A stretch of 64,000 nt of DNA from positions 94,694-158,693 of the forward strand of contig JAIFVX010000002.1 of assembly GCA_019659125.1 (NCBI GenBank), read 5' to 3'. Below, in pieces: positions 1 to 64,000 of this stretch; within the stretch, counting starts at the first letter, position 1, and each line of letters starts with the position of its first letter. Source of the stretch: Candidatus Pacearchaeota archaeon (lineage in GTDB: Archaea; Nanobdellota; Nanobdellia; Pacearchaeales; GW2011-AR1). The translations under genes and the position numbers were made by a program. The notes beneath the pieces were generated by a model. It searched no databases and was not told where the DNA came from. It saw only the letters and a list, made by a program, of their open reading frames with translations.

Positions 1-700
1 CTTTCTTATTCAATCTTCGGGCTTCCTGCATAAGAAGCGTTGGTGAAGAAGAGATAACTACATCCATGACTACATCATATTTATCTATTGAGTTTAAAGG
101 AATAGGGCATTCATTAGGATCTTTCATGCCGACGGAGGTGGCATTAATGAGAAGCTTCCCTTCTTCGTGTTGAAGCGCGACATAGGGAAGCCATTTTACT
201 TTGAGTTTCTTGGCTAGGTTCATAGCAGTCTCATTTGTCCTGTTGACAATATACAAGTCTGCTTTGTCCTTGAGAGAATATGCAATAGCTCGTGCAACGC
301 CTCCTGCACCGATCAGAATAACCTTATCATCATCTTTTAATTCCACGGTCTTGAGTGCTTCTCGTGCGCCATTCGTGTCAGTATTATGGCCCATGAGGCT
401 CGTACCGTCATTGTAGATTGTGTTGACTGACTCTGTCCTTACCGCATAGCGATCAATGTGATGGTTATGAGCGTTAAGATAGTCGAATGCTGCCCTTTTA
501 TGAGGCATAGAAATGCTACAGCCCTTAAAATTGTCTTTTACAACATCAAGCATTGCTTCAAGGTTACCTGTGACTTTGAGAGGTATGTAAACAAAATTAA
601 GACCAAGGGCTTCATAACCTTCATTATGAAATCTTCTGCCAGACTCGCCTGGCTGTGCTGCTAGAGAGACGCATATAGCTGTTTCTTTTGTAACGTTCAT
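1..700 (-). CDS. Shikimate dehydrogenase-like protein (AroE/SdhL family), 3' end runs off the window
   Basis: Not in the ORF track. Manual translation from ATG at 700 gives MNVTKETAICVSLAAQPGESGRRFHNEGY...GCSISMPHK...SVNTI...GHNTD...LIGAGGVARAI...LINATSVGM...VMDVV, which are the shikimate dehydrogenase motifs. The frame is open to position 1. Confidence 0.88.
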   Translation of the reverse strand, partial: MNVTKETAICVSLAAQPGESGRRFHNEGYEALGLNFVYIPLKVTGNLEAMLDVVKDNFKGCSISMPHKRAAFDYLNAHNHHIDRYAVRTESVNTIYNDGTSLMGHNTDTNGAREALKTVELKDDDKVILIGAGGVARAIAYSLKDKADLYIVNRTNETAMNLAKKLKVKWLPYVALQHEEGKLLINATSVGMKDPNECPIPLNSIDKYDVVMDVVISSSPTLLMQEARRLNKK

Positions 701-846
701 TTCCCACCGTCCTGTAATCTATACGATACACCTAATGTGTTCGCCTATTACAAGTATATAGGTTTAAAATTATACACGGCAGTGCTTTAAAAAGATTGTT
801 GTGATAGCATAGAAATCTATATAAAAAGATTGGAACAGAGGTCTTT

Positions 847-2001
847 ATGAGAAAGGTACAGTTTTATCCTTACATTGACCAGATCCACACCTCTTACAAG
901 TCATTAATTGAACAACCTCCGGCTGGATATACATTCATTGGAGTCCCTCGTTCTGAAAGGAGCAGATGGATTGATGGGCTGAGAAAATATTCAATCTTAA
1001 GAAAAGCATACAAGGTATTCCTCCGCCTTTTCAACACAACGAAGATTGTAGAATATTCTTTTCAAGGACCTTCAATGCATGAGGCAGACATTGTCTATTC
1101 ATTTGGAACGTTTTACAAGGGCACAAAGCCTTTCGTTGTTGATTTGCTTGACTCTCCCTACTCCTTAGCAGGAAACAACTATCATCTATTCATAAGGAAT
1201 AGAATGAATATTGAAAAATACCTTGCTGCTGAAAACTGTAAATATGTCATATGCACTCACGACACCTCTCTTGAATTCATGAAGAAACATTTTAGCAAAG
1301 AAGTACAGAAGAAGCTTGTCCTCATACCTCAGGCGGTCAAACCTATCTCTTTCAAAAAAAGTAAATCTCCACGGTTCAGGGCCCTTTTCATGGGATCCAT
1401 TAATAATCCTGATGATTTTTACCTCAAGGGAGGTTTGGAGGCAATTTATGCATTCCAAGCACTCGGAAAAGAGAATGCAGAACTCATTGTGCGATGCAAA
1501 GTCCCTGAAAGCGTTAAAAATCTTGTAAGGAAATCAAATAACATTACCCTTCTTGATGAAATCCTTCCTTTTGATAAAGTTATAGAGCTATATACAAGCT
1601 CAGACATGCTCTTGATGCCAAGCCATCAATATGTCCTTATGGCTACTCTGGAATCCTTGTATTTTGGTCTTCCTATTGTCGCCCTTGACACCTATGCGGT
1701 GAAAGACTTTGTAAAGGACGGATACAATGGATTTTTAGTCAAGCCTTCCAGCCAGATATTAGCTTATAAGGATCCAATCTATCCCACCAATCTTCGAAGT
1801 GCCGAATTCATCTCTGAAATACGGGCTCCTGACCCCATACTGATAAGCAATTTGGCTGATAGAATTAGAACCTTAATAAAAAACTCAAAACTAAGGAAAA
1901 AAATGGGAGATAATGCAAGAAAGCTTGCAACAACTGTATTCTCCATCGAGGAGCGGAACAAGAAGCTTAAGAATATTTTTGATACTATGATTTCTTCTTA
2001 A
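847..2001 (+). CDS. Glycosyltransferase family 4 (GT-B)
   Basis: C-terminal GT4 signature (LKGG...SDMLLMPS...LESLYFGLPIV...DGYNGFLV). Confidence 0.85.
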   Translation: MRKVQFYPYIDQIHTSYKSLIEQPPAGYTFIGVPRSERSRWIDGLRKYSILRKAYKVFLRLFNTTKIVEYSFQGPSMHEADIVYSFGTFYKGTKPFVVDLLDSPYSLAGNNYHLFIRNRMNIEKYLAAENCKYVICTHDTSLEFMKKHFSKEVQKKLVLIPQAVKPISFKKSKSPRFRALFMGSINNPDDFYLKGGLEAIYAFQALGKENAELIVRCKVPESVKNLVRKSNNITLLDEILPFDKVIELYTSSDMLLMPSHQYVLMATLESLYFGLPIVALDTYAVKDFVKDGYNGFLVKPSSQILAYKDPIYPTNLRSAEFISEIRAPDPILISNLADRIRTLIKNSKLRKKMGDNARKLATTVFSIEERNKKLKNIFDTMISS

Positions 2002-3733
2002 GCAAGTAATTTCCAAGAGCAAGATACTTGAGGGATGAGTTTGCTACTGTATGCAATGCATCTTCAGGGGTGAGAACATTTGGCTCCCCGTGAAGATTGA
2101 ATGAGGTGTTCAGCACCCCACCTATTCCCGTTAATTTCTTAAATGAATTAATGATTTCCCAGTAATCTGGATTCCATTCCTTGTAGACAACTTGTGGGCG
2201 AAGCGTGAAGTCGTAGGAATGCATCGCCGCTGGAAGATGTTTCCTTGCAAGAGGGGTTGAGTCGAAGGTAATCACCATATATGGGGCAGCCATCTTCTTT
2301 TTATTTACGAAATACTTCGAGGCATCGGTATCAATAATGCTGGGAGTGAATGGCATCCAGAAATCTCTGTCTTTGATGGTTTCATTAAGTACCTGCACCG
2401 CGGCAGGGTTTGAGGGATTGGATAAAATAGATCGATTGCCAAGAGCTCGTGCTCCCCATTCACTTCTTCCTGAACAGCGAGCGACGATTTCCCCTTTTGC
2501 AAGAAGTTTTGCGATCTCTTTGTTAATGCTCTTAGGCTTGGTTATCTCGTATCCGTTTTCAAGTTTCCTTTGCTGTATAAGGTTTTTAACATAGGCATCA
2601 TCATACATGGGACCTAGATAGAGATCCTTAAGAGGCTGGGGAGTAAATTTTTCATTTGATTCAGTGCAGTATTTTTTATAGCCATATAAGCATGCACCCA
2701 TTGCTGTAGACTCATCACCTGCGCTTGGCATGACGAACATATGATTGACTTCCTTTAGCTCTGAAATCCTTTGATTTGCCTTTACATTCATGAAGACTCC
2801 TCCTGAAAATGCCACATTATGGATAGATGTTTTTTCTATCGCATTTAACACCCACTTTGAGGTAAGGTCCTCTGTAAATTTTTGTATCGATGCAGCAAGT
2901 GTGTCAAACCTCACATATTTCAATGCCTCATCAATAAACGAGTCTGCATATTGCATTCTGAACTTTGACTTGAAATGTAGTCCATCAACCCAAAGAATCT
3001 TCTGTAAAAGAGGATAGACATCCTCCACTTTGTCTTTCTTAGCATATGGAGCGAGGCCCATGACCTTGAATTCATGTTCATTCGGTCGCATTCCAAGAGC
3101 AACAGTAAAAATAGCATAGAGATATCCTAACGAGGCAGCCTTAGGCGTCGATGCGATCCTTTTTAGCTCCTGGCCATCATATACACTGACTGTTGCACAC
3201 AGGCCGTCGCCTTCTGCATCGAGAGAAAAGACAAGTGTTTTTTCATTAGAGGGAAGATTGAAACAGGTTGATAGTGCATGGCATAGATGATGATCTGTGT
3301 AAATGATCTTACTTTTATCAATATTGAAGTAACGAGCTACGTCGTTTGTTCTTTTTTCTTTCATTCGCTCGAGATTCCTTTCATCCTTAGCATGCTTCAT
3401 GTCAATCATCCAACCTGTACTTGACGGATACTTATACGACATGTATCCAAAGAGTTTCTTCATGAGAGGTTTTTTTGTATATGTTTCTCGATAGCTATTA
3501 TAGACCTTTCCTGGGCTCTTCAGATCCGCTCCCAGGGTACTGAAAACAACATATTGTAGATCTTGAGGGGTTATTTTAGCATACTCAAGGACATACTTTA
3601 TAGAGTGATGGGGGAATCCTACATGATTTTTCAGCCTTGAAAATCTTTCTTCGCTGACGCAGGCAATTATCTTTCCATCCTTCAATAGGGCGGCTGTTCC
3701 GTTATGTCCGGGATTTATTCCCAAAATATACAT
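1985..3733 (-). CDS. O-carbamoyltransferase (NodU/CmcH/TobZ family)
   Basis: ILGINPGHN, EERFSRLK, DHHLCHA, EFKVMGLAPY, SGGVFMNVK, AGDES, EWGARALGNRSIL, LNTSFNLHGEP. Start moved to the ATG at 3733. Confidence 0.93.
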   Translation of the reverse strand: MYILGINPGHNGTAALLKDGKIIACVSEERFSRLKNHVGFPHHSIKYVLEYAKITPQDLQYVVFSTLGADLKSPGKVYNSYRETYTKKPLMKKLFGYMSYKYPSSTGWMIDMKHAKDERNLERMKEKRTNDVARYFNIDKSKIIYTDHHLCHALSTCFNLPSNEKTLVFSLDAEGDGLCATVSVYDGQELKRIASTPKAASLGYLYAIFTVALGMRPNEHEFKVMGLAPYAKKDKVEDVYPLLQKILWVDGLHFKSKFRMQYADSFIDEALKYVRFDTLAASIQKFTEDLTSKWVLNAIEKTSIHNVAFSGGVFMNVKANQRISELKEVNHMFVMPSAGDESTAMGACLYGYKKYCTESNEKFTPQPLKDLYLGPMYDDAYVKNLIQQRKLENGYEITKPKSINKEIAKLLAKGEIVARCSGRSEWGARALGNRSILSNPSNPAAVQVLNETIKDRDFWMPFTPSIIDTDASKYFVNKKKMAAPYMVITFDSTPLARKHLPAAMHSYDFTLRPQVVYKEWNPDYWEIINSFKKLTGIGGVLNTSFNLHGEPNVLTPEDALHTVANSSLKYLALGNYLLKKKS

Positions 3734-3751
3734 GTAGAGCACTAAAAGGGA

Positions 3752-4525
3752 TTACTTATAAAGATTGTTGTTCCTTTTCGCATACAGCATGCCTTGCTGG
3801 GGAGAATCTGGCTTGAGAGTTACTGAAAAGCCTCTCTTCTCAAGGAAACCCTTAAGTGTTCGGATATTCTTGCGGCTATCCAGATTATGATATTCCAGGC
3901 CAATCATTCTTATTTTTTTCAAGATTGCTGGTGAACATGAAAAAAGAATGTCATATTCAGCACCCTCGCAATCCATCTTGAGAAAATCTAGCGAGGCCCA
4001 TGCATTCCTTTTCATGATATCAGCGAGAGATGTTGCATTGACGTGCTGCTTGTTCCGAGCTGATGGGCTTTCATAGATAGAGTGGCAGAGAGGATTATCT
4101 GAAAAAAACATTGTTAATACCCCTTTCTTGGAAGAAACCGCCTCATTATATGCCGTAATATTTTTTAGATTATTAAGGGCTATATTCTCCTGTAGCAATT
4201 TGAAATTGGAGGGGGCTGGCTCAAAGGCAAGAATTTTCGCATGAGGGGAGTAATAAGAAGCGAATAATGAGAAAAACCCTATATGAGCCCCTATATCAAT
4301 GACTGTCTTTATTTCCCTTATTTGCCCTGGCCCCCCATACGCATGATGAACCCAGATTTCATTTAATGTTGTTCTATCAGTAGTTCCTGCCCGTACCTTA
4401 TACTTGATTCCATTTCTCAATTTATAGACAATGTATTTTCCTTTTATCATGCGAGCGTAATCAAGCAGATAGAGTGGCCAGTTCTTCACTGTCTTTATGA
4501 TCCTGAATAATGTCCTTATTTTCAT
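3752..4525 (-). CDS. FkbM-family methyltransferase
   Basis: VIDIGAHIG, AFEP, FLKMDCEGAE. The ATG at 4525 overlaps the upstream TGA (ATGA). Confidence 0.88.
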   Translation of the reverse strand: MKIRTLFRIIKTVKNWPLYLLDYARMIKGKYIVYKLRNGIKYKVRAGTTDRTTLNEIWVHHAYGGPGQIREIKTVIDIGAHIGFFSLFASYYSPHAKILAFEPAPSNFKLLQENIALNNLKNITAYNEAVSSKKGVLTMFFSDNPLCHSIYESPSARNKQHVNATSLADIMKRNAWASLDFLKMDCEGAEYDILFSCSPAILKKIRMIGLEYHNLDSRKNIRTLKGFLEKRGFSVTLKPDSPQQGMLYAKRNNNLYK

Positions 4526-5484
4526 TGAAAGTTTCTTACCCTTCCTTTTCGTATCTGTCCAAGATGGGTAAAGCAATATATAAGCGAAGAAAGATAAAAT
4601 GTAAGCCGTAGTATATTCTCTTTCTTTCCCGATGTCAACGCCGAAATCTTTCTCAGAAGAGTAATCCCCAGAAGGGACCAGATGAACTTAAACTGCTGAA
4701 GTATGCCTTTATTCATGTCTTTAAAGTTGAAATAGAAGTGGTCAACCTGATTAAGGTAGCTTATCTTTCTCGTTGGATAACGTTCAATGGATGAAGCTCT
4801 ATGCACAATATCTGCGTAGGGTGTAAGAAACAGTGATGAATGATGACGCATGTACAACCGATAGGAGAAGTCCATATCCTCCACTACGGTGTATCCAAGG
4901 AGATTCTCGTCGAACTGCTGTTCACTAAATACCTCTCGTTTGTAGACCATGTTCACTCCTGGAAGCCATTGCGTATTCTTTGTCTTCGCAAGATGAATGG
5001 GATAGAGGTTCCCGTACGAGGAAACTACATCTGTTCTTTCATTTTCTCGCCTGCTTAGGAAGAACAATTTCTTAAGAAGAATCATGAACGGAGAATCCTT
5101 GGCGTCCTCTTTAATATAGGCTGCTGCTGCCCGTGCATCGGGATTCTCATTGAAGACCTTTAAAATCTCGGAAAAATAATTTTTCCCAAGGGTAACATCA
5201 TCATCAATAAAGCACACAAGCCTTCCCGATGACGCCTTCGCTCCCTTATTTCTCGCGATAGTAATCGAGGGTTGTGATGAATAGAGATAGGTTATGTTCT
5301 TTATGCTTTTTACAACCCTTTTTGTCCTGTCATCTTTGCTTTGGTCAACGACAATAACTTCCTTCACGGGGAATTTCCTTAATGAAGAAAGGGTTAATGC
5401 AATATCGTCCGGTCTATTGTAGGTAGGAATGATAACTGACAGATCACGTATACCATAGCTAACGAATGATTTTTTCTTTTTCAT
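4522..5484 (-). CDS. Glycosyltransferase family 2
   Basis: SVIIPTYNR, VVDQS, ARNKG, FIDDD, EDMDFSYR. Confidence 0.9.
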   Translation of the reverse strand: MKKKKSFVSYGIRDLSVIIPTYNRPDDIALTLSSLRKFPVKEVIVVDQSKDDRTKRVVKSIKNITYLYSSQPSITIARNKGAKASSGRLVCFIDDDVTLGKNYFSEILKVFNENPDARAAAAYIKEDAKDSPFMILLKKLFFLSRRENERTDVVSSYGNLYPIHLAKTKNTQWLPGVNMVYKREVFSEQQFDENLLGYTVVEDMDFSYRLYMRHHSSLFLTPYADIVHRASSIERYPTRKISYLNQVDHFYFNFKDMNKGILQQFKFIWSLLGITLLRKISALTSGKKENILRLTFYLSSLIYCFTHLGQIRKGRVRNFQ

Positions 5485-6403
5485 TACTTTTCTTGATATA
5501 TTTATAGTTTTTCAGCGCGGAAGCAAGTGCCGCTAGATAGAGAAGCATACGTTTTGGAAAGTTCTTATGGAATATGGTATTCTTGATGCTAATAGGCTCA
5601 ATAGTGTTTTTCCTTGTAAAGAGAGTGCGCACAAGCTGGCGGAAAGCCATGCTAATCTTGGTTGAAATTGGTGCATACCTGAAATAAAAAATCATCATGC
5701 CCTCGCTCTGCTGCCGATAGAGAAAATCCTTTGCTGAGCCAGTCACTCCGGTAGCGCTCCCTATATGCACGGAGTGTGATTTCCCATTATAGATCATCTT
5801 GAATCCTGCTTTCTTAGCCCTATAGCAGTAATCAAGGTCATTCGGCCCATAAAAGAAATTCTCATCATAATATCCTATCTTTTCCGCCACAGTCCTTCTG
5901 ATAACCATAGCGGGCCCTACAAATGCATCAACCTCCTTTATGAAGTTGTACTTTCCCGTATCTGGTTTATATGAATCATCGGCTCCTTCATAGGGGGTTT
6001 GCAATCTTCCGTCAGGAAATGTATGCTTTCCGCTTCCCAGGCCGTTCTTAGGGTCTTTTTCAAGCTCGTTGATGATTAAGGTAAGCCATTGCGGCTGTAC
6101 AGTAATGATATCATTGTCCATCACACAAACATAGTCTGCTTTCATACTTTTAAGGACGTATTTCCATCCTACGTTAATCCCTTCTGTATATCCGTAGTTT
6201 TTCTTAAGTTTTATGATATGTATCCCTGGATTAACCTTTTTTAGAAACTCAACACTTCCATCAGTCGAGCCATTATCAACAAGAACAACCTTGTAGTTCT
6301 TATACGTGGTCTTTTTCAAAGATTTTAGGCAGTTTGCAGTCATGTCCTTCTTGTTCCAATTAACAATAGCTATTCCTACTAACGGTTCTTTTTGCTTTTT
6401 CAT
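5459..6403 (-). CDS. Glycosyltransferase family 2 (rhamnosyltransferase-like)
   Basis: IVNWN, VDNGSTDGS, NYGY, MDND, DENFF..NDLDYCYR. Confidence 0.9.
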   Translation of the reverse strand: MKKQKEPLVGIAIVNWNKKDMTANCLKSLKKTTYKNYKVVLVDNGSTDGSVEFLKKVNPGIHIIKLKKNYGYTEGINVGWKYVLKSMKADYVCVMDNDIITVQPQWLTLIINELEKDPKNGLGSGKHTFPDGRLQTPYEGADDSYKPDTGKYNFIKEVDAFVGPAMVIRRTVAEKIGYYDENFFYGPNDLDYCYRAKKAGFKMIYNGKSHSVHIGSATGVTGSAKDFLYRQQSEGMMIFYFRYAPISTKISMAFRQLVRTLFTRKNTIEPISIKNTIFHKNFPKRMLLYLAALASALKNYKYIKKSNEKEKIIR

Positions 6404-6927
6404 TTTACAACCTTCAACTTTACTTCAAGGACTTGTGAGGGAAACATATATGCAAAGAATCGTTCATAGATAGGCTGATGGAGATTGACAAGAGGATTAA
6501 AAATCCTCAGGAACCTATTTTCACTATAGATGATTGTTCTTCTGAGGATTTTAAAGTTCATTTTTGAGGATACATCGAAATAATTCTTTAGCTTACCCCT
6601 TTCAAAGAAGTCAAAGGTGGCGGATGCAAAAAAATGCTTGTGCGTGGGATCTTTCACCATATTAAGGCTGCTAAAGTAAGGGACTCCTATAGTGATAATG
6701 GCTCCTGGCTTGGAAATTCTCCAGACTTCTTCCATAGTCTTTACCACATCATCGACATGCTCAAGCACATGATTGATAAGGACTTCTGAGAACGTATTGT
6801 TCCTGAAAGGCAAGGGTGTCTTGTTTATGTCCCATATCTTGTCTACACCTTTGAACTTATAGCTATCAAGGTTTACGTATCCCTGGCGGATGTCCGTCCC
6901 GCAGCCGAGATTCAGCTTTTCTGCCAT
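6400..6927 (-). CDS. Class I SAM-dependent methyltransferase (Methyltransf_11-like)
   Basis: KLNLGCG, LPF, HVLEH, RISKPG, DPTH. Confidence 0.85.
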   Translation of the reverse strand: MAEKLNLGCGTDIRQGYVNLDSYKFKGVDKIWDINKTPLPFRNNTFSEVLINHVLEHVDDVVKTMEEVWRISKPGAIITIGVPYFSSLNMVKDPTHKHFFASATFDFFERGKLKNYFDVSSKMNFKILRRTIIYSENRFLRIFNPLVNLHQPIYERFFAYMFPSQVLEVKLKVVK

Positions 6928-7000
6928 GGTTGAAGCAGTAAATACGGGTTTTTAAACTATATTAGTTTTACTGGAGAACATTTAAATATAGATATACAGG

Positions 7001-7684
7001 TTGGTTGTAATGGTTTTTGATGATATTTTTTCTAGAGTAAGAGAAGCAAGACCTGAAAAACCTGAAGAAGTAGTTGTACTCGCTATTGCGGGATATGGGG
7101 GATCAGGGAAGAGCTACTTTATCAGAGAGTTTTCTGATTATCTTAGCCAAAGAAATCTTGAACCTTTTAAATTATCGACAGATCTGTATCATATGCATCC
7201 TCGATCCAAGAAGAAAACACTCATGAATGAGTTTATGGCCCAAGGTGTTGACCGCACAGAAGCAATCAAGATTGCATATGACCATGATACTAACCTCATG
7301 GCGCAGCATCTGGCTTTAATAAAAGACCGTCAGAATGTACAGGCTTCTGGACTCTATGAGGGAGATAGTGGAGAAAAAAATGCAAAACTCGATATTAACT
7401 TTGAAAACAAGGGGAATGTATGGGTTCTTTTTGAGGGAGTCTATGTACTAGACAAATCTATACGAGGTTTTTTGGATCAAGTTGTATTCCTAGAGGCAAG
7501 CCACCAAACTAGACTGGAAAGAACTGATAAAAGAGCTCAACAGCGTGTGAATCCCTATACTATTGATAGAGAAATATTTCGTGCAATGGATAGAGCAAAT
7601 CATGACTGGCTTGAGCCCCAGAGAAGAGCAGGAGATATTGTTATAGATAACAATGATTATACCAACAGAAAAATAATCTCTTAA
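7001..7684 (+). CDS. P-loop kinase, uridine kinase/phosphoribulokinase-like
   Basis: Walker A GYGGSGKS, DLYH, FEGVY, FLEAS..RLER..R, IVIDN. Start codon uncertain (7001 TTG or 7010 ATG). Confidence 0.7.
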   Translation: MVVMVFDDIFSRVREARPEKPEEVVVLAIAGYGGSGKSYFIREFSDYLSQRNLEPFKLSTDLYHMHPRSKKKTLMNEFMAQGVDRTEAIKIAYDHDTNLMAQHLALIKDRQNVQASGLYEGDSGEKNAKLDINFENKGNVWVLFEGVYVLDKSIRGFLDQVVFLEASHQTRLERTDKRAQQRVNPYTIDREIFRAMDRANHDWLEPQRRAGDIVIDNNDYTNRKIIS

Positions 7685-8235
7685 AGTTTCCTAATTACGT
7701 CTAATACTATCTTCTTCAGATCCTCATTTTGAAAACTCATCGTGGTAAGAAGCGCTTTAGCCTTTGCAGACAATCGTGTATACATGAAGGTTATCTTATC
7801 TTTCAGATAAGGAAGGTGAGTCCTTTGATAGTGCTCAAGGTTATTCTCAAAAAATGATAGACTATCAGCATCTTTCAAAACTTCTACATCGCCTGATCCT
7901 CCAATCTCATGATTCTCGATGAGAGTCTTTACTTTTTTCCTTATTTTATCGTCAATATCAAACTTCTTGAGTATATCATCTATAATCATAGCTGACCGTG
8001 CGGCATGACGCATCTTAAAGGACTCATAACTTTCAGATTCATCTTTTTTTACAGGCTCCCCATAGCTTCTGTCAATATCATGACCAAGTGCGGCAACCTT
8101 TAGAGCTATATCGGCATCGGGTTTGAGCTTTAGAACCCATTTCAATACTGAATGTGAATGACTATATTCAATCTTTGATTTCGAATGCTTTGTGAGATTG
8201 TCTATTTCTTTCGTAATTATGGAAAAATTGTCCAT
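7681..8235 (-). CDS. HD-superfamily protein (DUF4202-like)
   Basis: H...ALGHDIDR...HAARSA...ENHE...LKDADSLSFF. Confidence 0.72.
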   Translation of the reverse strand: MDNFSIITKEIDNLTKHSKSKIEYSHSHSVLKWVLKLKPDADIALKVAALGHDIDRSYGEPVKKDESESYESFKMRHAARSAMIIDDILKKFDIDDKIRKKVKTLIENHEIGGSGDVEVLKDADSLSFFENNLEHYQRTHLPYLKDKITFMYTRLSAKAKALLTTMSFQNEDLKKIVLDVIRKL

Positions 8236-8294
8236 GCTACCCTAGACGATTTCATGATATAATACTTTTTAAACTATTATCTCCATTATTTTGT

Positions 8295-9404
8295 ATGAAG
8301 ATAGGCTTCTTGATCACTTACTTTTACCCTAAGACTGGAGGGGCTGAGAATAATTGCTATTATCTGGCAAGAGAACTAGCAAAGAGGCATGAGGTCCACG
8401 TGTTCTGCTCTGGAGAGAAAGAATCCGATGAAGTCATTGAAGGAATTCAGGTCCATAGGAGCAAGGAGATTTTCAGAATAAAGTATTATCTTGGATTTTA
8501 TCCTTCCATCGTAAAGAAATTGCAGGCATACAAGCTTGATGTGCTCCATGTCCATGGGCTTGGGTTCGTACAGCATGATATTGCCATCAGGAAACTAAGA
8601 AAGGTGAATAAAGACATAAAATTAGTATGTACCCCTCATGGGCCGTTCATGGCACTCGAGCATTATAATCTCATGGGGATGCTATTCAAAAAAATCTATA
8701 CCCCATTCATACGCTCAGCATTAAAGGACTATGATATACTTATCCAAGTCAATCCCTATCAATATCAATGGATGGCTAAGGAGTATGGAATCCCTAAGAG
8801 AAAAATAAAGTTCCTCCCGAATGGAATTGATGAAACTATGTTTACAGAGGCAAAGAAATACACTTTTAAGAACAGTTTTGTGATCTCATATCTTGGAAGG
8901 ATACAAGAATACAAAGGACTTGACCAAGTAATAAGGGCTCTTCCTGAACTTGCTAAAGTACAAAAAAATATTCTCTTTGTTATGATGGGAAAAGATGTAG
9001 GTGATAGGAAGCGATTAGAAAAGATTGCACTGGAATTGCATGTTGAAAAACATATACGCTTCATGGGAGAGGTTTCAGAGCAATTAAAGCGCGGATTGCT
9101 TGATGCTTCCGAAATATTCATTTTTCCCAGCCAGTGGGAGGCATTCGGCATTGTAGTATTAGAGGCAATGGCTCGAGGGAACTCGATCGTGTCCACAAAC
9201 ACTGAAGGTGGAAAATATCTCATTAAGGAAGGAGAGAATGGATATCTCTTCAGTTATGGAAACGAGAAGGAGTTCCTATCCTCCATGACAAGGATAATCC
9301 GAGATCCAAGACTAAGGAAGAAAATGCAGGATAACAACAGGAAGAAAGCCAGGAAATTCTTATGGAAGGATATTGCTAGGCAACTTGAAATGATTTATCG
9401 ATGA
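8295..9404 (+). CDS. Glycosyltransferase family 4
   Basis: YFYPKTGGAE, TPHG, PNGI, LGRIQEYKG, PSQWEAFGIVVLEAMA. Confidence 0.93.
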   Translation: MKIGFLITYFYPKTGGAENNCYYLARELAKRHEVHVFCSGEKESDEVIEGIQVHRSKEIFRIKYYLGFYPSIVKKLQAYKLDVLHVHGLGFVQHDIAIRKLRKVNKDIKLVCTPHGPFMALEHYNLMGMLFKKIYTPFIRSALKDYDILIQVNPYQYQWMAKEYGIPKRKIKFLPNGIDETMFTEAKKYTFKNSFVISYLGRIQEYKGLDQVIRALPELAKVQKNILFVMMGKDVGDRKRLEKIALELHVEKHIRFMGEVSEQLKRGLLDASEIFIFPSQWEAFGIVVLEAMARGNSIVSTNTEGGKYLIKEGENGYLFSYGNEKEFLSSMTRIIRDPRLRKKMQDNNRKKARKFLWKDIARQLEMIYR

Positions 9405-10314
9405 GATTTGGGACTTTCCAGTCATACATTTCCATATATTCTTGCAGACATACTTTCCAATCTCGCGGGATGGTGATTCCCAGGGATTTCAAATTTGTAT
9501 TGACAAGCTTTTCTGACCTAGGTCTTGGTGCGAAATAATCTTGTTTGAAATATGAAGAATCTACCTTCTTTAGGGAAATCTTGTCATGAAGATTGTGGGC
9601 TTGAAGTATTATTTCTGCCACCTCATATCTACTTCCGCCGCCTTCACATACAGAGTTATAGACTCCATATTTTTCCCTATCAATAACGGCACGCATTATC
9701 TTAGCAAGATCATAGGTATAGCTTGGGCTTCCTAGCTTATCATCAATGACTGCAAGCTCAGTTTTTCCTGCTTGTATCTGCTTCATGATCTTATTAATAA
9801 ATTTCTTGTCTTTTGTAGGACCTCCTCCTACCATCCATCCAGCCCGAAAGACAAAATGTTGTGGATTGAGTGTCTTTACAGCATGCTCTCCCTGATATTT
9901 TGACTTTCCATAGACGCTTAAAGGAGAGGCCATTTCATCGTCATGATATTCCTCTTTTTCTCCGTTAAAGACACCTGCAGTTGAGATATATGCCATGGGA
10001 ATTCCCAGCTCTGCCGTAAGTTTTGCAAGATATTCTGGAGATTTTGCATTCACAAGAAAGGCTTCTTCGGGATTCTTTTCGCAATACTCCATGTCAGTAA
10101 GCGCTGCCAGGTGAAGCACGTAATCAGGCTTTAAAGTTATAATTTTTCTCTTTATGGCTGCAAAATCAGTTATGTCTAAATGTTCCAGCCATGGCTCATT
10201 AATATCTTTATCAGTTGGATACAACTGGCAGATGCTTTTAAACTCATGATAGACTGCCTCTCCCAGCATTCCTCCGCACCCTGTAACAAGTACCTTAGTT
10301 TCCTTTTTGATCAT
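9376..10314 (-). CDS. rmlD: dTDP-4-dehydrorhamnose reductase family (SDR)
   Basis: VTGCGGMLG, HLAALT, YIST.VFNG, PLSVYGKSKYQGE, APRPRS. Confidence 0.85.
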   Translation of the reverse strand: MIKKETKVLVTGCGGMLGEAVYHEFKSICQLYPTDKDINEPWLEHLDITDFAAIKRKIITLKPDYVLHLAALTDMEYCEKNPEEAFLVNAKSPEYLAKLTAELGIPMAYISTAGVFNGEKEEYHDDEMASPLSVYGKSKYQGEHAVKTLNPQHFVFRAGWMVGGGPTKDKKFINKIMKQIQAGKTELAVIDDKLGSPSYTYDLAKIMRAVIDREKYGVYNSVCEGGGSRYEVAEIILQAHNLHDKISLKKVDSSYFKQDYFAPRPRSEKLVNTNLKSLGITIPRDWKVCLQEYMEMYDWKVPNLIDKSFQVA

Positions 10315-10421
10315 TAAAAGTTAATATCTAAATTACTTTTAAACGTTTCTATAAAAATTTAGCTACTTGCGTATATAACTGAAATAGAGATATTTTTAAA
10401 TGAGTATTTCCTATTCCAGCT

Positions 10422-11534
10422 ATGAGAATACTTGAGGTGACAAACTATTCAGCTGGTGCATGCGGTGTAGGAGCCAGAGCAAAACATGAGGCCATGCTCC
10501 TTGCAAAAAAGGGATATTATGTCAGACTTTTTTCTTCCAATAGTGTGAAGGGATCGACTGAGACTGCTCCGGCTGAGGAAATGTTCCACGAGGTAAAAAT
10601 AACACGGTTCCCAGCAGTAAAACTTGGAGGGGAGAGCTTCATGAGCTGGGATTATTCCAAGGAAGCCCTTGAATTTAAGCCAGACATCATTATTGCCCAC
10701 TCATATCGACATTCTCATACAACTAAGGCTTTGGAGATAGGGAAAAAAATAGGAGCAAAAGTCTTTTTGGTAACCCATGCTCCCTTTGTGAAGGGAAATA
10801 TCACCAGAGGATTCTTTGCAAAGATAGCGGTATGGTTTTATGATACCTTCAAGGGTCCCAAGATACTTAATGGATTTGACAAGGTAATTGCCATATCACA
10901 ATGGGAGATCCCTTACTTGAAGAAGCTAGGAGTGCATGATGACAAGATTGTTTACATACCCAATGGAATTCCTGACGAATTCTTTACGAAACCTAAGAAG
11001 CCACAACGAAGCAAAATTTTGTTCTTTGGAAGAATCTCGCCTATAAAAGACTTGGAAACATTGATAGAAGCAGTCAAGATGATGAAGAACAAGGTCCGTG
11101 TTGAAATTGTAGGGCCTGCGGAAGAAGAATATAGGAAAAGACTTCAGTCACTGATTGACGCCTATGGACTGCAGAAAGATATTGTCTTTGGTGATGCTAT
11201 CTATAGTATTAAAGAGAAGATAGAAAAGATGGATTCGGCTTCCATCTTTGTCCTTCCTTCAAAAAGAGAGGCAATGCCCCAGGCGTTGATAGAGGCAATG
11301 GCACGAGAGAGAATTGTTGTCGCTAGCTACAATCAAGGAACGGCCGACATCATCGACAATGAGGTGAATGGTTACTTGTTCGAAGTCGGTAATGCGGCTG
11401 CGCTGGCACATAGGTTAGATAATGCAATCATCAATCCCATCAAAGGGATGGCTGAAAACGCTCGAAGAAGTGTTGATCAATTTAGATGGTCTCGGCTTCT
11501 TGGTAAAATTGAAAAGACTATTGGTATTGAGTAG
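10422..11534 (+). CDS. Glycosyltransferase family 4
   Basis: IPNGI, FFGRISPIK, LPSKREAMPQALIEAMA, NGYLF. Confidence 0.9.
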   Translation: MRILEVTNYSAGACGVGARAKHEAMLLAKKGYYVRLFSSNSVKGSTETAPAEEMFHEVKITRFPAVKLGGESFMSWDYSKEALEFKPDIIIAHSYRHSHTTKALEIGKKIGAKVFLVTHAPFVKGNITRGFFAKIAVWFYDTFKGPKILNGFDKVIAISQWEIPYLKKLGVHDDKIVYIPNGIPDEFFTKPKKPQRSKILFFGRISPIKDLETLIEAVKMMKNKVRVEIVGPAEEEYRKRLQSLIDAYGLQKDIVFGDAIYSIKEKIEKMDSASIFVLPSKREAMPQALIEAMARERIVVASYNQGTADIIDNEVNGYLFEVGNAAALAHRLDNAIINPIKGMAENARRSVDQFRWSRLLGKIEKTIGIE

Positions 11535-12198
11535 GATCTCTTATATTTGCCCAGTAAAATCCCTGCTTACGAAGCATGCATGCAAGACATGATCCACAGT
11601 GCATATTCTTCCCGACATAACAACTTGATGTGTTTCTAAAATCAACTTTCAACTCGTTTCCCAAGACAATAATATCTTCCTTGTCTTTTTCGATAAATGG
11701 GGCAATGACTTTAAAGGGCTTAGAGTAGGAACTTGCAAGAGCATTCATCTTTTTTAAAAAATCCTTAGTTGCATCAGGAAAGCTTTCCCTCCCTTCGCAC
11801 TTGAACCCAAGGAAAATATCATACACTCTTTTATCTTGAATAAAGAGAGAGTCTGCAAGGGATAATGCATGTGCGATAAAGAGTGGATTCCTTCCGGGAA
11901 CATACCATTTCTTGCTTTCCTTAGATGTATCTTTAAGCTTGTCAACCCTTTTTACTTTTCCTTTCTTATTGATAAGGGACGTTGATAGGTTTCTCAGCTC
12001 AGGAAGCGCCATCTCCTTGAACTCAGCCTTTAGATTTCTGGCACAGATTTTTGCACATTTCCTCTCTTGATTAAGTGACTTCTGACCATAATTGAAGAAG
12101 AGAACGATAATATTACTGTATTTCAGCTTCTTTTTTGCATAGTGGGCAGTGACCACACTGTCAAGGCCTCCTGAGCAAAGAACTATCGCATCCTTCAT
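11518..12198 (-). CDS. queC: 7-cyano-7-deazaguanine synthase (QueC family)
   Basis: PP-loop SGGLDS, FNYGQK, YVPGRN, FPD, SCY...HCGSCLACMLRKQGF Zn site. Start at ATG 12198 fits the TATA spacing. Confidence 0.88.
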   Translation of the reverse strand: MKDAIVLCSGGLDSVVTAHYAKKKLKYSNIIVLFFNYGQKSLNQERKCAKICARNLKAEFKEMALPELRNLSTSLINKKGKVKRVDKLKDTSKESKKWYVPGRNPLFIAHALSLADSLFIQDKRVYDIFLGFKCEGRESFPDATKDFLKKMNALASSYSKPFKVIAPFIEKDKEDIIVLGNELKVDFRNTSSCYVGKNMHCGSCLACMLRKQGFYWANIRDPTQYQ

Positions 12199-12219
12199 TG
12201 GAAAGGGTGTCACATAACC

Positions 12220-12227
12220 TTTATAAG
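12220..12227. promoter_or_regulatory. Bidirectional archaeal TATA box shared by queC and the mini-aIF5A/GT2 unit
   Basis: The palindrome TTATAA (12221-12226) is centred exactly between the divergent ATGs at 12198 and 12249. Confidence 0.6.
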
Positions 12228-12248
12228 TTTGTTTCATTCTCAGGAATT

Positions 12249-12434
12249 ATGAGAAAGGCAAAAGACCTTAAGAAGGGGGACTCAATCAGTATCGGAGGAG
12301 AGAAACTTGTCGTTGAATCTGTTGAAATATCAGATATAGGAAAGCAAGGCACTCAGAAATGTAGGATTGAAGCTAAAAAAAAGAATAATGAGAAAGTCAT
12401 TATCATCCGCCCCTCTGATTACCCTTTTTCATGA
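12249..12434 (+). CDS. Mini aIF5A/EF-P-like protein (N-terminal KOW/SH3 domain only, 61 aa)
   Basis: KAKDLKKGDSI...VESVEISDIGKQGTQKCRIEA resembles the aIF5A pattern 'LK.G..I..SKTGKHGSAKARI'. The stop overlaps the next ATG (ATGA). Confidence 0.7.
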   Translation: MRKAKDLKKGDSISIGGEKLVVESVEISDIGKQGTQKCRIEAKKKNNEKVIIIRPSDYPFS

Positions 12435-13333
12435 TTGACATCATCATAACTTCCTATAATGAGCCTAAGTCTACACTCCGTGCTGTTAACGCATTCTTAA
12501 AACAAGAGATTCCGGATGACTATAGGATTACTGTTGTGGACCCTTTTCCCCATGTGGGGACATTCTTGAAGAAAAACATCAAGAGTAAGAAATTCACGTT
12601 CTTCCTTGATCCGGGCGAAGGGAAAAGCTATGCATTAAATTTATTGCTGCAGGAATATGCATCAAAGAACACCAATGATCTATTCATATTGACTGATGGG
12701 GATGTTTACGTATCTGATACTGCCGTCAAAGAAATCGTAAATGCATTCAAAGACAAGAAGGTTGGCGCTGTCACAGGCAGGCCAGTATCTCTGGATAATA
12801 GAGATACAAAATATGGGTTCTGGGCGCATGTTGCATTCTCAGGCATTGATAGAGTGCGGAAGAGGCTTTCTGAACAAAAGAAATTTTTTGAGTGTTCGGG
12901 ATACTTGTTTGCAATCAGGAAGGGAGTCATCATTGATTTTCCTGTGGAGACTTCAGAGGACAGCATCATCCCCTATCTTTTCTGGAAGAAGAAATACAGA
13001 ATTGAGTATGCAAAGAATGCTGAAGTCTATGTTAAGAATCCGAGTACATGGAAGGACTGGCTGACACAGAAGGTAAGAAATATTAAGGCTCATGAGAACT
13101 TGAATGCTATTGCTCCCGGCATGCCACGGACAAAATCATTATTCAATGAAATTAAGGAAGGTGCGTTCTTTACATTGAAACAGCCAAAGAATTTCAAGCA
13201 AGCCTGGTGGATGCTCGAGCTCTATTTTGCACGATTATATATCTATTACAAGGCATTCAGTGAACTGCGGAAGAAGAGATATGCAGACGGATGGCGAGAC
13301 ATTGCAACTCCCTCTACAAAAACTCTAGATTAG
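12431..13333 (+). CDS. Glycosyltransferase family 2 (CESA-like)
   Basis: IIITSYNE, GKSYALN, LTDGD, CSGYLFAIR, SED, QKVR. Paralog of 14765..15643. Confidence 0.88.
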   Translation: MIDIIITSYNEPKSTLRAVNAFLKQEIPDDYRITVVDPFPHVGTFLKKNIKSKKFTFFLDPGEGKSYALNLLLQEYASKNTNDLFILTDGDVYVSDTAVKEIVNAFKDKKVGAVTGRPVSLDNRDTKYGFWAHVAFSGIDRVRKRLSEQKKFFECSGYLFAIRKGVIIDFPVETSEDSIIPYLFWKKKYRIEYAKNAEVYVKNPSTWKDWLTQKVRNIKAHENLNAIAPGMPRTKSLFNEIKEGAFFTLKQPKNFKQAWWMLELYFARLYIYYKAFSELRKKRYADGWRDIATPSTKTLD

Positions 13334-13738
13334 TTTTAAGACTTCCTTGATTTTGGTCTTTAGCTCATCCAATGATGTTACGATAGGCATTGAGGCTATA
13401 AGGATAGCACTGAGATATTCTAATGCGTCTTTAATGGATTCATCGGTCTTTATTCCTATCGCTGGAATGCCCTTTGCATGAGCATAGCCTAGCTCCCATG
13501 CAGTTCCTGCACCTACATGGAGGCCATCAAGGGACGCTATGACTAGTCTACAGTCCTTAAATCCCTCAATGATGTCTCCCTTGAATATTCTTTGGACGTC
13601 ATGCATTCCTTTAACGATCCCTACATCCCGATGAGGAAGAAATGTCTTTAATCCTAGTTCTTTACAGAGCACATCTATCCTTTCAAGCATTTCTTTTTCC
13701 GATTCGGTCCCTATCTTGCCGGCAATATAAACTTTCAT
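13325..13738 (-). CDS. Nucleoside 2-deoxyribosyltransferase / nucleotide N-hydrolase family
   Basis: KVYIAG, FLPHRD, IFKGD, DG...GAGTAWELGYAHAKGIP (catalytic Glu motif). Confidence 0.88.
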   Translation of the reverse strand: MKVYIAGKIGTESEKEMLERIDVLCKELGLKTFLPHRDVGIVKGMHDVQRIFKGDIIEGFKDCRLVIASLDGLHVGAGTAWELGYAHAKGIPAIGIKTDESIKDALEYLSAILIASMPIVTSLDELKTKIKEVLKLI

Positions 13739-13787
13739 GAAATTGCTTGGTAATTAACCTTAAAAAGATATTCACGCTTAGGTTTTC

Positions 13788-14768
13788 ATGAAGATTGCAG
13801 TCATAAAGCTAGGGGCAAAGGGAGATGTAGTTCGTACCCTTTCCATTCTTCCCGCACTTCATGAGAAGTACAAGAACGCGAGTATTACTTGGATCACCAA
13901 GGATAATTCACGAGATTTGTTGCAGGGAAATCCTCATATTCATGCTATTGCAACTCTTCCCTATCATGGAAAGGAAATGTTTGACATTCTCTACAATTTT
14001 GACATTGACAAGGAGGCGACAAGCCTCGCCATGCAGATTACAGCGAAAAAGAAGTATGGATTCTATGCTGAAGGAGAGTACCCTTCAGCATTTAATTTAG
14101 GAGCCGAATCCTATCTTTCAACCTTATTTGATGATGATGTAAAAAAAAGCAATAGGAAGACATATCAGGAGCTTATGTTTGAAGCTGCTGAACTGAAATA
14201 TACAAAGCAAAAGCCCCATATCTATCTCACTGAACAGGAAAAGAAGTTTGGACTTGATTTCGTTAAGAAAAATTCCTTGAAAAGAAAGATTGTTGGCATT
14301 CACATGGGAGCATCCCCTCGATGGCCGTCAAAGGCATGGCATGAATCGCACATTATGGATTTCATCACCAAGGCTTCCCAGCAGTACGATATTATCCTCT
14401 TTGGAGGGCCTGATGAAGTAAAGTCGCATGCGCATCTTCTCGAACGATTGAAGAAAGAAGGGATTACTATTCATCAAAACAATCCTAGAAACAGCGACAG
14501 AGAATTTGCCTCTCTTGTCAATATTTGCTCGTCCATGGTATGTTCGGATAGTTTTGCTCTTCACGTCTCTCTTGCCCTTGGAAAGAAAACGGTCGGATTA
14601 TTCTTCTGCACGAGCCCTTACGAGATAGAAGATTATGGCTTGCTGCATACAGTTGTTTCTCCGTTGTTTGAGAAGTTCTTTCCTGAACGCATGAACGAAT
14701 ATAACGAAGAGCTGGTAAAAAGTATTTCTGCTGACGAAGTTCTTAAGATCGTCAAAAAATCCCTATGA
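13788..14768 (+). CDS. Glycosyltransferase family 9 (heptosyltransferase-like)
   Basis: IKLGAKGDVVRT, GASPRWPSKAW, FGGPDE, SDSFALHVSLALGK. Confidence 0.88.
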   Translation: MKIAVIKLGAKGDVVRTLSILPALHEKYKNASITWITKDNSRDLLQGNPHIHAIATLPYHGKEMFDILYNFDIDKEATSLAMQITAKKKYGFYAEGEYPSAFNLGAESYLSTLFDDDVKKSNRKTYQELMFEAAELKYTKQKPHIYLTEQEKKFGLDFVKKNSLKRKIVGIHMGASPRWPSKAWHESHIMDFITKASQQYDIILFGGPDEVKSHAHLLERLKKEGITIHQNNPRNSDREFASLVNICSSMVCSDSFALHVSLALGKKTVGLFFCTSPYEIEDYGLLHTVVSPLFEKFFPERMNEYNEELVKSISADEVLKIVKKSL

Positions 14769-15643
14769 TAAGTATCGTGATAACGTCGTTCAATGAGCCA
14801 AAGACTATAGGAAAGGCGATTGGATCCTTTCTGTCTCAAAATCTCAATAATTATGAGTTGATTATCTCCGCTCCTGATGAGGAGACATTGAATATCGCGC
14901 GATCGTATGCGCGAAAGAACAGGCGGATTAAAGTTATCAGGGATAAAGGAAAAGGAAAACCTGCCGCTCTCAACCTTATCTTTAAGGTCGTAAGGGGAAG
15001 TATCATCATATTGACTGATGGTGATGTGTTTGTATCTCCCGATTCTGCAAAGAACCTTGTTAAAAGATTCAGGGACAAGACTGTAGGGGGAGTTACAGGA
15101 AGAATTCTATCAACAAATCCAAGAAATAGCCTTTTTGGATTCTGGGCATACTTTTTGACTGAAGCCTTCCATGATATGAGGATGCAGGAGGAAAAGAATA
15201 GAAAGAATGTCATCTGCTCAGGGTATCTTTACGCAATAAGAAAGGGCATCATACAAAAGATTCCTGAAGAGATAATGGCTGACGATGCATTCGTCTCTCT
15301 TGCCATCAACAAGGCAGGATTGCGAACCGTATACGAGCCTTTGGCTAAGGTCTCCGTAAAATACCCTACAAACCTTCCTGACTGGATACGGCAGAAAAAG
15401 AGAACCTCTGCCCGGTTCTATCAATTAAAGAAATATTATCCTATCTCCAAGGCACATTCCCTACGAGGAGAGATTATTTCAGGGGCTCGAGCAGCTTCCC
15501 AGCTTCGTTCACCCAAAGAGTTCTTCCTCCTTTCATTACTTGGTGTGATGAGGGCATATATATGGGGGAGAGTGTTCTTTGACGTTAGATTATGGAAGCG
15601 GGGATTCAAGAAGACCTGGGAAAGAGTTGAAAGCACGAAATAA
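14765..15643 (+). CDS. Glycosyltransferase family 2 (CESA-like)
   Basis: IVITSFNE, GKPAALN, LTDGD, CSGYLYAIR, ADD, QKKR. Confidence 0.88.
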   Translation: MISIVITSFNEPKTIGKAIGSFLSQNLNNYELIISAPDEETLNIARSYARKNRRIKVIRDKGKGKPAALNLIFKVVRGSIIILTDGDVFVSPDSAKNLVKRFRDKTVGGVTGRILSTNPRNSLFGFWAYFLTEAFHDMRMQEEKNRKNVICSGYLYAIRKGIIQKIPEEIMADDAFVSLAINKAGLRTVYEPLAKVSVKYPTNLPDWIRQKKRTSARFYQLKKYYPISKAHSLRGEIISGARAASQLRSPKEFFLLSLLGVMRAYIWGRVFFDVRLWKRGFKKTWERVESTK

Positions 15644-15677
15644 GAAGAAATAAAAAGCTTCATTTCTACCATTCTCC

Positions 15678-17267
15678 ATGGATGACGTCGAGAAGAGAAG
15701 AGAGAAACTCAAGAAGTGGCTGAAAGGAAGCTCCTCCATCTATTTGATTGCAATCCTTGTGTTTGCATTGATTCTTCGTATATACTTATTTTATAACACT
15801 GCGGGACAGACTCTCTGGTGGGACGAAGCAGAATATATGGCTACGGCAAAACACTGGGCCTTCGGTGTTCCCTATGATTTGAACCCTCAGAGACCTCCAT
15901 TATTCCAATTTCTTGCTGCAATCCTCTTTAAAGTAGGATTAGGTGAATCATTTATCAAGTTTACAATTTCCTTAATCCCTTCAGTTTTCCTTATATTTTG
16001 CATCTATCTTCTTGGAAAGGAGATGTTTGACGAAAAAATTGGATTGATTGCAGCATTCTGTGCATCGATAAGCTGGACATTCCTTTTCTGGAGTACGCGA
16101 ATGCAGCCAGACTTCCTTTCGATGTCATGCCAAACTCTCGCGGTATGGTATATGTGGAAATACTGGAAAGGAGACATGAAAGTACACTCCCTAGCAGCAC
16201 TTTCGGGAGTCTTTGTAGCGCTTGGATTTTACTTCAAGATTTCTGCATTGCTTGTTCCTATGATATTCATGGTTTTCATAGCCCTTATGGATAGATTGTC
16301 TGCATTCAAGAAAAAGGGATATTACATATTTTCAGGCGCGTTTCTTGCTACCCTTATCCCTTATTTCATCTGGTCATGGTCTACCTTTGGAAACTTATTT
16401 GCATCTAAACAGGGATACACCCCAGATTCATTGCAGTTCCCGATAGGATGGTATAATTTTAAGTTTTATTCTATGATGACTGACGGTCTTATAGGTGTTT
16501 TATTTATCCTCTTTCTTATAGGGGTAATCCTGGCATTCCGTTTCGTCCTCTACCTTGACGTGCTTGTAAAACATAAGAAGAGAGTTTTTGATCCTGGATT
16601 GTTCAGTTTGCTATCTCTTGCATTTATTTCGGCGTTCTATATATTCTACATAAAGAATACCGATGACCGTTGGGTTTTCCTTTGGATGCCTTTCATCTTT
16701 ATGCTTGTAGGAGTGGCAACCGTGTTCATTTATAAGATGATACGGCCCTATGGCAAGGCGATCGCCGTGATTGTCGTCATAGCCCTCCTCGGGTTTGCAA
16801 CTTATGGGCAGATTGTACATGCTAAGATGCTGGATGAAAACAAGAAAGGAAGTTACGCTCCTGTGAAAGATGCAAGTCTATGGATAAAAGAGAATTCTTT
16901 GCCGAATGACAAGGTACTTTCTATATCCTACACACAGAGCGTTTACTATACGGAGAGGAATGTAAGCACATACTCGACTATCTATAATACGACTGCATTT
17001 GAAGACTATCTCCAAAAGAACAAACCTCAATTCATACAAGTTTCTATCTTCGAGCCCCATCCTACCTGGATTCTACAAAGTGGAACTCAGAATGGATATC
17101 AATATGTTGCACTGCCTTATTTCAACTCCTCAATCGTCACTCAGAATGGACAGCTGGCATCACTTGACTTGAAGCCAGAAGTAAAACACGATGGTATTAC
17201 CTTCACCTTGGTCTATCCACGTGAACAGATTGACTGGGCATTTGTGTACAGGATTACTTACCAATAA
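15678..17267 (+). CDS. Membrane GT-C glycosyltransferase (ArnT/PMT-like)
   Basis: Multiple TM segments, WWDEAEY after TM1, RPPLF, LLGKEMF, QPD. Confidence 0.82.
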   Translation: MDDVEKRREKLKKWLKGSSSIYLIAILVFALILRIYLFYNTAGQTLWWDEAEYMATAKHWAFGVPYDLNPQRPPLFQFLAAILFKVGLGESFIKFTISLIPSVFLIFCIYLLGKEMFDEKIGLIAAFCASISWTFLFWSTRMQPDFLSMSCQTLAVWYMWKYWKGDMKVHSLAALSGVFVALGFYFKISALLVPMIFMVFIALMDRLSAFKKKGYYIFSGAFLATLIPYFIWSWSTFGNLFASKQGYTPDSLQFPIGWYNFKFYSMMTDGLIGVLFILFLIGVILAFRFVLYLDVLVKHKKRVFDPGLFSLLSLAFISAFYIFYIKNTDDRWVFLWMPFIFMLVGVATVFIYKMIRPYGKAIAVIVVIALLGFATYGQIVHAKMLDENKKGSYAPVKDASLWIKENSLPNDKVLSISYTQSVYYTERNVSTYSTIYNTTAFEDYLQKNKPQFIQVSIFEPHPTWILQSGTQNGYQYVALPYFNSSIVTQNGQLASLDLKPEVKHDGITFTLVYPREQIDWAFVYRITYQ

Positions 17268-17295
17268 AGTTTATTAATAGATTCTTTATAGGAAT

Positions 17296-18144
17296 TTGAT
17301 GAACTGCGTTATCTGTCAGGGAAATGTGAAACAAATCCCACTTATTCATGAAGTTTCTAGGTATACTAGAACAGCATATCCTCTTTTTGAATGCACCAAC
17401 TGCGGGCTTGCACGACCTCACCCCCTACCCTATTCTGAAACCACGAAGCTATCTATCTATGATGTCCCTGAAAATATACGATTCTTCAATAAAGAGACCA
17501 AAACTATTGAAGAATCAAGTCCAGAATATAAGTATTATTTCAGGCATTTTACGCCCTATATTGATCTTGTCAATAAGTATAACATTCAGGGATCATGCCT
17601 CGATGTCGGATGCGGTGTCGGACACCTTATGCACATGCTTGCAAGAAAAGGGCTGAATGTCGAAGGGATGGAAATAAGCCCTGATCTGGTAAGCGCTCTA
17701 AACAAAAAATTCAAAGTATATTGCGCTGAGGTAGGTGATAAAAGTATCAAGAAGAAATACGATCTCATTACCTTCAATCATGTTTTAGAACATGTTGAGC
17801 ATCCTGAATCATTCATTAAGGGAATATATAGTATGTTGAACGAGCAGGGATACATAATCTTTGCAGTTCCTTTTCTTTATGGGCTTATCCCACAGATCTT
17901 GCGCACAAAATGGTATGGACTTGGCTATGGCCAACACCTTAATTTCTTCTCAATAAAGAGTTTAAAGAACCTGCTGGAGAGAAACGGGTTTATAGTCCAT
18001 GAATTCAAGAGACTGAGTGTTGACTATGCACACCCTGCATTTCCTCGAATAATGAACACCGTTGCCCAGATGATCATGAAGGGTGTTATTGCTATGAATT
18101 GGGGCGATAATCTCTTTGTCGTGGCGCAGAGGAACGGAAAATGA
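17296..18144 (+). CDS. Class I SAM methyltransferase with N-terminal Cys4 Zn motif
   Basis: CVIC...CTNCG, LDVGCGVG, HVLEH, HLNFFS. Start may be the ATG at 17299. Confidence 0.85.
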   Translation: MMNCVICQGNVKQIPLIHEVSRYTRTAYPLFECTNCGLARPHPLPYSETTKLSIYDVPENIRFFNKETKTIEESSPEYKYYFRHFTPYIDLVNKYNIQGSCLDVGCGVGHLMHMLARKGLNVEGMEISPDLVSALNKKFKVYCAEVGDKSIKKKYDLITFNHVLEHVEHPESFIKGIYSMLNEQGYIIFAVPFLYGLIPQILRTKWYGLGYGQHLNFFSIKSLKNLLERNGFIVHEFKRLSVDYAHPAFPRIMNTVAQMIMKGVIAMNWGDNLFVVAQRNGK

Positions 18145-18836
18145 ATCTCGGTTCACTCCTTTCTAAGGCATTTGAAAAATTCCCTGAATGGCCTATAAAA
18201 AATGACATCCGATATTTTCTCGCCTTTAACAGGCTTGTACCTTCATTCGTCTCTGATCTCTCGCCAGTCAAGGGATATGAATTGAATTATCATATTAAGC
18301 CAGGAGACATTGTTGTCGATGCGGGAGCATTTACAGGAGATTATACAGTATTTGCCGCAAAAAGAGCGGGTCCTCACGGAAAAGTTCTTGCATTCGAGCC
18401 TGATGCAAAAAACAGGAAGATTCTAGCACACAATCTCAACCATGAAGGATTGAGAAATGTCATAATAATCCCAAAGGGGTTATGGAACAAGAATACAAAG
18501 CTGCAGTTCAGCGGTTCTGATGGTCTGCACTCCACTCTTCTTGCAGGCAGTAAGGAAACGTCGATTGATGTCGTTAAGCTTGATGATGAATTGAAGAAAC
18601 GGGGAATAAGAAAAGTCGACGTCATCAAGATGGATATAGAGGGGGCTGAAATAGAGGCTATTCAGGGTTCTCTCGAAACATTAAAGAAAAACAAGGTGCA
18701 TGTCATCATTGCATCATACCATATCGTTGATGGGAAAAGAACATCATACTATATTGAAGATTTCTTGAGAAAGCACGGGTATCAGGCAAAATCTGATTTT
18801 CCTAAGCATTTAACGACGTATGGCTGGAAGCCCTAA
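18141..18836 (+). CDS. FkbM-family methyltransferase
   Basis: VVDAGAFTG, AFEPD, IKMDIEGAE, ASYH. Confidence 0.88.
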   Translation: MNLGSLLSKAFEKFPEWPIKNDIRYFLAFNRLVPSFVSDLSPVKGYELNYHIKPGDIVVDAGAFTGDYTVFAAKRAGPHGKVLAFEPDAKNRKILAHNLNHEGLRNVIIIPKGLWNKNTKLQFSGSDGLHSTLLAGSKETSIDVVKLDDELKKRGIRKVDVIKMDIEGAEIEAIQGSLETLKKNKVHVIIASYHIVDGKRTSYYIEDFLRKHGYQAKSDFPKHLTTYGWKP

Positions 18837-19819
18837 CTAATATTCAGTTTTGCTTTGGTAAACGCCCATATGTATGCAACTGTTGTTGCCCATACAAGAG
18901 GTGCATGAAGAAGCCAAGCCTTATCCTTATACTTGATAAGTGGAGGAATACTTTCAACTAATGCTGGAACGAAGAGAAGGTCCTTAATGACTTGATAGAC
19001 AAAATTGACTTTCCCAAATCGCCCCCACATTCCTTGAGACCATTTGAAGACCCTATCATGGGTGGCTCCCCTGACAAAATAGTATCTTCCCCATTTGACC
19101 TTCTTTTTTAGGAAATCCCTAGCACCTGGAGTCATGAGATGATGAAGATGTGCATCTTTTACAATAGCAATATTTGCACCGTTTGGACGTGAAGCCAAGA
19201 GATACGCTACATCCACATCCCGGCTGTATCCTCCAATACTCTTTAGCGTTTTCTTCCAGAGTGTCAGGTAATATCCTCCCGTAAGAAGAAAGTCATCTTT
19301 CGTGTTGTGGCGGACATAATACTTTCCCTTATCGACCAACCTTGCCCTTCCAAGCGATATTTGCGGATCAAGCGATCCATACATGGCAAAAGGATCTGTT
19401 CCTACATAGCTCAAATATTGGTTAGTTAAATTATCCGATTTTACGACAGCCATTCTGCAGATAGCATAGGCAATGGTCTTGTCATTCATAAGAGGATAGA
19501 TCATTTTGGTAATCCAGTCTTTTTCTACAAGTGCATTATCGGAATCAATGGTAACCACGATATCTCCTTTGGCAGCGTCGCATCCTATTGATTTAGGCAT
19601 TCCTTTTCCCTCAGGATATCCTTTGACTTTTGTGAGAATGACTCTGGCTCCAAGCTTTCGTGCAACTTCAATCGTCCCATCTGTAGAATAGCTATCCACA
19701 ATAATAACCTCTATCTTATTTTTTGGATAGTCCTGCTTTCGTATGCTCTTAATAGCCCTTTCAGTAAAATCTTTGCAATTAAGGGTACAAATGACAAAAC
19801 TTACTTTAGGAAGTTTCAT
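18833..19819 (-). CDS. Glycosyltransferase family 2
   Basis: SFVICTLN, VDSYSTDGT, IDSDN. Confidence 0.87.
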   Translation of the reverse strand: MKLPKVSFVICTLNCKDFTERAIKSIRKQDYPKNKIEVIIVDSYSTDGTIEVARKLGARVILTKVKGYPEGKGMPKSIGCDAAKGDIVVTIDSDNALVEKDWITKMIYPLMNDKTIAYAICRMAVVKSDNLTNQYLSYVGTDPFAMYGSLDPQISLGRARLVDKGKYYVRHNTKDDFLLTGGYYLTLWKKTLKSIGGYSRDVDVAYLLASRPNGANIAIVKDAHLHHLMTPGARDFLKKKVKWGRYYFVRGATHDRVFKWSQGMWGRFGKVNFVYQVIKDLLFVPALVESIPPLIKYKDKAWLLHAPLVWATTVAYIWAFTKAKLNIS

Positions 19820-20730
19820 GAGGTCTTGTGGAAAATCTTATTTAAAAATCCTCCTAAAAATCCGAGGCCATAGGTAACATGCACAATAAAGAAGATGAAT
19901 GGAAGTATAAAGAATGCAGGAAAATTCCTGTTTCTCACTGATTCATAGAATGAGAATACAAGGGCTAGTATAACATAGGCTATCAATGGAAGAATAAAGA
20001 GTCTGCTTAAAGCCAGGAGGAATGGCAATGTAAGAATGTAGAGAACAAATAAAGAAGGGATGATAAATAATGGCTTTGCCTGAAGTTCCTTTTTAAGATC
20101 CCATTTTGTTTTTGCAATAGCATAGTCAAAAATTTGCTTCACAAGTGCTTTTAGTGTTGGTCTTCTTCGGTGATATACAAAGATCTCTGGAGAATAACCT
20201 ACCTTGAGCCCGAGCTTTTTAGCTTTCTTGACGAATGCCACATCATCTCCAGGATATAATTCCCTATCAAACTTCAGCTTCTTAAAAACTGACTTTCTCA
20301 CCGTAAGATTGACACCACTAATATAATCATGATCTGCATTCAGGTTTAGTTTTGACTTCCTGTATCTCCTATTGACTCCTGGGGCTCCAAATGGGTCCTC
20401 AAGGACATAGCCACTTACTCTTGCAAAGAATTTATCGCTCTTCGGGGTAATTTGAGCTCCTCCCACAATACTGATTTCCTTATGATCATCAAGGAAAGAG
20501 TCAATTTTCTTGAGAAAGTCTTTTTCTATAATAGCATCGTCGTCGAGAAATACAATTATTTCCCCTTTTGCTTTCTTTACACCATTATTCCTATTATCGG
20601 GGACATTAAGACCCTTTATGATAATCACTTCAAAATTCTTCTTAGGATAATCTAGCGTTTGTATGGAAGAAAGTATCTCTGCATCCCTCCACGGGGCAAG
20701 TGCAATGACAATTGAGAATCGTTTTTTCAT
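19816..20730 (-). CDS. Glycosyltransferase family 2 with C-terminal TM helices
   Basis: RNNGV, FLDDD, PGDD, YHRRR, hydrophobic C-terminus. The ATG at 20730 overlaps the upstream TGA. Confidence 0.87.
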   Translation of the reverse strand: MKKRFSIVIALAPWRDAEILSSIQTLDYPKKNFEVIIIKGLNVPDNRNNGVKKAKGEIIVFLDDDAIIEKDFLKKIDSFLDDHKEISIVGGAQITPKSDKFFARVSGYVLEDPFGAPGVNRRYRKSKLNLNADHDYISGVNLTVRKSVFKKLKFDRELYPGDDVAFVKKAKKLGLKVGYSPEIFVYHRRRPTLKALVKQIFDYAIAKTKWDLKKELQAKPLFIIPSLFVLYILTLPFLLALSRLFILPLIAYVILALVFSFYESVRNRNFPAFFILPFIFFIVHVTYGLGFLGGFLNKIFHKTS

Positions 20731-21503
20731 TGTAACCGTGAAAGTAGCGAATCGTAGATTTTTATAAACCTTTTGAATGGGGAATGAAGAATCCTTAACC
20801 GCAATATTGCAAGACCCATCCACGGGCCTGCCTTCTTGAAATTGATCGTCGAGTATTTCTTGTCACTCCATGTTGTGGGGACTTCCTTAATTGTATATCC
20901 TTGTTTTCTCATGGTGTAAAGAAGTTCCACATCAAATGCCCAACGAGTCATTCCCAGTCTTGGAATAACATCCTTGACTGCTTCAGCAGTAAAGACCTTT
21001 GCTCCGCATTGTGTGTCTCTGTAGGGCATGAGGAAAAGAGCACGTATGATAACATTAAAGACTCGTGAGACAAAAATTCTCTCTGCCTTGGGTTTTGGAC
21101 TAACGTGGGCTCCGGCAAGATACCTGCTTGCAATGACTCCATCGTGCCCTGGGAGTGCCTCTAGCAATGCATAAAAGCTTTCAGGAGATGTTGCCATGTC
21201 TGCATCAACGAAACCAATCACATCGTTCTTTTTCTTAAGGACCTCTTTACAACCCTCAATGACTGCATATCCTTTCCCTCCTCTCTGGAGGTTTATGCTT
21301 TGAATTCTTGAGTTTTTCTTTGAATATGACTTAATGATCGCTTCAGTCCTATCTTTTGTTGCGTTAATGACAACAAGGATCTCGTAGTCTAACTTCTTCT
21401 TCACACGAAGAGATTCAAAATAGGAGGAATAGCTCTCGAGAGTCTTTGCAATCCTTTTCTCTTCATTATGTGCGGGAATTACGATCGACAGTTTCATGAT
21501 CAA
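20727..21503 (-). CDS. Dolichyl-phosphate hexosyltransferase (DPG/DPM synthase-like GT2)
   Basis: SIVIPAHNEE.RI, GKGYAV, FVDADMAT, IASRY, DTQCGAKVF, WAFDVELL. Confidence 0.88.
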   Translation of the reverse strand: MIMKLSIVIPAHNEEKRIAKTLESYSSYFESLRVKKKLDYEILVVINATKDRTEAIIKSYSKKNSRIQSINLQRGGKGYAVIEGCKEVLKKKNDVIGFVDADMATSPESFYALLEALPGHDGVIASRYLAGAHVSPKPKAERIFVSRVFNVIIRALFLMPYRDTQCGAKVFTAEAVKDVIPRLGMTRWAFDVELLYTMRKQGYTIKEVPTTWSDKKYSTINFKKAGPWMGLAILRLRILHSPFKRFIKIYDSLLSRLQ

Positions 21504-22692
21504 TTAGGAATACGGAAGCCCATAGGAACAAGGCTGAAGCAACTATAAAGGCTAGAGCAAATTGAATGAGGTTGTGGGAGAAGTAAACAAGGAGGATTAA
21601 TTCTATGGGGATTGCAAACACAAGAATCCCATATCCCTTAACCCTTCCTATGGACAGCTTATATGAGAGTGTCGCATATCCTAAAGAAAGCAGACTGACA
21701 GCACAACCCAGATAGAAGAGTATTGAGGATGACTGAACAATGACCTTGCCTGAAAATACTTTTATGATAATGTTCGGGAAAAAGAAGAAAAGCGTGAGGG
21801 CCACCACAATGCATATTCCAATCAGAATAAGTGCCTTCATGAACAACTTCTCTTTCTTGCCCTTAGATTGGGCTGTTAAAGGAAACATTGCTTTGGTGAT
21901 TGGCTGAGTCGCAAAGAAGACAGTTTTTGCCATCATGGATGCAATTGCATAGGCTCCTGCGATGTCAGGACTAAACATAATTCGGGCAATGATAATATCT
22001 GCGCTGTAGAGAACCAGTGTTGTCAGCGTCGCTAAAAATACTGGCTTTGAGTACCTATAGATGTCCGGAGTTGCAGCGGCCTTCTCCTTTTGAGAGAATA
22101 TGCTTCTTAAAGTAATGAAGGAATAGAGAAAGGCTATAAGGCCTGCAATAATTGTGGCTGTTATCGCCCCATATACTTTCCATCCAATCATGACGAGAAG
22201 AAATGCTCCTAAAAGCTTCAAAAACCCTTCAATGATCATATTTACTCCAAGAGAGACAAACATCTTCTTCCCCTGCATAATACCTCTTGGAATAGGGATA
22301 AGGAAAGAGTAGAATATAATAAGTCCATTGAGAACAAGCAAGGGAAATGGTATTTTCAACAGTGGAGAGACGACAAAGATAACGGCGAGATAGCATACTC
22401 CTAACAATACTGCAAAGACAAGAGATCTTTTTAGGGATTTTTTAAATATATTCTTTAATTTTCCAGGGTCATTTTCCTGTGAGGAATACTTGGCAAGGAT
22501 TGTCTGGATTGATTCCGAGAATATGGCTAGGATATAGAGAATAGAGAAAAGCGTTGCCAGTATACCATATTCTGCCACTGTAAGGAATCTTGCCATGAGA
22601 AAATGGAAAAAATAGTTAAACGCCTGAAATGCGTTGAAGGTTACAAATAATATGATGCTTCCCGAAAGTAAACTCCAATTTCTATCAGCCAT
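21466..22692 (-). CDS. Oligosaccharide flippase (Wzx/MOP family)
   Basis: About 12 TM segments, MARFLTVAEYG, AGAYA..S, MFP; lies in the agl operon. Confidence 0.82.
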   Translation of the reverse strand: MADRNWSLLSGSIILFVTFNAFQAFNYFFHFLMARFLTVAEYGILATLFSILYILAIFSESIQTILAKYSSQENDPGKLKNIFKKSLKRSLVFAVLLGVCYLAVIFVVSPLLKIPFPLLVLNGLIIFYSFLIPIPRGIMQGKKMFVSLGVNMIIEGFLKLLGAFLLVMIGWKVYGAITATIIAGLIAFLYSFITLRSIFSQKEKAAATPDIYRYSKPVFLATLTTLVLYSADIIIARIMFSPDIAGAYAIASMMAKTVFFATQPITKAMFPLTAQSKGKKEKLFMKALILIGICIVVALTLFFFFPNIIIKVFSGKVIVQSSSILFYLGCAVSLLSLGYATLSYKLSIGRVKGYGILVFAIPIELILLVYFSHNLIQFALAFIVASALFLWASVFLIDHETVDRNSRT

Positions 22693-23701
22693 AAAAAATT
22701 CCCTGTCTAAAAATAACAAAACCTAGAAGAATGATGATGATCTGGAAGATCCATAGAGTGTATACCACTCGCTTCTCTGTAGGCTTTATCGAAGATTTTT
22801 GAAGAAGGGCTATAGCAACATGCTCCAATCCATAGAGCTTATCATACGGCAGTGCAAGGGTCCCATCTTTCTGAGGTTTTCCGAACGACTGCTTTATGAG
22901 TTTACCCCGTGATTTCAGAATTACTTCAAGTATATAGGGAATGAAGAAAAATACGGCTATCTTTTCGAAATTACCGAGAATTGAAAGGATTGCGCACAAT
23001 GCTCCGACGGAATATGTAAGGACATCACCTGGAAATACTTTCGCAGGATAGAAATTATAATAGAGGAATGCTATAAGTGCAACCACCATACAGAGCGCAA
23101 GGACTGAAAGCCATGACTGACCTGTTAAATACGCGACAAGACCAAGAGCTATCAGGATAAGGGTTCCCTGACCTGCTTCGAGGCCATTGTGACCCGCAAT
23201 CATGTTAAATGTCGTTGTTGCTGCGACAATTCCTAAAGGTATGAGGACAAGAGGATAAAAGAATCCGAGATCTACTTGCCCGAGGAATGGAAAAAGAATT
23301 AAACTTCTTCCTGCATTGATTACCATGAGAGGTATTGCTGCGATAATAACCAAGAAAATTCTTGATTTTATAGAAAGCCCTCCGTGAACCCATCCTAGAA
23401 GATCATCCACTAATCCTATTCCACCTGCAAGTGTTACAACGAGAAGGGTAGCAAGAATTTCGATAAGATAATCAGTCGTATGAAGATAAAATACTCTGTA
23501 AGCCACCAAAAGCAAAACGCCAACAATAAACCCGAGCAGCACCATGATTCCTCCTGAACCGGCCACCTTTTCAGCTTTAATCTTATTCATATCATCCCAT
23601 AGCAACCCTATCTGTCGGGCCTTCTTCATCCAGAATGGAAGTAAGAACAAGGTTATGAAAAAGCTTGCCAGGATCGGGATGAGAAGAATTCCGCTTGCCA
23701 T
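22685..23701 (-). CDS. aglH: UDP-GlcNAc:dolichyl-phosphate GlcNAc-1-phosphotransferase (GPT/MraY family)
   Basis: DMNK, SGG, GLVDDLLG, FNMIAGHNGLEAG, YNFYPAKVFPGD. Confidence 0.88.
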   Translation of the reverse strand: MASGILLIPILASFFITLFLLPFWMKKARQIGLLWDDMNKIKAEKVAGSGGIMVLLGFIVGVLLLVAYRVFYLHTTDYLIEILATLLVVTLAGGIGLVDDLLGWVHGGLSIKSRIFLVIIAAIPLMVINAGRSLILFPFLGQVDLGFFYPLVLIPLGIVAATTTFNMIAGHNGLEAGQGTLILIALGLVAYLTGQSWLSVLALCMVVALIAFLYYNFYPAKVFPGDVLTYSVGALCAILSILGNFEKIAVFFFIPYILEVILKSRGKLIKQSFGKPQKDGTLALPYDKLYGLEHVAIALLQKSSIKPTEKRVVYTLWIFQIIIILLGFVIFRQGIFYG

Positions 23702-26409
23702 TATGCTTGTTGAACCGACGTATCAGGATACGTAGTGCGAAGATAACTTTCATTTACTACCATTCCTTGTGGATAGTGTATCTCCCATATTCTAATAGGA
23801 CCTCGAAGACCTTGGTAGTCAACAAAATCGCCAATGTTGGCGTTCTGAGATTTTAAGTATGCGACAAGAGCGTCATCTTCGCTATGAGCAAGGGTAAATG
23901 AGGGATTATTTTCATTGTAGAGATACAATCGAGCAAGCTGTGACTTTACTGTCCTATTGCTTAAATATAACAGCGCTCCATCGACATCAAGATTCAACCC
24001 TGCTGATGTCTGTGTTGCTCGAGGGAACAAAAAGACTCCTGCATCAAGCCCTGAACCGAAGTCAATTAAGGTCTTATCATATACATATCGAAGAGGAATT
24101 GCATATTGCTTCGCTGGCAATCCTTTTTGTGCACATTCAAGGCAGTCGATATACAATCCCTGAACACTTGTTAATTTTGACTGCTGACGGATTATCATGA
24201 CACCTATGATTGCAGCCTTACCTGCAGGAAGGAACACTTGCGTTCCATTCAAGCTATACATAACATCCGCATCCAAGGTTGTCCCTCCCCCATAGACAAA
24301 CGTTGTAGCATTTTTTGCCTCTCTGGTTTGTGAGGGATCTTTCTGGAATTCTGCCAGCCAACTTGCACGGTCATAGTTTTGATCTGATCCAATAGTTGAG
24401 AATGCAGAGTATTTCCCTATGTCACTTGAATCTATGAGGAAATGAGTTGTGTTATGTGCGTAAAGGAAACTTAATGCTGCGTCATTGTCGGGCCCTGTTA
24501 ATGCATATCTCCCCATGAGGTGGTTCCAATAAGGAATAGCATTCCCTCCGTCAAGCACCGTCGCGCGCTCTCCTATCGTTTGAATCCAATATCCATAATC
24601 CCACCAGTGACCAAAGACTGCGTTGGTTGGAGTAGAGGTCCTTACCCAGGCCATGGCTTTCTGCCATTGTTGCGTATAATCGTAAGGAGCATAATTCTGT
24701 GCAGTGTTCTTGCTTTCATTATAGAATGCATATGCTGAGAACAACGCAGCGATAATGATGATACCTGCTGCTGCAAGAGATAGTATCCGCTTCAGATCTC
24801 CCGAACTTCTCCAAGCTCGCACACTGAAGACAACTAAGAAGTATGCCACAATAATAGATGTTGGAGGAACAAGAACCATGACTAATCTGACCGCTGCTCG
24901 TGCTCCAATGACTCCTAAGATAAAGAACGACGAGAGCAGAATATATCCCACATCGATATGAAGGAGTTTCTCTGATTCTCCTTTCTTATAATACTGATAA
25001 TAGTAGTATCCGAATGTTCCCAGGAAAGCAATAAGACCAAGGGAATAGAATGCTATGCTTGCGAAGCTGGTTCCATTGAAAATACTGCTTCCACTGTATC
25101 TTCCAAAGATAAGCGAGGCTATGAAGAAGGCATATGCGGATGTTGTTAGTGTTCTTTCCCTTTTAGTGAAATGAGATACCATATTCCAGTAGAGATAGAT
25201 GGAACCTATAAGGAAGAGCCAGAAGAAGAAAGGAATTCCTCGAATGACTGGACCAAATGAATCAGCCCATTCACTGAAGAACGGCTGCCTGTTCTCAGCC
25301 ACCGTTAAACCAAGACGGTCACTGATAGGGCGGATAAGTGCCTGTTGGATGACTCTGAACTTGTCGAATATAAATGAAGGTCCTCGCAATACCATCCCTC
25401 CAAGAGCTCCTAGCACAACAGCGCAGACAAGAGCAATCACCGGCCGGGGAACCTTATGGAATGACTCAACATGTCGTTTCAAGCGAGTGTGAAATATAAT
25501 ATTGTAGATAATGAGCGATCCAATTGCAAGCAAGGGGATAAGTGCAATAAACGACGTCATGAATCCGACATAACGCAATGTAAACAGCCGTGAAGTAATG
25601 ATGAGATGAGGGATCATCCACGCAAGGGCGATGTAGAGTTTTTTACGAGAAGTTTCGCCAAGTAGGAATGTTATAAGAAGTGTAACTCCAATAGCTAGGA
25701 ACACATAGGTATATCCTCCCCAGATAAGAGCCATAGCTCCTGTTGAGAGGCCTGAAATAACTGCGAGAGAAATCTGATGCCATTGCTTCTTGGCTTTCCA
25801 AGCCGCTATGAAGAAATAGAATGCTACTGCAAGGTAAAAGAATGCAGCGGATTCCTTTTCAGGAATTCCTGCTATAGTTCGTGGAAGCAATGAAGGTATG
25901 GTGATGAAAAAGAATGAACTGATAAGTGCAATGAGATTGGCCTTTTTTGCGCCAAGAGTATCAATGAAGAGAATCCGTGCGAAAAAGAAGAATGCAATGA
26001 CCGTGATTGCAAACATGAATACGGGGAAGATAACCGATGATTGCTCCACCGATGTCGATCCAAAATGAACGGCAATCTTGTGGAACCAGGCCATAACATA
26101 TGTGTGAAGCACAAGCTCATTACGGACATCAAATCCTAGAGGAACATACCTCATTGTGTCAATAGTCATAAGAGAGCCGTGCTGGACAATATATTTAGTC
26201 CAACGAAGGAAAAGGAAAGGGTCTAAGTCAGGGCCAAGAGTCCAGCTTCCCGTTGTTACGTCTTTCAGCTTTGACAGATTAAGGGTTCTTAGCCAAACCG
26301 AAAACCATACAAGAATTGCAAGAGCAATATAGCTTAACCACAAGTATTTTTTTCGTAAGAACTCAAGAGCCTTGGCCTTTCGCTGTTCGAATAGTTTCTC
26401 GTCGTCCAT
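23701..26409 (-). CDS. aglB: Oligosaccharyltransferase STT3/AglB
   Basis: DLDP, EKE, TVAE, WWDYGYWIQ, DGGN, DSSDIGK; multi-TM N-terminal half. Confidence 0.95.
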   Translation of the reverse strand: MDDEKLFEQRKAKALEFLRKKYLWLSYIALAILVWFSVWLRTLNLSKLKDVTTGSWTLGPDLDPFLFLRWTKYIVQHGSLMTIDTMRYVPLGFDVRNELVLHTYVMAWFHKIAVHFGSTSVEQSSVIFPVFMFAITVIAFFFFARILFIDTLGAKKANLIALISSFFFITIPSLLPRTIAGIPEKESAAFFYLAVAFYFFIAAWKAKKQWHQISLAVISGLSTGAMALIWGGYTYVFLAIGVTLLITFLLGETSRKKLYIALAWMIPHLIITSRLFTLRYVGFMTSFIALIPLLAIGSLIIYNIIFHTRLKRHVESFHKVPRPVIALVCAVVLGALGGMVLRGPSFIFDKFRVIQQALIRPISDRLGLTVAENRQPFFSEWADSFGPVIRGIPFFFWLFLIGSIYLYWNMVSHFTKRERTLTTSAYAFFIASLIFGRYSGSSIFNGTSFASIAFYSLGLIAFLGTFGYYYYQYYKKGESEKLLHIDVGYILLSSFFILGVIGARAAVRLVMVLVPPTSIIVAYFLVVFSVRAWRSSGDLKRILSLAAAGIIIIAALFSAYAFYNESKNTAQNYAPYDYTQQWQKAMAWVRTSTPTNAVFGHWWDYGYWIQTIGERATVLDGGNAIPYWNHLMGRYALTGPDNDAALSFLYAHNTTHFLIDSSDIGKYSAFSTIGSDQNYDRASWLAEFQKDPSQTREAKNATTFVYGGGTTLDADVMYSLNGTQVFLPAGKAAIIGVMIIRQQSKLTSVQGLYIDCLECAQKGLPAKQYAIPLRYVYDKTLIDFGSGLDAGVFLFPRATQTSAGLNLDVDGALLYLSNRTVKSQLARLYLYNENNPSFTLAHSEDDALVAYLKSQNANIGDFVDYQGLRGPIRIWEIHYPQGMVVNESYLRTTYPDTSVQQA

Positions 26410-26449
26410 AGTAGTCCTAGTGTGTAAAAATACTATATAAAGCTTTCAA

Positions 26450-27307
26450 TCAGAACAGGGCAGGTGTTATAAAGACTTCTATCAGGGCTGCAAGAAAGAG
26501 AACAACGACTGCGACAATGATCAGATTCAATGAGTCCTGTAAGATTTCCCAGAATTTCTCAGTTCCTGCTTCATGCTTTATCACAGCCACAGACACCATG
26601 CCTCCGGCCAATGCAACGGTAAAGTATGAGGCAATTTCAGGGATACCATGAATCATATATCTCATAATTCCCATGGGCAACCCACTTAACTGCGATTTTG
26701 TGAAAATGACTACTGCAGCCGATATCACTGTCGCATTCCACGCCAGCACGAAAATCACCCCTGCCCCAAAAAGAAGTGAAAAGAGAAGTGTGAAAAGAAG
26801 TACATACATGTTGTTGGTGAAGATAAGGAACAGCCTTTCTTTATTCGTGAGGAATGCCGAAGGGCCTCCTGCTTCTCTTAATCCGTACTGCTTGACACAT
26901 TCATTGTAGCTTGTCGGTCTGTTAATGAGGCAGTACGTTTCAATTTGTGCCTTGAACGTTGCTGTTGATGAAAGAACTGTATACCATATGGAAAATGCAA
27001 CGACAAATCCTACAAAGAGCCACATGAAGGCAAGAATTGCACGCTCATGTTCCTTCAAAAGGGAAAAAGATGTCTTGTCTCGAGTTATCCTTTTCTCTTC
27101 AAGCTTTATGGTATAATAGATGAACGGCATGGAAAACATTACCGTAAATGTCACTACAAGGACTCCTGCATACTTTGACAGCACCGCATCCTGGGCAAAT
27201 ATCCAGTTTACGAGAAGCAGTGAAACGCTTGCATAAAATGCTCCGACGAAGAACAGTTCCCACGGATGTCTTTCGGCTTTCCTTGGATTGATGAGCATCT
27301 CGAGCAT
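26450..27307 (-). CDS. Stage II sporulation protein M (SpoIIM/DUF95) family membrane protein
   Basis: IFTNN, HGIPEI, AALIEVFITP. Confidence 0.8.
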   Translation of the reverse strand: MLEMLINPRKAERHPWELFFVGAFYASVSLLLVNWIFAQDAVLSKYAGVLVVTFTVMFSMPFIYYTIKLEEKRITRDKTSFSLLKEHERAILAFMWLFVGFVVAFSIWYTVLSSTATFKAQIETYCLINRPTSYNECVKQYGLREAGGPSAFLTNKERLFLIFTNNMYVLLFTLLFSLLFGAGVIFVLAWNATVISAAVVIFTKSQLSGLPMGIMRYMIHGIPEIASYFTVALAGGMVSVAVIKHEAGTEKFWEILQDSLNLIIVAVVVLFLAALIEVFITPALF

Positions 27308-27367
27308 TGATAGGGTATGGAAGGTCGGCTTAAATAGTTTTTTATACCCTTTTGGGCTTTACAGGCC

Positions 27368-29179
27368 ATGAGTGGTGAAGAGCTTTCAATTATTGCAAAT
27401 CGATTACGCAGAGATTCCTTGCTGATGACAACTGCCGCAGGAAGTGGGCATGCAAGCTCATGCCTTTCATGTGCTGAAATTATAACAACTTTATTATTTC
27501 ACGAGATGAGTTATGACCCTTCAAACCCTGGACACCCTGATAACGACGAGTTTATCCTTAGCAAGGGGCATGCAGCCCCGATCTTATATGCTGCACTGTT
27601 TCGTGCAAAATGCATCAATGAGGATCTTCTCAGTTTAAGAAAATTGACAAGCAATCTTGAAGGGCATCCTATTCCCGGAGCAATCCCGTGGATCAAGGTG
27701 GCCACAGGAAGTTTGGGGCAAGGTCTTTCAGCAGGCGTCGGCATGGCACTTGCCGGTAAATTGAAAAAAAGAAGTTTTAGGACCTATGTTCTCTTGGGCG
27801 ATAGTGAATTGAGTGAGGGATCAAATTATGAGGCATTACAACTGGCAACCCACTATTCATTACACAATCTCTGTGCTATTGTTGATGTCAATGGACTTGG
27901 ACAACGTGGAGCGACCATGTTAGGAACAAAGATTGATGCATATAAGAAACGGTTCGAGTCATTTGGATGGAAAGTCTTTACTGCTGACGGGCATTCAATA
28001 CAATCACTGATGACGGCGTTTTCCGGGGCCAAAGCATCTAAGACTCCTAGCATCATCCTTGCTAAAACAGTCAAGGGAAAAGGAGTAGCTCTCATGGAAG
28101 GAAAGAATGGATGGCATGGAAAAGCATTGACGCCGGAACAGCTTCAGAAGGCTCTTCTAAAATTCCCCGAGCAGGATCTTCCTCCAGTCAGGATTGAAGT
28201 TCCCGAGCCTAGTGAAGAAAGAGAAAAGGCATCTGATCTCGTGCTTTCGAGCTATAAAGAAGATATCTCCACGCGGGAAGTCTATGGAAGGACACTTGCA
28301 GAGTTCTCTAAAAGCTACGATCGAATTATTGCAATCGATGCAGAAGTAAGCAATTCCACGTTTTCTGAAGAAGTAAAGAAAAATACCCCTAAGCAATTTG
28401 TCGAGGCATATATTGCAGAGCAGAACATGATCGGCATGGCACTTGGATTGTCAAAAAAAGGATATAAGGTATTTGCATCTTCATTCTCTGCATTCCTAAC
28501 ACGAGCCCATGACCAATTGAGGATGGCTGCCTATTCTATGGGAAATTTCACGGTATGCGGAAGTCACTCCGGAGTTTCTATAGGGGAGGATGGAGCATCG
28601 CAGATGGGGCTTGAAGATATTGCCTTATTCCGATCATTGCCAAACACTATTGTCCTCTATCCATGCGATGCCCTTTCTACACAAAAGCTTATGCTTCTTA
28701 GCCAAACCGAACAGGGTATAAAATATATCAGGACAACAAGACCCAAGACTCCTTTGCTTTATGATCCTGAAGATGAGTTTGCTATCGGTGATTTTGGGGT
28801 TGTACGAGAGTCTCCTAAAGATAAAGTTGTGCTTGTAGGTGCAGGTATCACAGTACATGAGGCGATGAAAGCACATGCCTTGCTCGCCGAGGAGAGAGTT
28901 GCTGCTGCTGTCGTTGATCTGTATTCCATAAAGCCATTCAACACTAAAGAATTCATAGAGTTCGTGAAGGGACGAGGCAAAAAGGTAGTGGTTGCTGAAG
29001 ACCATTATAAGGAAGGAGGTATTGGAGAGATGCTCTGCAGCGAGCTTGCTGACACCGATATTAAGATAACGTGTCTTTCTGTCTCCGAGGTACCTCACTC
29101 AGGAACCTGTGAAGAACTTCTCGATAAATATGGAATCAATGCTGCCGCTATTGTCGAAGCAGCTAGGAAATTGCTTTAA
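27368..29179 (+). CDS. tkt: Transketolase (single-chain, short type)
   Basis: GSGH, LSKGHAAP, LEGHP, GSLGQG, GDSE..EG...N, IAEQNM, SHSGVSIGEDGASQM. Confidence 0.95.
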   Translation: MSGEELSIIANRLRRDSLLMTTAAGSGHASSCLSCAEIITTLLFHEMSYDPSNPGHPDNDEFILSKGHAAPILYAALFRAKCINEDLLSLRKLTSNLEGHPIPGAIPWIKVATGSLGQGLSAGVGMALAGKLKKRSFRTYVLLGDSELSEGSNYEALQLATHYSLHNLCAIVDVNGLGQRGATMLGTKIDAYKKRFESFGWKVFTADGHSIQSLMTAFSGAKASKTPSIILAKTVKGKGVALMEGKNGWHGKALTPEQLQKALLKFPEQDLPPVRIEVPEPSEEREKASDLVLSSYKEDISTREVYGRTLAEFSKSYDRIIAIDAEVSNSTFSEEVKKNTPKQFVEAYIAEQNMIGMALGLSKKGYKVFASSFSAFLTRAHDQLRMAAYSMGNFTVCGSHSGVSIGEDGASQMGLEDIALFRSLPNTIVLYPCDALSTQKLMLLSQTEQGIKYIRTTRPKTPLLYDPEDEFAIGDFGVVRESPKDKVVLVGAGITVHEAMKAHALLAEERVAAAVVDLYSIKPFNTKEFIEFVKGRGKKVVVAEDHYKEGGIGEMLCSELADTDIKITCLSVSEVPHSGTCEELLDKYGINAAAIVEAARKLL

Positions 29180-29215
29180 AAAAGTTTATATATAAGATAC
29201 GTTGTATAAGTTTTT

Positions 29216-30433
29216 GTGAAGTATTACTTTCTCTTTCCAATTCTTGTTCTCTGTGGTTCTATTCTAGCGATAAGTCTAGCCTCCGCCGAGGAGGCTACCA
29301 CGACACTTCGTGTAATCACGAATGTCATAAATGACAACGGCGGTACTGCCACTTCCCAGGATGCTGCATTTTCCGTTCGAGCACCGTGGATAAGTCCGGG
29401 AAATCCAGAGTTTGTACCGATATATAACGATACAGACCTCACCTTATTCATGGAGCCTGGACCGTATGATGTCACCTATCGTGCACCAAGGAACGAGTAC
29501 TTCTTAGATTATAACCGAACTGTTTCGGAAGGCTGTTCTGGCAACATCCAGGTTGGTCAGCATATTATTTGCACCGTTACCTATGATGATCCGGATCTTT
29601 CTGGCTTTGGTTTTGTTCATATCGTCACTCATGTTATTAACGATAATCTTGGCACGGCAAACCCTTCAGATTTTGCATTTTTCATAACTTCGCCAACAGG
29701 CGATGGTCGTCAACGTCAAATCGAAGCTAGAGAAGCTGATATTACTGTATTACGAGATCCTGGACCGTATGATCTTTACAGTTTTTACAGTAAAACTGGC
29801 GGATACACAAGAACTCTTTCTGACGACTGTTCGGGTACTGTGGCTGCAGGCGAAACTAAAACGTGCGTGATTATATATGATGATCCACCCCTTATTCTGC
29901 TTCCACAGCACTGGTGTTACCAGGAATCCTCTACTATTAGCACTCCTTGCGGCGGTTTGGCAGGTGGTTCATATTCTTCGTCAAACAACGATACCTTATG
30001 GATGGATGGAGATTGGCATACGACACTCTATTCATTTCAAAGACCTGGTATCGTGGATTATTATACGACTTACAAAAAACCTGCTCGTGCACTTCCAACA
30101 AGCGTTTTGAAACTCAAAGACTATACGGAAGAAGGCGATACGTTATTTAGTTTTGATACTACGTATAAAATCCCAGAAGCATGTTTTTCTCAAAGTGATT
30201 TACAATTTAGATTTACATTAGGGTATGGGGCAGACTCGGACTTTGTAAAAAGTGCATGCTGGGGCGGCAACACATGGGTGGTTTTTAGAAATCTTGTGAA
30301 GGATGATGCTGGAATGATGGAAGAAGCCATGATTTGGGGAATGGCAGCAACTGAAAAGGACTGCAAAGTGCTGCAGAAAGGGCGGGAAAAGGAGTGCATG
30401 AAAGCAGTAAAAGAAATGAGGCATAATAATTGA
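29216..30433 (+). CDS. Secreted protein with two tandem Ig/prealbumin-like repeats and a Cys-rich C-terminal domain
   Basis: Signal peptide, an internal repeat (VINDN.GTA...GPYD...CSG....G....C...YDDP) and its own TATA at 29185. Confidence 0.7.
   Translation: MKYYFLFPILVLCGSILAISLASAEEATTTLRVITNVINDNGGTATSQDAAFSVRAPWISPGNPEFVPIYNDTDLTLFMEPGPYDVTYRAPRNEYFLDYNRTVSEGCSGNIQVGQHIICTVTYDDPDLSGFGFVHIVTHVINDNLGTANPSDFAFFITSPTGDGRQRQIEAREADITVLRDPGPYDLYSFYSKTGGYTRTLSDDCSGTVAAGETKTCVIIYDDPPLILLPQHWCYQESSTISTPCGGLAGGSYSSSNNDTLWMDGDWHTTLYSFQRPGIVDYYTTYKKPARALPTSVLKLKDYTEEGDTLFSFDTTYKIPEACFSQSDLQFRFTLGYGADSDFVKSACWGGNTWVVFRNLVKDDAGMMEEAMIWGMAATEKDCKVLQKGREKECMKAVKEMRHNN
29306..29887 (+). repeat. Two degenerate ~95-aa domain repeats (29306-29593 and 29615-29887)
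   Basis: LRVITNVINDNGGTAT...PGPYDV...SEGCSG...CTVTYDDP vs VHIVTHVINDNLGTAN...PGPYDL...SDDCSG...CVIIYDDP. Confidence 0.8.
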
Positions 30434-31300
30434 TTATAAACCCTTCTTCAGTGCATCAGCAATCAAGGGCGAAATGTCAATCTGTGCATATTTGTTAGGG
30501 ATTGTGTTTGTCGTAATGAGTTCTGCATATTTTGTAATCAATGTGTCAGCATTCTTCACAAGCACTCCATGAATCCCTATGCAGATGATCTTTTTTGCCC
30601 CTTGCTTCTTCGCCATCTTAAGAGCTCCTGAAATTGTCCTTCCCGTACTTATGATATCATCAATTATAATGATGTTCTTTCCAAGCTTTTTCTCCTTCTG
30701 CTTTATGTGCTCTGAGGAAAATCGCGTCTTTTCCAAGATGACTACTTTCTTATTGAGCATATCGGCTATTTTTTGGCTCCATTGCGCGCTTTCCTTATCA
30801 GGGCCGACGATAGTGAAGTCATCCTTGAATCTTTTCCTTATATAATTAGCTATGAGTTTGTTTGTTGTGATGCTTGTTGCGTGCTTTGAAATCTGACGCA
30901 TGCTGTGTAGCCTGTGCAAATGAGGATCGACTGCTATGATCTTATCAAAGTGCGAGAACATCTCAAGGATATGCAATGATGAGAAGCTATCGTAATTAAA
31001 GAAATGAGTATCCTGGCGCATATAGGGAAGATATGTTGCCACCAAGATGACTTTCTTTGCATGATAATCTTTGGCGATTCCTCCTGCAAGCAATGTCTCA
31101 ACAATCTTCCTGTTTGGATCCCCCGAAAGAGAATTGATGATCACCACCGTCTTGTTCTTTGGATTGTCTTTTAAGGAGATGTGGAACTCAGAGTCGGGGA
31201 AATCCTCGACCGTAATGGGTACATAATGTGCTTTCAGCGCACGTGCAACGTGCTGTGCAATCTCTTTCGTTTCGGGAAAACTAGCTATAAGCAATGACAT
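30434..31300 (-). CDS. prs: Ribose-phosphate pyrophosphokinase
   Basis: FPDSE, YLPYMRQD, VDPHLHR, GPD, IIDDIISTGRT, TTNTIP. Confidence 0.92.
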   Translation of the reverse strand: MSLLIASFPETKEIAQHVARALKAHYVPITVEDFPDSEFHISLKDNPKNKTVVIINSLSGDPNRKIVETLLAGGIAKDYHAKKVILVATYLPYMRQDTHFFNYDSFSSLHILEMFSHFDKIIAVDPHLHRLHSMRQISKHATSITTNKLIANYIRKRFKDDFTIVGPDKESAQWSQKIADMLNKKVVILEKTRFSSEHIKQKEKKLGKNIIIIDDIISTGRTISGALKMAKKQGAKKIICIGIHGVLVKNADTLITKYAELITTNTIPNKYAQIDISPLIADALKKGL

Positions 31301-31344
31301 TCTTCACCTTTGATACGTTCACACGAAGATTGTATATAAATCTA

Positions 31345-31908
31345 TCAGTAGAGACGAGCATCGCATACATGCGTATCGCTGCTATTAGTTTCGTTTCTCA
31401 CTCTGAAAACACAATCCCTATAATCTTTTGACTTCTCTAATAAGACTGCAGTTGACTCGGTTGGGAGGAACGGCCCATTAAGACTATAATAATAAGCATC
31501 GAATAAATCATGAAATCTGACCAATATAAAATAGTATTCGCTGCAATCTATAATATTATATTCTGTACTATAACCTCCTCCACTCCAAACTTGAACAATT
31601 TTAGCAGGGTTTTTCCCTTCACAATAAAAATGTTTTTTAAATGAGAATGAATTTCGATAGTAAGACAACTCTTTGCCGTTAACATTGATAGCACCTCCGT
31701 TTTCAAGAAGAGCATCCATATCTTCCCTTGATATTGATGATCTTGCTGTAAAGCTGTGATTGTTTAAAGCCGGATATTTTTCTTGGCTTTCAATGAGAGT
31801 TTTAACATAGCTTTGACGAACTTGTGTTGGGCTAGTAAAATAATATTTAAATAAGGCTATTAGAATAAGCATTATCACAAGTATTGTTATAACGATAGAC
31901 CTCTTCAT
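31345..31908 (-). CDS. Hypothetical N-terminally membrane-anchored protein
   Basis: MKRSIVITILVIMLILIALF anchor. The ATG at 31908 has a TATA at about -28; the longer ORF would overlap pfkB. Confidence 0.6.
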   Translation of the reverse strand: MKRSIVITILVIMLILIALFKYYFTSPTQVRQSYVKTLIESQEKYPALNNHSFTARSSISREDMDALLENGGAINVNGKELSYYRNSFSFKKHFYCEGKNPAKIVQVWSGGGYSTEYNIIDCSEYYFILVRFHDLFDAYYYSLNGPFLPTESTAVLLEKSKDYRDCVFRVRNETNSSDTHVCDARLY

Positions 31909-31980
31909 ACCGCTAGAGAGCTTAATTCTTTTTAAATATTCCCTAGAATGATTTTTATACTGACAGTCCCTGAAAGAGGG

Positions 31981-32874
31981 ATGTATGACATCATAACGCT
32001 GGGGAGCGCAAGCCTTGATGTTTTCGTAAAGACGAAAGAGGAGATACGGAAGCATAAGTCCCACACTGATCTGTGCTACCACCTTGGTGAAAAGATCCTT
32101 GTCAACAAGCTTTCATTCAACACGGGAGGAGGAGGGACAAACACTGCAGTTGCCTTTTCAAGGTTAGGATTAAAGACAGGGTACATGGGAGTTGTAGGGC
32201 ATGATGTACAGGGGATTATCATCCTTCATGAATTAAAAAAAGAAAAAGTTGATTTTCTTGGAAGTATGAAGAAAGGTAACACTGGATATTCAATCATTCT
32301 CCCGAGCGATACTGATCGGGCCATCCTTTCATACAAGGGAGTTAACAATGAATTTAGCATTCATGATGCTCATTATAAGCTGGCAAAGTGGTTATATGTT
32401 AATACGATGCTAGGCACAAGCTTCTCTACCGCTCAGGCCATCATGAAAAAACATAAAGGGAAAGTTGCAGCAAATATTAGCCTGTATCTTGCTAAAGAGG
32501 GGTTGAAAAAACTGTCTTCTTTTCTAAGAAGGCTCGACATTCTTGTTCTTAACAAGGAAGAGGCTTACGCCTTGACGAAAAAGAAGACTATTCACGATGC
32601 ATTACAGACCCTTTCGACACACACTGCAGGAATTATTGTTATTACCGATGGTTTCCATTCTTTACATGCCTATGATGGCAAATACTGGGTAAAGAAGGTG
32701 AAGAGGATAAAGCCCGTAGATTCAACAGGTGCTGGAGATGCATTCGGAGCTGGTTTCGTTTATGGGATCATGAAAGGGAAAAGTCTGATGAAAAGTCTAG
32801 AGCATGGTAGCGAGGAAGCACACTCGGTACTCCTTCATGTGGGGGCAAAGAATAATCTCTTGAGAAAATTATAA
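31981..32874 (+). CDS. PfkB-family carbohydrate kinase
   Basis: GGGGTNTAVAFSRLG, NKEEA, DSTGAGDAFGAG. Confidence 0.9.
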   Translation: MYDIITLGSASLDVFVKTKEEIRKHKSHTDLCYHLGEKILVNKLSFNTGGGGTNTAVAFSRLGLKTGYMGVVGHDVQGIIILHELKKEKVDFLGSMKKGNTGYSIILPSDTDRAILSYKGVNNEFSIHDAHYKLAKWLYVNTMLGTSFSTAQAIMKKHKGKVAANISLYLAKEGLKKLSSFLRRLDILVLNKEEAYALTKKKTIHDALQTLSTHTAGIIVITDGFHSLHAYDGKYWVKKVKRIKPVDSTGAGDAFGAGFVYGIMKGKSLMKSLEHGSEEAHSVLLHVGAKNNLLRKL

Positions 32875-32918
32875 TATCAAAATTTAAATAGTTCTGATTC
32901 TAGGATGAGTAAAAGAGC

Positions 32919-33899
32919 ATGAACATCGCTATCAACGGTTTTGGAAGAATAGGAAAACAATTCTTTTTGGCATGTATGGAACAAAAAGTATCATGGAACT
33001 TTGTCATCAATGATATCGCTTCCCTGGATTACTTAGCATATTCATTGAAGTATGATACAGTACACCCAACTCCTCAGGAAAGCGTGAAGCATGATGGGAA
33101 GTATCTCTATTTTGGAAAGAAAAAAATGAGAGTCTATACGGAAATGGATCCCTTGAAACTGCCATGGAAAGACGAGAAGATTGATGTCGTCGTTGATTGC
33201 ACAGGCATGTTTACTGAAAGGGAAGGAGCAATGAAGCATATTCAGGCAGGAGCAAAGAAAGTACTGATATCGGCTCCTGCAAAGGGGCACGATTGCACCC
33301 TGGTATGTGGAGTCAATAATTCAATGCTCAAGAAAGACAACAGAATTATTTCTGCAGGAAGTTGCACTACAAACTCTGTATCCCCTTTGGTAAGCATTCT
33401 TCACAATGCGTTTGAGGTAATCAGCGCTTCATTCATCACAACACATGCTTATACTGCAACCCAAAGGCTTGTTGATAGTGCTGACAAGAAAGATATGAGG
33501 CGAGGAAGAGCCGCTGCTGAAAACATTGTTCCCTCAACCTCGGGCGCGTCAATTTCTGTTGTCGAAAGCATTCCTGAACTGAAAGGTAAGCTAACAGGCT
33601 ACGCATTACGAGTTCCTGTTGCTGATGGTTCTCTTTCAAGTGTATTCGCTCATGTGAGAACAAACACTACAGCTCAGGAAATAAATGCTCTTTTCAAAAA
33701 ACAAGCTGAAAAGATGAAGGGAATCCTTTTGTACAATGAAGATGAGATCGTCTCTTCAGATATCATCCATAATCCATCTTCATGTATATTTGACTCAACT
33801 TTAACAAGCGTTACAGGAAACCTTGTAAGTGTCGCCGGATGGTATGATAATGAATGGGGATATTCAAATAGACTTGTTGATGTCGTTAAACTTCTTTAA
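32919..33899 (+). CDS. gap: Glyceraldehyde-3-phosphate dehydrogenase, class I (bacterial type)
   Basis: AINGFGRIG, YDTVH, ISAP, SCTTN, RGRAAAENIVP, LRVPV, WYDNEWGYS. Confidence 0.95.
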   Translation: MNIAINGFGRIGKQFFLACMEQKVSWNFVINDIASLDYLAYSLKYDTVHPTPQESVKHDGKYLYFGKKKMRVYTEMDPLKLPWKDEKIDVVVDCTGMFTEREGAMKHIQAGAKKVLISAPAKGHDCTLVCGVNNSMLKKDNRIISAGSCTTNSVSPLVSILHNAFEVISASFITTHAYTATQRLVDSADKKDMRRGRAAAENIVPSTSGASISVVESIPELKGKLTGYALRVPVADGSLSSVFAHVRTNTTAQEINALFKKQAEKMKGILLYNEDEIVSSDIIHNPSSCIFDSTLTSVTGNLVSVAGWYDNEWGYSNRLVDVVKLL

Positions 33900-33901
33900 C
33901 T

Positions 33902-35089
33902 ATGAGTATATGTACTATAGATCATCTTCTTCTGCAGAATGAGAAAATCCTTCTTAGGGTCGATATAAATTCTCCCGTTGTAGAAGGTAAGATACTTGAC
34001 TCCCCACGAATGGCTGAGGCAGCTGAGATGATTAGGGTCCTTCTTGAAATGAAGGCGCGAGTCATCGTTATTGCCCATCAGGGGAGGAAAGGAGATTCAG
34101 ATTTCCTGCCTTTGAAACAACATGCTGACCTCCTTAGTAAAAAAATAGGTAAAACCATCCAGTATATTGATGATCTTTTTGGGGAGAGAGTGGAATATGT
34201 GATTGCAGGACTGAAGCCCGGAGAGGCGATTATGTTAAGGAATGTCAGAGAGTATGATGATGAAAAAGACGTTGATTCCAAGAACAACCGATATCATTCA
34301 TTCTCTACCCTTTTTGATGCGTATGTGAATGACGCATTCTCAGTCTGCCACAGGAAACAAGGGAGCATTGTTATTCCCCCTCAGCATCTGGAGAGTGCCA
34401 TGGGTAATAATTTTGAGAAAGAGCTGAAGGCTGTGGAGAGATTTAAAGAAGCCAGAGGGAAAGGTGTCTATCTTATTGGAGGCTCGAAGATTGAAGATTA
34501 TATTCCTTTATTCAATGTCTTGAAGAGCAAGAATAATCTAGTGCTTGCCTCAGGGGTGCTTGCCAACGTGTTTTTGGTTGCTAAGGAAATAGACTTGGGA
34601 TATGAAAAGAAATGGATTAAAGAGAAAGGATATCACAAGCTTATTCCTCAGCTGAAAGGTGTGCTACGCAAATACGGAAAGCAGATAATCTTGCCAGTTG
34701 ATTTTGCATTTGGAGACAAAATTAGGAAGGAAAGAAAACTAAAGCAAGCTCCATTCAAGGAAAAGATATGGGATGTAGGCCATGATACTGTTGCACTGTT
34801 CAAGAAGCATATTGACCTTGCAGATATCATATTCATGAAAGGCCCTCTAGGATACTCTGAGCTTCCTCTCTTTGGGTATGGCACGGTTGAGATTCTGACC
34901 CATATTTCAAAGAAAAAGGCATTCAGCCTTCTTGGGGGAGGACATCTCACGACAACCATCCAGCACTATCATATTCCTAATCATTTTTCGTACATCAGCA
35001 CCTCAGGAGGGGCCTTAATTGCAGCCATCTCCGGAGAGAAACTTCCTGGCTTAGAGGCATTGGAAAAATCTACTTGGAAGAAATTCTGA
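33902..35089 (+). CDS. pgk: Phosphoglycerate kinase
   Basis: LRVDINSP, AHQGR, VNDAFSVCHR, GGSK, GPLG, GGGH, ISTSGGA. Confidence 0.93.
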   Translation: MSICTIDHLLLQNEKILLRVDINSPVVEGKILDSPRMAEAAEMIRVLLEMKARVIVIAHQGRKGDSDFLPLKQHADLLSKKIGKTIQYIDDLFGERVEYVIAGLKPGEAIMLRNVREYDDEKDVDSKNNRYHSFSTLFDAYVNDAFSVCHRKQGSIVIPPQHLESAMGNNFEKELKAVERFKEARGKGVYLIGGSKIEDYIPLFNVLKSKNNLVLASGVLANVFLVAKEIDLGYEKKWIKEKGYHKLIPQLKGVLRKYGKQIILPVDFAFGDKIRKERKLKQAPFKEKIWDVGHDTVALFKKHIDLADIIFMKGPLGYSELPLFGYGTVEILTHISKKKAFSLLGGGHLTTTIQHYHIPNHFSYISTSGGALIAAISGEKLPGLEALEKSTWKKF

Positions 35090-35102
35090 AGCACTATTTA
35101 AC

Positions 35103-37799
35103 CTAGTTAAAATAGGGTATGTGTCGGCGGATGAAGGCACCCAGCATATTCAAGACAAATACTATTGCTGTGGCTCCAAGAATGAATTCCCAATCCAAGA
35201 TTGAAAGTGTTGCCGTGCCGAAGAATGTGCTTAATGGGGTGTAGATGACCATGAGCTGCAAAAGGACCGAGGCAGCGACTGCAATGATGAGATACTTATT
35301 GCTAAACCATCCAAGCTTGTATTCGGAGCGTATTGCTTGCAGTCTCGCAAGCTCCATCATGATTATAGCGGTAAACGCGATCGTCTGAATCTTGTCCAGA
35401 TATAATGCACCTGAAAGATTTGAATATTCTTTCATAGCCCACCAGAATAACCCAAGGACTGCGGCTGTAATCAATGTTGATACATACACTATGCTGAAAA
35501 CCATTGACCGGCTCATGATCCCTTCGGCGACTCTTCTCGGCGGTTGACCCATAAGATTGTGTGAGCTTGGGTCGACGCTTAATGCAAGAGCCGGAAGGCC
35601 GTCAGTGACAAGATTAAGCCAGAGAAGCATGACAGCAGTCATGGGAAGAGGCCATCCGAACAGAATTGCGAATAAAATTACTGCAACCTCTCCCACATTG
35701 CATGACAAGAGATAATTGACAAATTTCTGGATGTTCTCGTAGATTCCCCTACCTTCTTCCACTGAATGCACAATGGTAACAAAATTATCATCCTGGAGAA
35801 TCATGTCGCTCGCTTCTTTCGTAACATCGGTCCCCGTGATACCCATTGCTATGCCCAGGTTGGCCTTCTTGATCGCGGGAGCATCATTGACACCATCACC
35901 AGTCATAGCAACGATCTGTCCTTGTTTTTGCAAGAGCGTGACGATCGCCATCTTATGCTGAGGTTCGACTCGGGCAAAGATTGATGTCGTCTGGAGTATA
36001 TTCATCTGCCCTTCCTCATTAAGTTGTGAGAATGCCGTGCCGTCCATTGAATTTCCCTCAATGCCTATCTCATGCCCTATGGCCTCTGCGGTATGAAGAT
36101 TATCTCCTGTAATCATGATGACTCGAATTCCTGCTAACTTGCACATCTTCACTGCTTCAGGAACCTGCGCATGTGGCGGGTCAATCATTCCTTGCAGGCC
36201 TGCAAAGATTAGCTTTGCCTCGTTCTTTTCTCGCAGCTTGTAATCCTTGTATGCGAATGCAAGAACTCTCAATGCCTTTGTCGCCAAACTGTCATTCAAG
36301 GCCATAATTTCCTCTCTTTGTTTTTGGCTTAATATCCTCACTTTTCCATTGATAATGATCTTGTCACACTTTGCCAAAATCCTTTCCGGAGCGCCTTTGG
36401 TGAAGACATAAGCCTTCAATGTCTTCTCGCTCTTGTGGATCGTGCTCATCATCTTTCGTACAGAATCAAAGGGTTCCTCTCCTATCTTTTTCCACTCTGC
36501 CTGAAGCTGTTCCTGATGCAGACCTGCTTTTTCTGCACTAACAAGCAGCGCAGCTTCCGTCGGGTCTCCTGTCACCGAGATTCTTTCTCCCTTTACCAGA
36601 GAAGCATTATTGCAGAGCGCACCTATTCTAAAGACCATCATATCCTGGTCCTTTAGTTTTTTAGCATCCGCATGTATATCTCCGGTCAGCTCATATCCTG
36701 ATCCATCGACATCAAATAGAGTATTGTTTGTGTAGACTTTCCGCACGGTCATCTCATTCTTCGTCAGGGTTCCTGTCTTATCGCAGCATATCACGGTTGT
36801 CTCTCCAAGAGTCTCTACCGATGGAAGTTTCCTGATGAGGGCATTTTGCCTAAGCATCTTCATGACACCTATGGCAAGAGCGATGGTGACAATGGCTGGA
36901 AGCCCTTCAGGAACAGCGGCAACGGCAAGGGAAACGGCCGTCAAAAGCCAGTCTTTTGCCTCAAGGAAGAATCGTTGCACATCCCCATTCATAAGATGAG
37001 TGACATCACCATCCTTGAATATGCCTACCGTGAAAATAATTGCACAAATCACCAACGTAGTTATGCCGATTCGATGACCGAGAACCTCAAGTTTTTTCTG
37101 AAGAGGAGTCTGCTCATCTTCAACGGATGCGATCATAGTTGCAATCTTACCTATTTGAGTATTCATGCCCGTGCCGACAACAATGGCCTTTGCCCTACCT
37201 CGAGTCACAATGGTGCCTGAGAATATCATGTTTGAACGCTCGGCAAGTGGCGTGGCCTCTTGAAGGGCATCAAGCTTCTTCGATACAGGAACTGACTCTC
37301 CTGTAAGGGAAGCCTCTGAAACCTGGAGATTGAAATGTTCAAGAAGCCTGGAATCTGCAGGGATCTTTGACCCTTCCTCGACCATAATGATATCGCCAGG
37401 GACGAGTTCCTTGACTTCAATCATGGTTTGCTTCCCATCACGTAAGACAAGGGCCTGCAATCCTGAAAGTCTTTTCAGCGCTTCAATTGCCTTCTCAGCC
37501 TTATACTCCTGCATGAAGCCAAAGATTGCATTGAACAATAGTATGGCGAGGATGGATATGCTGTCAACAATCTCATCAGCTATGAGGGAGAGGACAAGTG
37601 CAAAGATAAGAATGTAGATGATAAAGCTCCTGAATTGATTGAGGAAAAGAATGACTGGATTTATCTTTTTCTTCGCTTTTAGCTCATTAAGCCCATACGT
37701 CGCTCTCCTTTTAACAACTTCCTGCGACGAAAGGCCTGTAGCAGGGCTGACTCCAAGGGAATAAAGTACATCCTCGGCTTTTTGTGTGTATGCTTCCAT
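35103..37799 (-). CDS. P-type ATPase, P2A (Ca2+/SERCA-like)
   Basis: LTGES, PEGL, DKTGTLT, KGAPE, MIDPP, TGDN, GDGVND, WLNLVTD. Confidence 0.93.
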   Translation of the reverse strand: MEAYTQKAEDVLYSLGVSPATGLSSQEVVKRRATYGLNELKAKKKINPVILFLNQFRSFIIYILIFALVLSLIADEIVDSISILAILLFNAIFGFMQEYKAEKAIEALKRLSGLQALVLRDGKQTMIEVKELVPGDIIMVEEGSKIPADSRLLEHFNLQVSEASLTGESVPVSKKLDALQEATPLAERSNMIFSGTIVTRGRAKAIVVGTGMNTQIGKIATMIASVEDEQTPLQKKLEVLGHRIGITTLVICAIIFTVGIFKDGDVTHLMNGDVQRFFLEAKDWLLTAVSLAVAAVPEGLPAIVTIALAIGVMKMLRQNALIRKLPSVETLGETTVICCDKTGTLTKNEMTVRKVYTNNTLFDVDGSGYELTGDIHADAKKLKDQDMMVFRIGALCNNASLVKGERISVTGDPTEAALLVSAEKAGLHQEQLQAEWKKIGEEPFDSVRKMMSTIHKSEKTLKAYVFTKGAPERILAKCDKIIINGKVRILSQKQREEIMALNDSLATKALRVLAFAYKDYKLREKNEAKLIFAGLQGMIDPPHAQVPEAVKMCKLAGIRVIMITGDNLHTAEAIGHEIGIEGNSMDGTAFSQLNEEGQMNILQTTSIFARVEPQHKMAIVTLLQKQGQIVAMTGDGVNDAPAIKKANLGIAMGITGTDVTKEASDMILQDDNFVTIVHSVEEGRGIYENIQKFVNYLLSCNVGEVAVILFAILFGWPLPMTAVMLLWLNLVTDGLPALALSVDPSSHNLMGQPPRRVAEGIMSRSMVFSIVYVSTLITAAVLGLFWWAMKEYSNLSGALYLDKIQTIAFTAIIMMELARLQAIRSEYKLGWFSNKYLIIAVAASVLLQLMVIYTPLSTFFGTATLSILDWEFILGATAIVFVLNMLGAFIRRHIPYFN

Positions 37800-38062
37800 C
37801 AACAGAGATCGAGATGATGCTCGTACATGAGTGCAACGTCCTTGTCATTTAACGCCTTGATAACCTGCTGTCGTATTTCTGAAGATGAAATTATTCCCCG
37901 CTGTTTCTTGACCCATTGCGTGATCTTCTTAGAAGTCTTTGCTGCAATGCTTTCTGACTTTTTTTCAGGATAATGACAATTCAGTGCTGCTGCGTAACAG
38001 GATGCATATATCTTTCTTTCATCATATTTTTCTTCCTTGCCTTGTCGCTTTATGATTTCCAT
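37799..38062 (-). CDS. Stand-alone ATP-cone domain protein
   Basis: MEIIKRQGKEEKYDERKI...ISSSEIR..V...L.....A..Y. The ATG at 38062 overlaps the upstream TGA. Confidence 0.75.
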   Translation of the reverse strand: MEIIKRQGKEEKYDERKIYASCYAAALNCHYPEKKSESIAAKTSKKITQWVKKQRGIISSSEIRQQVIKALNDKDVALMYEHHLDLC

Positions 38063-38769
38063 CAGTTCAAGTTGATGACTCCATTTGCAATTAATATGAG
38101 AAGCCATCCCAATGATATCAAGATGAGCCCTGTAAATAGCCTCATGTATGCCTTATTATCTTGTTTCCATTGCTGGATGTGTTGGAGCTTCGATCCGATG
38201 AGGACCATGAAGAGTATCACCACGAGAGGCATGACGAATATTATGTTATAGATGATAAGCAACACAAATGCGCTCATATTGAAGTTCTGCGAAAGTAAAA
38301 GGGTTATTGCAAGGTAAGGTCCTCCCGTACAAGGAAGCTCTACTGAAGCAACAAAAACCCCGAGGAATACGACTGTACCCATAGTAAGATTTTTCATCTT
38401 GTTCTTTATCATATCAGAGTATTTTACTGGAATCATGAGAGAGAATCCTTCACCATACCAGAAGTAATCCTTTATTTCTATGATTCCTGCAAACACCACT
38501 AAAAGACCGACAACAATTGAAATGTATTCTGCAATGACTATGGGAATTGCAGCCATAAACGATATAAGACCAAGACCATAGATAAAATAGGTGAGATAGA
38601 CTGCTCCGATGTAGATCAATCCTATTTTAAGAAGCTCTCCTTTTCTTTTTCCTACGAGAATTGTGGAAACAAGAAGGATAAGCACACCTATAGCACAAGG
38701 GTTGATGGAATCAACTGCAGCCGTGACAAGGACTGTTGCCAATGTGGGAAGCGTTATTGCTATGGCCAT
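38062..38769 (-). CDS. CcdA/DsbD-like transmembrane thiol-disulfide transporter
   Basis: DSINPCA and ELPCTGGPY conserved Cys pair; about 6 TM segments. Confidence 0.82.
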   Translation of the reverse strand: MAIAITLPTLATVLVTAAVDSINPCAIGVLILLVSTILVGKRKGELLKIGLIYIGAVYLTYFIYGLGLISFMAAIPIVIAEYISIVVGLLVVFAGIIEIKDYFWYGEGFSLMIPVKYSDMIKNKMKNLTMGTVVFLGVFVASVELPCTGGPYLAITLLLSQNFNMSAFVLLIIYNIIFVMPLVVILFMVLIGSKLQHIQQWKQDNKAYMRLFTGLILISLGWLLILIANGVINLN

Positions 38770-39470
38770 ACTTTTCCTCCTATCTCAATCCTCTTTCGTT
38801 GCATTGAATAATCCCAATCATTGGCAGCCCAGCTGTCACATAGTAATGAGGTTGTTGATGCATTCGAGTCATCAAAAAGAATTATAATGCAGTCTCCTGG
38901 TGGCACTAATGATGATGGATAGGGAACATACTCTTGAGGATTATCTATTTTCTTTCCATCGACGTAGACTTTTAGTGTTGCAGGATTGTTTCCGCAGGAA
39001 TCTCCATTGCTAACAGCACGGAAGCCAGATTCCGTCGGATAACTTACCTGAGATGACGTCAGGCTGCCCCCAATGGTGGAGAAATAGTTGCCTAGAGAGA
39101 TGGTATCCAATGAGGAAACAACTCCCTCAATATGGATCCTTCCGTCATTGTGACTATGGATGAGAGGAGAGCCAATCTTGTTATTCGGGAAATGTGCTTG
39201 TACTAACTCAAGCTTTTCCCCGCAGACAATCACTTCATAATCTGCATGCCAATGGACAGGGCCCTTTGTTTCTGAAGTGACGTTTTGGTAGACAGTATGG
39301 CCTGCAAGATACAACGATGCGAGAACTGTTGGAATGACCATAATCCAGAACATTGTCCTCTTTTGATTTGGAGAAAATGAATCTTTCTTGAAAAGAGATA
39401 TGATGACGGTTATAACCAGCAGTACTGAAGCAGCTTCTATATATATGACAGGATCAAACCAGTCAATCAT
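38760..39470 (-). CDS. Membrane-anchored protein with His-rich putative metal-binding motifs
   Basis: Two TM segments, then VHWHADY...CG...IHSHNDGRIHIEG and several Cys. Confidence 0.65.
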   Translation of the reverse strand: MIDWFDPVIYIEAASVLLVITVIISLFKKDSFSPNQKRTMFWIMVIPTVLASLYLAGHTVYQNVTSETKGPVHWHADYEVIVCGEKLELVQAHFPNNKIGSPLIHSHNDGRIHIEGVVSSLDTISLGNYFSTIGGSLTSSQVSYPTESGFRAVSNGDSCGNNPATLKVYVDGKKIDNPQEYVPYPSSLVPPGDCIIILFDDSNASTTSLLCDSWAANDWDYSMQRKRIEIGGKVWP

Positions 39471-39473
39471 TGA

Positions 39474-39554
39474 TTAGCAGAAGGGACAGCCCTCGTTATC
39501 CTCTTTCGTTATAGGCTTTTTCTTTTGCTTTTTTTTGCTCTTTTTTTCAGCCAT
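39474..39554 (-). CDS. Putative 26-aa basic micropeptide with C-terminal CPFC
   Basis: MAEKKSKKKQKKKPITKEDNEGCPFC*. TATA (TTTATATA) lies 25-32 nt upstream and the stop is 3 nt before the next ATG. Confidence 0.55.
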   Translation of the reverse strand: MAEKKSKKKQKKKPITKEDNEGCPFC

Positions 39555-39611
39555 ACTTCTTACAGAATTATAGGAAACTATATAAACATTTCTTTGTATT
39601 TTCATGCAGAC

Positions 39612-40964
39612 ATGGGAAAATACGACTTGATTGTTGTCGGGGGTGGTACTGCTGGTTTGAGGACTTCGCTTTATGCTGCAGGTCACGGACACAGCACTGC
39701 ATTGATAGATCCTGGAATTCTAGGAGGGACATGCCTCAACACAGGATGCATTCCCACCAAAAGCATGCTTCATGCATCTCATCTTTTTCACTCCATCCAG
39801 AATGCAAAGATGTTCGGTATTGATGCAAGCGCAAAGATCAATTTCAAGGCACTTATGAAACGCGTACATGACATTGTACAAGATGGACAGGACCATATTG
39901 AGACCAGCATTCACAATAAGAATTTAACCTTGATCAAAGGCAAGGCAACATTCATCTCAAAAGATTCTGTGCAGGTGAATGGACAGACACTCTCAGCAGA
40001 TAAGTTCATCATATGCACTGGAGCAAAGGCACGGGTCGCTCCTGTGAAGGGCTTGGAAAATGTAAAATATATGGTGAGTGATGATGTTCTTGATTTGCAA
40101 TCGCTGCCGAAGTCTATTGCAATCATTGGGGGTGGATATATTGCAGTTGAGTTTGCGACGTTTTTCAGCGAACTAGGAACTAAAGTATACATCCTTGAAC
40201 GGAATCCCCAGATTTTGAAGGATTTAGATGATGACATCATTCAACTTCTCAGTGAGCACTATGTTGAACAAGGCATCTCCCTACTTACACCAAGCGATAT
40301 TGTTGAAGTAGGACAGGAAGGAGATATGAAAAAAATAACATACACTATGGGAAACAAGACACAAACCGTGAAGGTAGAACAGCTGCTCATCGCTACGGGA
40401 AGGGCTCCGAATACATTCAATCTTGGTCTTGATAAAGCTGGTGTTAAAGTAGGAGAGAAAGGTAATATCGAAGTTGAAGATAATTTGCAAACAACGAACA
40501 AGAATATCTATGCCATCGGTGATGTCACGGGAAGGGCTCCCTTTGCTCACGCGGCAAAACGGGAATCTCATATTGCATTAGTCAATGCATTGGAAGGAAA
40601 AAAGGAAACTATGAACTTTGGCCTTGTGCCCTGGGCAATCTTTTCAGAACCAACTATCGGAGGCGTTGGGTTGAGTGAGAAACAAGCTAAAGAAAGAAAA
40701 GTAAATTATGGTACGCTCAAGGCAAACTTCTCAAGAGCGGGAAGGGCAACGGTCATTGGAAACACTCTAGGATTTGCAAAAGTACTCTATGATAAGAAAA
40801 ACAGGAAAATTATCGGAAGCACTCTTATAGGGCCAAGGGCCGATGAATTGATCCATGAATTTGTTGCGCTCATCAATGCAGAAGCAAAGATTGACATCCT
40901 TAACGACATCATTCACATCCATCCCACTTTATCAGAAGTGTTTGAAGCTCTCAAGGAAGCCTAA
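39612..40964 (+). CDS. lpdA: Dihydrolipoamide dehydrogenase-like flavoprotein disulfide reductase (probable PDH E3)
   Basis: GGGTAG, GGTCLNTGCIPTK, GGGYIAVE, IYAIGD, HIHPTLSE. Start moved to ATG 39612. Confidence 0.85.
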   Translation: MGKYDLIVVGGGTAGLRTSLYAAGHGHSTALIDPGILGGTCLNTGCIPTKSMLHASHLFHSIQNAKMFGIDASAKINFKALMKRVHDIVQDGQDHIETSIHNKNLTLIKGKATFISKDSVQVNGQTLSADKFIICTGAKARVAPVKGLENVKYMVSDDVLDLQSLPKSIAIIGGGYIAVEFATFFSELGTKVYILERNPQILKDLDDDIIQLLSEHYVEQGISLLTPSDIVEVGQEGDMKKITYTMGNKTQTVKVEQLLIATGRAPNTFNLGLDKAGVKVGEKGNIEVEDNLQTTNKNIYAIGDVTGRAPFAHAAKRESHIALVNALEGKKETMNFGLVPWAIFSEPTIGGVGLSEKQAKERKVNYGTLKANFSRAGRATVIGNTLGFAKVLYDKKNRKIIGSTLIGPRADELIHEFVALINAEAKIDILNDIIHIHPTLSEVFEALKEA

Positions 40965-42073
40965 AGTTTTACCCTTTTCATCTCTTCTAAGGAAGGAATG
41001 ATCTTCTTTGCGGTCGGGTTCTTTACAGCAGAGGAAATCTTCAATGCAGCATTGTAAAATAACTCTTCATCAAGGTTCTTTATCTTCTCTGCAAGTATCT
41101 TTTTCATAAGGAAAGGGAAGACAAGAACATTATTGACAGGATTATCGAAATCACTTCTTCCTGTTGCAGCTATTACAGCTCCAGCAGCCCTTGCATCATC
41201 AGGAAGTATCTCAGGGTCTGGATTTGAGAGGGCAAAGACAATTGGCTTCTTATCCATTGATTCAATCATTTTTTTGCTGACGAGATTTTTTTCACTTGAA
41301 ACTCCAATGAAGACCTCTGCATTTCTTAGTGCATTTGAAAGATCTCCTCTTATTCTTTTCTGATTGGTAAGAGCTGCAATCTTTTCCTTATAATGATTTA
41401 AATGTGGCCTTCCTTCATAGATAATGCCCTTGCTGTCAGTCACTATAATATGTTTGGCTCCCGCATAACGAAGTAGGTTTGTTATTCCATATCCTGCTGT
41501 TCCTGCACCAGCAATCACAATACTTACTTTCTCTATTCTCTTTCTCACGACTTTCAGAGCATTGAGGAGTGCGGCAAGAGCTGCGATGGCAGTTCCCTGC
41601 TGATCGTCATGAAATACTGGGATTTCCAGTCCTTTCAATCGCTCAAGAATTTCTAGACACTTCGGGGATTCTATATCCTCAAGGTTGATTGCACCAAATG
41701 TAGGAGCGATATTCTTTATGAATGAAATAATTTCTTCTTTATCCTGTGTCTTGATGCAGAGAGGGATTGCGTTCACGTTACCATAGGCCTTGAACAACAT
41801 TGCTTTCCCTTCCATGACGGGAAGTGCTGCCTCAGGACCTTTATTACCGAGACCAAGAATCCTTGAACCATCACACACAATCGCAATAGTGTTTCCTTTT
41901 CCCGTATATTCATATACAGTATCTTTGTTTTTGGCAATTTCCTGCACAATATGAGCAACACCCGGAGTATAGAGGAGTTTTAAGTTGGAATGATTTACAG
42001 GAATCTTTGGATTAACTTCTATCTTACCTTGCAGTCTCTTATGCAACTTTTTTGATTCATCCTCAATAGTCAT
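40961..42073 (-). CDS. NAD(P)-dependent malic enzyme (short prokaryotic type)
   Basis: YTPGVA, ILGLGN, PVMEGKA.LFK, INLEDI..P.C, FHDDQQGTA, FALSNPDPEI, ATGRSD. Confidence 0.92.
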   Translation of the reverse strand: MTIEDESKKLHKRLQGKIEVNPKIPVNHSNLKLLYTPGVAHIVQEIAKNKDTVYEYTGKGNTIAIVCDGSRILGLGNKGPEAALPVMEGKAMLFKAYGNVNAIPLCIKTQDKEEIISFIKNIAPTFGAINLEDIESPKCLEILERLKGLEIPVFHDDQQGTAIAALAALLNALKVVRKRIEKVSIVIAGAGTAGYGITNLLRYAGAKHIIVTDSKGIIYEGRPHLNHYKEKIAALTNQKRIRGDLSNALRNAEVFIGVSSEKNLVSKKMIESMDKKPIVFALSNPDPEILPDDARAAGAVIAATGRSDFDNPVNNVLVFPFLMKKILAEKIKNLDEELFYNAALKISSAVKNPTAKKIIPSLEEMKRVKL

Positions 42074-43437
42074 TTTAACGCCTTGTTCAGCGTCTCTTCA
42101 TCCATGAGATGCTGCTCTAAAATAATTTCTCGAATAGTTTTTCCTTTCATGTATGCCTGTTGGACAACACTTGAGGCCTTCTGATAACCAATGTGAGGAG
42201 TTAGCGCAGTCACTAGGAGGGGATTTTTTTCCACGTAATCCTTAATCTTTCCCTTATGTGCTTTCATTCCATTGATACAATGAAGGGAGAAAATATCAAG
42301 TGCTTTTGTCAAGACTTCTATAGAATGAATGAGAGCATGGGCAGCAAGAGGCATCATGACATTCAACTCGAGCTGTCCGGCTTGTGAACACAAAGTGATA
42401 GCTGTGTCGTTGCTTATTACATAGAATCCAACCATATCTACCATTTCGGCAATGGATGGATTCACTTTTCCAGGCATGATTGAAGAGCCAGGCTGCACTG
42501 CAGGCAATTCAACTTCATCAATTCCTGAAGTGGGACCTGAACTAAGCAGACGTAGATCATTGGCGATCTTTATTAGATCTTCCGCAAGAACTTTCAGGGA
42601 TGAACTGATCGAAGAAATGGTAGAAAGACTTTGCGTTTCTCCAAACAAATTTCCAGGATGAAATTTTGCTCTCGTCATCGCATACAATTCCTTGTACATT
42701 GACTTTCTAAATCGTTCAGGAGCATTCACTGAGGTCCCGACAGCGGTTCCTCCCAAGTTTATCTTCAACAAGTCAGAGTATATTTTTCCTAGTGATTTTC
42801 TATCATTGGCTATTGTGGCTGCATATCCTCCAAACTCCTGACCAAGAGTAAGGGGAACCGCATCACGTAGGTGAGTTCTCCCTGTTTTCTTTATTGATTT
42901 CCATTCTCGCGATTTTTTCTGAAGCGCTTCTTCAACATGGTGTAATGCAGGAAACAATTGCTTAGATATGGCTTGATAGGCTGCGACATGGATTGCAGAG
43001 TGAAAGACATCGTTTGTTGACTGGCCAAGATTGACATGGTCATGAGGATCGATGATTCCGTAAGAACCTCTTGTCTTATGAAGTATTTCCAAAGCTCGAT
43101 TAGCGATCACCTCATTGATGTTCATATGTTCTGAGGTGCCAGCACCTGCCTGGAACACATCCAGGGGAAATTGATCGTTCAGCTTCCCATAAATCACATC
43201 CTCGCATGCACGTACAATTGCGTTCGCTTTGTTCTCGTCAAGCCTCTTTATTCTTTTGTTTGCAATAGCAGCTGCTTTTTTTATCATCGCCAAGGCTTGG
43301 ACAAGCTTCATGGAAAAATGAAGTCCGCTAATAGGGAAATTTTCTAACGCTCTTTGAGTGGCAATACCATAATACACCTGAGAAGGAATCTTCTTTGATC
43401 CCAGATAGTCCTTTTCTACTCTATATCCTCTTTTCAT
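42070..43437 (-). CDS. Class II fumarate hydratase / aspartate ammonia-lyase
   Basis: GSSIMPGKVNP, GRTHLRDAVP, QSTND, GQLELNV. Some motifs look AspA-like (QAGAGTS), but coupling to the malic enzyme favours fumarase. Confidence 0.85.
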   Translation of the reverse strand: MKRGYRVEKDYLGSKKIPSQVYYGIATQRALENFPISGLHFSMKLVQALAMIKKAAAIANKRIKRLDENKANAIVRACEDVIYGKLNDQFPLDVFQAGAGTSEHMNINEVIANRALEILHKTRGSYGIIDPHDHVNLGQSTNDVFHSAIHVAAYQAISKQLFPALHHVEEALQKKSREWKSIKKTGRTHLRDAVPLTLGQEFGGYAATIANDRKSLGKIYSDLLKINLGGTAVGTSVNAPERFRKSMYKELYAMTRAKFHPGNLFGETQSLSTISSISSSLKVLAEDLIKIANDLRLLSSGPTSGIDEVELPAVQPGSSIMPGKVNPSIAEMVDMVGFYVISNDTAITLCSQAGQLELNVMMPLAAHALIHSIEVLTKALDIFSLHCINGMKAHKGKIKDYVEKNPLLVTALTPHIGYQKASSVVQQAYMKGKTIREIILEQHLMDEETLNKALK

Positions 43438-43511
43438 TTTCTAATAAGCCTTAGGGCATATAAATGTCTTTTCCTCATAAGATTTATAACAGATTTGTTC
43501 TTATTGGAGTA

Positions 43512-45230
43512 ATGAAAAAAGAGGAGAGTGATGTTCTCGTCATAGGTTCTGGGGGAGCGGGATTGAGGGCTGCCATTGCATTGCATGATCAAAGAATTCC
43601 TGTCCTTGTCGTAGGGAAGTGCGCAAAACGAGACGCTCATACCATTCTTGCTACAGGAGGCATTAATGCAGCGCTCGGAAACATGGATCCAAAAGATTCA
43701 TGGCAGCTCCATGCTTCAGATACTATTCGAGACGGCGGATACATCAATGATACGAATGCTGTCCTTACTTTGTGTAAGAATGCTCCAGCAGCTGTTCTTG
43801 AGCTTGAGAAATGGGGTGCTCAGTTCCATAAGGAAAAGAATGGACGGATAAGCCAGAGATTCTTTGGAGCTGCCACCTATAGGCGTGCATGTTTTGTTGG
43901 AGATGTTACGGGAAAGTCAATCTTGAATACATTAGTTGATCAGGCAGAAAAAAGAAAGATTCCTTTCAGAAGTGAAGTGTATATTGTTTCTCTTTTAGAG
44001 AAGAATGGAAAAGTTAATGGTGCTGTTGGGCTTGACATGCAAAGGGGGGAATTTGTTGTATTTCATGCAAAGAAAGTTATTCTTGCGACGGGAGGTCACT
44101 CTCGGATGTTTGCTCGATCGTCTTCCCGATTTTGGGAGAACAATGGGGATGGAATCTCACTCGCATACCGTTTGGGAGCTAAATTTATGGATATGGAGAT
44201 GTTTCAGTTCCATCCTACGGGAATGGTCTTTCCTTCTGAAGCAGAAGGAGTACTTGTAACCGAAGCGGTGAGAGGCGAGGGGGGAGTTTTGACTAACACT
44301 AGAGGAGAGCGATTCATGGAACGCTACGATAAGGAAAGAATGGAGTTATCTGCCCGAGATATTGTAGCACGGGCAATCTATAATGAGGTGCAAGAAGGAA
44401 GAGGGACAAACCACGGAGGAGTCTGGCTTGACATCTCTCACAAGCCCAAGTCATATATCTTAAAGAGACTTCCTAAAATGTATAAGCAATTCAAAGAGTA
44501 TGTGGGAATAGACATCTCAAAGGAAAAGATGGAAGTTGCTCCTACTGCCCACTATTCTATGGGTGGCATCTATAGTGATCAGAGAACCGGAAAAACTTCC
44601 ATTCCAAATTTATTTGCGATTGGGGAAGTAACTTCGGGAGTACATGGAGCCAACAGGCTTGGAGGAAACAGTCTTGCTGAGATTGTTGTGTTTGGAAAGA
44701 TTATAGGGGAGTATGTTGCACAGGAAGCAAAAAAAGACTATCTCCTTCCTCTTGATGAGAAAATGATCGCTAGCACAATAGAAGAAGTAGTGTCCATTAC
44801 TCATCAAAAAGGTGATGATCCTATTGCCTTGAAAAAAAACATCCAGAAAATCATGTGGAAGGATTGCGGAGTTGTCAGAGAAGGAAAGAAGATGAAGCAA
44901 GCATTGCGTGAGATATCTTCATTAAAAGATTCTACATTTTCCACAGGAAGGAATTTAAAGATGAATGAGAAACTGATTGCAGCACTTGATGTACGGAACA
45001 TGTTCCCAACATGTGACATGATCTTGCGCAGCGCATTATTCAGAGAAGAAAGTAGGGGCGCACATTACCGTTCGGATTTTCCTGAGACAAAAAAATCGTG
45101 GAAAAAGAATATTATATGTTTTCCTAAGCAGAATAGTATTAAGGTTACATCGCGAGCGATCGTACCTGTTCCGCGAGAGATTTCAAAACATTTTGGAGAC
45201 ACGAATCCATCCCACAAGCTCCTTGAATAG
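43512..45230 (+). CDS. Succinate dehydrogenase/fumarate reductase flavoprotein subunit (no Fe-S or anchor genes nearby)
   Basis: GSGGAG, AHTILATGG, QFHPT, TEAVRGEGG, RDIVAR, HYSMGG, HGANRLGGNSL, ESRGAHYR. TATA spacing supports ATG 43512. Confidence 0.88.
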   Translation: MKKEESDVLVIGSGGAGLRAAIALHDQRIPVLVVGKCAKRDAHTILATGGINAALGNMDPKDSWQLHASDTIRDGGYINDTNAVLTLCKNAPAAVLELEKWGAQFHKEKNGRISQRFFGAATYRRACFVGDVTGKSILNTLVDQAEKRKIPFRSEVYIVSLLEKNGKVNGAVGLDMQRGEFVVFHAKKVILATGGHSRMFARSSSRFWENNGDGISLAYRLGAKFMDMEMFQFHPTGMVFPSEAEGVLVTEAVRGEGGVLTNTRGERFMERYDKERMELSARDIVARAIYNEVQEGRGTNHGGVWLDISHKPKSYILKRLPKMYKQFKEYVGIDISKEKMEVAPTAHYSMGGIYSDQRTGKTSIPNLFAIGEVTSGVHGANRLGGNSLAEIVVFGKIIGEYVAQEAKKDYLLPLDEKMIASTIEEVVSITHQKGDDPIALKKNIQKIMWKDCGVVREGKKMKQALREISSLKDSTFSTGRNLKMNEKLIAALDVRNMFPTCDMILRSALFREESRGAHYRSDFPETKKSWKKNIICFPKQNSIKVTSRAIVPVPREISKHFGDTNPSHKLLE

Positions 45231-46592
45231 CTAGTTTATCACTATAGACTTGATATTAACAAATTCTTTGATGCCGTAATACGAAAGCTCACGACCGACT
45301 CCTGAGTTCTTTATGCCTCCAAAGGGAAGCCTTGGATCTGATTTTACCATGCCATTAATGAACACCATGCCTGCCTCTATCTTTTTTGCAAGCTCCTCGG
45401 CTTTTTTTAAATCTCCTGTCCAAAGACTTGCTCCAAGGCCAAACTGAGTTCTATTCGCCTCTTCGATTGCTTCTTTCTCATCTTTTACATAACTAATTAT
45501 AGCAACTGGGCCGAATGACTCCTCGTTCGCTATTTTCATAGATGGCTTTATGTTGGTAAGAGCTGTTGGCAGGTAATAGTATCCTCTTTCTTCTTTCCTT
45601 TTCCCTCCACAGAGGACCTTTGCCCCTTTTTTTACAGCATCTTTTACTTGCGCATCGAGAGATTCCAGAATGTCTTTTCGCGCGAGAGGCCCTACATCGG
45701 TTATCTGATAGAGAGGGTTTCCTACATTCAACGCCTGCATATGATGAACATAATTTGACTCAAAAGAATCTTTCTTTGACTTTACGACGATAAAGCGCTT
45801 TGCTGCAATACAGCTCTGACCTGCGTTTATCATTCGTGATTGCACGGCAGTCTTGCATGCAAGCACAAAATCAGCATCCTCCAGGATAATGAATGGATCG
45901 CTGCCTCCAAGCTCAAGGACAACTTTCTTTATGTGTTTACCAGCATTCGCTCCTATATTCCTTCCTGCTCCAACACTTCCTGTCAGAGAGACTCCTTGTA
46001 CCAAATTCTTTTCGATAAGATGGGCAGCTATATCGGATGACATCAGTGGAGCATTAAACAGATATTTAGGAAATGACTGCGCGAATAAACTCTCAAGAGC
46101 TTGAGCGCATCCAGGAACATTCGTTGAGTGCTTAAGGATACAGGCATTCCCTGCACACAGTGCTGGAATGGCGTAGCGAAAAACCTGCCAGAATGGGAAG
46201 TTCCATGGCATGATTCCCAAAATTATTCCTAACGGTTCGAATGCAACATAGCTTTTCTTGGCTTCTGTCTTGATTATTTCTGGTTGCAGGAATGCTGGAG
46301 CATTTTGCGCGAAATAATCGCAAAGCCAGGCGCATTTCTCAATCTCTGCTTGAGATTCCTTGATAGGCTTCCCCATTTCATTAGTCATGAGTGTTGCAAG
46401 TTCCGTACTCTTTCTTCTCAGCATGGATGCGAGGGATGCAACGCTGCGCGTTCGCTCCTGTACTGATTTATCTTTCCATGAAAGGAGTGCCTTTCTTGCT
46501 TTCTCCACGATTGCAATTATTTCTTTTTCTGGGGAAAGCGAATAACTCTTGAGTATTTCTTCGGTTGCAGGATTAATAGACGTTATTTTCAT
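45231..46592 (-). CDS. NAD(P)-dependent succinate-semialdehyde dehydrogenase (Sad/GabD1 type)
   Basis: IMPWNFPFWQVFR, LKH, LELGGSDP, NAGQSCIAAKR, EESFGP, SDPRLPFGGIK. Confidence 0.9.
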   Translation of the reverse strand: MKITSINPATEEILKSYSLSPEKEIIAIVEKARKALLSWKDKSVQERTRSVASLASMLRRKSTELATLMTNEMGKPIKESQAEIEKCAWLCDYFAQNAPAFLQPEIIKTEAKKSYVAFEPLGIILGIMPWNFPFWQVFRYAIPALCAGNACILKHSTNVPGCAQALESLFAQSFPKYLFNAPLMSSDIAAHLIEKNLVQGVSLTGSVGAGRNIGANAGKHIKKVVLELGGSDPFIILEDADFVLACKTAVQSRMINAGQSCIAAKRFIVVKSKKDSFESNYVHHMQALNVGNPLYQITDVGPLARKDILESLDAQVKDAVKKGAKVLCGGKRKEERGYYYLPTALTNIKPSMKIANEESFGPVAIISYVKDEKEAIEEANRTQFGLGASLWTGDLKKAEELAKKIEAGMVFINGMVKSDPRLPFGGIKNSGVGRELSYYGIKEFVNIKSIVIN

Positions 46593-47596
46593 TGGCTCAG
46601 TGCTGGAGCAACAGGAAGATTAAGCATACTTAACAAGCCTGGCTTTGCGTTAAGTACTACAGGAATAAGATTGACTGCATGACTTGTGGTAGTGATATTT
46701 CCCGGAGGGACATTGATAGTTTCCACCAATCTTGGGATTCCTTCAATAATAATTCGATTGTAATACTCTTCTTTTGGATCAACACGACCGAGCTCTTCAA
46801 GAGTAATTACTTTCTTCCCATTCTTCATCCCGAAACAGCGATGGTCAAAGCCTGCGACATTTCCCTTCTTGATCTTCATATAGCCTGGAACGGTGATTGG
46901 TTTCTTTGCAGCCACTGGATCTCGTGTTTCAATAATCTTATCTATATCCCAATGGAGGCCGTGTGCCAGCATTGATAATGACTCAGGAAGGCCTATATGT
47001 AATGGTAATTTGCCTTCCTTGACACCTTGTTTAAATTCAGAAACATCCATTCCAATGCCAATATTTTTCTGGATTGCAGGACCAAAAGGCGAGAAGTCAA
47101 TTACTCTTGTAACTTTTATCTCCTTCACATTCTGACAGATGCCTGTCAGGAAGAGAGGCATAAGATCCATAGCAAATCCTGGATTAATTCCAGAACCAAG
47201 GACTGAGACATCATATTTTTTCGCCGTTGCGTCGATTTCATTGCAAAGGGCTGGATATTTGGGGAATGGATAGCCCATCTCCTCAGCAATGGTGATAACG
47301 CTGATTCCTTGCTTTACGGCCCCTTGGATCTGCTCCCATACTTTAGGTACATAGGAAACTGCGGCGTGAAGCATGATATCTGCCTTGGAAGTCCTGAACA
47401 CTTCGTCAGCATTGTCAGAAACTTTGACTCCGACATTCCTTTTTAATCCAAGAACAACACCCAGGTCTTTTCCTTGGTTTTCAGGTTTTCTATCAATAGC
47501 TCCTACAATCTGGAGATCTTTCTTTTCAAGCATGATCTTAGCCATCATGCTGCCCATAGCCCCAAGGCCGAATTGTATAACTCGTATCTTTCCCAT
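46589..47596 (-). CDS. NAD(P)-dependent amine dehydrogenase, 2,4-diaminopentanoate dehydrogenase (Ord)-like
   Basis: QFGLGAMG, TIAEEMGYP, GSGINPGFAMD, SPFGP, HIGLPES. The stop overlaps the SSADH ATG. Confidence 0.8.
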   Translation of the reverse strand: MGKIRVIQFGLGAMGSMMAKIMLEKKDLQIVGAIDRKPENQGKDLGVVLGLKRNVGVKVSDNADEVFRTSKADIMLHAAVSYVPKVWEQIQGAVKQGISVITIAEEMGYPFPKYPALCNEIDATAKKYDVSVLGSGINPGFAMDLMPLFLTGICQNVKEIKVTRVIDFSPFGPAIQKNIGIGMDVSEFKQGVKEGKLPLHIGLPESLSMLAHGLHWDIDKIIETRDPVAAKKPITVPGYMKIKKGNVAGFDHRCFGMKNGKKVITLEELGRVDPKEEYYNRIIIEGIPRLVETINVPPGNITTTSHAVNLIPVVLNAKPGLLSMLNLPVAPALSQ

Positions 47597-47701
47597 CTTT
47601 TTATAGAGAACCATTCCTATGTATATAAAACATTCGTCTCGCAACTTATATAAATCCCTGTGTATTAATAGAGATACGATTCTCGTTGAAAGGGGGTTAT
47701 C

Positions 47702-47968
47702 ATGGCTAAACAAACAAATACCCGTACACGTACACGACCTCGGACTACTACCCGTAGCATGGCTATGTCAAAAGTTCGAGAGATGTCGCCACAGCTAGAG
47801 CAGAAGGCTCGGAAAGCGATGCATATGACTAAGAGAAAATTCCAGACGGCTGAAAAAAGGGTTGAAGGATATGTCAAACGTCACCCTGCCAAAGCCGCGC
47901 TTATTGCCGCCGCGATCGGAGCCGCAATCACTGCCGGAGCAGCTGGAGCATTGAAAAAGAAACGTTAA
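47702..47968 (+). CDS. Small basic tail-anchored protein, ElaB/YqjD (DUF883)-like
   Basis: EGYVKRHPAKAALIAAAIG C-terminal pattern; Arg/Thr-rich N-terminus; GGGGGT just upstream of the ATG. Confidence 0.62.
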   Translation: MAKQTNTRTRTRPRTTTRSMAMSKVREMSPQLEQKARKAMHMTKRKFQTAEKRVEGYVKRHPAKAALIAAAIGAAITAGAAGALKKKR

Positions 47969-49125
47969 TCTTTAAAAAACGCATCCAGGTCTGACTTTAT
48001 GCCTAACAGTTTGTAAGCGATGTGTTTCGCAACCATCGTGCAGACGACTTGCGAACTAGCCCCGCCAACACTAATTTTATTTTCTTTTTTCTCAATGACG
48101 GGAATATAATCTTCAGTAACTCCAAACGTACCAGACCACACATATTCTATTTCAATTGATAGTTGAGGGAACAATTTTTTAAGAAATTCCTTTATCTTTT
48201 CTACATGAGGGCGGTGTGGGTTAGTGTTCTTTTGCTCTTTTTGGACAATTCTATCCCCAAACCCTAGCAGAATCCTACTATCTTTCGTTAATTTAAGATA
48301 ATGGTATCTGATCTTCGTGTCCCAAACGAGTTTGTTTTCTACCATATTTATGGATTCTCGCTGGGCATGAGTGAGTGGTTTTGTGATAATAATTGTTGAT
48401 TTCCTATTCTTGACTTTTTTATTGCGGATATCGACGTCAATGGCGATAATTATTTTCTTGAATTTTATAGATCCATGAGGAGTTTCCGCACTATCTTTTT
48501 GCAATTTTATGAGCGGTGTATGCTCATAGACCGCGACACCTTTTTTCTCTATGACTTGTGAAAGCCCTTGAGTGTATTTTAAAGGATTTACAGACAGTCC
48601 ATGATCGAATGAAAGAATAGCATGCTTAAAGAGAGGGGTATTAATCTGCTTCTTTAACTCATCTCCTGAAAGCCAGCGTGTTGTTTTTTCTATTTTTTTC
48701 TCAATTTCATATTCCTTGAGAAGGAAACGATGAGATGGATAAGGAAGCATCCCATATACTGTATGCAAATTTTCGGCATCACAATCTATCTTCTCTTTTT
48801 TCGCAATATTTTTCATGAGATTAAGGCCTTCATGATTGCCTTTCCAAAAAATTATTCCTTTTTTCATGCCGTGCTTCTTGACTATAGAATCGAGGTCGAG
48901 CTCTCCTTTTAATGTCAAGAATCCTGCTGACTTTCCTGTTGCTCCCGATGCTATTGTGTTTTTCTCGATGAGAACTATGTTCTTAGCTTGATGGGTTGCA
49001 AGGAAATATGCCAAAGAAACACCGAGAACTCCACCTCCGACAATGAGATAGTCACATTCGATGTCTTTCTTCAAAGGAGCTCTGACCTTATAGCCTGGAT
49101 TCTTCCAGAACACCTCATATTTCAT
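47965..49125 (-). CDS. FAD-dependent amine oxidoreductase (DadA/PuuB-like)
   Basis: IVGGGVLG, IEK..IASGATGKSAG, VNPLKY, YEHTP, YVWSG. Confidence 0.78.
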   Translation of the reverse strand: MKYEVFWKNPGYKVRAPLKKDIECDYLIVGGGVLGVSLAYFLATHQAKNIVLIEKNTIASGATGKSAGFLTLKGELDLDSIVKKHGMKKGIIFWKGNHEGLNLMKNIAKKEKIDCDAENLHTVYGMLPYPSHRFLLKEYEIEKKIEKTTRWLSGDELKKQINTPLFKHAILSFDHGLSVNPLKYTQGLSQVIEKKGVAVYEHTPLIKLQKDSAETPHGSIKFKKIIIAIDVDIRNKKVKNRKSTIIITKPLTHAQRESINMVENKLVWDTKIRYHYLKLTKDSRILLGFGDRIVQKEQKNTNPHRPHVEKIKEFLKKLFPQLSIEIEYVWSGTFGVTEDYIPVIEKKENKISVGGASSQVVCTMVAKHIAYKLLGIKSDLDAFFKD

Positions 49126-49195
49126 GGCTTCTTAAGAAAACCTTAATATTTAAGGTTTAGGTAGATTTTTATAATAGTATTTCCTGGGAAGTAAA

Positions 49196-50350
49196 ATGAG
49201 GTTCGACTTTGTTGTTCTAGGTGCTACAGGGCTGCAGGGAAAAATAGCGTCCAAGGACCTTCTTGAACGTGGGTTTTCCGTCCTGATGTGTGGGCGTGAT
49301 GAAAGCAGAATTGAGCACTTGCTTAAGAGATATAAGAAGACAAAATTCTCCTATGTGGATATCCGTGACGAGGCTAAGGCCGTAGATATTGTCAAGAAGT
49401 CTGGAGCAACAGTTGTTGTCAATTGTGTCGAGGGTGATTGGAACCTTGCTATTCTCCAGATCTGCATCAAGGCAGGTGTAAACTGCGTCGATCTTGGATC
49501 TGAGATATGGATGACACGGAAACAATTCGCTTTAGGAAGTATCTTACGGAAAAAAGGTCTCGTCCATATAACAGGATGTGGATCTGTACCTGGAGTGGGG
49601 AACGTGATGCTTCGATATGCAGCGGAGAAATTTGATAGCATCAAGACAATTGAAGTCGGATTTGCCTGGAGCTCGAATATACAGAAATTCGTCGTTCCTT
49701 TCTCCATACAAAGCATCATTGAGGAATTTACTGATCCTGCAACCAATATCGAGAACAGGAAATTTGTGAAAATCACTCCTATGAGCTCTGTTAAGGAAGC
49801 CAGAGACTCTGTTGTGGGAAGGCAGGAGCGATTCTATGCACGCCACCCGGAAACATACACCTTCTATCATTACTTTAAGAAGAAAGGAGTGAAAAATGTC
49901 AGGTTTTCTGCTGAATTTCCCCCTCACTCGTTTGATAAGATAGAATCATTCATCAAATTGGGATTTGGAAGCGCTCTTCCTATTGACATTGATGGAAAGC
50001 CAGTATTGCCTATCAATTTTTTAACGGAGCTCTTGAAACGCCTTGACATTCCAGAAAACTACACTGAGAAAGAGGATCTCTGGGTGACGTTAGAGGGAAG
50101 GAGCAAGGGGAAAAAGAAGTTTACGCGAATGCAATGCGTTGTAAAAACTATTGATGGCTGGGAGGATGCCGGATGCAACATTGATACTGGTATCTCTGCC
50201 AGCATTATGGCTCAGCTTATTCATAGGGGGAGTATCAAAACGCCTGGAAGCTATGCCCCTGAGGCCATCGTCCCTCCACAAGAATTTTTTAGGGAGTTAC
50301 GAAAAAGGGAGATGATTGTCTACGAGAATGGAAGGATGATTAACCAGTAA
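49196..50350 (+). CDS. Saccharopine dehydrogenase-like oxidoreductase, paralog 1
   Basis: LGATGLQG, VVNC, VDLG, GCGSVPG, PFS, RHPE, APEAIVP. Confidence 0.85.
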   Translation: MRFDFVVLGATGLQGKIASKDLLERGFSVLMCGRDESRIEHLLKRYKKTKFSYVDIRDEAKAVDIVKKSGATVVVNCVEGDWNLAILQICIKAGVNCVDLGSEIWMTRKQFALGSILRKKGLVHITGCGSVPGVGNVMLRYAAEKFDSIKTIEVGFAWSSNIQKFVVPFSIQSIIEEFTDPATNIENRKFVKITPMSSVKEARDSVVGRQERFYARHPETYTFYHYFKKKGVKNVRFSAEFPPHSFDKIESFIKLGFGSALPIDIDGKPVLPINFLTELLKRLDIPENYTEKEDLWVTLEGRSKGKKKFTRMQCVVKTIDGWEDAGCNIDTGISASIMAQLIHRGSIKTPGSYAPEAIVPPQEFFRELRKREMIVYENGRMINQ

Positions 50351-51508
50351 GTGCTTCTTTTCGTTAATACGCCTGCCATTATCATAAATATGAATGCCTC
50401 GGTTGTCTAGCTCTTGGAAAAAGACAGGGCAGGGGACAACAGCTTCAGGACCATATACACCTGTCTGAGTTATTAATCTAGTATGAAGCATTTGCGATAT
50501 GATCGAGATTGTCCTTCCCGTGTTAACATTGCTTCCTGATTTTTCCCATCCTTTCAGTGTCCGCACAATGCAGTCCATCTGGCGGAATAATGGTTTCTTG
50601 TTCTTCTTTCCCCAGATTCTTACCCAAAGATTTTCAACTTCTGTATATCCTGGAGGAAATCGTAGTCTCTTCAATACCTGTGTGGTAAAGCTTGCAGGCT
50701 TAATGCTTATACCGTCCACTTCAAGCGCTTCTTCAGAACTGAATCCAAGCTCCATAAGCATGTTGATGACCTTCAATGAATGTTCCGGAAAACCAGCCAT
50801 ATAATGGAGATTCTTTAGGCCTTTGTATTTGAAATATTTGGCGAAGGTGAATGCCTCCGAATGGACAATGCAATGCACTGTCTGCTTGCCTATCTCTTTG
50901 AACATGTAGGTCGCCATGCAATTCATTCTATCGGCTTTTACGAGCTTTCCATTACGAAGAATAATGGGAGCTGTGTTAAACTCGTTGAATATACTCTTAA
51001 TGGAATAGGGTACAACAAAATCCTTGATATTGGAATCCCATGCGAAACCTAAATCAATAGTGTCAACACTGTCAAATTCATTGATTGCATGTGCAGCCAT
51101 AACGTTTGTAATTCCTGGAGTTGAACCACACCCTGTAATATTGATGATTCCTCTCTTCCGGAAATCCTGATCAAGCTTGAACTGCTGTATGGTAATGTCA
51201 TTAAGCCCTCCGAGATCAGTACATGATCTTCCTGCAACAAGGCATGCTTTCATGATAGGAACATTATAGATAAGTTCTGAACAGTTGACAACTACTTTAG
51301 CTCCGGAGCGAAGTATAGCTGCAAGGATCTCTTCCTGCTTTTTAAGATCCACTCTCATGAATGAGGCACGCTTATTCTTCAGCATATCCTGGACTGCTGA
51401 AGAATCCCTGCCTGCAAGGACAATTCTATGACCACACTCAAGTAAATCTCTTGCACAAATCCTTCCTTGTTGCCCTGTTCCTCCAAAAACTATAAAATCA
51501 CATACCAT
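50297..51508 (-). CDS. Saccharopine dehydrogenase-like oxidoreductase, paralog 2
   Basis: FGGTGQQG, VVNC, TDLGG, GCGSTPG, PYS, VHSE, GPEAVVP. Confidence 0.85.
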   Translation of the reverse strand: MVCDFIVFGGTGQQGRICARDLLECGHRIVLAGRDSSAVQDMLKNKRASFMRVDLKKQEEILAAILRSGAKVVVNCSELIYNVPIMKACLVAGRSCTDLGGLNDITIQQFKLDQDFRKRGIINITGCGSTPGITNVMAAHAINEFDSVDTIDLGFAWDSNIKDFVVPYSIKSIFNEFNTAPIILRNGKLVKADRMNCMATYMFKEIGKQTVHCIVHSEAFTFAKYFKYKGLKNLHYMAGFPEHSLKVINMLMELGFSSEEALEVDGISIKPASFTTQVLKRLRFPPGYTEVENLWVRIWGKKNKKPLFRQMDCIVRTLKGWEKSGSNVNTGRTISIISQMLHTRLITQTGVYGPEAVVPCPVFFQELDNRGIHIYDNGRRINEKKHLLVNHPSILVDNHLPFS

Positions 51509-52251
51509 TACAATTCTCTTTTGTTTTCAAAAACTTTGATACCTCTTCTCTTTAATTCCCTGAAGAATAGGATGGGATTTATAATTGTTTCTGGTGGAAA
51601 AGCTCCTTTCTTCTCAATGGTAGGAATCATCTGAGCAATGATGGAGCACGGAACGGCTGTATCAATGACTCCCGCAGGGTATTTTCCGTCCGACTTTGTA
51701 AGAGCAGACATGATGAGTTTTTCATCAAATGCAACCCTCAATAACTCTTCATCTTTGATAGTGACCTTGGAAGGAATGAATTGATCCATGACTTTTGCAG
51801 TCATATCAATGATTGATGTATTTTTACCGTCAACATTTAGCTCTTCCCTTGATGTTAGACCAAGGTTAATGAGTGTTTTTATTACAGCATTGAATTCTTC
51901 TGGAAATGTGACTCTAAATTCACAGTTTTTTAGTCCGTTTTTCTTAAATGAGCTAGGAAGAGTAGCCAATTCTGAGTGCAAGCTATAGAATCCTCTCATC
52001 TTCCCAAACGAACCGAAATTGTATTCCTTTACACCCTCTCCCGGCTTCGCAAAGAATAATTTTCCTTGTCTATAGACTGCAGGAGCCTTTGTGTACTCAT
52101 CAATCAATGTCTTGAAGCTATAGGGAAGAACAAATGGTTGATTGTAGTGCGTGGAATCCCTGTCAGCGAAGGTGATATCAATAGAATGGAAGTGATGTAT
52201 CTTTTGCGCTCCATAGGCAGCCATAACGTTTGTAATTCCTGGAGTTGAACC
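51093..52251. repeat. Perfect 35-nt direct repeat at 51093-51127 and 52217-52251
   Basis: GCAGCCATAACGTTTGTAATTCCTGGAGTTGAACC is identical in paralogs 2 and 3. Confidence 0.9.
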
Positions 52252-52632
52252 GCATCCTAACACGGCAACTCTATTTATTTTTCTAAATTGGTCATTAAGC
52301 TTAAGCTGCCTTCGTGTTTCGTGAAATAGTCCTCCTAGATCAACATAATGTGTCTTTGCCTGCAAACAGCATTTCATGATATGTATATTGAAATAATACT
52401 GTACGCAGTTGACGACAACATCCGCTCCTTTTACGAGCAAAGTAAGTTGAGATTGATTTTCTATGTCCACATATCGTGCTGTAATGCGGGATGAATGAAA
52501 TAACTTAGCATAACTCTGTGCTTTTTCTTTATCTCTTCCAGCAATGATGATATCATCTTTTGTTGTTCGAAAAAGATCCCTGACAACTGCTTTCCCTATA
52601 ATGCCATAGCCACCTAGAACTACATATTTCAT
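51508..52632 (-). CDS. Saccharopine dehydrogenase-like oxidoreductase, paralog 3
   Basis: LGGYGIIG, VVNC, VDLGG, GCGSTPG, PYS, LHSE, PPE. Confidence 0.85.
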   Translation of the reverse strand: MKYVVLGGYGIIGKAVVRDLFRTTKDDIIIAGRDKEKAQSYAKLFHSSRITARYVDIENQSQLTLLVKGADVVVNCVQYYFNIHIMKCCLQAKTHYVDLGGLFHETRRQLKLNDQFRKINRVAVLGCGSTPGITNVMAAYGAQKIHHFHSIDITFADRDSTHYNQPFVLPYSFKTLIDEYTKAPAVYRQGKLFFAKPGEGVKEYNFGSFGKMRGFYSLHSELATLPSSFKKNGLKNCEFRVTFPEEFNAVIKTLINLGLTSREELNVDGKNTSIIDMTAKVMDQFIPSKVTIKDEELLRVAFDEKLIMSALTKSDGKYPAGVIDTAVPCSIIAQMIPTIEKKGAFPPETIINPILFFRELKRRGIKVFENKREL

Positions 52633-54068
52633 GTTAACCCGATATAGACATGCTTAAGGTATGTGTATTCCTCGAGTGCATAGATGGAAAGGTCTCTGCC
52701 TCCACCGGTTTGCTTGAGGCCTCCATGAGGCATCTCCGAAACAAGAGGTAGGTGATCATTGATCCAGACCTCCCCGAAGTCAAGAGCATTTGACACCTCT
52801 ACTGCTTTTTTGATATTGTTTGTCCAGACGCTGGATGCTAGACCATATGAAACATCGTTTGCCTTTTCAATAGCCTCTGATTCTGTCTTAAACGATGCAA
52901 GAGCAATGATGGGGCCAAAGACTTCCCGCTGACAAAGATTTCCTTTCTGTTCGAAATCTTTAACGACTGTAATGGGATGGAAAAATCCATTCTTAGGAAC
53001 TTTCGATTGAAACACCACTTTCTCTGTCTTTCCAAGGTTTTGAATAAATGAAGATACCTTTTCCTGCTGTTTCTTTGAAACCAAGGGACCTATAGTAGTT
53101 GAAGACTTTGAAGGATCGCCTACGACAACATTTTCAGCATTTTTTTTCACTTCTTGGATGAATTTCTGATAGATAGAATCGTGAACGTAGACGCGAGCTG
53201 CAGCAGTGCAATCCTGACCTGAATTTACGATTGAAGCATCAACGACATATTTTGCAGCTTTCTTTAAATCTGCATCTTCAAAGACGATGAATGGCGCTTT
53301 TCCTCCAAGCTCTAGATGCACTTTCTTAAGAGTTTGCGAAGCAAGTCTCATGATTTCCTTTCCTGTCTCAGTGCTTCCTGTCAATGCAATGCAGTCAATG
53401 TCAGAATGCATGGCAAGCATTCTTCCCACAGTCTCTCCGCTTCCTTGGATAACATTGATGACTCCTTTCGGAAAGCCGACGGATTCAGCAAGCAGTGCAA
53501 GCTCTATCGTTGTTAGAGGTGTTAGCGATGATGGTTTGAGGATTATAGTGTTGCCAACAGCAACGGACGCAAGTTTCCAGCATGCCATCATAATAGGATA
53601 GTTCCAGGGAGTCACTGCTGCAACAACTCCTAGAGGCTCTCTCTTCAGGAGGGATTCTCCTAGAGGAGTGTGTTTCTTTCCAGTATCTGCATAGATTCCC
53701 GAAGCTTGCGTTGTCAATGCTCTGCATGCACCTGCATAGAATCGTATATTGTCAATCGAGAAGTCAATATCCATGGTTGCCATTGCAATTGTTTTTCCTT
53801 GATTCTCAGACTCCAATTTCGCTAATCTCTGCTTATTATGTTCCATGGCATCGGCAAGCTTAAGGAAAAGATTTGAACGCTCTCCAGGAGTGGTGTTCTT
53901 CCAGTCTTTGAACGCTTTTCGTGCAGCTTCAACAGCAGTATCGACATCTTGCTTGTCAGAATCTACAATCTCTGCAATGGGCTTTTCTGTGTATGGATTA
54001 AGAACCTCGAGATAATGTGTAGAATGAGCTTCCCATGCACCACCTACATAGTTCTTCCACCTCTTCAT
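52629..54068 (-). CDS. patD: Gamma-aminobutyraldehyde dehydrogenase (PatD/YdcW-like ALDH)
   Basis: TPWNYP, HLELGGKAP, NSGQDCTAA, EVFGP, WINDHLPLVSEMPHGG (typical of the ABALDH subfamily). Confidence 0.85.
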   Translation of the reverse strand: MKRWKNYVGGAWEAHSTHYLEVLNPYTEKPIAEIVDSDKQDVDTAVEAARKAFKDWKNTTPGERSNLFLKLADAMEHNKQRLAKLESENQGKTIAMATMDIDFSIDNIRFYAGACRALTTQASGIYADTGKKHTPLGESLLKREPLGVVAAVTPWNYPIMMACWKLASVAVGNTIILKPSSLTPLTTIELALLAESVGFPKGVINVIQGSGETVGRMLAMHSDIDCIALTGSTETGKEIMRLASQTLKKVHLELGGKAPFIVFEDADLKKAAKYVVDASIVNSGQDCTAAARVYVHDSIYQKFIQEVKKNAENVVVGDPSKSSTTIGPLVSKKQQEKVSSFIQNLGKTEKVVFQSKVPKNGFFHPITVVKDFEQKGNLCQREVFGPIIALASFKTESEAIEKANDVSYGLASSVWTNNIKKAVEVSNALDFGEVWINDHLPLVSEMPHGGLKQTGGGRDLSIYALEEYTYLKHVYIGLT

Positions 54069-54106
54069 CTTTCATTTAGTAAACCGAATTATATAAATTC
54101 TTCGAG

Positions 54107-55477
54107 TTACAATACCCTTTTCTTTTGTTCATACCATGCAAGCTTGTCTAAGGCCTTGACGGCGTTTTCAGGATAGCTGAAAGTTGGAAGGCCTGAGTCT
54201 GCCAAGGAATAGGAAAGGTTTTGAGTAAATTCCCCTCCTGTTGAGACGACTACGATAGGCTTCTTTGTTTCTCGATGCATCTCTCCTATAACCTCTACAA
54301 TATCGGTGGTAATAAGAGGGGTTTGATAGAGGACGATGAGAAGTATCGCATCAATGCCATCGTCCTTGCTGCAGGCTTCTAAGGCAATCTTATAGCGTTC
54401 CGTTGTTGCATCTCCTACCAAATCTAACGGGTTGTGGACACTCACTGTGGGAGGAAATGCTTTCTTTAAATTTGATGCTGTCTCTGACGAAAGAGATGCA
54501 AGGACGAGATTATGTGCTGAACTGATCGCATCAGTTGAGAGTATACCATATCCGCCTCCATTGGTAATGATCTGCACTCGATTTCCTTTGCATGCAACTC
54601 CTTTTTCAAGCAAACTTGCAACGTCAAACATCTCTTCCAGAGATTCTGCATAGATAACACCTGTCTGCTTGAATATTCCTAGATATACTTCCTTCTTTCC
54701 TGCAAGCGCTCCTGTATGGGACAAGACCGCCTTGCCTCCCTGTTCGGTAAGGCCTCCCTTGATAGCAACGATGGGCTTGATCTTTGAGACTTTCTTGAGC
54801 GTATTAAAAAACTTCTCTCCGTCCTTGATTCCTTCAATATAGAGACAGATAACATTGGTGTGCTTATCCTCTGCTAGATATTCAAGAAGGTCTGATTCAT
54901 CAATATCCGTCGCGTTGCCGTAACTGATAAACTTTGAGAACGTATGATGCTCTTCCGTTGCTTTGTCGAGAATTGCGGCACCGATTGCACCAGACTGACA
55001 GACAAAGCTTATCCCTCCAGGCTTAGGCCTTCTCAGCCTATAGCGGGGAATGAAGAGCGCATCAAGATTATGATATGCATCGTAAATTCCCAGGCAGTTT
55101 ACTCCTATAGCGCTCATTTTGTTTTCATTCAGATAATTTCTTAATTCATCCTCAAGCTTTTTATTGCCTATCTCGCCGAAGCCTGCGCTGACAATGAGAA
55201 GGTTTTTGACATTAACATGGTTACATTCTTTCACCACTTTAAGTACAACATTTGCGGGAACTGCAATGATTGCAAGATCTATCTTCTTTGAGACTTTCGT
55301 GATTGATGAATATACCTTATAATTCAGGATCTGGGAGGTCTCAGGGTTGATAGGAATGACATCTCCTGCAAAGCCTCCTTCAATAAGATTCTTGAATATC
55401 ACATGTCCCACCTTATTAGGATTCCTTGATACACCTACGACTGCAATAGAATGAGGCTCGAAGAAATTCTTCATCAT
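54107..55477 (-). CDS. acdA: Acetate--CoA ligase (ADP-forming), alpha subunit
   Basis: FFEPHSIAVVGVS, SAGFGE, NCLG, QSGA, SHTGALAG, TNGGGYG, NPLDL. Confidence 0.92.
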   Translation of the reverse strand: MMKNFFEPHSIAVVGVSRNPNKVGHVIFKNLIEGGFAGDVIPINPETSQILNYKVYSSITKVSKKIDLAIIAVPANVVLKVVKECNHVNVKNLLIVSAGFGEIGNKKLEDELRNYLNENKMSAIGVNCLGIYDAYHNLDALFIPRYRLRRPKPGGISFVCQSGAIGAAILDKATEEHHTFSKFISYGNATDIDESDLLEYLAEDKHTNVICLYIEGIKDGEKFFNTLKKVSKIKPIVAIKGGLTEQGGKAVLSHTGALAGKKEVYLGIFKQTGVIYAESLEEMFDVASLLEKGVACKGNRVQIITNGGGYGILSTDAISSAHNLVLASLSSETASNLKKAFPPTVSVHNPLDLVGDATTERYKIALEACSKDDGIDAILLIVLYQTPLITTDIVEVIGEMHRETKKPIVVVSTGGEFTQNLSYSLADSGLPTFSYPENAVKALDKLAWYEQKKRVL

Positions 55478-55517
55478 CTTTTTTATCTAAGAGTGGGTTA
55501 ATTTATATTCGTTGTGG

Positions 55518-56201
55518 TCAGAAAAAGAGTACGACAAGAACTGAAAGGATGACAACGTTTCCAAAGTCTGCAATTGAGGTTGTGATGGGAATCAGGAAGT
55601 TATTGGGATCCTCCTTCTTCCTGAAATAATAGAGGCCTGCGCTTAGAGTAAAGATGAATATGACAATCATCATGATAAGCACATCTATGACTCCAATGGC
55701 TAGGATTTTATATGCAATAAGAAATGTATGATCGTGGGACACAGCTACAGATATAAGGGATGTTATAAAGACCATAATGAGAGATATGATGAGGGTCTGG
55801 GAAAAGAGATTGCTTAATTCTCGGTTGAGGAATGGATGACCGTGAATCCTTCCCTCATGAAGCAATGTGGAGTAGCGTGAAGAGACAATAGCTGCGCTTG
55901 CTCCTAACATGGCATTTAATGCTGGAAGCATGATAAGAAGAGGAAGCACTGAAATCAATGTTGTCTTGACTGATTCTACGGCCAAACCTCCAAGGGCATT
56001 GAGAAGGCCTGAAATGAGAAGTATTCCTAAACTTTCTTGCACTATGACTTTTATAACATTGGAATGAAAACCATATTCTTTTATGTAGAACAGCGTCTTT
56101 CTTGTTATATTGTGCTTCTTATGTAACTTATGCTGGAGCGGATGATACTTTCTCCGTTCAAGGTGTCTGAGCTGCTCGAGATTCTTTTGTATAAGTTTCA
56201 T
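55518..56201 (-). CDS. MgtE/SLC41-like divalent cation transporter, membrane half-domain
   Basis: About 5 TM segments, LPAL, SSRYST, DPNNFLIPITTSIAD; His-rich N-terminus. Confidence 0.75.
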   Translation of the reverse strand: MKLIQKNLEQLRHLERRKYHPLQHKLHKKHNITRKTLFYIKEYGFHSNVIKVIVQESLGILLISGLLNALGGLAVESVKTTLISVLPLLIMLPALNAMLGASAAIVSSRYSTLLHEGRIHGHPFLNRELSNLFSQTLIISLIMVFITSLISVAVSHDHTFLIAYKILAIGVIDVLIMMIVIFIFTLSAGLYYFRKKEDPNNFLIPITTSIADFGNVVILSVLVVLFF

Positions 56202-56740
56202 ATGAATGTAAGTGCTATGGCAAGGCCGATGATGCTGACGATATCGCCTACTGCAGTGACTAGAGGGCCCATAATATTATTGGGATCGTTTCCGCGCTTG
56301 AAAAGAAAATAGGTAGTGAATAAGGTGATTGGGATTTCAAGGACGTTCGCAACCAGCCCAGCGACTAATGCAAGCATCATCAAGCTAACATACCATACAT
56401 GGAAAAGAATATACGTAAAGAGCGTGGCGAGTACTCCTAAAAAGAATGATAGAAAGAGTGTAAGTATAATCGATGCTGCTATGTTTCCTCGAATGATTTT
56501 TGTATTGAGTTGTCCGGGTTTTATGACTCCAAGAAAAAGCCCCGAGGTAATTCGCGAGACAAATGAACCTCCTATGTCTCCGCGGAGATCAAGAAGCCCT
56601 GGAAGGATAATGAGCATTCCGGGAAGTAGTTCAAGCTTGTTCGTATAGAGCGCAAGGAGCGATCCTGCAATGATTCCCCCTATAACTGAGATAAGCTGAG
56701 AAGAGAATATTTCCTTAAAGTTCTTATCAATAAACCCCAT
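56198..56740 (-). CDS. MgtE/SLC41-like divalent cation transporter, membrane half-domain
   Basis: LPGLLDLRGDIGG..SR, DPNNIMGPLVTAVGD. Confidence 0.78.
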   Translation of the reverse strand: MGFIDKNFKEIFSSQLISVIGGIIAGSLLALYTNKLELLPGMLIILPGLLDLRGDIGGSFVSRITSGLFLGVIKPGQLNTKIIRGNIAASIILTLFLSFFLGVLATLFTYILFHVWYVSLMMLALVAGLVANVLEIPITLFTTYFLFKRGNDPNNIMGPLVTAVGDIVSIIGLAIALTFI

Positions 56741-57951
56741 TATGTAATCTCCAACATAAGATGGCCTGGATCCTCTATAAACATCTTAAGAGATTCCAAG
56801 AAGCGAGCTGCCTGCGCTCCATCGATAATCCGGTGATCAAAGGTAAGCGAGAGAGGAAGCACCTTAGTTTTTCCACGGTCAAATATTCTTCCTGTTCCAA
56901 GGATGGCTGCCTCTCCAGGATTAATGATTGGTGTCGCATAGGTTCCTCCTATAGACCCATAGTTTGTTATCGTAAATGTGCCTCCCTGCATCTCTTCAAG
57001 TTTTATTGTCCTTGCCCTCGCTTTCTCTGCAAGTGCAGATATTTCCTGTGCAAGTTCAACAATGCTTTTAGTATCGGCGTTTTTTAGAACTGGAACCATC
57101 AGGCCGAGCTCTGTCTCTACTGCAATTCCTATATTGAAATATTTCTTGATAATAATCTCTTCCCCTTCTATTGAGGAATTAAGTATTGGATTCTCATGCA
57201 ATGCAGCCACGATTGCCTTGATTATGAAAGGCATTAATGTCAGCTTAACGCCTTTCTTTTCTAGCGATCCTTTCTCTTTTTCTTTAATAGAATAAAGCTG
57301 AGAGACATCAACATCTTCCATTGCAGTCACTTGTGCTGTCTCTGCCAAAGACTTTACCATATTGATAGCAATAGTCTTTCGTATTCCCTTGAGCGGAATT
57401 CTCTCTGTATACCCATGATCATCATACTTTTTCTGTACAGGAACAAGTTGTTGAGGAATTGCTTCTGGCTTTTGCTTTTCTATATCAGTTTTTATGATTC
57501 TTTTTTCAGGTCCAGAACCTTTCATTCCATGAAGATCTACATTCATTTCGGAAGCTAGCTTCCGTACTGCTGGAGATGCAAGAATCTTCTTTGATTGCTG
57601 GATTCCTTTCATGGTTTGCGCCTGAGGCTTATCCTCGACCTCGTCGGGAGCCTCTTCAAGTTGTCCGACGACAGACTTTCCTTTTACTGGTTCTTTAACA
57701 GTTACTTTTTCTCCTTGTACGCCAAGAGTTACTAATGTTGATCCTACTTTTACCGTATCTCCTGCCTTATAGTGAAGTTTTATGACCACTCCTGATCGCG
57801 GGGATGGAAGATCGACAACTGCCTTGTCCGTTTCCACCTCAACAAGTGGTTGATCTTCTTTTACAGAATCTCCTTCATTTACAAGCCATTTTACAATCTC
57901 TCCTTCGGTAATTCCTTCTCCAACATCAGGAAGTTTGAACTCAAATGGCAT
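56740..57951 (-). CDS. pdhC: 2-oxoacid (pyruvate) dehydrogenase E2, dihydrolipoamide acyltransferase
   Basis: Lipoyl domain VETDKA, ASPAVR, DHRIIDG. Confidence 0.93.
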   Translation of the reverse strand: MPFEFKLPDVGEGITEGEIVKWLVNEGDSVKEDQPLVEVETDKAVVDLPSPRSGVVIKLHYKAGDTVKVGSTLVTLGVQGEKVTVKEPVKGKSVVGQLEEAPDEVEDKPQAQTMKGIQQSKKILASPAVRKLASEMNVDLHGMKGSGPEKRIIKTDIEKQKPEAIPQQLVPVQKKYDDHGYTERIPLKGIRKTIAINMVKSLAETAQVTAMEDVDVSQLYSIKEKEKGSLEKKGVKLTLMPFIIKAIVAALHENPILNSSIEGEEIIIKKYFNIGIAVETELGLMVPVLKNADTKSIVELAQEISALAEKARARTIKLEEMQGGTFTITNYGSIGGTYATPIINPGEAAILGTGRIFDRGKTKVLPLSLTFDHRIIDGAQAARFLESLKMFIEDPGHLMLEIT

Positions 57952-58918
57952 TCTTCATCACCTTCTCTATCGCATTAATGATTCGTGCCTGATTAACAAG
58001 ATACATGTCTTCATGTCGAGGCAAAGGGACAACAACATCGTAGCCTGTAACACGTTCTATAGGAGATTCTAAACTGTAAAGAGCTTTTTCATTAATTCGT
58101 GCGATAATTTCCGCTGCAAATCCATTATTCCTTTGGGCTTCCTGTACAATCACTACTTTTCCTGTTTTCTTCACTGAACTGATGATGGTTTCTGTATCAA
58201 GAGGCGACAAAGTGCGGAGGTCAATCACCTCAACATCGATATCAGACATATGCTGGACCGCTTCAAGAGATATTTTTAGAGAAGCACCATAGGTAATAAG
58301 AGTAACATCATTTCCAGGTTTGACAATCTTAGCCTTACCTAATGGAATCATATACTCTTCCTCAGGAACTTCCTCTTTTATCGCTCGGTAAACTCTCTTA
58401 GGCTCAAAGAAAATGACTGGATTAGGATCTCGCATTGCTGAGATAAGAAGACCTTTTGCATCATAGGGTGTTGAAGGCATGACTACTTTTATTCCAGGGG
58501 TATGGATGAAATAGGTTTCAGGTGATTCTGAATGATGTTCTAATGCTCGAATTCCCCCACCAATAGGACATCTGACTACTAAAGGAACTGTATATCGTCC
58601 TCGTGACCTGTGCCTAAGCCTAGAAGCATGACAAATTAATTGATCTATCGCTGGGAAGACAAATCCTTCAAACTGTATTTCTGCAACGGGCTTCATGCCT
58701 CCTGCAGCCATTCCTATGCAAGTACCTACAATTCCAGATTCAGCAAGAGGAGAATCAATGACTCTTTCATTTCCATACAATGCTGCAAGACCATCAGTCA
58801 CTCGAAATACCCCTCCATCTTCTCCCACGTCTTCTCCTATGAGAATAATACTTTTGTCCTTTTCCATCTCTTGCTTAAGTGCAAGATTGATCGCCTCCAC
58901 CATATTAAGCCGTGGCAT
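57941..58918 (-). CDS. pdhB: 2-oxoacid (pyruvate) dehydrogenase E1 beta
   Basis: GEDVG..GGVFR, DSPLAE, EIQF, EHHSES, DLRTL. Start moved to ATG 58918. Confidence 0.93.
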   Translation of the reverse strand: MPRLNMVEAINLALKQEMEKDKSIILIGEDVGEDGGVFRVTDGLAALYGNERVIDSPLAESGIVGTCIGMAAGGMKPVAEIQFEGFVFPAIDQLICHASRLRHRSRGRYTVPLVVRCPIGGGIRALEHHSESPETYFIHTPGIKVVMPSTPYDAKGLLISAMRDPNPVIFFEPKRVYRAIKEEVPEEEYMIPLGKAKIVKPGNDVTLITYGASLKISLEAVQHMSDIDVEVIDLRTLSPLDTETIISSVKKTGKVVIVQEAQRNNGFAAEIIARINEKALYSLESPIERVTGYDVVVPLPRHEDMYLVNQARIINAIEKVMKNAI

Positions 58919-59621
58919 AATTTTCCTCCTGTAACCCAAAAACATGCTTGAAATTTGACACCAACTTCTTTTTTACCTGTTCAAGAGGAAGCTTATAGCC
59001 TACAATATCGCTCATGAATATTGGCTGAACTTCACTGGCTGGCCAACCACATGGATCAATGAGATGGAAATAATGCTTATCTTCCCTGTTTACATTTAAA
59101 GAAAATCCATGATGGGTGTAAATATCATCTCCTAACAATGACACCTTTATCCCTTTCGTGCAGAGGACATAATTCTTTCCGGCATTTCTATACCAGGTTG
59201 CTCTATAGGGCTTGTCTGTCGAGGGATTCTGTACATCATAGCGACTAACGGGGATGTCAAAATCACGGGCAGTGAGAATCATCGTCTCTTCAAGCTTTTT
59301 CATGAAATTAAGAATTCCACCATATTCTTTGATGTTCATAATAGTATACCCTATAAGCTGACCTGGCCCTAAGTACGCTGCACCGCCTCCTCTATCACTC
59401 TGGAAAAATTCTATTCCTTTTTGCGCAAGCTCTTCTTGAGTAACGTGCAACTTATTACTCTCCTTATTAGATCCAAAGGTTATCGTCGGTGAGTGCTCCA
59501 CCAGTAGAAGCCTATCTCCTATCTTTCTTTGTTTTCTCTTCTCAAAGAGGTCATGCTGGATTTCAAGCGCTCTGGAATAATTCATAAATCCAATATCTTG
59601 AACAAGAAAATCCAAGCTCAT
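58905..59621 (-). CDS. lipB: Lipoyl(octanoyl)transferase LipB-like, atypical
   Basis: LLLVEH.P..T.G, DRGG...Y.GPGQL.GY, HGFSLN, IDPCG. Confidence 0.78.
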   Translation of the reverse strand: MSLDFLVQDIGFMNYSRALEIQHDLFEKRKQRKIGDRLLLVEHSPTITFGSNKESNKLHVTQEELAQKGIEFFQSDRGGGAAYLGPGQLIGYTIMNIKEYGGILNFMKKLEETMILTARDFDIPVSRYDVQNPSTDKPYRATWYRNAGKNYVLCTKGIKVSLLGDDIYTHHGFSLNVNREDKHYFHLIDPCGWPASEVQPIFMSDIVGYKLPLEQVKKKLVSNFKHVFGLQEENYATA

Positions 59622-60685
59622 GCCACCTCTCCCTTTACGCTTTCCCTTTCTTCTTTCAGGTCAGGAGTAAGCTTGTCATACATGTAGTCAAACATTTCTT
59701 CAGGTTTTATAGGCTGAATGGATTCGAACTTGGTTATGGCATCCTGCACTAACTGCTCAGCTTTTTGCGCAACTTCTTTTTCATATGAATCTGAGAACAT
59801 TTTCTTCTTTACCATATATTTCTTTAGTCTTTCTATAGGGTCCTTGGATTCCCACTTTTTAACCTCATTCTCACTTCGGTATTTCTTAGCATCATCCGAT
59901 GTGGTATGATCTCCCATTCTATACGTAAAACATTCAATAAATGTCGGTCCTTTGCCATTCCGAGCTTTCTTTAACGCATCTTGTACTGCACTATAAACTG
60001 CAAACACATCATTGCCATCAACTTGGATCCCTTCAAATCCATACGCAATCGCTTTCTGCGCCAGGGATTGCGCTGCAGTCTGTTCTTTTACAGGAACAGA
60101 TATGGCATATTGATTATTCTGGCAGATAAATACTGTAGGTGCCTTAAAAACTCCGGCAAAGTTCATAGCTTCATGAAAGTCTCCTTCTGAGGTCGCTCCA
60201 TCTCCAAAATATACAAGGGTAGCTCCTTCCTTCTTATAGAACTTAAACGACATAGCCATACCTACTGCATGAGGCAAGTGACCTCCCACCGTGATCGCAA
60301 CAGGAAACATATTTACGTTTTTTGGTATATCCATGCCCCTTTCATCCCCTGCCCAGTATTGAAATAACTTTTCTAAGGGCATTGCTCGTGTAATGAACAC
60401 TCCATGTTCTCTGAATGCTGGAAATGCCATATCGTGTTCCTGCATCTGGATCGCTGAAGGAATCTGACAGGCTTCCTGTCCCTTCACAGAAGCAAATGTC
60501 CCTATCCTTCCCTGCCTTTGCAATTTTACAGCCTTATCATCAAATGTTCTTGTAAGTATCATGAGTTCATACATTCTTTTTATAATTGCAGGAGAAAGGG
60601 ATGGAATCAACTTTTCATCTGCAATTCCCTGTTCATTTAAAATTTGCAGATAGGGAACCTCAAATTTTTCAATAATTTTCCTCAT
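59618..60685 (-). CDS. pdhA: 2-oxoacid (pyruvate) dehydrogenase E1 alpha
   Basis: LQRQGRIG, GQEA, FGDGATSEG...QNNQYAIS, YRMGDHTTSDD. Confidence 0.93.
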   Translation of the reverse strand: MRKIIEKFEVPYLQILNEQGIADEKLIPSLSPAIIKRMYELMILTRTFDDKAVKLQRQGRIGTFASVKGQEACQIPSAIQMQEHDMAFPAFREHGVFITRAMPLEKLFQYWAGDERGMDIPKNVNMFPVAITVGGHLPHAVGMAMSFKFYKKEGATLVYFGDGATSEGDFHEAMNFAGVFKAPTVFICQNNQYAISVPVKEQTAAQSLAQKAIAYGFEGIQVDGNDVFAVYSAVQDALKKARNGKGPTFIECFTYRMGDHTTSDDAKKYRSENEVKKWESKDPIERLKKYMVKKKMFSDSYEKEVAQKAEQLVQDAITKFESIQPIKPEEMFDYMYDKLTPDLKEERESVKGEVA

Positions 60686-60770
60686 TCTTTCACCTCGGTC
60701 TTTACAATCCCGGGCGATATTTAAACCTTGTCTGAGAAATCTTTAAATAGCCCCCTTTGATGATTTTTTT

Positions 60771-61295
60771 ATGATAACTAAAGAAAGTAGAGACCAACAG
60801 GCAGGTTCTAATCTAGAAGGCTCTCTGAAAGTCATCCGCGACCTTATCGCCAAGCGGGCGTATGAGATAAGCATCTCTGGCACGGGCGGAAGTGAGCTGG
60901 AGAATTGGCTGCGAGCAGAGCGTTCTCTGAACGATAATGTAGGAGTACTAAACTACTATGAACCATTCCAACATGAAATGAGGCGAAAGCTAGAGTTAAA
61001 AGGATACCAGTTAAAATTTTCTACAGAACTCCACTGCGACATTGAAACCAATGATGGTAGATGTATCGGCGACTTAGATTTTGAGTACGAGCATAGTGCT
61101 CATTCTAATGGAAAAGATTGGGATTTATGGCTGAATGGAGAAGAACATCGTGAATCACTACTTCCCGTTATAGAATCTCTAGCTAGGCAAAATAAGGCTA
61201 CTATGAGTGTAACTTACCTATATGAACTACCTCTAGGAGATGGTCGTACAGGTATCAGACATGCACACATGGAGATTACTGATACGGCTAAGTAA
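60771..61295 (+). CDS. Hypothetical protein with an N-terminal DUF2934-like motif
   Basis: IAKRAYEI...ELENWLRAERSL; own TATA (TTTAAATA at 60742). Confidence 0.55.
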   Translation: MITKESRDQQAGSNLEGSLKVIRDLIAKRAYEISISGTGGSELENWLRAERSLNDNVGVLNYYEPFQHEMRRKLELKGYQLKFSTELHCDIETNDGRCIGDLDFEYEHSAHSNGKDWDLWLNGEEHRESLLPVIESLARQNKATMSVTYLYELPLGDGRTGIRHAHMEITDTAK

Positions 61296-61346
61296 TAAGC
61301 GATCTATTTCAATAAGATATTTAAGCATCTTTTAGTTCTTGAAAGA

Positions 61347-61973
61347 ATGAAAGAGGTGTATAATGAGTATAAGGCTGAGCAGTTTTTACGGCGATATCTT
61401 CCTGTTGCGCGATCACAGCTTGTTCATGACAGCACGCAGGTTACTCTTCCCTTGCCTCTTGTCTTAAAGATCATCTCTGATGATGCATTACATAAAAGCG
61501 AGGTTCATGGAGTCAGAGTTGTAAAGACACAGGATGATTTGGAGAGGGAATTTTCAGATTTGATTGAGAATGCGAAGAAAAGAAAGCTAAAGATTGATGG
61601 TATCCTTGTCCAGGAATACTGTTGGGGAACAGAATTGATTATGGGGATAAAGAATGATGAAGTCTTTGGCCATGTCATTGTATTTGGTGTTGGAGGGATA
61701 TTTACCGAGATACTGAAAGATACATCAACACGAAAGTGCCCTATCACTGCTCATGATGCGGATGAGATGATGGAAGAATTGAAAGCGAAGGATATACTGC
61801 ACGGTGCACGAGGAGTAAAAGTAAATAGAGAGTTCTTGAAACATGCGCTTGTGGCTATCTCAAAGATTCCAGGACATCATCCCCACATAGAAGAGCTCGA
61901 CATCAATCCATTCATGGCAGATGAAGAAGGCGGGAAGGTTGTTGATGCTCGAATTGTATTCAATACTAAGTAA
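61347..61973 (+). CDS. acdB: Acetate--CoA ligase (ADP-forming), beta subunit (ATP-grasp)
   Basis: PLVLKIIS...HKSE..GV, LVQE, FG.GGIFTE, ELDINP, VDARI. Confidence 0.9.
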   Translation: MKEVYNEYKAEQFLRRYLPVARSQLVHDSTQVTLPLPLVLKIISDDALHKSEVHGVRVVKTQDDLEREFSDLIENAKKRKLKIDGILVQEYCWGTELIMGIKNDEVFGHVIVFGVGGIFTEILKDTSTRKCPITAHDADEMMEELKAKDILHGARGVKVNREFLKHALVAISKIPGHHPHIEELDINPFMADEEGGKVVDARIVFNTK

Positions 61974-62586
61974 GTTTCTTTAGAGCTTCTTTAGGGTTTT
62001 CTGAGTCGCTAATGAACGATCCCGAGTTAAGAATTGTTGCTCCGGCTCTTTTCAACTTTTTTGCTGTTAGTGGATTAACTCCCCCGTCAATCTGTATAGA
62101 TATCTTTGCAAGTTTCTTCAGTTGTTTTATTTTTGTATATATTGAAGGAAGGAGATGCTGGTGCTCTTTTCCAGGGTGGACTCCCATAAGAAGCACTCCA
62201 TCGATCAATGATATAAAATGAAGAAGATTCTGAACTTTTGTCTCGGGATTTAGCGCAATAAATGCTTTCATCTTGTATGTATGTATTGCTGCAATAAGAT
62301 CCTCTATCGCTCCTGCATTTTTCTGCGATTCATAATGGAATATGATTTTCTTGAAACCTTTATGCCTTAGCTTTCTTATATATGATAGTGGATTGCGTAC
62401 CATGAGATGGGCCTCAGATTCATAGTTATTTAATCGTGGAATGGCGGAAATATTAATCGATTTCGCCTTGACAAATTTTCCATCCATGATATCAACCTGA
62501 AATTTTCTTGATAGTGTTTTTACCTTATTGAATCGCTCATCAAATTCCTTCTTTGATTTTGCGAATACCGTAGGAATGATAATCAT
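61966..62586 (-). CDS. rpe: Ribulose-phosphate 3-epimerase
   Basis: DIMDGKFV, AHLMV, FHYE, LMGVHPG, IDGGV, SGS. Confidence 0.9.
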   Translation of the reverse strand: MIIIPTVFAKSKKEFDERFNKVKTLSRKFQVDIMDGKFVKAKSINISAIPRLNNYESEAHLMVRNPLSYIRKLRHKGFKKIIFHYESQKNAGAIEDLIAAIHTYKMKAFIALNPETKVQNLLHFISLIDGVLLMGVHPGKEHQHLLPSIYTKIKQLKKLAKISIQIDGGVNPLTAKKLKRAGATILNSGSFISDSENPKEALKKLT

Positions 62587-63032
62587 CGTCGCTCATATCG
62601 AGCTATTTTTTGGATCCTTCGTTCGTGCCTTGATTTTTTACTAAATTTGGTGTTTAACCATATTAAAATTATGGATTCGATTTTCTTTAAGGGAAAATTC
62701 CTTCCTCGCAATCCAAGAATGTTCGCATCATTATCCTCCCTAGACATTTTTGCAGAATATGAATCATAAGCAGCCACTGCACGAATTCCAGGGACTTTGT
62801 TTGCAGCAATAGTCATTCCCACTCCTGTGCCACATACCAATATCCCTTTTGCTTCCTTATCCTTGGCCACTTTTTGTGCAACCTTGAATGCATAGTCAGG
62901 ATAGTCATCATGCTTCTCTTCCTGATAGGGACCAAGATCATGATAGGGAATTTTCTTTTTATCAAGGAACTCCTTTACTTTTTTCTTTACATGGAAACCG
63001 GCATGGTCAGATCCTAGAAACACCTCTTTCAT
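62583..63032 (-). CDS. rpiB: Ribose-5-phosphate isomerase B
   Basis: GSDHAG, DYPD, CGTGVG, ANKVPGIRA, RHERR. Start moved to ATG 63032. Confidence 0.93.
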   Translation of the reverse strand: MKEVFLGSDHAGFHVKKKVKEFLDKKKIPYHDLGPYQEEKHDDYPDYAFKVAQKVAKDKEAKGILVCGTGVGMTIAANKVPGIRAVAAYDSYSAKMSREDNDANILGLRGRNFPLKKIESIILIWLNTKFSKKSRHERRIQKIARYERR

Positions 63033-63063
63033 TAAAGATGAAGATGAACGAGATTTATAAGAG

Positions 63064-63417
63064 TTATGGATAGACAAACCCTGCTTTTTGAAGGGGTTGG
63101 GGCTGGTATGCGGGGTCTACCATATCCAATATATCTGCATCATAGCGATCTGCCGTATGACTTATCTTTTGACCAATAAGAATTCCTGAAATTGTGAAGG
63201 CAAGTCGAGGAGAAGTAGTTAAAACATCCTGATTGATTACTCGTACCACTCCTTGCTCTGATGCGTCTCGGTCGACAACTGAATAAAGACCTTTCAAATC
63301 TTGTGAGGGGGTAACCTCTATTTTAGGACGGTGGATGTTTAATTCCCTAATAAACTTTGAAACTTCTTGCGACGACATCCCGCAAATGTTCAATCTGCTA
63401 AAGCTATCATTCGTCAT
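63064..63417 (-). CDS. Hypothetical protein
   Basis: 117-aa ORF filling the gap between tpi and rpiB, with TTTATAAA about 22-29 nt upstream. Confidence 0.5.
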   Translation of the reverse strand: MTNDSFSRLNICGMSSQEVSKFIRELNIHRPKIEVTPSQDLKGLYSVVDRDASEQGVVRVINQDVLTTSPRLAFTISGILIGQKISHTADRYDADILDMVDPAYQPQPLQKAGFVYP

Positions 63418-63449
63418 ATCAATCCATTAAACTCACGTTTTATAAATCT

Positions 63450-64000
63450 TTAGAATAAAGCCGAGACTTCTTTGAGGAACTTCTCGGGATTTTGCGAATG
63501 GGCGACCGCTGAGGCAACAAGAATACCTTTGCAACCAAGCTTTAGTGCTTCCTTGACATCTGCTGCGGAAGTTATTCCTGCGCCGCAAAGAGGGATGATG
63601 TCAGTGCCTTTCAAGACCTCGACAAATTTTAACAGGTCTTTGGGATCATGGGCCGTAATTGGCTTTCCTGTCGCAATCAGCTTTGGATTTTCATATGCTA
63701 TGGCAAATGGATCAAGTTTTTTGAGTTTTTCCGCTTCGGCAATACTGTCAGTACATACGATCAAGCGTAGATTCAACTCTTTGCAACGCTGGATAGTTTT
63801 CTTAATGACTTGAAATGAAATGGGATGTTCTGAATGGTTTAATAGACTGCCTCTGGCTCCTACTGATTGCAGAGCTTCAGGCAATATGAAACCTGTTGCC
63901 CTCTCAGACTCTTGATAATCGACATGCTGAGCATACACGGGAAGTGTTGTGCTCTTTACAATTTCTTTGACATCTGTATGAGGCACGGCAACATGAGCTT
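63450..64000 (-). CDS. tpiA: Triosephosphate isomerase, archaeal type (5' end outside the window)
   Basis: AQHVD, TG, NHSEH, AYENP, CGAGI, VASA; the frame stays open to the window edge. Confidence 0.9.
   Translation of the reverse strand, partial: AHVAVPHTDVKEIVKSTTLPVYAQHVDYQESERATGFILPEALQSVGARGSLLNHSEHPISFQVIKKTIQRCKELNLRLIVCTDSIAEAEKLKKLDPFAIAYENPKLIATGKPITAHDPKDLLKFVEVLKGTDIIPLCGAGITSAADVKEALKLGCKGILVASAVAHSQNPEKFLKEVSALF

What the first reader, a model, noticed from the sequence alone, without database searches (positions are those of the whole stretch)
39612..61973. Clustered transaminase-free polyamine to GABA to succinate to acetate + ATP pathway in a compact archaeal genome
Seen: about 22 kb of adjacent genes encode a PuuB-like FAD oxidase, three saccharopine-dehydrogenase-like enzymes, PatD, an Ord-like amine dehydrogenase, SSADH, SdhA, fumarase/aspartase, malic enzyme, PDH E1/E2/E3 with LipB, and ACD alpha and beta. 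No PLP aminotransferase is in the window. Known: the E. coli Pat and Puu routes need PatA and/or GabT/PuuE transaminases. Inference: the genes read in order as polyamine -> 4-aminobutanal -> GABA -> succinate semialdehyde -> succinate -> fumarate -> malate -> pyruvate -> acetyl-CoA -> acetate + ATP, with all nitrogen removed by dehydrogenases or oxidases. This would avoid any need for 2-oxoglutarate/glutamate cycling and could let a reduced archaeon live on host polyamines. Caveat: no electron sink is visible, so the C4 segment may run reductively.
Basis: partly seen in the sequence, partly recalled or inferred. Interest (0 to 1): 0.9.

Follow-up and report, generated by a model that had tools for sequence, protein, structure and literature searches.

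The report
Amine-oxidising gene module beside PDH/ACD genes
A tiny DPANN archaeon carries a gene module, shared with a few relatives, that probably burns diamines or GABA-like amines to dicarboxylic acids using dehydrogenases instead of transaminases, but the proposed single route onward to acetate and ATP is several separate modules lying side by side.

Summary
The listed gene families are all present at 39.5-62 kb. The single polyamine-to-acetate pathway is only partly supported.

**Supported core (45.2-54.1 kb).** This is an amine module with two parts:
- A PatD-like aldehyde dehydrogenase with two carboxyspermidine-dehydrogenase-like genes.
- A new clade of native amine dehydrogenase (Ord-like) coupled by a 4-bp overlap to a Sad-type succinate-semialdehyde dehydrogenase.

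Evidence for the core:
- Partner genes lie next to 19 of 25 DPANN Ord-clade loci (16 of 21 distinct) and 0 of 135 other Ord loci.
- The clade has its own active-site signature.
- One relative lacks the Ord-like gene and carries a class III aminotransferase plus glutamate dehydrogenase in the same module.

**Not supported.**
- PDH-ACD is a separate block, found in two relatives without amine genes.
- A relative with the amine genes gave no PDH E1alpha or ACDalpha hit.
- "SdhA" has no Fe-S partner gene, the lyase is aspartase-like, and no fumarase or MDH was found.
- Transaminases are scarce across the whole family.
- The module is rare: 3 of 101 genomes of the order.

Substrates are inferred, not shown.

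The parts
39612..40964 (+). Dihydrolipoyl dehydrogenase (E3). The ORF opens at TTG 39525; the domain starts near the ATG at 39612.
   Evidence: TIGR01350 412.9 bits against a cut-off of 408.8. Pyr_redox_2 plus Pyr_redox_dim.
40961..42073 (-). Short malic enzyme
   Evidence: Pfam malic plus Malic_M. A homologue (49% identity) lies inside the amine module in L006/L092 and about 8 kb from the Ord-like gene in L087.
42070..43437 (-). Aspartate ammonia-lyase-like class II lyase (not clearly a fumarase)
   Evidence: NF008909 594 bits, over the 510 cut-off; fumC TIGR00979 487 bits, under 665. The top 8 PDB hits are aspartases or aspartase-like chains (428-374 bits); fumarases score 367 bits or less.
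43464..45230 (+). Orphan SdhA/FrdA-type flavoprotein
   Evidence: FAD_binding_2 plus Succ_DH_flav_C. Best PDB hit is a mycobacterial SdhA at 403 bits; NadB scores 268. The His of the 'AHT' motif aligns with the SdhA histidine in that alignment. No SdhB Fer2_3, CCG or NadA gene was found in the genome.
45231..46592 (-). SSADH-like aldehyde dehydrogenase (ALDH453, Sad/cyanobacterial type). Overlaps the Ord-like gene by 4 bp.
   Evidence: All 7 PDB hits scoring 396 bits or more are succinate-semialdehyde dehydrogenases, the top at 420 bits. The best NCBIfam models are SSADH at 507 and 455 bits, against BADH at 350.
46589..47614 (-). Ord-like native amine dehydrogenase of a DPANN-specific clade (341 aa, P0001). 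The ORF could extend to TTG 47713.
   Evidence: PF19328 plus DapB_N. AmDH4-type PDB hits at E 1e-72 to 1e-75. Clade-specific active-site signature. Monophyletic with support 0.93.
47965..49125 (-). DAO-family FAD amine oxidoreductase, divergent from Sac1
   Evidence: PF01266 144 bits. No specific NCBIfam family and no PDB hit. The same divergent DAO/Sac1 pair occurs in L001 and in G141 (L171).
49196..50350 (+). Saccharopine/carboxyspermidine-dehydrogenase-like gene Sac1
   Evidence: PF03435 plus PF16653. 43% identical to Sac2. Orthologues at 54-63% identity stand alone or with DAO in 5 further genomes of the family.
50297..51508 (-). Sac2, paired with Sac3
   Evidence: PF03435 plus PF16653. 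Nearest PDB relatives are carboxy(nor)spermidine-dehydrogenase-type chains at E 1e-13 to 1e-16. The Sac3-Sac2 pair recurs in L001, L005, L006, L008, L090, L094, L166, L173 and L177.
51508..52632 (-). Sac3, overlap-coupled to ALDH479
   Evidence: PF03435 plus PF16653. PDB hits: carboxyspermidine dehydrogenase 8deb at E 1.8e-23 and PH1688 (3abi) at 1.2e-9. Homologues carry DPANN record names in the listed rows, with one Methanoperedens name.
52629..54068 (-). PatD-like aminoaldehyde dehydrogenase (ALDH479)
   Evidence: NF010000 586 bits against a cut-off of 615; the next family, BADH, scores 450. PDB hits include gamma-aminobutyraldehyde dehydrogenase 6c43 and E. coli YdcW 1wnb at 392-406 bits.
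54107..55477 (-). ADP-forming acyl-CoA synthetase (ACD) alpha subunit
   Evidence: TIGR02717 485 bits against a cut-off of 567. Linked to PDH genes in G147 and G134.
55518..56740 (-). Two MgtE-domain membrane proteins (227 and 180 aa)
   Evidence: PF01769. The same pair lies next to ALDH479-Sac3 in L004. It is absent from the PDH-ACD blocks of G147 and G134.
56740..60685 (-). 2-oxoacid (pyruvate) dehydrogenase genes in the order E1alpha-LipB-E1beta-E2
   Evidence: TIGR03181 470 bits, over the 411 cut-off. LipB TIGR00214 87.1, over 83.6. E2 has lipoyl, E3-binding and catalytic domains. The block is conserved in G147 and G134.
60771..61295 (+). 174-aa ORF of no known family
   Evidence: No Pfam or NCBIfam hit.
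61347..61973 (+). ACD beta subunit (ATP-grasp)
   Evidence: PF13549 172.8 bits. Homologues at 57% identity lie near the PDH-ACD block in G147 and G134.

Best explanation
The 22-kb run is real, but it is at least three separately inherited metabolic modules packed together in a roughly 0.8-0.95 Mb DPANN (Pacearchaeota/Woesearchaeota-type) genome.

**Module 1 (45231-54068): NAD(P)-dependent amine-oxidation module.**
- Carboxyspermidine-/lysine-6-dehydrogenase-like enzymes (Sac3 and Sac2, perhaps Sac1 with the DAO flavoprotein) turn a di- or polyamine into an aminoaldehyde.
- The PatD-like ALDH479 oxidises that to an omega-amino acid.
- The Ord-like native amine dehydrogenase deaminates the amino acid to a semialdehyde.
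- The Sad-type ALDH453 oxidises the semialdehyde to a dicarboxylate.
- The favoured assignment is putrescine -> 4-aminobutanal -> GABA -> succinate semialdehyde -> succinate.
- In effect this is the E. coli Pat/GABA route with both class III transaminases replaced by dehydrogenases.
- Which dehydrogenase does which step, and the chain length of the substrate, are inferred and not shown.

**Module 2 (E1alpha-LipB-E1beta-E2 ... ACDalpha, with ACDbeta and E3 at the edges).** This is the ordinary pyruvate -> acetyl-CoA -> acetate + ATP end of sugar fermentation. It sits among transketolase, PfkB, GAPDH, PGK, Rpe, RpiB and TIM.

**Module 3 (aspartase-like lyase, orphan SdhA/FrdA flavoprotein, malic enzyme).** This handles C4 acids. 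It more likely runs aspartate -> fumarate (-> succinate as an electron sink) and malate/oxaloacetate -> pyruvate than succinate -> malate.
For: **ALDH identities.**
- ALDH479 is nearest to PatD/YdcW structures (392-406 bits). It scores 586 bits on the aminobutyraldehyde-DH model against 450 for the next family.
- ALDH453 is nearest to SSADHs (420 bits). It scores 507 bits on an SSADH model against 350 for BADH.
- These are the only two ALDH genes that tblastn finds in the genome.

**Coupling (sequence coordinates).**
- Ord and ALDH453 overlap by 4 bp.
- ALDH479 and Sac3 overlap by 4 bp.
- Sac3 and Sac2 overlap by 1 bp.

**Conserved linkage.**
- Of 25 loci holding a 52%-or-more relative of the Ord-like protein, 19 hold an ALDH and/or Sac partner within 10 kb or less. 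Four loci are near-duplicates, which gives 16 of 21 distinct loci.
- 13 hold an ALDH453-type gene, 10 an ALDH479-type gene and 9 a Sac gene.
- 0 of 135 other Ord loci hold any of these.

**The Ord-like clade is distinct.**
- It is monophyletic: 24 tips, support 0.93.
- At the positions aligned with AmDH4 E102/N135/R161/N163/H264/Q267 it reads E-N-R-(I/V)-E-(R/N) in 22 of 23 sequences and E-N-R-K-E-R in one. 112 of 135 other sequences read E-N-R-N-H-Q.
- PMC11164908 (section 7 read) assigns the Arg and His to carboxylate binding in true Ord enzymes.

**Non-orthologous displacement.**
- G010 gave no Ord-like hit.
- It carries the operon ALDH479-type, ALDH453-type, PNPOx-like, Sac3-type, class III aminotransferase, TrxR-like, glutamate dehydrogenase.

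**Further support for the SSADH assignment.** In L006/L092 the ALDH453-type gene overlaps an acetolactate-synthase-like TPP enzyme. This recalls the cyanobacterial 2-oxoglutarate decarboxylase/SSADH pair (recalled).

**Modularity.**
- G147 and G134 have E1alpha-LipB-E1beta-E2-x-ACDalpha with no amine genes.
- G094 has the Ord-like gene, the Sac pair and both ALDH types, but gave no E1alpha or ACDalpha hit.
- G074 has RpiB-Rpe-ALDH479-Sac3-Sac2 with no PDH-ACD between them.
- Tight packing is the genome norm: about 90% coding, and 63.5% of same-strand neighbours lie 40 bp or less apart.
Against: No enzyme activity, substrate or transcript is shown; no RNA data were available.

**Weak points in the Sac assignment.** The Sac proteins are only distant relatives of carboxyspermidine dehydrogenase (51-87 bits). 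They score far below the NCBIfam cut-off (51-69 bits against 800).

**Weak points in the Ord-like assignment.**
- The change of the Ord carboxylate-binding His to Glu could argue against a carboxylate substrate such as GABA and for a diamine. The mapping of enzymes to steps is therefore open.
- The Ord-like gene stands without module partners in L003, L007, L009 and L095. L083 and L089 also lack partners but are short contigs.
- G074 has the Ord-like gene but gave no ALDH453-type hit.

**Weak points in the displacement argument.** The G010 aminotransferase is HemL/GntE-like; GABA-transaminase models score about 145-152 bits against cut-offs of 507-724. It is also a single locus.

**Missing pieces in the genome.**
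- No amine or amino-acid permease of the APC type was found.
- No electron sink for up to four NAD(P)H was found.
- The genome is 85.6% complete, so absences are provisional.
- Related loci are kin and not independent.
Confidence: 0.55

Rival explanations
1. One reading: one linear, co-evolved pathway from polyamine through GABA, succinate, fumarate, malate, pyruvate and acetyl-CoA to acetate + ATP, encoded by the whole 22 kb.
For: - All the gene families are adjacent.
- Ten genes from E1alpha to Sac2 lie on one strand with gaps of 40 bp or less.
- The same-genus relative keeps GAPDH ... E3-malic-aspA (L175) and ALDH479 ... aspA (L001) in the same order.
- A malic enzyme also lies inside the amine module in L006/L092.
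Against: - PDH-ACD occurs without amine genes in G147 and G134.
- The amine genes occur in G094, which gave no E1alpha or ACDalpha hit, and next to Rpe in G074.
- 0 of 25 clade loci have E1alpha or ACDalpha within the flank; 1 of 25 has SdhA or aspA.
- No SdhB, CCG, fumarase or MDH gene was found, and the lyase is aspartase-like.
- Short same-strand gaps are the norm in this genome.
Confidence: 0.1
2. The amine module acts on basic amino acids, not polyamines. Examples are lysine or ornithine omega-deamination by lysine-6-dehydrogenase- or saccharopine-type enzymes followed by ALDH479. Another is 2,4-diaminobutanoate -> aspartate semialdehyde -> aspartate -> fumarate through Ord-like, ALDH453 and the aspartase.
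For: - Sac3 also hits PH1688 (3abi, E 1.2e-9), recalled to be an L-lysine dehydrogenase.
- Sources name 2 of the 120 listed Sac3 homologues 'lysine 6-dehydrogenase' and 3 'saccharopine dehydrogenase (NAD+, L-lysine-forming)'.
- The Arg that binds the carboxylate in Ord is kept, and a new Glu could bind a second amino group.
- The aspartase-like gene lies two genes from Ord-ALDH453 here and in L001.
- Saccharopine dehydrogenase followed by aminoadipate-semialdehyde dehydrogenase is an established pairing (recalled).
Against: - Both ALDHs are nearest to PatD and SSADH. They score lower on the P5C/glutamate-semialdehyde dehydrogenase models (239-302 bits) than on their best models (507 and 586 bits).
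- The aspartase and SdhA neighbours occur in only 1 of 25 clade loci.
- No route onward from 2-aminoadipate is visible.
Confidence: 0.2
3. The Sac-like genes are biosynthetic. They would make polyamines or another secondary amine by reductive condensation, as carboxyspermidine dehydrogenase does, and the linkage to ALDHs would be incidental.
For: Their nearest solved relatives are carboxy(nor)spermidine-dehydrogenase-type chains. Sac1- and Sac2-type genes also stand alone in several family genomes.
Against: - No Orn/DAP/Arg-decarboxylase-fold gene (the fold of carboxyspermidine decarboxylase) was found in the genome (PF02784).
- Sac3 is overlap-coupled to an aldehyde-oxidising ALDH. That ALDH would destroy an aldehyde substrate needed for condensation.
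- ALDH479-Sac3(-Sac2) recurs as a unit in L001, L004, L005, L006, L090, L094, L166 and L177.
Confidence: 0.07
4. There is no functional unit at all: unrelated oxidoreductase genes are simply packed together by genome compaction.
For: The genome is about 90% coding with mostly tiny intergenic gaps. Module composition varies from locus to locus.
Against: 19 of 25 clade loci have a partner against 0 of 135 other loci. The overlaps recur and gene order is conserved across relatives at 50-80% identity. The G010 operon unites both ALDH types, Sac3, a transaminase and GDH.
Confidence: 0.08

Closest known systems
E. coli putrescine transaminase (Pat) route plus GABA degradation: PatA(YgjG)-PatD(YdcW)-GabT/PuuE-GabD/Sad(YneI) (pathway recalled; structures named)
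   Same: It has two aldehyde dehydrogenases of the same subfamilies: PatD/YdcW-like and Sad-like SSADH. Each follows an amine-removing step, and succinate is the expected product.
   Different: No class III transaminase is present in the genome. The amine-removing steps would be done by NAD(P)-type dehydrogenases of two unrelated folds (Sacchrp_dh and DapB/PF19328). There would be no 2-oxoglutarate/glutamate cycling, and no GDH was found.
2,4-diaminopentanoate dehydrogenase (Ord) and native amine dehydrogenases such as AmDH4 (PDB 6g1m/6g1h; PMC11164908)
   Same: The fold and domains are the same (PF01113 plus PF19328), with E 1e-72 to AmDH4. The catalytic Glu and the Arg at P9 are kept.
   Different: - It scores below the NCBIfam Ord cut-off (333 against 400).
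- The His at P15 is Glu, and the Asn aligned with AmDH4 N163 is Ile or Val, in the whole clade.
- It forms a separate clade.
- Its neighbours are ALDH and Sac genes, not ornithine-fermentation genes.
Carboxy(nor)spermidine dehydrogenase, saccharopine dehydrogenase and L-lysine 6-dehydrogenase (Sacchrp_dh_NADP/Sacchrp_dh_C fold)
   Same: The two-domain architecture is the same, and these are the nearest solved relatives. The family works on C-N bonds of di- and polyamines or lysine through imines. The LysEDH reaction was read in passages of PMC6697735; the fold assignment of LysDH is recalled.
   Different: The relation is only remote (51-87 bits). The proteins are far below the carboxynorspermidine-synthase cut-off. 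No decarboxylase partner was found. They are coupled to an ALDH, which implies the oxidative direction. They occur as three paralogue types.
Cyanobacterial 2-oxoglutarate decarboxylase + SSADH bypass (recalled; the SSADH structures 4it9/3vz1 are the top hits)
   Same: ALDH453 is most similar to that SSADH. In L006/L092 its orthologue overlaps an acetolactate-synthase-like TPP enzyme.
   Different: In the window the SSADH-like gene is coupled to an amine dehydrogenase, not to a TPP enzyme. No homologue of that TPP gene was found in this genome (tblastn).
Archaeal 2-oxoacid dehydrogenase complex and ADP-forming acetyl-CoA synthetase (Thermoplasma and Pyrococcus types, recalled)
   Same: It has E1alpha/beta, E2, E3 and a lipoyl transferase, plus split ACD alpha and beta subunits. 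The expected function is pyruvate -> acetyl-CoA -> acetate + ATP.
   Different: The block is rare in this family: E1alpha was found in 4 of 61 genomes. E3 and ACDbeta are detached from the core block. ACDalpha scores below its equivalog cut-off (485 against 567), so the acyl-CoA specificity is not fixed.

Membership tests
Pat/GABA transaminase pathway (PatA-PatD-GabT-GabD/Sad) | PatD-type aminoaldehyde dehydrogenase | tested here: inconclusive
   NF010000 586 bits, just under the 615 cut-off. The top PDB hits include PatD/YdcW.
Pat/GABA transaminase pathway (PatA-PatD-GabT-GabD/Sad) | Succinate-semialdehyde dehydrogenase | tested here: inconclusive
   The best models are SSADH, but below their cut-offs (507 against 730). 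All 7 PDB hits scoring 396 bits or more are SSADHs.
Pat/GABA transaminase pathway (PatA-PatD-GabT-GabD/Sad) | Class III (PLP) transaminases PatA and GabT/PuuE | tested here: not met
   PF00202 gave 0 hits in the genome, with the control ringing in 14 of 14 genomes. tblastn with two class III proteins of relatives gave no hit. The genome is 85.6% complete.
2,4-diaminopentanoate dehydrogenase (Ord, nat-AmDH group G2) | DapB_N plus DAP_DH_C fold and catalytic Glu (P3) | tested here: met
2,4-diaminopentanoate dehydrogenase (Ord, nat-AmDH group G2) | Carboxylate-binding pair Arg (P9) + His (P15), as described in PMC11164908 section 7 | tested here: not met
   The Arg is kept. The His is replaced by Glu in 23 of 23 clade sequences, while His is present in 112 of 135 others.
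2,4-diaminopentanoate dehydrogenase (Ord, nat-AmDH group G2) | NCBIfam equivalog score | tested here: not met
   NF040740 332.7 bits against a cut-off of 400.
2,4-diaminopentanoate dehydrogenase (Ord, nat-AmDH group G2) | Ornithine-fermentation neighbours (aminomutase, thiolase) | tested here: not met
   None of the 60 window ORFs scanned carries such a family. The neighbours of other clade loci were not screened for these families.
Carboxy(nor)spermidine dehydrogenase | Sacchrp_dh_NADP plus Sacchrp_dh_C architecture | tested here: met
   All three Sac genes have it.
Carboxy(nor)spermidine dehydrogenase | Equivalog-level similarity | tested here: not met
   NF043000 gave 50.9 and 68.6 bits against a cut-off of 800, and no hit for Sac1.
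Carboxy(nor)spermidine dehydrogenase | Partner carboxyspermidine decarboxylase (Orn/DAP/Arg decarboxylase fold) | tested here: not met
   PF02784 was not found in G000.
Succinate dehydrogenase / fumarate reductase complex | Flavoprotein with FAD_binding_2 plus Succ_DH_flav_C and the covalent-FAD histidine | tested here: met
   The 'AHT' His aligns with the SdhA histidine in the printed alignment.
Succinate dehydrogenase / fumarate reductase complex | Iron-sulfur subunit (SdhB/FrdB, or TfrB with CCG domains) | tested here: not met
   PF13085 and PF02754 gave 0 hits in the genome. Neither is adjacent in L001.
Succinate dehydrogenase / fumarate reductase complex | Membrane anchor subunits | not tested
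   No search was made.
Class II fumarase (FumC) | Equivalog score, and closer to fumarases than to aspartases | tested here: not met
   TIGR00979 487 bits against 665. The aspartase subfamily NF008909 scores 594, over 510. The top 8 PDB hits are aspartases or aspartase-like chains.
Pyruvate dehydrogenase complex | E1alpha, E1beta, E2 (lipoyl, E3-binding and catalytic domains), E3 and a lipoyl transferase | tested here: met
   TIGR03181 470 over 411. TIGR01350 413 over 409. TIGR00214 87.1 over 83.6. E1beta 307 against 321, slightly under. E2 domains from Pfam. Lipoyl synthase was not searched.
ADP-forming acetyl-CoA synthetase (ACD) | Alpha subunit (CoA-binding plus ligase domains) and beta subunit (ATP-grasp) | tested here: inconclusive
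   The Pfam domains are present. TIGR02717 scores 485 against 567. Acyl specificity cannot be read from sequence.

The most novel reading that the evidence does not exclude
A DPANN-specific clade of native amine dehydrogenases has Glu in place of the Ord carboxylate-binding His. This clade would be the physiological omega-amine dehydrogenase, for example a GABA dehydrogenase. With carboxyspermidine-dehydrogenase-like diamine dehydrogenases and two ALDHs, it would form a transaminase-, PLP- and 2-oxoglutarate-independent route from diamines or polyamines to a dicarboxylate. That route would be a non-orthologous replacement of the 'class III transaminase + glutamate dehydrogenase' version seen in a related genome. 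It would give the first natural role to a nat-AmDH outside ornithine fermentation. It would also let an ultra-small symbiont strip nitrogen and reducing power from host polyamines.
Probability: 0.35. Interest if true: 0.8.

Novelty: new variant of a known kind. Interest (0 to 1): 0.6.

Why it matters
- **A natural role for native amine dehydrogenases.** Apart from Ord in ornithine fermentation, their natural roles are largely unknown. PMC11164908 (section 7 read) states that the substrates of a large group remain unknown and that genomic context gave no clue. Here a distinct clade has a consistent, interpretable gene context.
- **A new pathway variant.** If the module works as inferred, it shows that diamine and GABA catabolism can be built without PLP transaminases or 2-oxoglutarate cycling. 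This would fit organisms that have shed almost all amino-acid metabolism.
- **Enzymes for biocatalysis.** It would supply natural terminal-amine dehydrogenases.
- **DPANN biology.** It points to host amines as a source of reducing equivalents and ammonia.
- **A correction.** PDH, ACD and the C4 genes here should not be annotated as part of one polyamine-to-acetate pathway.

Tried and rejected
- **Expression.** The look-up of sequencing runs listed no RNA holder, only two DNA runs with small word shares. Read laying was not used, so nothing can be said about transcription.
- **Protein Atlas.** The search with Sac2 gave only generic 'saccharopine dehydrogenase family' clusters.
- **DAO flavoprotein.** No PDB relative at E 1e-10.
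- **Literature.**
  - Microbial 'putrescine dehydrogenase', 'GABA dehydrogenase' or '4-aminobutyrate dehydrogenase': 0 papers with two or more of five terms. Only 4 papers, all with plant titles, held any of four terms (listing seen only).
  - DPANN with the enzyme names: 111 papers held at least 3 of the 6 terms. In the 15 listed, none held 'aminobutyraldehyde dehydrogenase' or 'succinate-semialdehyde dehydrogenase', and one held 'saccharopine dehydrogenase' once (listing only).
  - One search was too loosely framed and gave nothing useful.
  - These searches cover only the held library.
  - Supplements of PMC11164908 (ASMC groups, NetSyn context clusters) were not seen. They may already place this clade.
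- **L-aspartate oxidase reading of the flavoprotein: rejected as the main reading.** It scores higher against SdhA than NadB (403 against 268 bits). The His of its 'AHT' motif aligns with the SdhA histidine. No NadA gene was found.
- **Obligate Sac3/Sac2 heterodimer: not pursued.** G010 has Sac3 alone, and G150 and G110 have Sac2 alone. No complex or structure prediction was run.
- **Tight gene packing as evidence of an operon: rejected.** It is the genome-wide norm.

Full report
**What is there.**
In order:
- E3 (+)
- malic enzyme (-)
- a class II lyase (-)
- an SdhA/FrdA-type flavoprotein (+)
- a 453-aa ALDH (-)
- an Ord-like dehydrogenase (-)
- a DAO-family flavoprotein (-)
- three Sacchrp_dh-type genes: Sac1 (+), Sac2 (-), Sac3 (-)
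- a 479-aa ALDH (-)
- ACD alpha (-)
- two MgtE-domain genes (-)
- E2, E1beta, LipB and E1alpha (-)
- a 174-aa ORF of no family (+)
- ACD beta (+)

The label 'PuuB-like' is too specific for the oxidase.

None of the 60 window ORFs scanned has an aminotransferase family.

**Setting.**
- The window lies on contig 2 of an 808,890-bp, 5-contig genome rated 85.6% complete. GC is about 41%.
- The nearest relatives of its proteins carry record names of Candidatus Pacearchaeota, Woesearchaeota and Nanoarchaeia, so this is a DPANN archaeon.
- The first 27 kb of the window is a glycosylation cluster: glycosyltransferases, a flippase-like gene and an STT3/AglB-like gene.
- From 27 kb on, the block is embedded in sugar metabolism. 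Transketolase, PRPP synthetase, PfkB, GAPDH and PGK lie upstream. Rpe, RpiB and TIM lie downstream.
- The genome is about 90% coding, and 63.5% of same-strand neighbours are 40 bp or less apart (a crude ORF-based estimate). The ten-gene same-strand run E1alpha ... Sac2 therefore does not by itself show an operon.

Six-frame family searches of the genome found none of the following. Each search was run with controls, and all absences are provisional at 85.6% completeness.
- class III or class I/II aminotransferase
- SdhB-type Fer2_3
- CCG/TfrB
- NadA
- LDH/MDH
- class I fumarase
- APC permease
- cytochrome bd
- NiFe or FeFe hydrogenase
- Orn/DAP/Arg decarboxylase
- GDH, beyond a 26.6-bit hit that lies inside the malic enzyme gene

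Other results:
- Pyr_redox_2 found E3 and two open frames of 332-344 aa, with no NADH-oxidase-sized protein.
- tblastn with class III transaminases from two relatives also found nothing. A class V-like gene lies on contig 1.
- Class III transaminases were missed in 54 of 61 sampled genomes of the family. Their absence here is a lineage trait.

**The block is modular.**

*(a) PDH-ACD.*
- E1alpha was found in 4 of 61 family genomes and ACDalpha in 13 of 61.
- G147 and G134 carry E1alpha-LipB-like-E1beta-E2-(one unrelated gene)-ACDalpha in the same order as the window, with ACDbeta nearby. They have no ALDH453, Ord or Sac gene around, and both have a class III aminotransferase elsewhere.

*(b) The amine genes travel without PDH-ACD.*
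- G094 has Ord-ALDH453 on one contig and ALDH479 ... Sac3-Sac2 on another. It gave no E1alpha or ACDalpha hit.
- G074 has transketolase ... RpiB-Rpe-ALDH479-Sac3-Sac2. Relative to it, the window has the whole ACDbeta ... E1alpha-E2-MgtE-ACDalpha segment between Rpe and ALDH479.

*(c) The SdhA-like gene and the lyase.* They accompany the module only in L001, an 81%-identity relative. That is 1 of 25 clade loci. The same-genus contig L175 keeps GAPDH ... E3-malic-aspA in the same order.

**The amine module.**

*Solved-structure relatives of the ALDHs.*
- ALDH479: gamma-aminobutyraldehyde dehydrogenase and E. coli YdcW (392-406 bits).
- ALDH453: SSADHs of Synechococcus and the Sad/YneI type (396-420 bits).

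*Linkage.*
- I fetched 160 loci encoding relatives of the Ord-like protein from species genomes and metagenomes.
- 25 have a relative at 52% identity or more. Four are near-duplicates (L092=L006, L085=L084, L093=L005, L083~L082), which leaves 21 distinct loci.
- 19 of the 25 (16 of 21 distinct) have an ALDH and/or Sac gene in the fetched flank. 13 have an ALDH453-type gene, 10 an ALDH479-type gene and 9 a Sac gene.
- None of the 135 more distant Ord loci has any of these (for the first 80).
- Loci without partners: L003, L007, L009, L095, and the short contigs L083 and L089.

*The clade.*
- It is monophyletic in a FastTree of 159 sequences (support 0.93), with L096 as sister. L008 and L110 were left out as partial.

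*Active site.* The residues were mapped by the printed alignment to AmDH4.
- The catalytic Glu and the Arg aligned with AmDH4 R161 are kept.
- The Asn aligned with N163 is Ile, Val or Lys.
- The His aligned with H264 is Glu in 23 of 23 clade sequences.
- The next polar position is Arg or Asn.
- 112 of 135 other sequences keep Asn, His and Gln.
- PMC11164908 (section 7 and passages read) assigns Arg P9 and His P15 to the terminal carboxylate of Ord-type substrates. It says that functions outside ornithine fermentation remain unknown.
- An Asp at the paper's cofactor position R1 hints at NAD(H) use (with the paper's rule). This is weak.

*The Sac proteins.*
- They are remote relatives of carboxy(nor)spermidine-dehydrogenase-type chains. 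Sac3 is also a relative of PH1688.
- They fall into three types. Sac3 travels with ALDH479. Sac2 is usually next to Sac3. Sac1 often stands alone or diverges from a DAO gene.

**A natural experiment.**
- G010 belongs to another family of the order and gave no Ord-like hit.
- It has one same-strand array: ALDH479-type, ALDH453-type, a PNPOx-like gene, Sac3-type, a class III aminotransferase, a TrxR-like flavoprotein and a glutamate dehydrogenase. A class I/II aminotransferase lies upstream.
- This is what a transaminase-dependent version of the route would need.
- It supports reading the Ord-like enzyme as the functional replacement of 'transaminase + GDH'.
- It is one locus, and the transaminase is HemL/GntE-like, not GabT-like.

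**The C4 genes.**
- The lyase passes the aspartase subfamily cut-off, not the fumarase one, and its eight best PDB hits are aspartases or aspartase-like chains.
- The flavoprotein is SdhA/FrdA-like. The His of its 'AHT' motif aligns with the SdhA histidine, but it has no Fe-S partner gene in this genome or beside it in L001.
- No fumarase or MDH was found. The steps succinate -> fumarate -> malate are therefore not encoded in any recognisable way.
- Aspartate -> fumarate -> succinate as an electron sink, and malate/oxaloacetate -> pyruvate, are at least as likely. This is inference.

**Verdict.**
A conserved but rare module (3 of 101 genomes of the order) is best read as transaminase-free oxidation of a di- or polyamine through an omega-amino acid to a dicarboxylate.
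- The PDH, ACD and C4 genes are neighbours from other modules.
- Substrates, the direction of each step, the electron sink and the uptake system remain unshown.
- Under the names searched, no such dehydrogenase-based route turned up in the held library.

Noticed in passing
window 55518-56740 (-); L004 3405-4699: A pair of short MgtE-domain membrane genes sits between E2 and ACDalpha. The same pair lies next to ALDH479-Sac3 in L004, but it is absent from the PDH-ACD blocks of G147 and G134. It may belong to the amine module, possibly as a cation or amine channel.
   Followed up: partly
L009 8850-9890; L170 5484-6485; L176 5717-6664; L177 11265-12446: A thioredoxin-reductase-like flavoprotein (315-393 aa) lies directly beside Ord- or Sac-type genes in four relatives. 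It is a candidate for re-oxidising NAD(P)H. In G094 (L173 12044-12652) an Fe/Mn superoxide dismutase lies between ALDH479 and Sac3, which hints at an oxic lifestyle.
   Followed up: partly
L006 16984-19064 (= L092): An acetolactate-synthase-like TPP enzyme (NF006187, 855 bits) overlaps an ALDH453-type gene. The pair resembles the cyanobacterial 2-oxoglutarate decarboxylase/SSADH bypass (recalled).
   Followed up: partly
L014, L097, L099, L100, L151: In some non-DPANN Ord loci, the Ord gene lies near E1alpha/E1beta/E2/LipB genes of a 2-oxoacid dehydrogenase complex.
   Followed up: no
window 1-27300: A large cell-surface glycosylation cluster. It holds many GT2, GT4 and GT9 glycosyltransferases, FkbM-type methyltransferases, a carbamoyltransferase, an RmlD-like reductase, a flippase-like gene and a 902-aa STT3/AglB-like oligosaccharyltransferase.
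   Followed up: no
window 58905-59621 (-): LipB (octanoyl transferase) is embedded between E1alpha and E1beta. The LipB-position genes in G147 and G134 are only weakly similar or not similar. Lipoyl synthase and the source of octanoyl groups were not searched.
   Followed up: no
window 60771-61295 (+), 38760-39470 (-), 63064-63417 (-), 29216-30433 (+), 31345-32082 (-): ORFs with no Pfam family. The 236-aa ORF at 38760-39470 is conserved next to E3 in L002 and L175.
   Followed up: no
G000 contig 2, 7125-8216 (outside the window): A second, distant DAO-family gene, 24% identical to the window's DAO gene.
   Followed up: no
window 46589-47713 (-): The longest ORF of the Ord-like gene starts at a TTG 33 codons upstream of the ATG at which homologues and the database copy (341 aa) begin. 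The true start is probably 47614, which leaves about 350 bp of non-coding DNA before the DAO gene.
   Followed up: partly

What the first reader, a model, noticed from the sequence alone, without database searches (positions are those of the whole stretch)
45231..47596. Ord-like amine dehydrogenase coupled to SSADH: candidate NAD(P)-dependent GABA dehydrogenase
Seen: the Ord-like gene's TGA overlaps the SSADH ATG (46589-46592), and no ornithine aminomutase or AKP thiolase genes (oraSE, ortAB) are in the window. Known: Ord and related native amine dehydrogenases deaminate the C4 amine of 2,4-diaminopentanoate or 4-aminopentanoate, giving ketones. Inference: the same chemistry on 4-aminobutyrate gives succinate semialdehyde, the substrate of the coupled gene, so this enzyme would replace GABA transaminase. 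I do not know of a characterised enzyme in this role. It could also be a useful biocatalyst.
Basis: partly seen in the sequence, partly recalled or inferred. Interest (0 to 1): 0.85.

Follow-up and report, generated by a model that had tools for sequence, protein, structure and literature searches.

The report
Candidate GABA dehydrogenase beside SSADH
A tiny archaeon that seems to have no transaminases carries a divergent relative of an ornithine-fermentation amine dehydrogenase fused in an operon with succinate-semialdehyde dehydrogenase, which most likely strips the amine from GABA directly with NAD(P)+, an enzyme activity not yet described.

Summary
On the minus strand, a 335-aa Ord-like gene (46589..47596) ends in ATGA on the start of a 453-aa SSADH-type aldehyde dehydrogenase (45231..46592). 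No oraSE/ortAB genes were found in the 809-kb genome, which is 85.6% complete.

The Ord-like protein belongs to a separate DPANN clade (76 sequences), sister to canonical 2,4-diaminopentanoate dehydrogenases. It keeps the catalytic Glu, the Arg (P9) and His (P15) read as carboxylate binders, and Phe (P12). It has replaced nine residues invariant or near-invariant in canonical Ord, including Asn at P10 and the HPQQ motif.

Context points to GABA:
- SSADH adjacency recurs in 3 of 6 clade loci.
- 4 of 6 clade loci also carry an aminobutyraldehyde-dehydrogenase-like gene and saccharopine-dehydrogenase-like paralogs.
- In related archaea, the SSADH orthologue sits beside another candidate succinate-semialdehyde source: an acetolactate-synthase-type TPP enzyme (15 of 24 genomes) or class-III aminotransferases (3 of 24).
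- The four genomes with the Ord-like gene have no class-III aminotransferase.

I read this as non-orthologous displacement of GABA transaminase. It is plausible at about 45% and biochemically untested. The main rivals are an L-2,4-diaminobutyrate dehydrogenase or a different step of the same amine pathway.

The parts
46589..47596 (-). Ord-like native amine dehydrogenase (OrdL, P0001, 335 aa), proposed as a 4-aminobutyrate (omega-amino acid) dehydrogenase (deaminating)
   Evidence: DAP_DH_C 161 bits; Ord NF040740 333 bits, below the cut-off of 400; best solved relatives 7xdu (256 bits) and AmDH4 6g1h/6g1m (247-248 bits); separate clade of 76 sequences with its own conserved residues.
45231..46592 (-). 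Succinate-semialdehyde dehydrogenase of the Sad/YneI/cyanobacterial type (P0002, 453 aa)
   Evidence: W130, N131, W135, R139, E227, C261 and S418 are present. Residue roles come from passages of PMC7510979.
46589..46592 (-). ATGA overlap of the OrdL stop codon and the SSADH start codon
   Evidence: The same 4-base overlap occurs in L007 and L087. Base rate in the window is 10 of 36 same-strand junctions.
47622..47654 (-). Two TATA-like boxes (TTTATATA 47654..47647 and TTTTATATA 47630..47622) in the 368-base gap upstream of OrdL; possible own promoter of the two-gene unit
   Evidence: Read directly. This is an inference; no promoter tool for archaea was available.
47965..49125 (-). DAO-family FAD oxidoreductase. 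Its weak best hit is L-pipecolate oxidase AmaA (104 bits, cut-off 600)
   Evidence: Found next to OrdL only in the window and in L007.
49196..50350 (+). Saccharopine-dehydrogenase-like paralog Sac1, probably not part of the module
   Evidence: Relatives at 48-62% identity stand alone, away from this cluster, in 7 other genomes (L212-L216, L219, L220).
50297..51508 (-). Saccharopine/carboxyspermidine-dehydrogenase-like paralog Sac2
   Evidence: Found beside OrdL or SSADH in L007, L088, L210 and L195.
51508..52632 (-). Saccharopine/carboxyspermidine-dehydrogenase-like paralog Sac3 (distant hit to lysine 6-dehydrogenase PH1688, 41 bits)
   Evidence: Sac3-like genes also sit with ABALDH plus class-III aminotransferases in L186, L217 and L218.
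52629..54068 (-). Aminoaldehyde dehydrogenase, closest to aminobutyraldehyde dehydrogenase (PRK13473 586 bits, cut-off 615)
   Evidence: Conserved in L007, L088, L210 and L195.
43464..45230 (+). Stand-alone Sdh/Frd/TfrA-type flavoprotein, convergent on the SSADH gene
   Evidence: TfrA 620 bits, cut-off 718. His present in the motif RDAHT. No SdhB-type Fer2_3 domain found in the genome.
42070..43437 (-). Class-II fumarase/aspartase-family lyase, overlapping the malic enzyme gene by 4 bases
   Evidence: PRK12273 aspartate ammonia-lyase subfamily 594 bits, above its cut-off of 510; aspA 510 (cut-off 681); fumC_II 487 (cut-off 665).
40961..42073 (-). Malic enzyme
   Evidence: A malic enzyme also lies next to OrdL in L088.

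Best explanation
OrdL is an NAD(P)+-dependent amine dehydrogenase that has moved from 2,4-diaminopentanoate to an unbranched 4-amino acid, most likely 4-aminobutyrate (GABA).

Proposed mechanism, by analogy with the family:
- Arg164 and His200 hold the carboxylate.
- Glu105 holds the amine next to the nicotinamide.
- Hydride transfer gives the imine, which hydrolyses to succinate semialdehyde and ammonia.

This reaction is thermodynamically uphill. The co-translated SSADH makes it run by oxidising the aldehyde irreversibly to succinate.

The pair is the last part of a conserved module. In that module, saccharopine-dehydrogenase-like enzymes and an aminobutyraldehyde-dehydrogenase-like enzyme would make GABA from di- or polyamines. 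OrdL then takes the place that a class-III (GABA) aminotransferase holds in the corresponding clusters of related archaea. This fits an organism in which no class I/II or class III aminotransferase and no glutamate dehydrogenase was found.

Shown: gene structure, family, clade, residue pattern, synteny and co-occurrence. Inferred: substrate, direction, pathway order and cofactor. Asp35, Arg36 and Lys37 at positions R1-R3 suggest NAD or dual specificity.
For: 1. Not a canonical Ord.
- NF040740 scores 333 bits against a cut-off of 400.
- In a FastTree of 231 family members, a clade of 76 (70 database proteins, the window and 5 loci; support 0.98) is sister to the group holding 52 loci that have ortA/ortB/oraS/oraE next door (joint clade of 135, support 1.0).
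- 53 of 163 family loci have Ort/Ora neighbours. None of the DPANN clade does.
- Residues at 94-100% in those 52 (N166, Q179, G199, H268, P269, Q270, Q271, D280, E297, window numbering) are I, I, L, E, L, G, R, N, P in the clade.

2. Carboxylate site kept.
- E105/E106, R164 (100%), F171 and H200 (93%) are retained.
- PMC11164908 (sections 7, 8, 10 and passages read) takes Arg at P9 and His at P15 as signs of a terminal carboxylate.
- My mapping through the CfusAmDH alignment puts I166 at P10, F171 at P12, I175 at P13 and H200 at the Tyr202 position.
- Same Arg/His/Glu spacing as for 2,4-diaminopentanoate implies amine carbon to carboxylate of C4 to C1, as in GABA.

3. The partner requires an aldehyde, so the amine must be terminal.
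- P0002's 7 best solved relatives are (putative) SSADHs.
- It keeps W135, R139 and S418 (SSA carboxylate) and N131, E227 and C261.
- No position separates the SSADHs of OrdL genomes from those beside the TPP enzyme.

4. Synteny, across 6 distinct clade loci.
- OrdL-SSADH with the 4-base overlap occurs in 3 (window, L007 at 81% identity, L087 at 69%).
- ABALDH-like plus Sac2/Sac3 occur in 4 (window, L007, L088, L210).
- In the sixth (G193), SSADH-Sac2-Sac3-ABALDH lies on another contig.

5. Displacement pattern, across the 24 of 401 sampled phylum genomes with an SSADH orthologue at 47% identity or more. The neighbour is:
- an acetolactate-synthase-type TPP enzyme in 15;
- ABALDH plus a class-III aminotransferase in 3;
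- OrdL in 1;
- Sac2-Sac3-ABALDH in 1;
- none of these in 4, two of them at contig ends.

6. Missing aminotransferases.
- Aminotran_3 was found in 0 of the 4 distinct genomes with OrdL, against 79 of 401 over the cut-off in the sample and 10 of the 24 SSADH genomes.
- The own genome also gave no PF00155, no true PF00208, and no TPP-enzyme or aminotransferase hit by tblastn.

7. Downstream genes for succinate to acetate lie in the same 22 kb: flavoprotein, lyase, malic enzyme, PDH-type E1/E2/E3 and ADP-forming acetyl-CoA synthetase alpha.
Against: - No assay has been done; the substrate is inferred.
- Only 6 distinct clade loci with context could be read, out of about 70 clade proteins seen. Some of those 6 are kin.
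- In G193 and G278, OrdL and SSADH are not adjacent. In L088, no SSADH lies within 6 kb.
- The 4-base overlap is common in this genome (10 of 36 junctions).
- The clade gained a conserved acidic residue (E268, 97%), R271 and H306, whose roles are unknown. An acidic residue in the pocket would suit a second amino group better than GABA.
- I could not obtain coordinates, so only P3, P9, P10, P12, P13 and P15 are placed in the pocket. The other changed residues are not.
- The aminotransferases of the comparison clusters are not typical GabT. One is GntE/HemL-like, one is closest to diaminobutyrate transaminases (393 bits, cut-off 402), and one is a lysine 6-transaminase (615 bits, above 521). The displaced reaction may therefore not be GABA transamination.
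- The Sac proteins belong to a family that includes lysine 6-dehydrogenase, which performs the same terminal-amine chemistry, so they could be the GABA step.
- The lyase passes NCBIfam's aspartate ammonia-lyase subfamily model.
- No SdhB was found for the flavoprotein, so the succinate-to-fumarate step is not secured.
- That the TPP enzyme is a 2-oxoglutarate decarboxylase is my inference. NCBIfam names it acetolactate synthase, and its best solved relatives are AlsS.
- Absence of aminotransferases rests on genomes 85.6-98% complete.
Confidence: 0.45

Rival explanations
1. OrdL is an L-2,4-diaminobutyrate dehydrogenase. It would deaminate C4 of diaminobutyrate to aspartate 4-semialdehyde. The SSADH-like enzyme would oxidise that to aspartate, and aspartate would be taken on by the aspartase-like lyase. 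This would be the dehydrogenase counterpart of the DoeD/DoeC steps of ectoine breakdown (DoeD/DoeC recalled, not from a call).
For: - Diaminobutyrate is 2,4-diaminopentanoate without the methyl group, so it has the same C4-to-C1 spacing for R164, H200 and E105.
- The newly conserved E268 (97%) could hold a 2-ammonium group of the opposite configuration.
- One aminotransferase in the comparison cluster L186 is closest to diaminobutyrate-2-oxoglutarate transaminases (TIGR00709 393 bits, cut-off 402).
- The Sac proteins' nearest solved relatives include carboxyspermidine dehydrogenase, which uses aspartate semialdehyde.
- The lyase exceeds the cut-off of the aspartate ammonia-lyase subfamily model.
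Against: - P0002 shows no residue difference from orthologues that sit beside the TPP enzyme, and it keeps the SSA-binding W135, R139 and S418.
- The pocket position P10 became hydrophobic (N to I/V in 96%), and two acidic residues invariant in canonical Ord (D280, E297) were lost. That does not suggest an extra amino group.
- No DoeA/DoeB-like gene or other obvious diaminobutyrate source is in the clusters.
- An ABALDH-like gene in 4 of 6 loci has no role in this route.
- The lyase is translationally coupled to malic enzyme, which fits a fumarase better.
Confidence: 0.17
2. OrdL belongs to the same amine-catabolic module but catalyses a different step or acts on a different chain length. It could deaminate a diamine to the aminoaldehyde used by the ABALDH-like enzyme, or deaminate 5-aminovalerate or beta-alanine. 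In that case a Sac paralog (lysine-6-dehydrogenase-like family) or the DAO flavoprotein would make succinate semialdehyde.
For: - OrdL sits beside Sac2-Sac3-ABALDH without SSADH in L088 and L210.
- Sac3 has a distant hit to lysine 6-dehydrogenase PH1688 (41 bits), an enzyme of the same terminal-amine chemistry.
- A lysine 6-transaminase (615 bits, above 521) sits next to the Sac3-like gene in L186.
- The DAO gene's weak best hit is pipecolate oxidase.
- Native amine dehydrogenases accept neutral aldehydes (PMC11164908, sections read).
Against: - R164 is 100% and H200 is 93% conserved, as in the carboxylate-binding groups.
- The OrdL-SSADH overlap is conserved in 3 loci.
- Sac3-like genes co-occur with aminotransferases in L186, L217 and L218, so Sac3 is not what replaces them.
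- DAO is present only in the window and L007.
- Sac/ABALDH/SSADH modules without OrdL always have aminotransferases in the loci I read (L186, L217, L218).
Confidence: 0.2
3. OrdL is an ordinary 2,4-diaminopentanoate dehydrogenase of ornithine fermentation, and the SSADH adjacency is chance.
For: Best family hits are Ord and DAP_DH_C. It is 42-45% identical to true Ord genes. It is the sister clade of canonical Ord. P9 Arg, P12 Phe and P15 His match group G2.
Against: - It scores below the Ord equivalog cut-off (333 bits against 400).
- Nine residues at 94-100% in canonical Ord are replaced.
- No Ort/Ora/Orr genes are in the genome or beside any of the 6 clade loci, whereas 53 of 163 family loci have them.
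- The SSADH, Sac and ABALDH context recurs.
Confidence: 0.03
4. The enzyme works in the reductive direction as a biosynthetic aminating enzyme, for example succinate semialdehyde or aspartate semialdehyde plus ammonia giving GABA or diaminobutyrate for polyamine-type products made by the Sac proteins.
For: - The equilibrium of amine dehydrogenases favours amination (established knowledge).
- The Sac proteins resemble carboxy(nor)spermidine dehydrogenases.
- The genome lacks transaminases that would otherwise make such amines.
Against: - Two aldehyde-oxidising dehydrogenases in the module would destroy the aldehyde substrates.
- No Orn/Arg/DAP-type decarboxylase (PF02784), needed for carboxyspermidine routes, was found.
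- Catabolic genes down to acetate lie alongside.
Confidence: 0.05

Closest known systems
2,4-diaminopentanoate dehydrogenase (Ord; nat-AmDH group G2; e.g. PDB 7xdu, and AmDH4 of Petrotoga mobilis 6g1h/6g1m)
   Same: Same fold and family (DapB_N + DAP_DH_C). E=4e-75 to 7xdu. Catalytic Glu (P3), Arg (P9), Phe (P12) and His (P15) are retained. Sister clade in the tree.
   Different: - Below the NCBIfam equivalog cut-off.
- The G2 residues N166 (P10), Q179, G199, H268-P-Q-Q271, D280 and E297 are all replaced.
- No ortAB/oraSE neighbours; SSADH, ABALDH and Sac neighbours instead.
- The predicted product is an aldehyde, not a ketone.
GABA transaminase + SSADH (GabT/PuuE with GabD/Sad) of the GABA shunt and putrescine pathways
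   Same: Same proposed net step (GABA to succinate semialdehyde to succinate). Same kind of gene pairing with SSADH and with an aminobutyraldehyde dehydrogenase. Related archaea have ABALDH-SSADH-aminotransferase clusters.
   Different: No PLP enzyme and no 2-oxoglutarate/glutamate partner. Ammonia would be released directly and NAD(P)H made. The two proteins are unrelated.
L-lysine 6-dehydrogenase (EC 1.4.1.18; e.g. PH1688, PDB 3abi)
   Same: NAD+-dependent oxidative deamination of a terminal CH2-NH2 to an aldehyde, as the known alternative to a class-III transaminase (lysine 6-transaminase). EC number and role are recalled.
   Different: Different family (saccharopine-reductase-like). That family is represented here by Sac1-3, not by OrdL.
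nat-AmDH group G1 (Arg at P12; substrate unknown according to PMC11164908)
   Same: Another Ord-like group with the Arg P9 / His P15 carboxylate site and no ornithine-fermentation context.
   Different: G1 has Arg-Arg where OrdL has Phe-Gly (positions 171-172). It forms the outgroup in my tree and has other neighbours.

Membership tests
Native amine dehydrogenase / Ord-like family (Pfam DAP_DH_C + DapB_N) | N-terminal Rossmann domain with GxGxxG and C-terminal DAP_DH_C domain, above Pfam cut-offs | tested here: met
   DAP_DH_C 161.3 bits (cut-off 23.3) and DapB_N 34.9 bits (cut-off 25.6). G10, G12 and G15 are conserved.
Native amine dehydrogenase / Ord-like family | Catalytic glutamate at P3 (E102 of AmDH4) | tested here: met
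   E105 aligns with AmDH4 E102 and CfusAmDH E108. It is 97% conserved in the clade. Its role comes from passages of PMC9325545 and PMC11164908.
2,4-diaminopentanoate dehydrogenase (NCBIfam NF040740 equivalog; nat-AmDH group G2) | Score at or above the curated equivalog cut-off (400 bits) | tested here: not met
   333.3 bits.
2,4-diaminopentanoate dehydrogenase (G2) | G2 pocket signature: Arg P9, Phe P12 and His P15, plus highly conserved remaining positions | tested here: inconclusive
   R164, F171 and H200 are met. Asn at P10 is Ile, Val at P13 is Ile, and seven further residues at 100% in the 52 ort-linked sequences are replaced. The full P1-P21 list is in supplements I could not open.
2,4-diaminopentanoate dehydrogenase (G2) | Ornithine-fermentation context (ortA, ortB, oraS, oraE, orr) in the locus or genome | tested here: not met
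   (own genome, 85.6% complete); 0 of 6 clade loci, against 53 of 163 family loci.
Succinate-semialdehyde dehydrogenase (Sad/YneI/cyanobacterial type), for P0002 | ALDH catalytic Cys, Glu and Asn | tested here: met
   C261, E227 and N131, aligned to Cys262, Glu228 and Asn131 of the cyanobacterial enzyme.
Succinate-semialdehyde dehydrogenase, for P0002 | Residues around the SSA carboxylate (Arg139, Trp135, Ser419 of PDB 3VZ3) | tested here: met
   R139, W135 and S418. Conserved as R/K, W and S/T in 21 orthologues. Roles come from passages of PMC7510979.
Succinate-semialdehyde dehydrogenase, for P0002 | Score above an NCBIfam SSADH equivalog cut-off | tested here: not met
   NF006915 507 bits (cut-off 730) and NF010575 455 bits (cut-off 855).
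GABA dehydrogenase (deaminating, NAD(P)+) | Measured oxidation of GABA to succinate semialdehyde; no described family to compare with | not testable with these tools
   Search of the paper library for four phrasings found 4 plant papers; I saw only their titles and abstract starts, none of which is about such an enzyme. That no EC entry exists is recalled.

The most novel reading that the evidence does not exclude
A transaminase-free route from di- or polyamines through GABA to succinate and on to acetate in genome-reduced DPANN archaea. In it, both omega-transaminase steps of the classical putrescine/GABA pathway are replaced by NAD(P)-linked amine dehydrogenases. OrdL would be the first GABA dehydrogenase (deaminating), pulled by a co-translated SSADH. 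The Sac2/Sac3 pair would be the diamine/polyamine-side dehydrogenase.
Probability: 0.35. Interest if true: 0.8.

Novelty: new variant of a known kind. Interest (0 to 1): 0.66.

Why it matters
If OrdL oxidises GABA, it would add an enzyme activity with no described example. The step from GABA to succinate semialdehyde is currently assigned to PLP transaminases.

It would show how an organism without a transaminase network, and without a glutamate/2-oxoglutarate shuttle, can still use amines as carbon, nitrogen and reducing power.

It would give DPANN archaea, usually seen as metabolically dependent, a self-contained energy-yielding amine pathway.

For biocatalysis, the clade is a natural scaffold for reductive amination of omega-oxo acids with ammonia. 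Possible products are GABA and perhaps other omega-amino acids, which are nylon monomers.

The work also sharpens the map of the native amine dehydrogenase family. At least one clade that looks like group G2 by its P9/P12/P15 residues is unlikely to be a 2,4-diaminopentanoate dehydrogenase.

Tried and rejected
- Fused forms: a search for OrdL-containing proteins of 588-2000 aa found none at E<=1e-20. The tool notes this is weak evidence.
- Physical complex: complex prediction with the SSADH alignment A2 and the OrdL alignment A1 returned 'no answer' (score 0.00). This is evidence neither for nor against binding.
- Mutant lookup: searching for the AmDH4 carboxylate-site mutants I recalled (R161M etc.) found only unrelated papers. 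That AmDH4 N135, R161, N163 and H264 form the carboxylate site is therefore recalled, not checked.
- Mayol 2019: the paper (DOI 10.1038/s41929-019-0249-z) is not held.
- P1-P21 list: the full list, the NetSyn context clusters and the lists of tested enzymes of PMC11164908 are in supplements, which are closed. I cannot say whether that study modelled or assayed a member of this clade, or saw its SSADH context.
- DPANN literature: a search for DPANN plus polyamine, putrescine and GABA gave nothing relevant in the 12 titles listed.
- Protein atlas: a search with Sac2 gave only generic saccharopine-dehydrogenase clusters.
- L088 neighbours: Pfam on the genes upstream of OrdL in L088 gave RtcB, PIN, SIMPL and enolase, with no transporter or pathway gene.
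- Structure prediction: I did not run a structure prediction of OrdL. The tools return no coordinates, so it could not place E268, R271 or H306 relative to the pocket.
- Tally caveat: the Aminotran_3 tally includes the unpublished genomes G244, G322 and G333, and the E<=1e-60 ALDH tally includes G333. None of these is among the 24 SSADH-orthologue genomes or the OrdL genomes.
- Rows dropped:
  - The tree used 231 sequences after removing identical sequences and database proteins of 300 aa or fewer.
  - The junction count left out two nested ORFs and one open-ended duplicate from the list.
  - In one search, the SSADH of L191 was hidden by a longer antisense ORF. It was located.

Full report
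**What is there.** The window belongs to an 808,890-base, 5-contig genome that is 85.6% complete. The closest named homologues of its proteins come from Pacearchaeota, Woesearchaeota and Nanoarchaeia, that is DPANN archaea.

On the minus strand, a 335-aa gene (47596..46589) and a 453-aa gene (46592..45231) share the bases ATGA. The first is an Ord-like native amine dehydrogenase. It matches Pfam DAP_DH_C at 161 bits and NCBIfam Ord at 333 bits, below that model's cut-off of 400. Its best solved relatives are 7xdu at 256 bits and AmDH4 (6g1h/6g1m) at 247-248 bits.

The second is an aldehyde dehydrogenase whose 7 best solved relatives are all named (putative) succinate-semialdehyde dehydrogenases, at 396-420 bits.

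The overlap itself is ordinary in this compact genome: 10 of 36 same-strand junctions have it. A 368-base gap with two TATA-like boxes precedes the pair. This suggests, but does not show, that the pair has its own promoter.

**OrdL is not a canonical Ord.** I collected 160 family loci from genome and metagenome contigs and 4 from relatives of the genome. I used the textbook ornithine operon of Natronincola (L039: ord-ortA-ortB-oraS-oraE-oraF-orr) as the reference.

Of 163 loci with a full-length homologue, 53 have Ort/Ora neighbours, and none of these is from the DPANN clade. In a tree of 231 sequences, the window's protein lies in a clade of 76 (support 0.98). That clade is sister to the ort-linked group (52 sequences), and the two join with support 1.0. 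The remaining sequences, mostly Bathyarchaeia, carry Arg-Arg at positions 171-172. This matches group G1 as described in PMC11164908 (paper sections 7, 8, 10 and passages read).

Against the 52 ort-linked sequences, the clade keeps these residues:
- E105/E106 (catalytic Glu, P3);
- N138;
- F141;
- R164 (P9, 100%);
- F171 (P12);
- H200 (P15, 93%).

It replaces N166, Q179, G199, H268, P269, Q270, Q271, D280 and E297 (each at 100% in the ort-linked set) by I, I, L, E, L, G, R, N and P. It also has its own conserved E268 (97%), R271 (87%) and H306 (96%).

Through the alignment to CfusAmDH, I place I166 at P10 (the residue that stacks on the substrate), I175 at P13 and H200 at the Tyr202 position. 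The paper reads Arg P9 and His P15 as the site for a terminal carboxylate.

The clade thus looks built for a carboxylate at the same distance from the reacting carbon as in 2,4-diaminopentanoate. Its pocket is more hydrophobic and probably tighter: L168F, C250F, G199L, V175I. It lacks the polar residues that are invariant in true Ord.

**The partner.** P0002 keeps the catalytic N131, E227 and C261. It also keeps W135, R139 and S418, the residues that lie at the carboxyl group of succinate semialdehyde in the cyanobacterial enzyme. Mutation of the corresponding residues in the Cyanothece enzyme cce4228 reduced substrate affinity (passages of PMC7510979).

An ALDH partner implies that OrdL's product is an aldehyde. 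The amine must then sit on a terminal carbon, and 2,4-diaminopentanoate and 4-aminopentanoate are excluded as the coupled substrate.

**Comparative context.** Six distinct loci of the clade could be read.
- OrdL-SSADH with the same 4-base overlap occurs in the window, in L007 (81% identity, whole cluster syntenic) and in L087 (69%; a 2.9-kb contig).
- An aminobutyraldehyde-dehydrogenase-like gene (586 bits to PRK13473, cut-off 615) plus Sac2 and Sac3 lie in the window, L007, L088 (62%) and L210/G278 (60%).
- In G193 (58%), OrdL stands alone, but SSADH-Sac2-Sac3-ABALDH lies on another contig.

In a sample of 401 genomes of the phylum, the clade occurs in 3, and all 3 have the SSADH orthologue. 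That orthologue occurs in 24 of 401. Its neighbours in those 24 genomes are as follows.

| Neighbour of the SSADH orthologue | Genomes (of 24) |
|---|---|
| TPP enzyme of the acetolactate-synthase type | 15 |
| ABALDH-like gene plus class-III aminotransferase | 3 |
| OrdL | 1 |
| Sac2-Sac3-ABALDH | 1 |
| None of these (two at contig ends) | 4 |

I read the TPP enzyme as the counterpart of the cyanobacterial 2-oxoglutarate decarboxylase that feeds SSADH (PMC10418658, passages). NCBIfam calls it acetolactate synthase, and its best solved relatives are AlsS, so this reading is an inference.

The gene next to SSADH is thus, again and again, a plausible maker of succinate semialdehyde, and OrdL is one of three alternatives.

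Class-III aminotransferases are over the cut-off in 79 of 401 genomes and in 10 of the 24 SSADH genomes. They occur in none of the 4 distinct OrdL genomes. The own genome also gave no class I/II aminotransferase, no glutamate dehydrogenase (the only hit is a weak one inside the malic enzyme), and no TPP enzyme of that type.

Modules of ABALDH, a Sac3-like gene and aminotransferases recur in L186, L217 and L218. What differs between the two module types is therefore aminotransferases on one side and OrdL plus Sac2 on the other.

**Mechanism proposed.** GABA is bound by R164 and H200 at the carboxylate and by E105 at the amine. Hydride passes to NAD(P)+. The imine hydrolyses to succinate semialdehyde and ammonia, and SSADH removes the aldehyde.

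The coupling makes thermodynamic sense, because oxidative deamination by such enzymes is unfavourable. In ornithine fermentation, the product of Ord is likewise pulled by the thiolase (established knowledge).

Asp35, Arg36 and Lys37 at the cofactor positions R1-R3 suggest NAD or dual specificity under the rules of PMC11164908 section 10.

The same 22 kb also encodes a stand-alone Sdh/Frd-type flavoprotein, a fumarase/aspartase-family lyase overlapping a malic enzyme, a PDH-type complex with lipoate ligase, and the alpha subunit of an ADP-forming acetyl-CoA synthetase. These would take succinate to acetate with ATP gain. That chain is inferred, and no SdhB was found.

**What speaks against it, and the rivals.**
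- Nothing has been assayed.
- The new acidic residue E268 could mean a second amino group on the substrate.
- L-2,4-diaminobutyrate has the same spacing as GABA.
- One aminotransferase of the comparison clusters is closest to diaminobutyrate transaminases, and another is a lysine 6-transaminase.
- The lyase passes an aspartate ammonia-lyase subfamily model.

The diaminobutyrate route to aspartate semialdehyde and aspartate gets about 17%. Against it:
- P0002 is indistinguishable in its pocket from the orthologues next to the TPP enzyme.
- P10 became hydrophobic.
- The ABALDH-like gene would be idle.

A different step or chain length within the same module gets about 20%, with a Sac paralog doing the GABA step. 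The Sac family includes lysine 6-dehydrogenase. A canonical Ord gets about 3%, and a biosynthetic direction about 5%.

**Novelty.** A search of the paper library for four phrasings of 'GABA dehydrogenase' returned 4 plant papers; I saw only their titles and abstract starts, and none of these is about such an enzyme. I recall no EC entry.

PMC11164908 treats G2 as uniformly 2,4-diaminopentanoate dehydrogenases, and its context analysis found nothing clear for G1. Whether it saw this clade is in supplements I could not open.

I rate this as a new variant of a known kind. The enzyme belongs to a known family but has a predicted new substrate and a new physiological role.

Noticed in passing
Loci of the Arg-Arg (positions 171-172) group, e.g. 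L109:7051-7824, L099:8515-9468, L104:7850-8587, L100:7058-10896: This group matches nat-AmDH group G1, whose substrate the literature calls unknown. Among its 95 loci, genes within 3.5 kb include LamB/YcsF in 26, CT_A_B in 22 and CT_C_D in 21 (the three parts of 5-oxoprolinase PxpABC), and hydantoinase/oxoprolinase A and B in 6-7. MoaE occurs in 35, a Fer4+Pyr_redox_2 protein in 31 and an FlpD/HdrA-like protein in 25. Glutamate has the same amine-carbon-to-distal-carboxylate spacing as 2,4-diaminopentanoate, with a carboxylate in place of the methyl. A lead worth testing is therefore 5-oxoproline to glutamate to 2-oxoglutarate.
   Followed up: partly
window 43464-45230 (+): An Sdh/Frd/TfrA-type flavoprotein (588 aa; His present in the motif RDAHT) stands alone. 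No SdhB-type Fer2_3 domain was found anywhere in the 85.6%-complete genome. Its electron partner and direction are unexplained.
   Followed up: partly
window 42070-43437 (-) and 40961-42073 (-): The class-II lyase scores above the cut-off of NCBIfam's aspartate ammonia-lyase subfamily model (594 bits against 510) but below both the aspA and fumC equivalogs. It overlaps the malic enzyme gene by 4 bases. Whether it is a fumarase or an aspartase is undecided.
   Followed up: partly
whole genome G000: No class I/II aminotransferase (PF00155), class III aminotransferase (PF00202), ELFV glutamate dehydrogenase (PF00208) or Orn/Arg/DAP decarboxylase (PF02784) was found. The organism may lack the usual amino-group shuttle altogether. 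Other aminotransferase classes were not searched.
   Followed up: partly
window 54107-60685 (-): This stretch holds an ADP-forming acetyl-CoA synthetase alpha subunit, two half-size MgtE-domain genes, and a complete 2-oxoacid dehydrogenase set (E2, E1 beta, lipoate-protein ligase, E1 alpha of the PDH type at 470 bits against a cut-off of 411). Lpd lies at 39525-40964. This is an unusually rich catabolic island for an 0.8-Mb DPANN genome.
   Followed up: no
L187:9047-12105 and 14 other loci (L189-L191, L193, L194, L197, L199-L204, L206, L207): In 15 of 24 DPANN genomes, the SSADH orthologue is adjacent to a roughly 550-aa acetolactate-synthase-type TPP enzyme. This arrangement resembles the cyanobacterial 2-oxoglutarate decarboxylase/SSADH bypass of the TCA cycle.
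   Followed up: partly
window 49196-50350 (+); L212-L216, L219, L220: Sac1-like genes (48-62% identity) occur as stand-alone genes in 7 other DPANN genomes. This paralog probably has a housekeeping role separate from the catabolic module.
   Followed up: no
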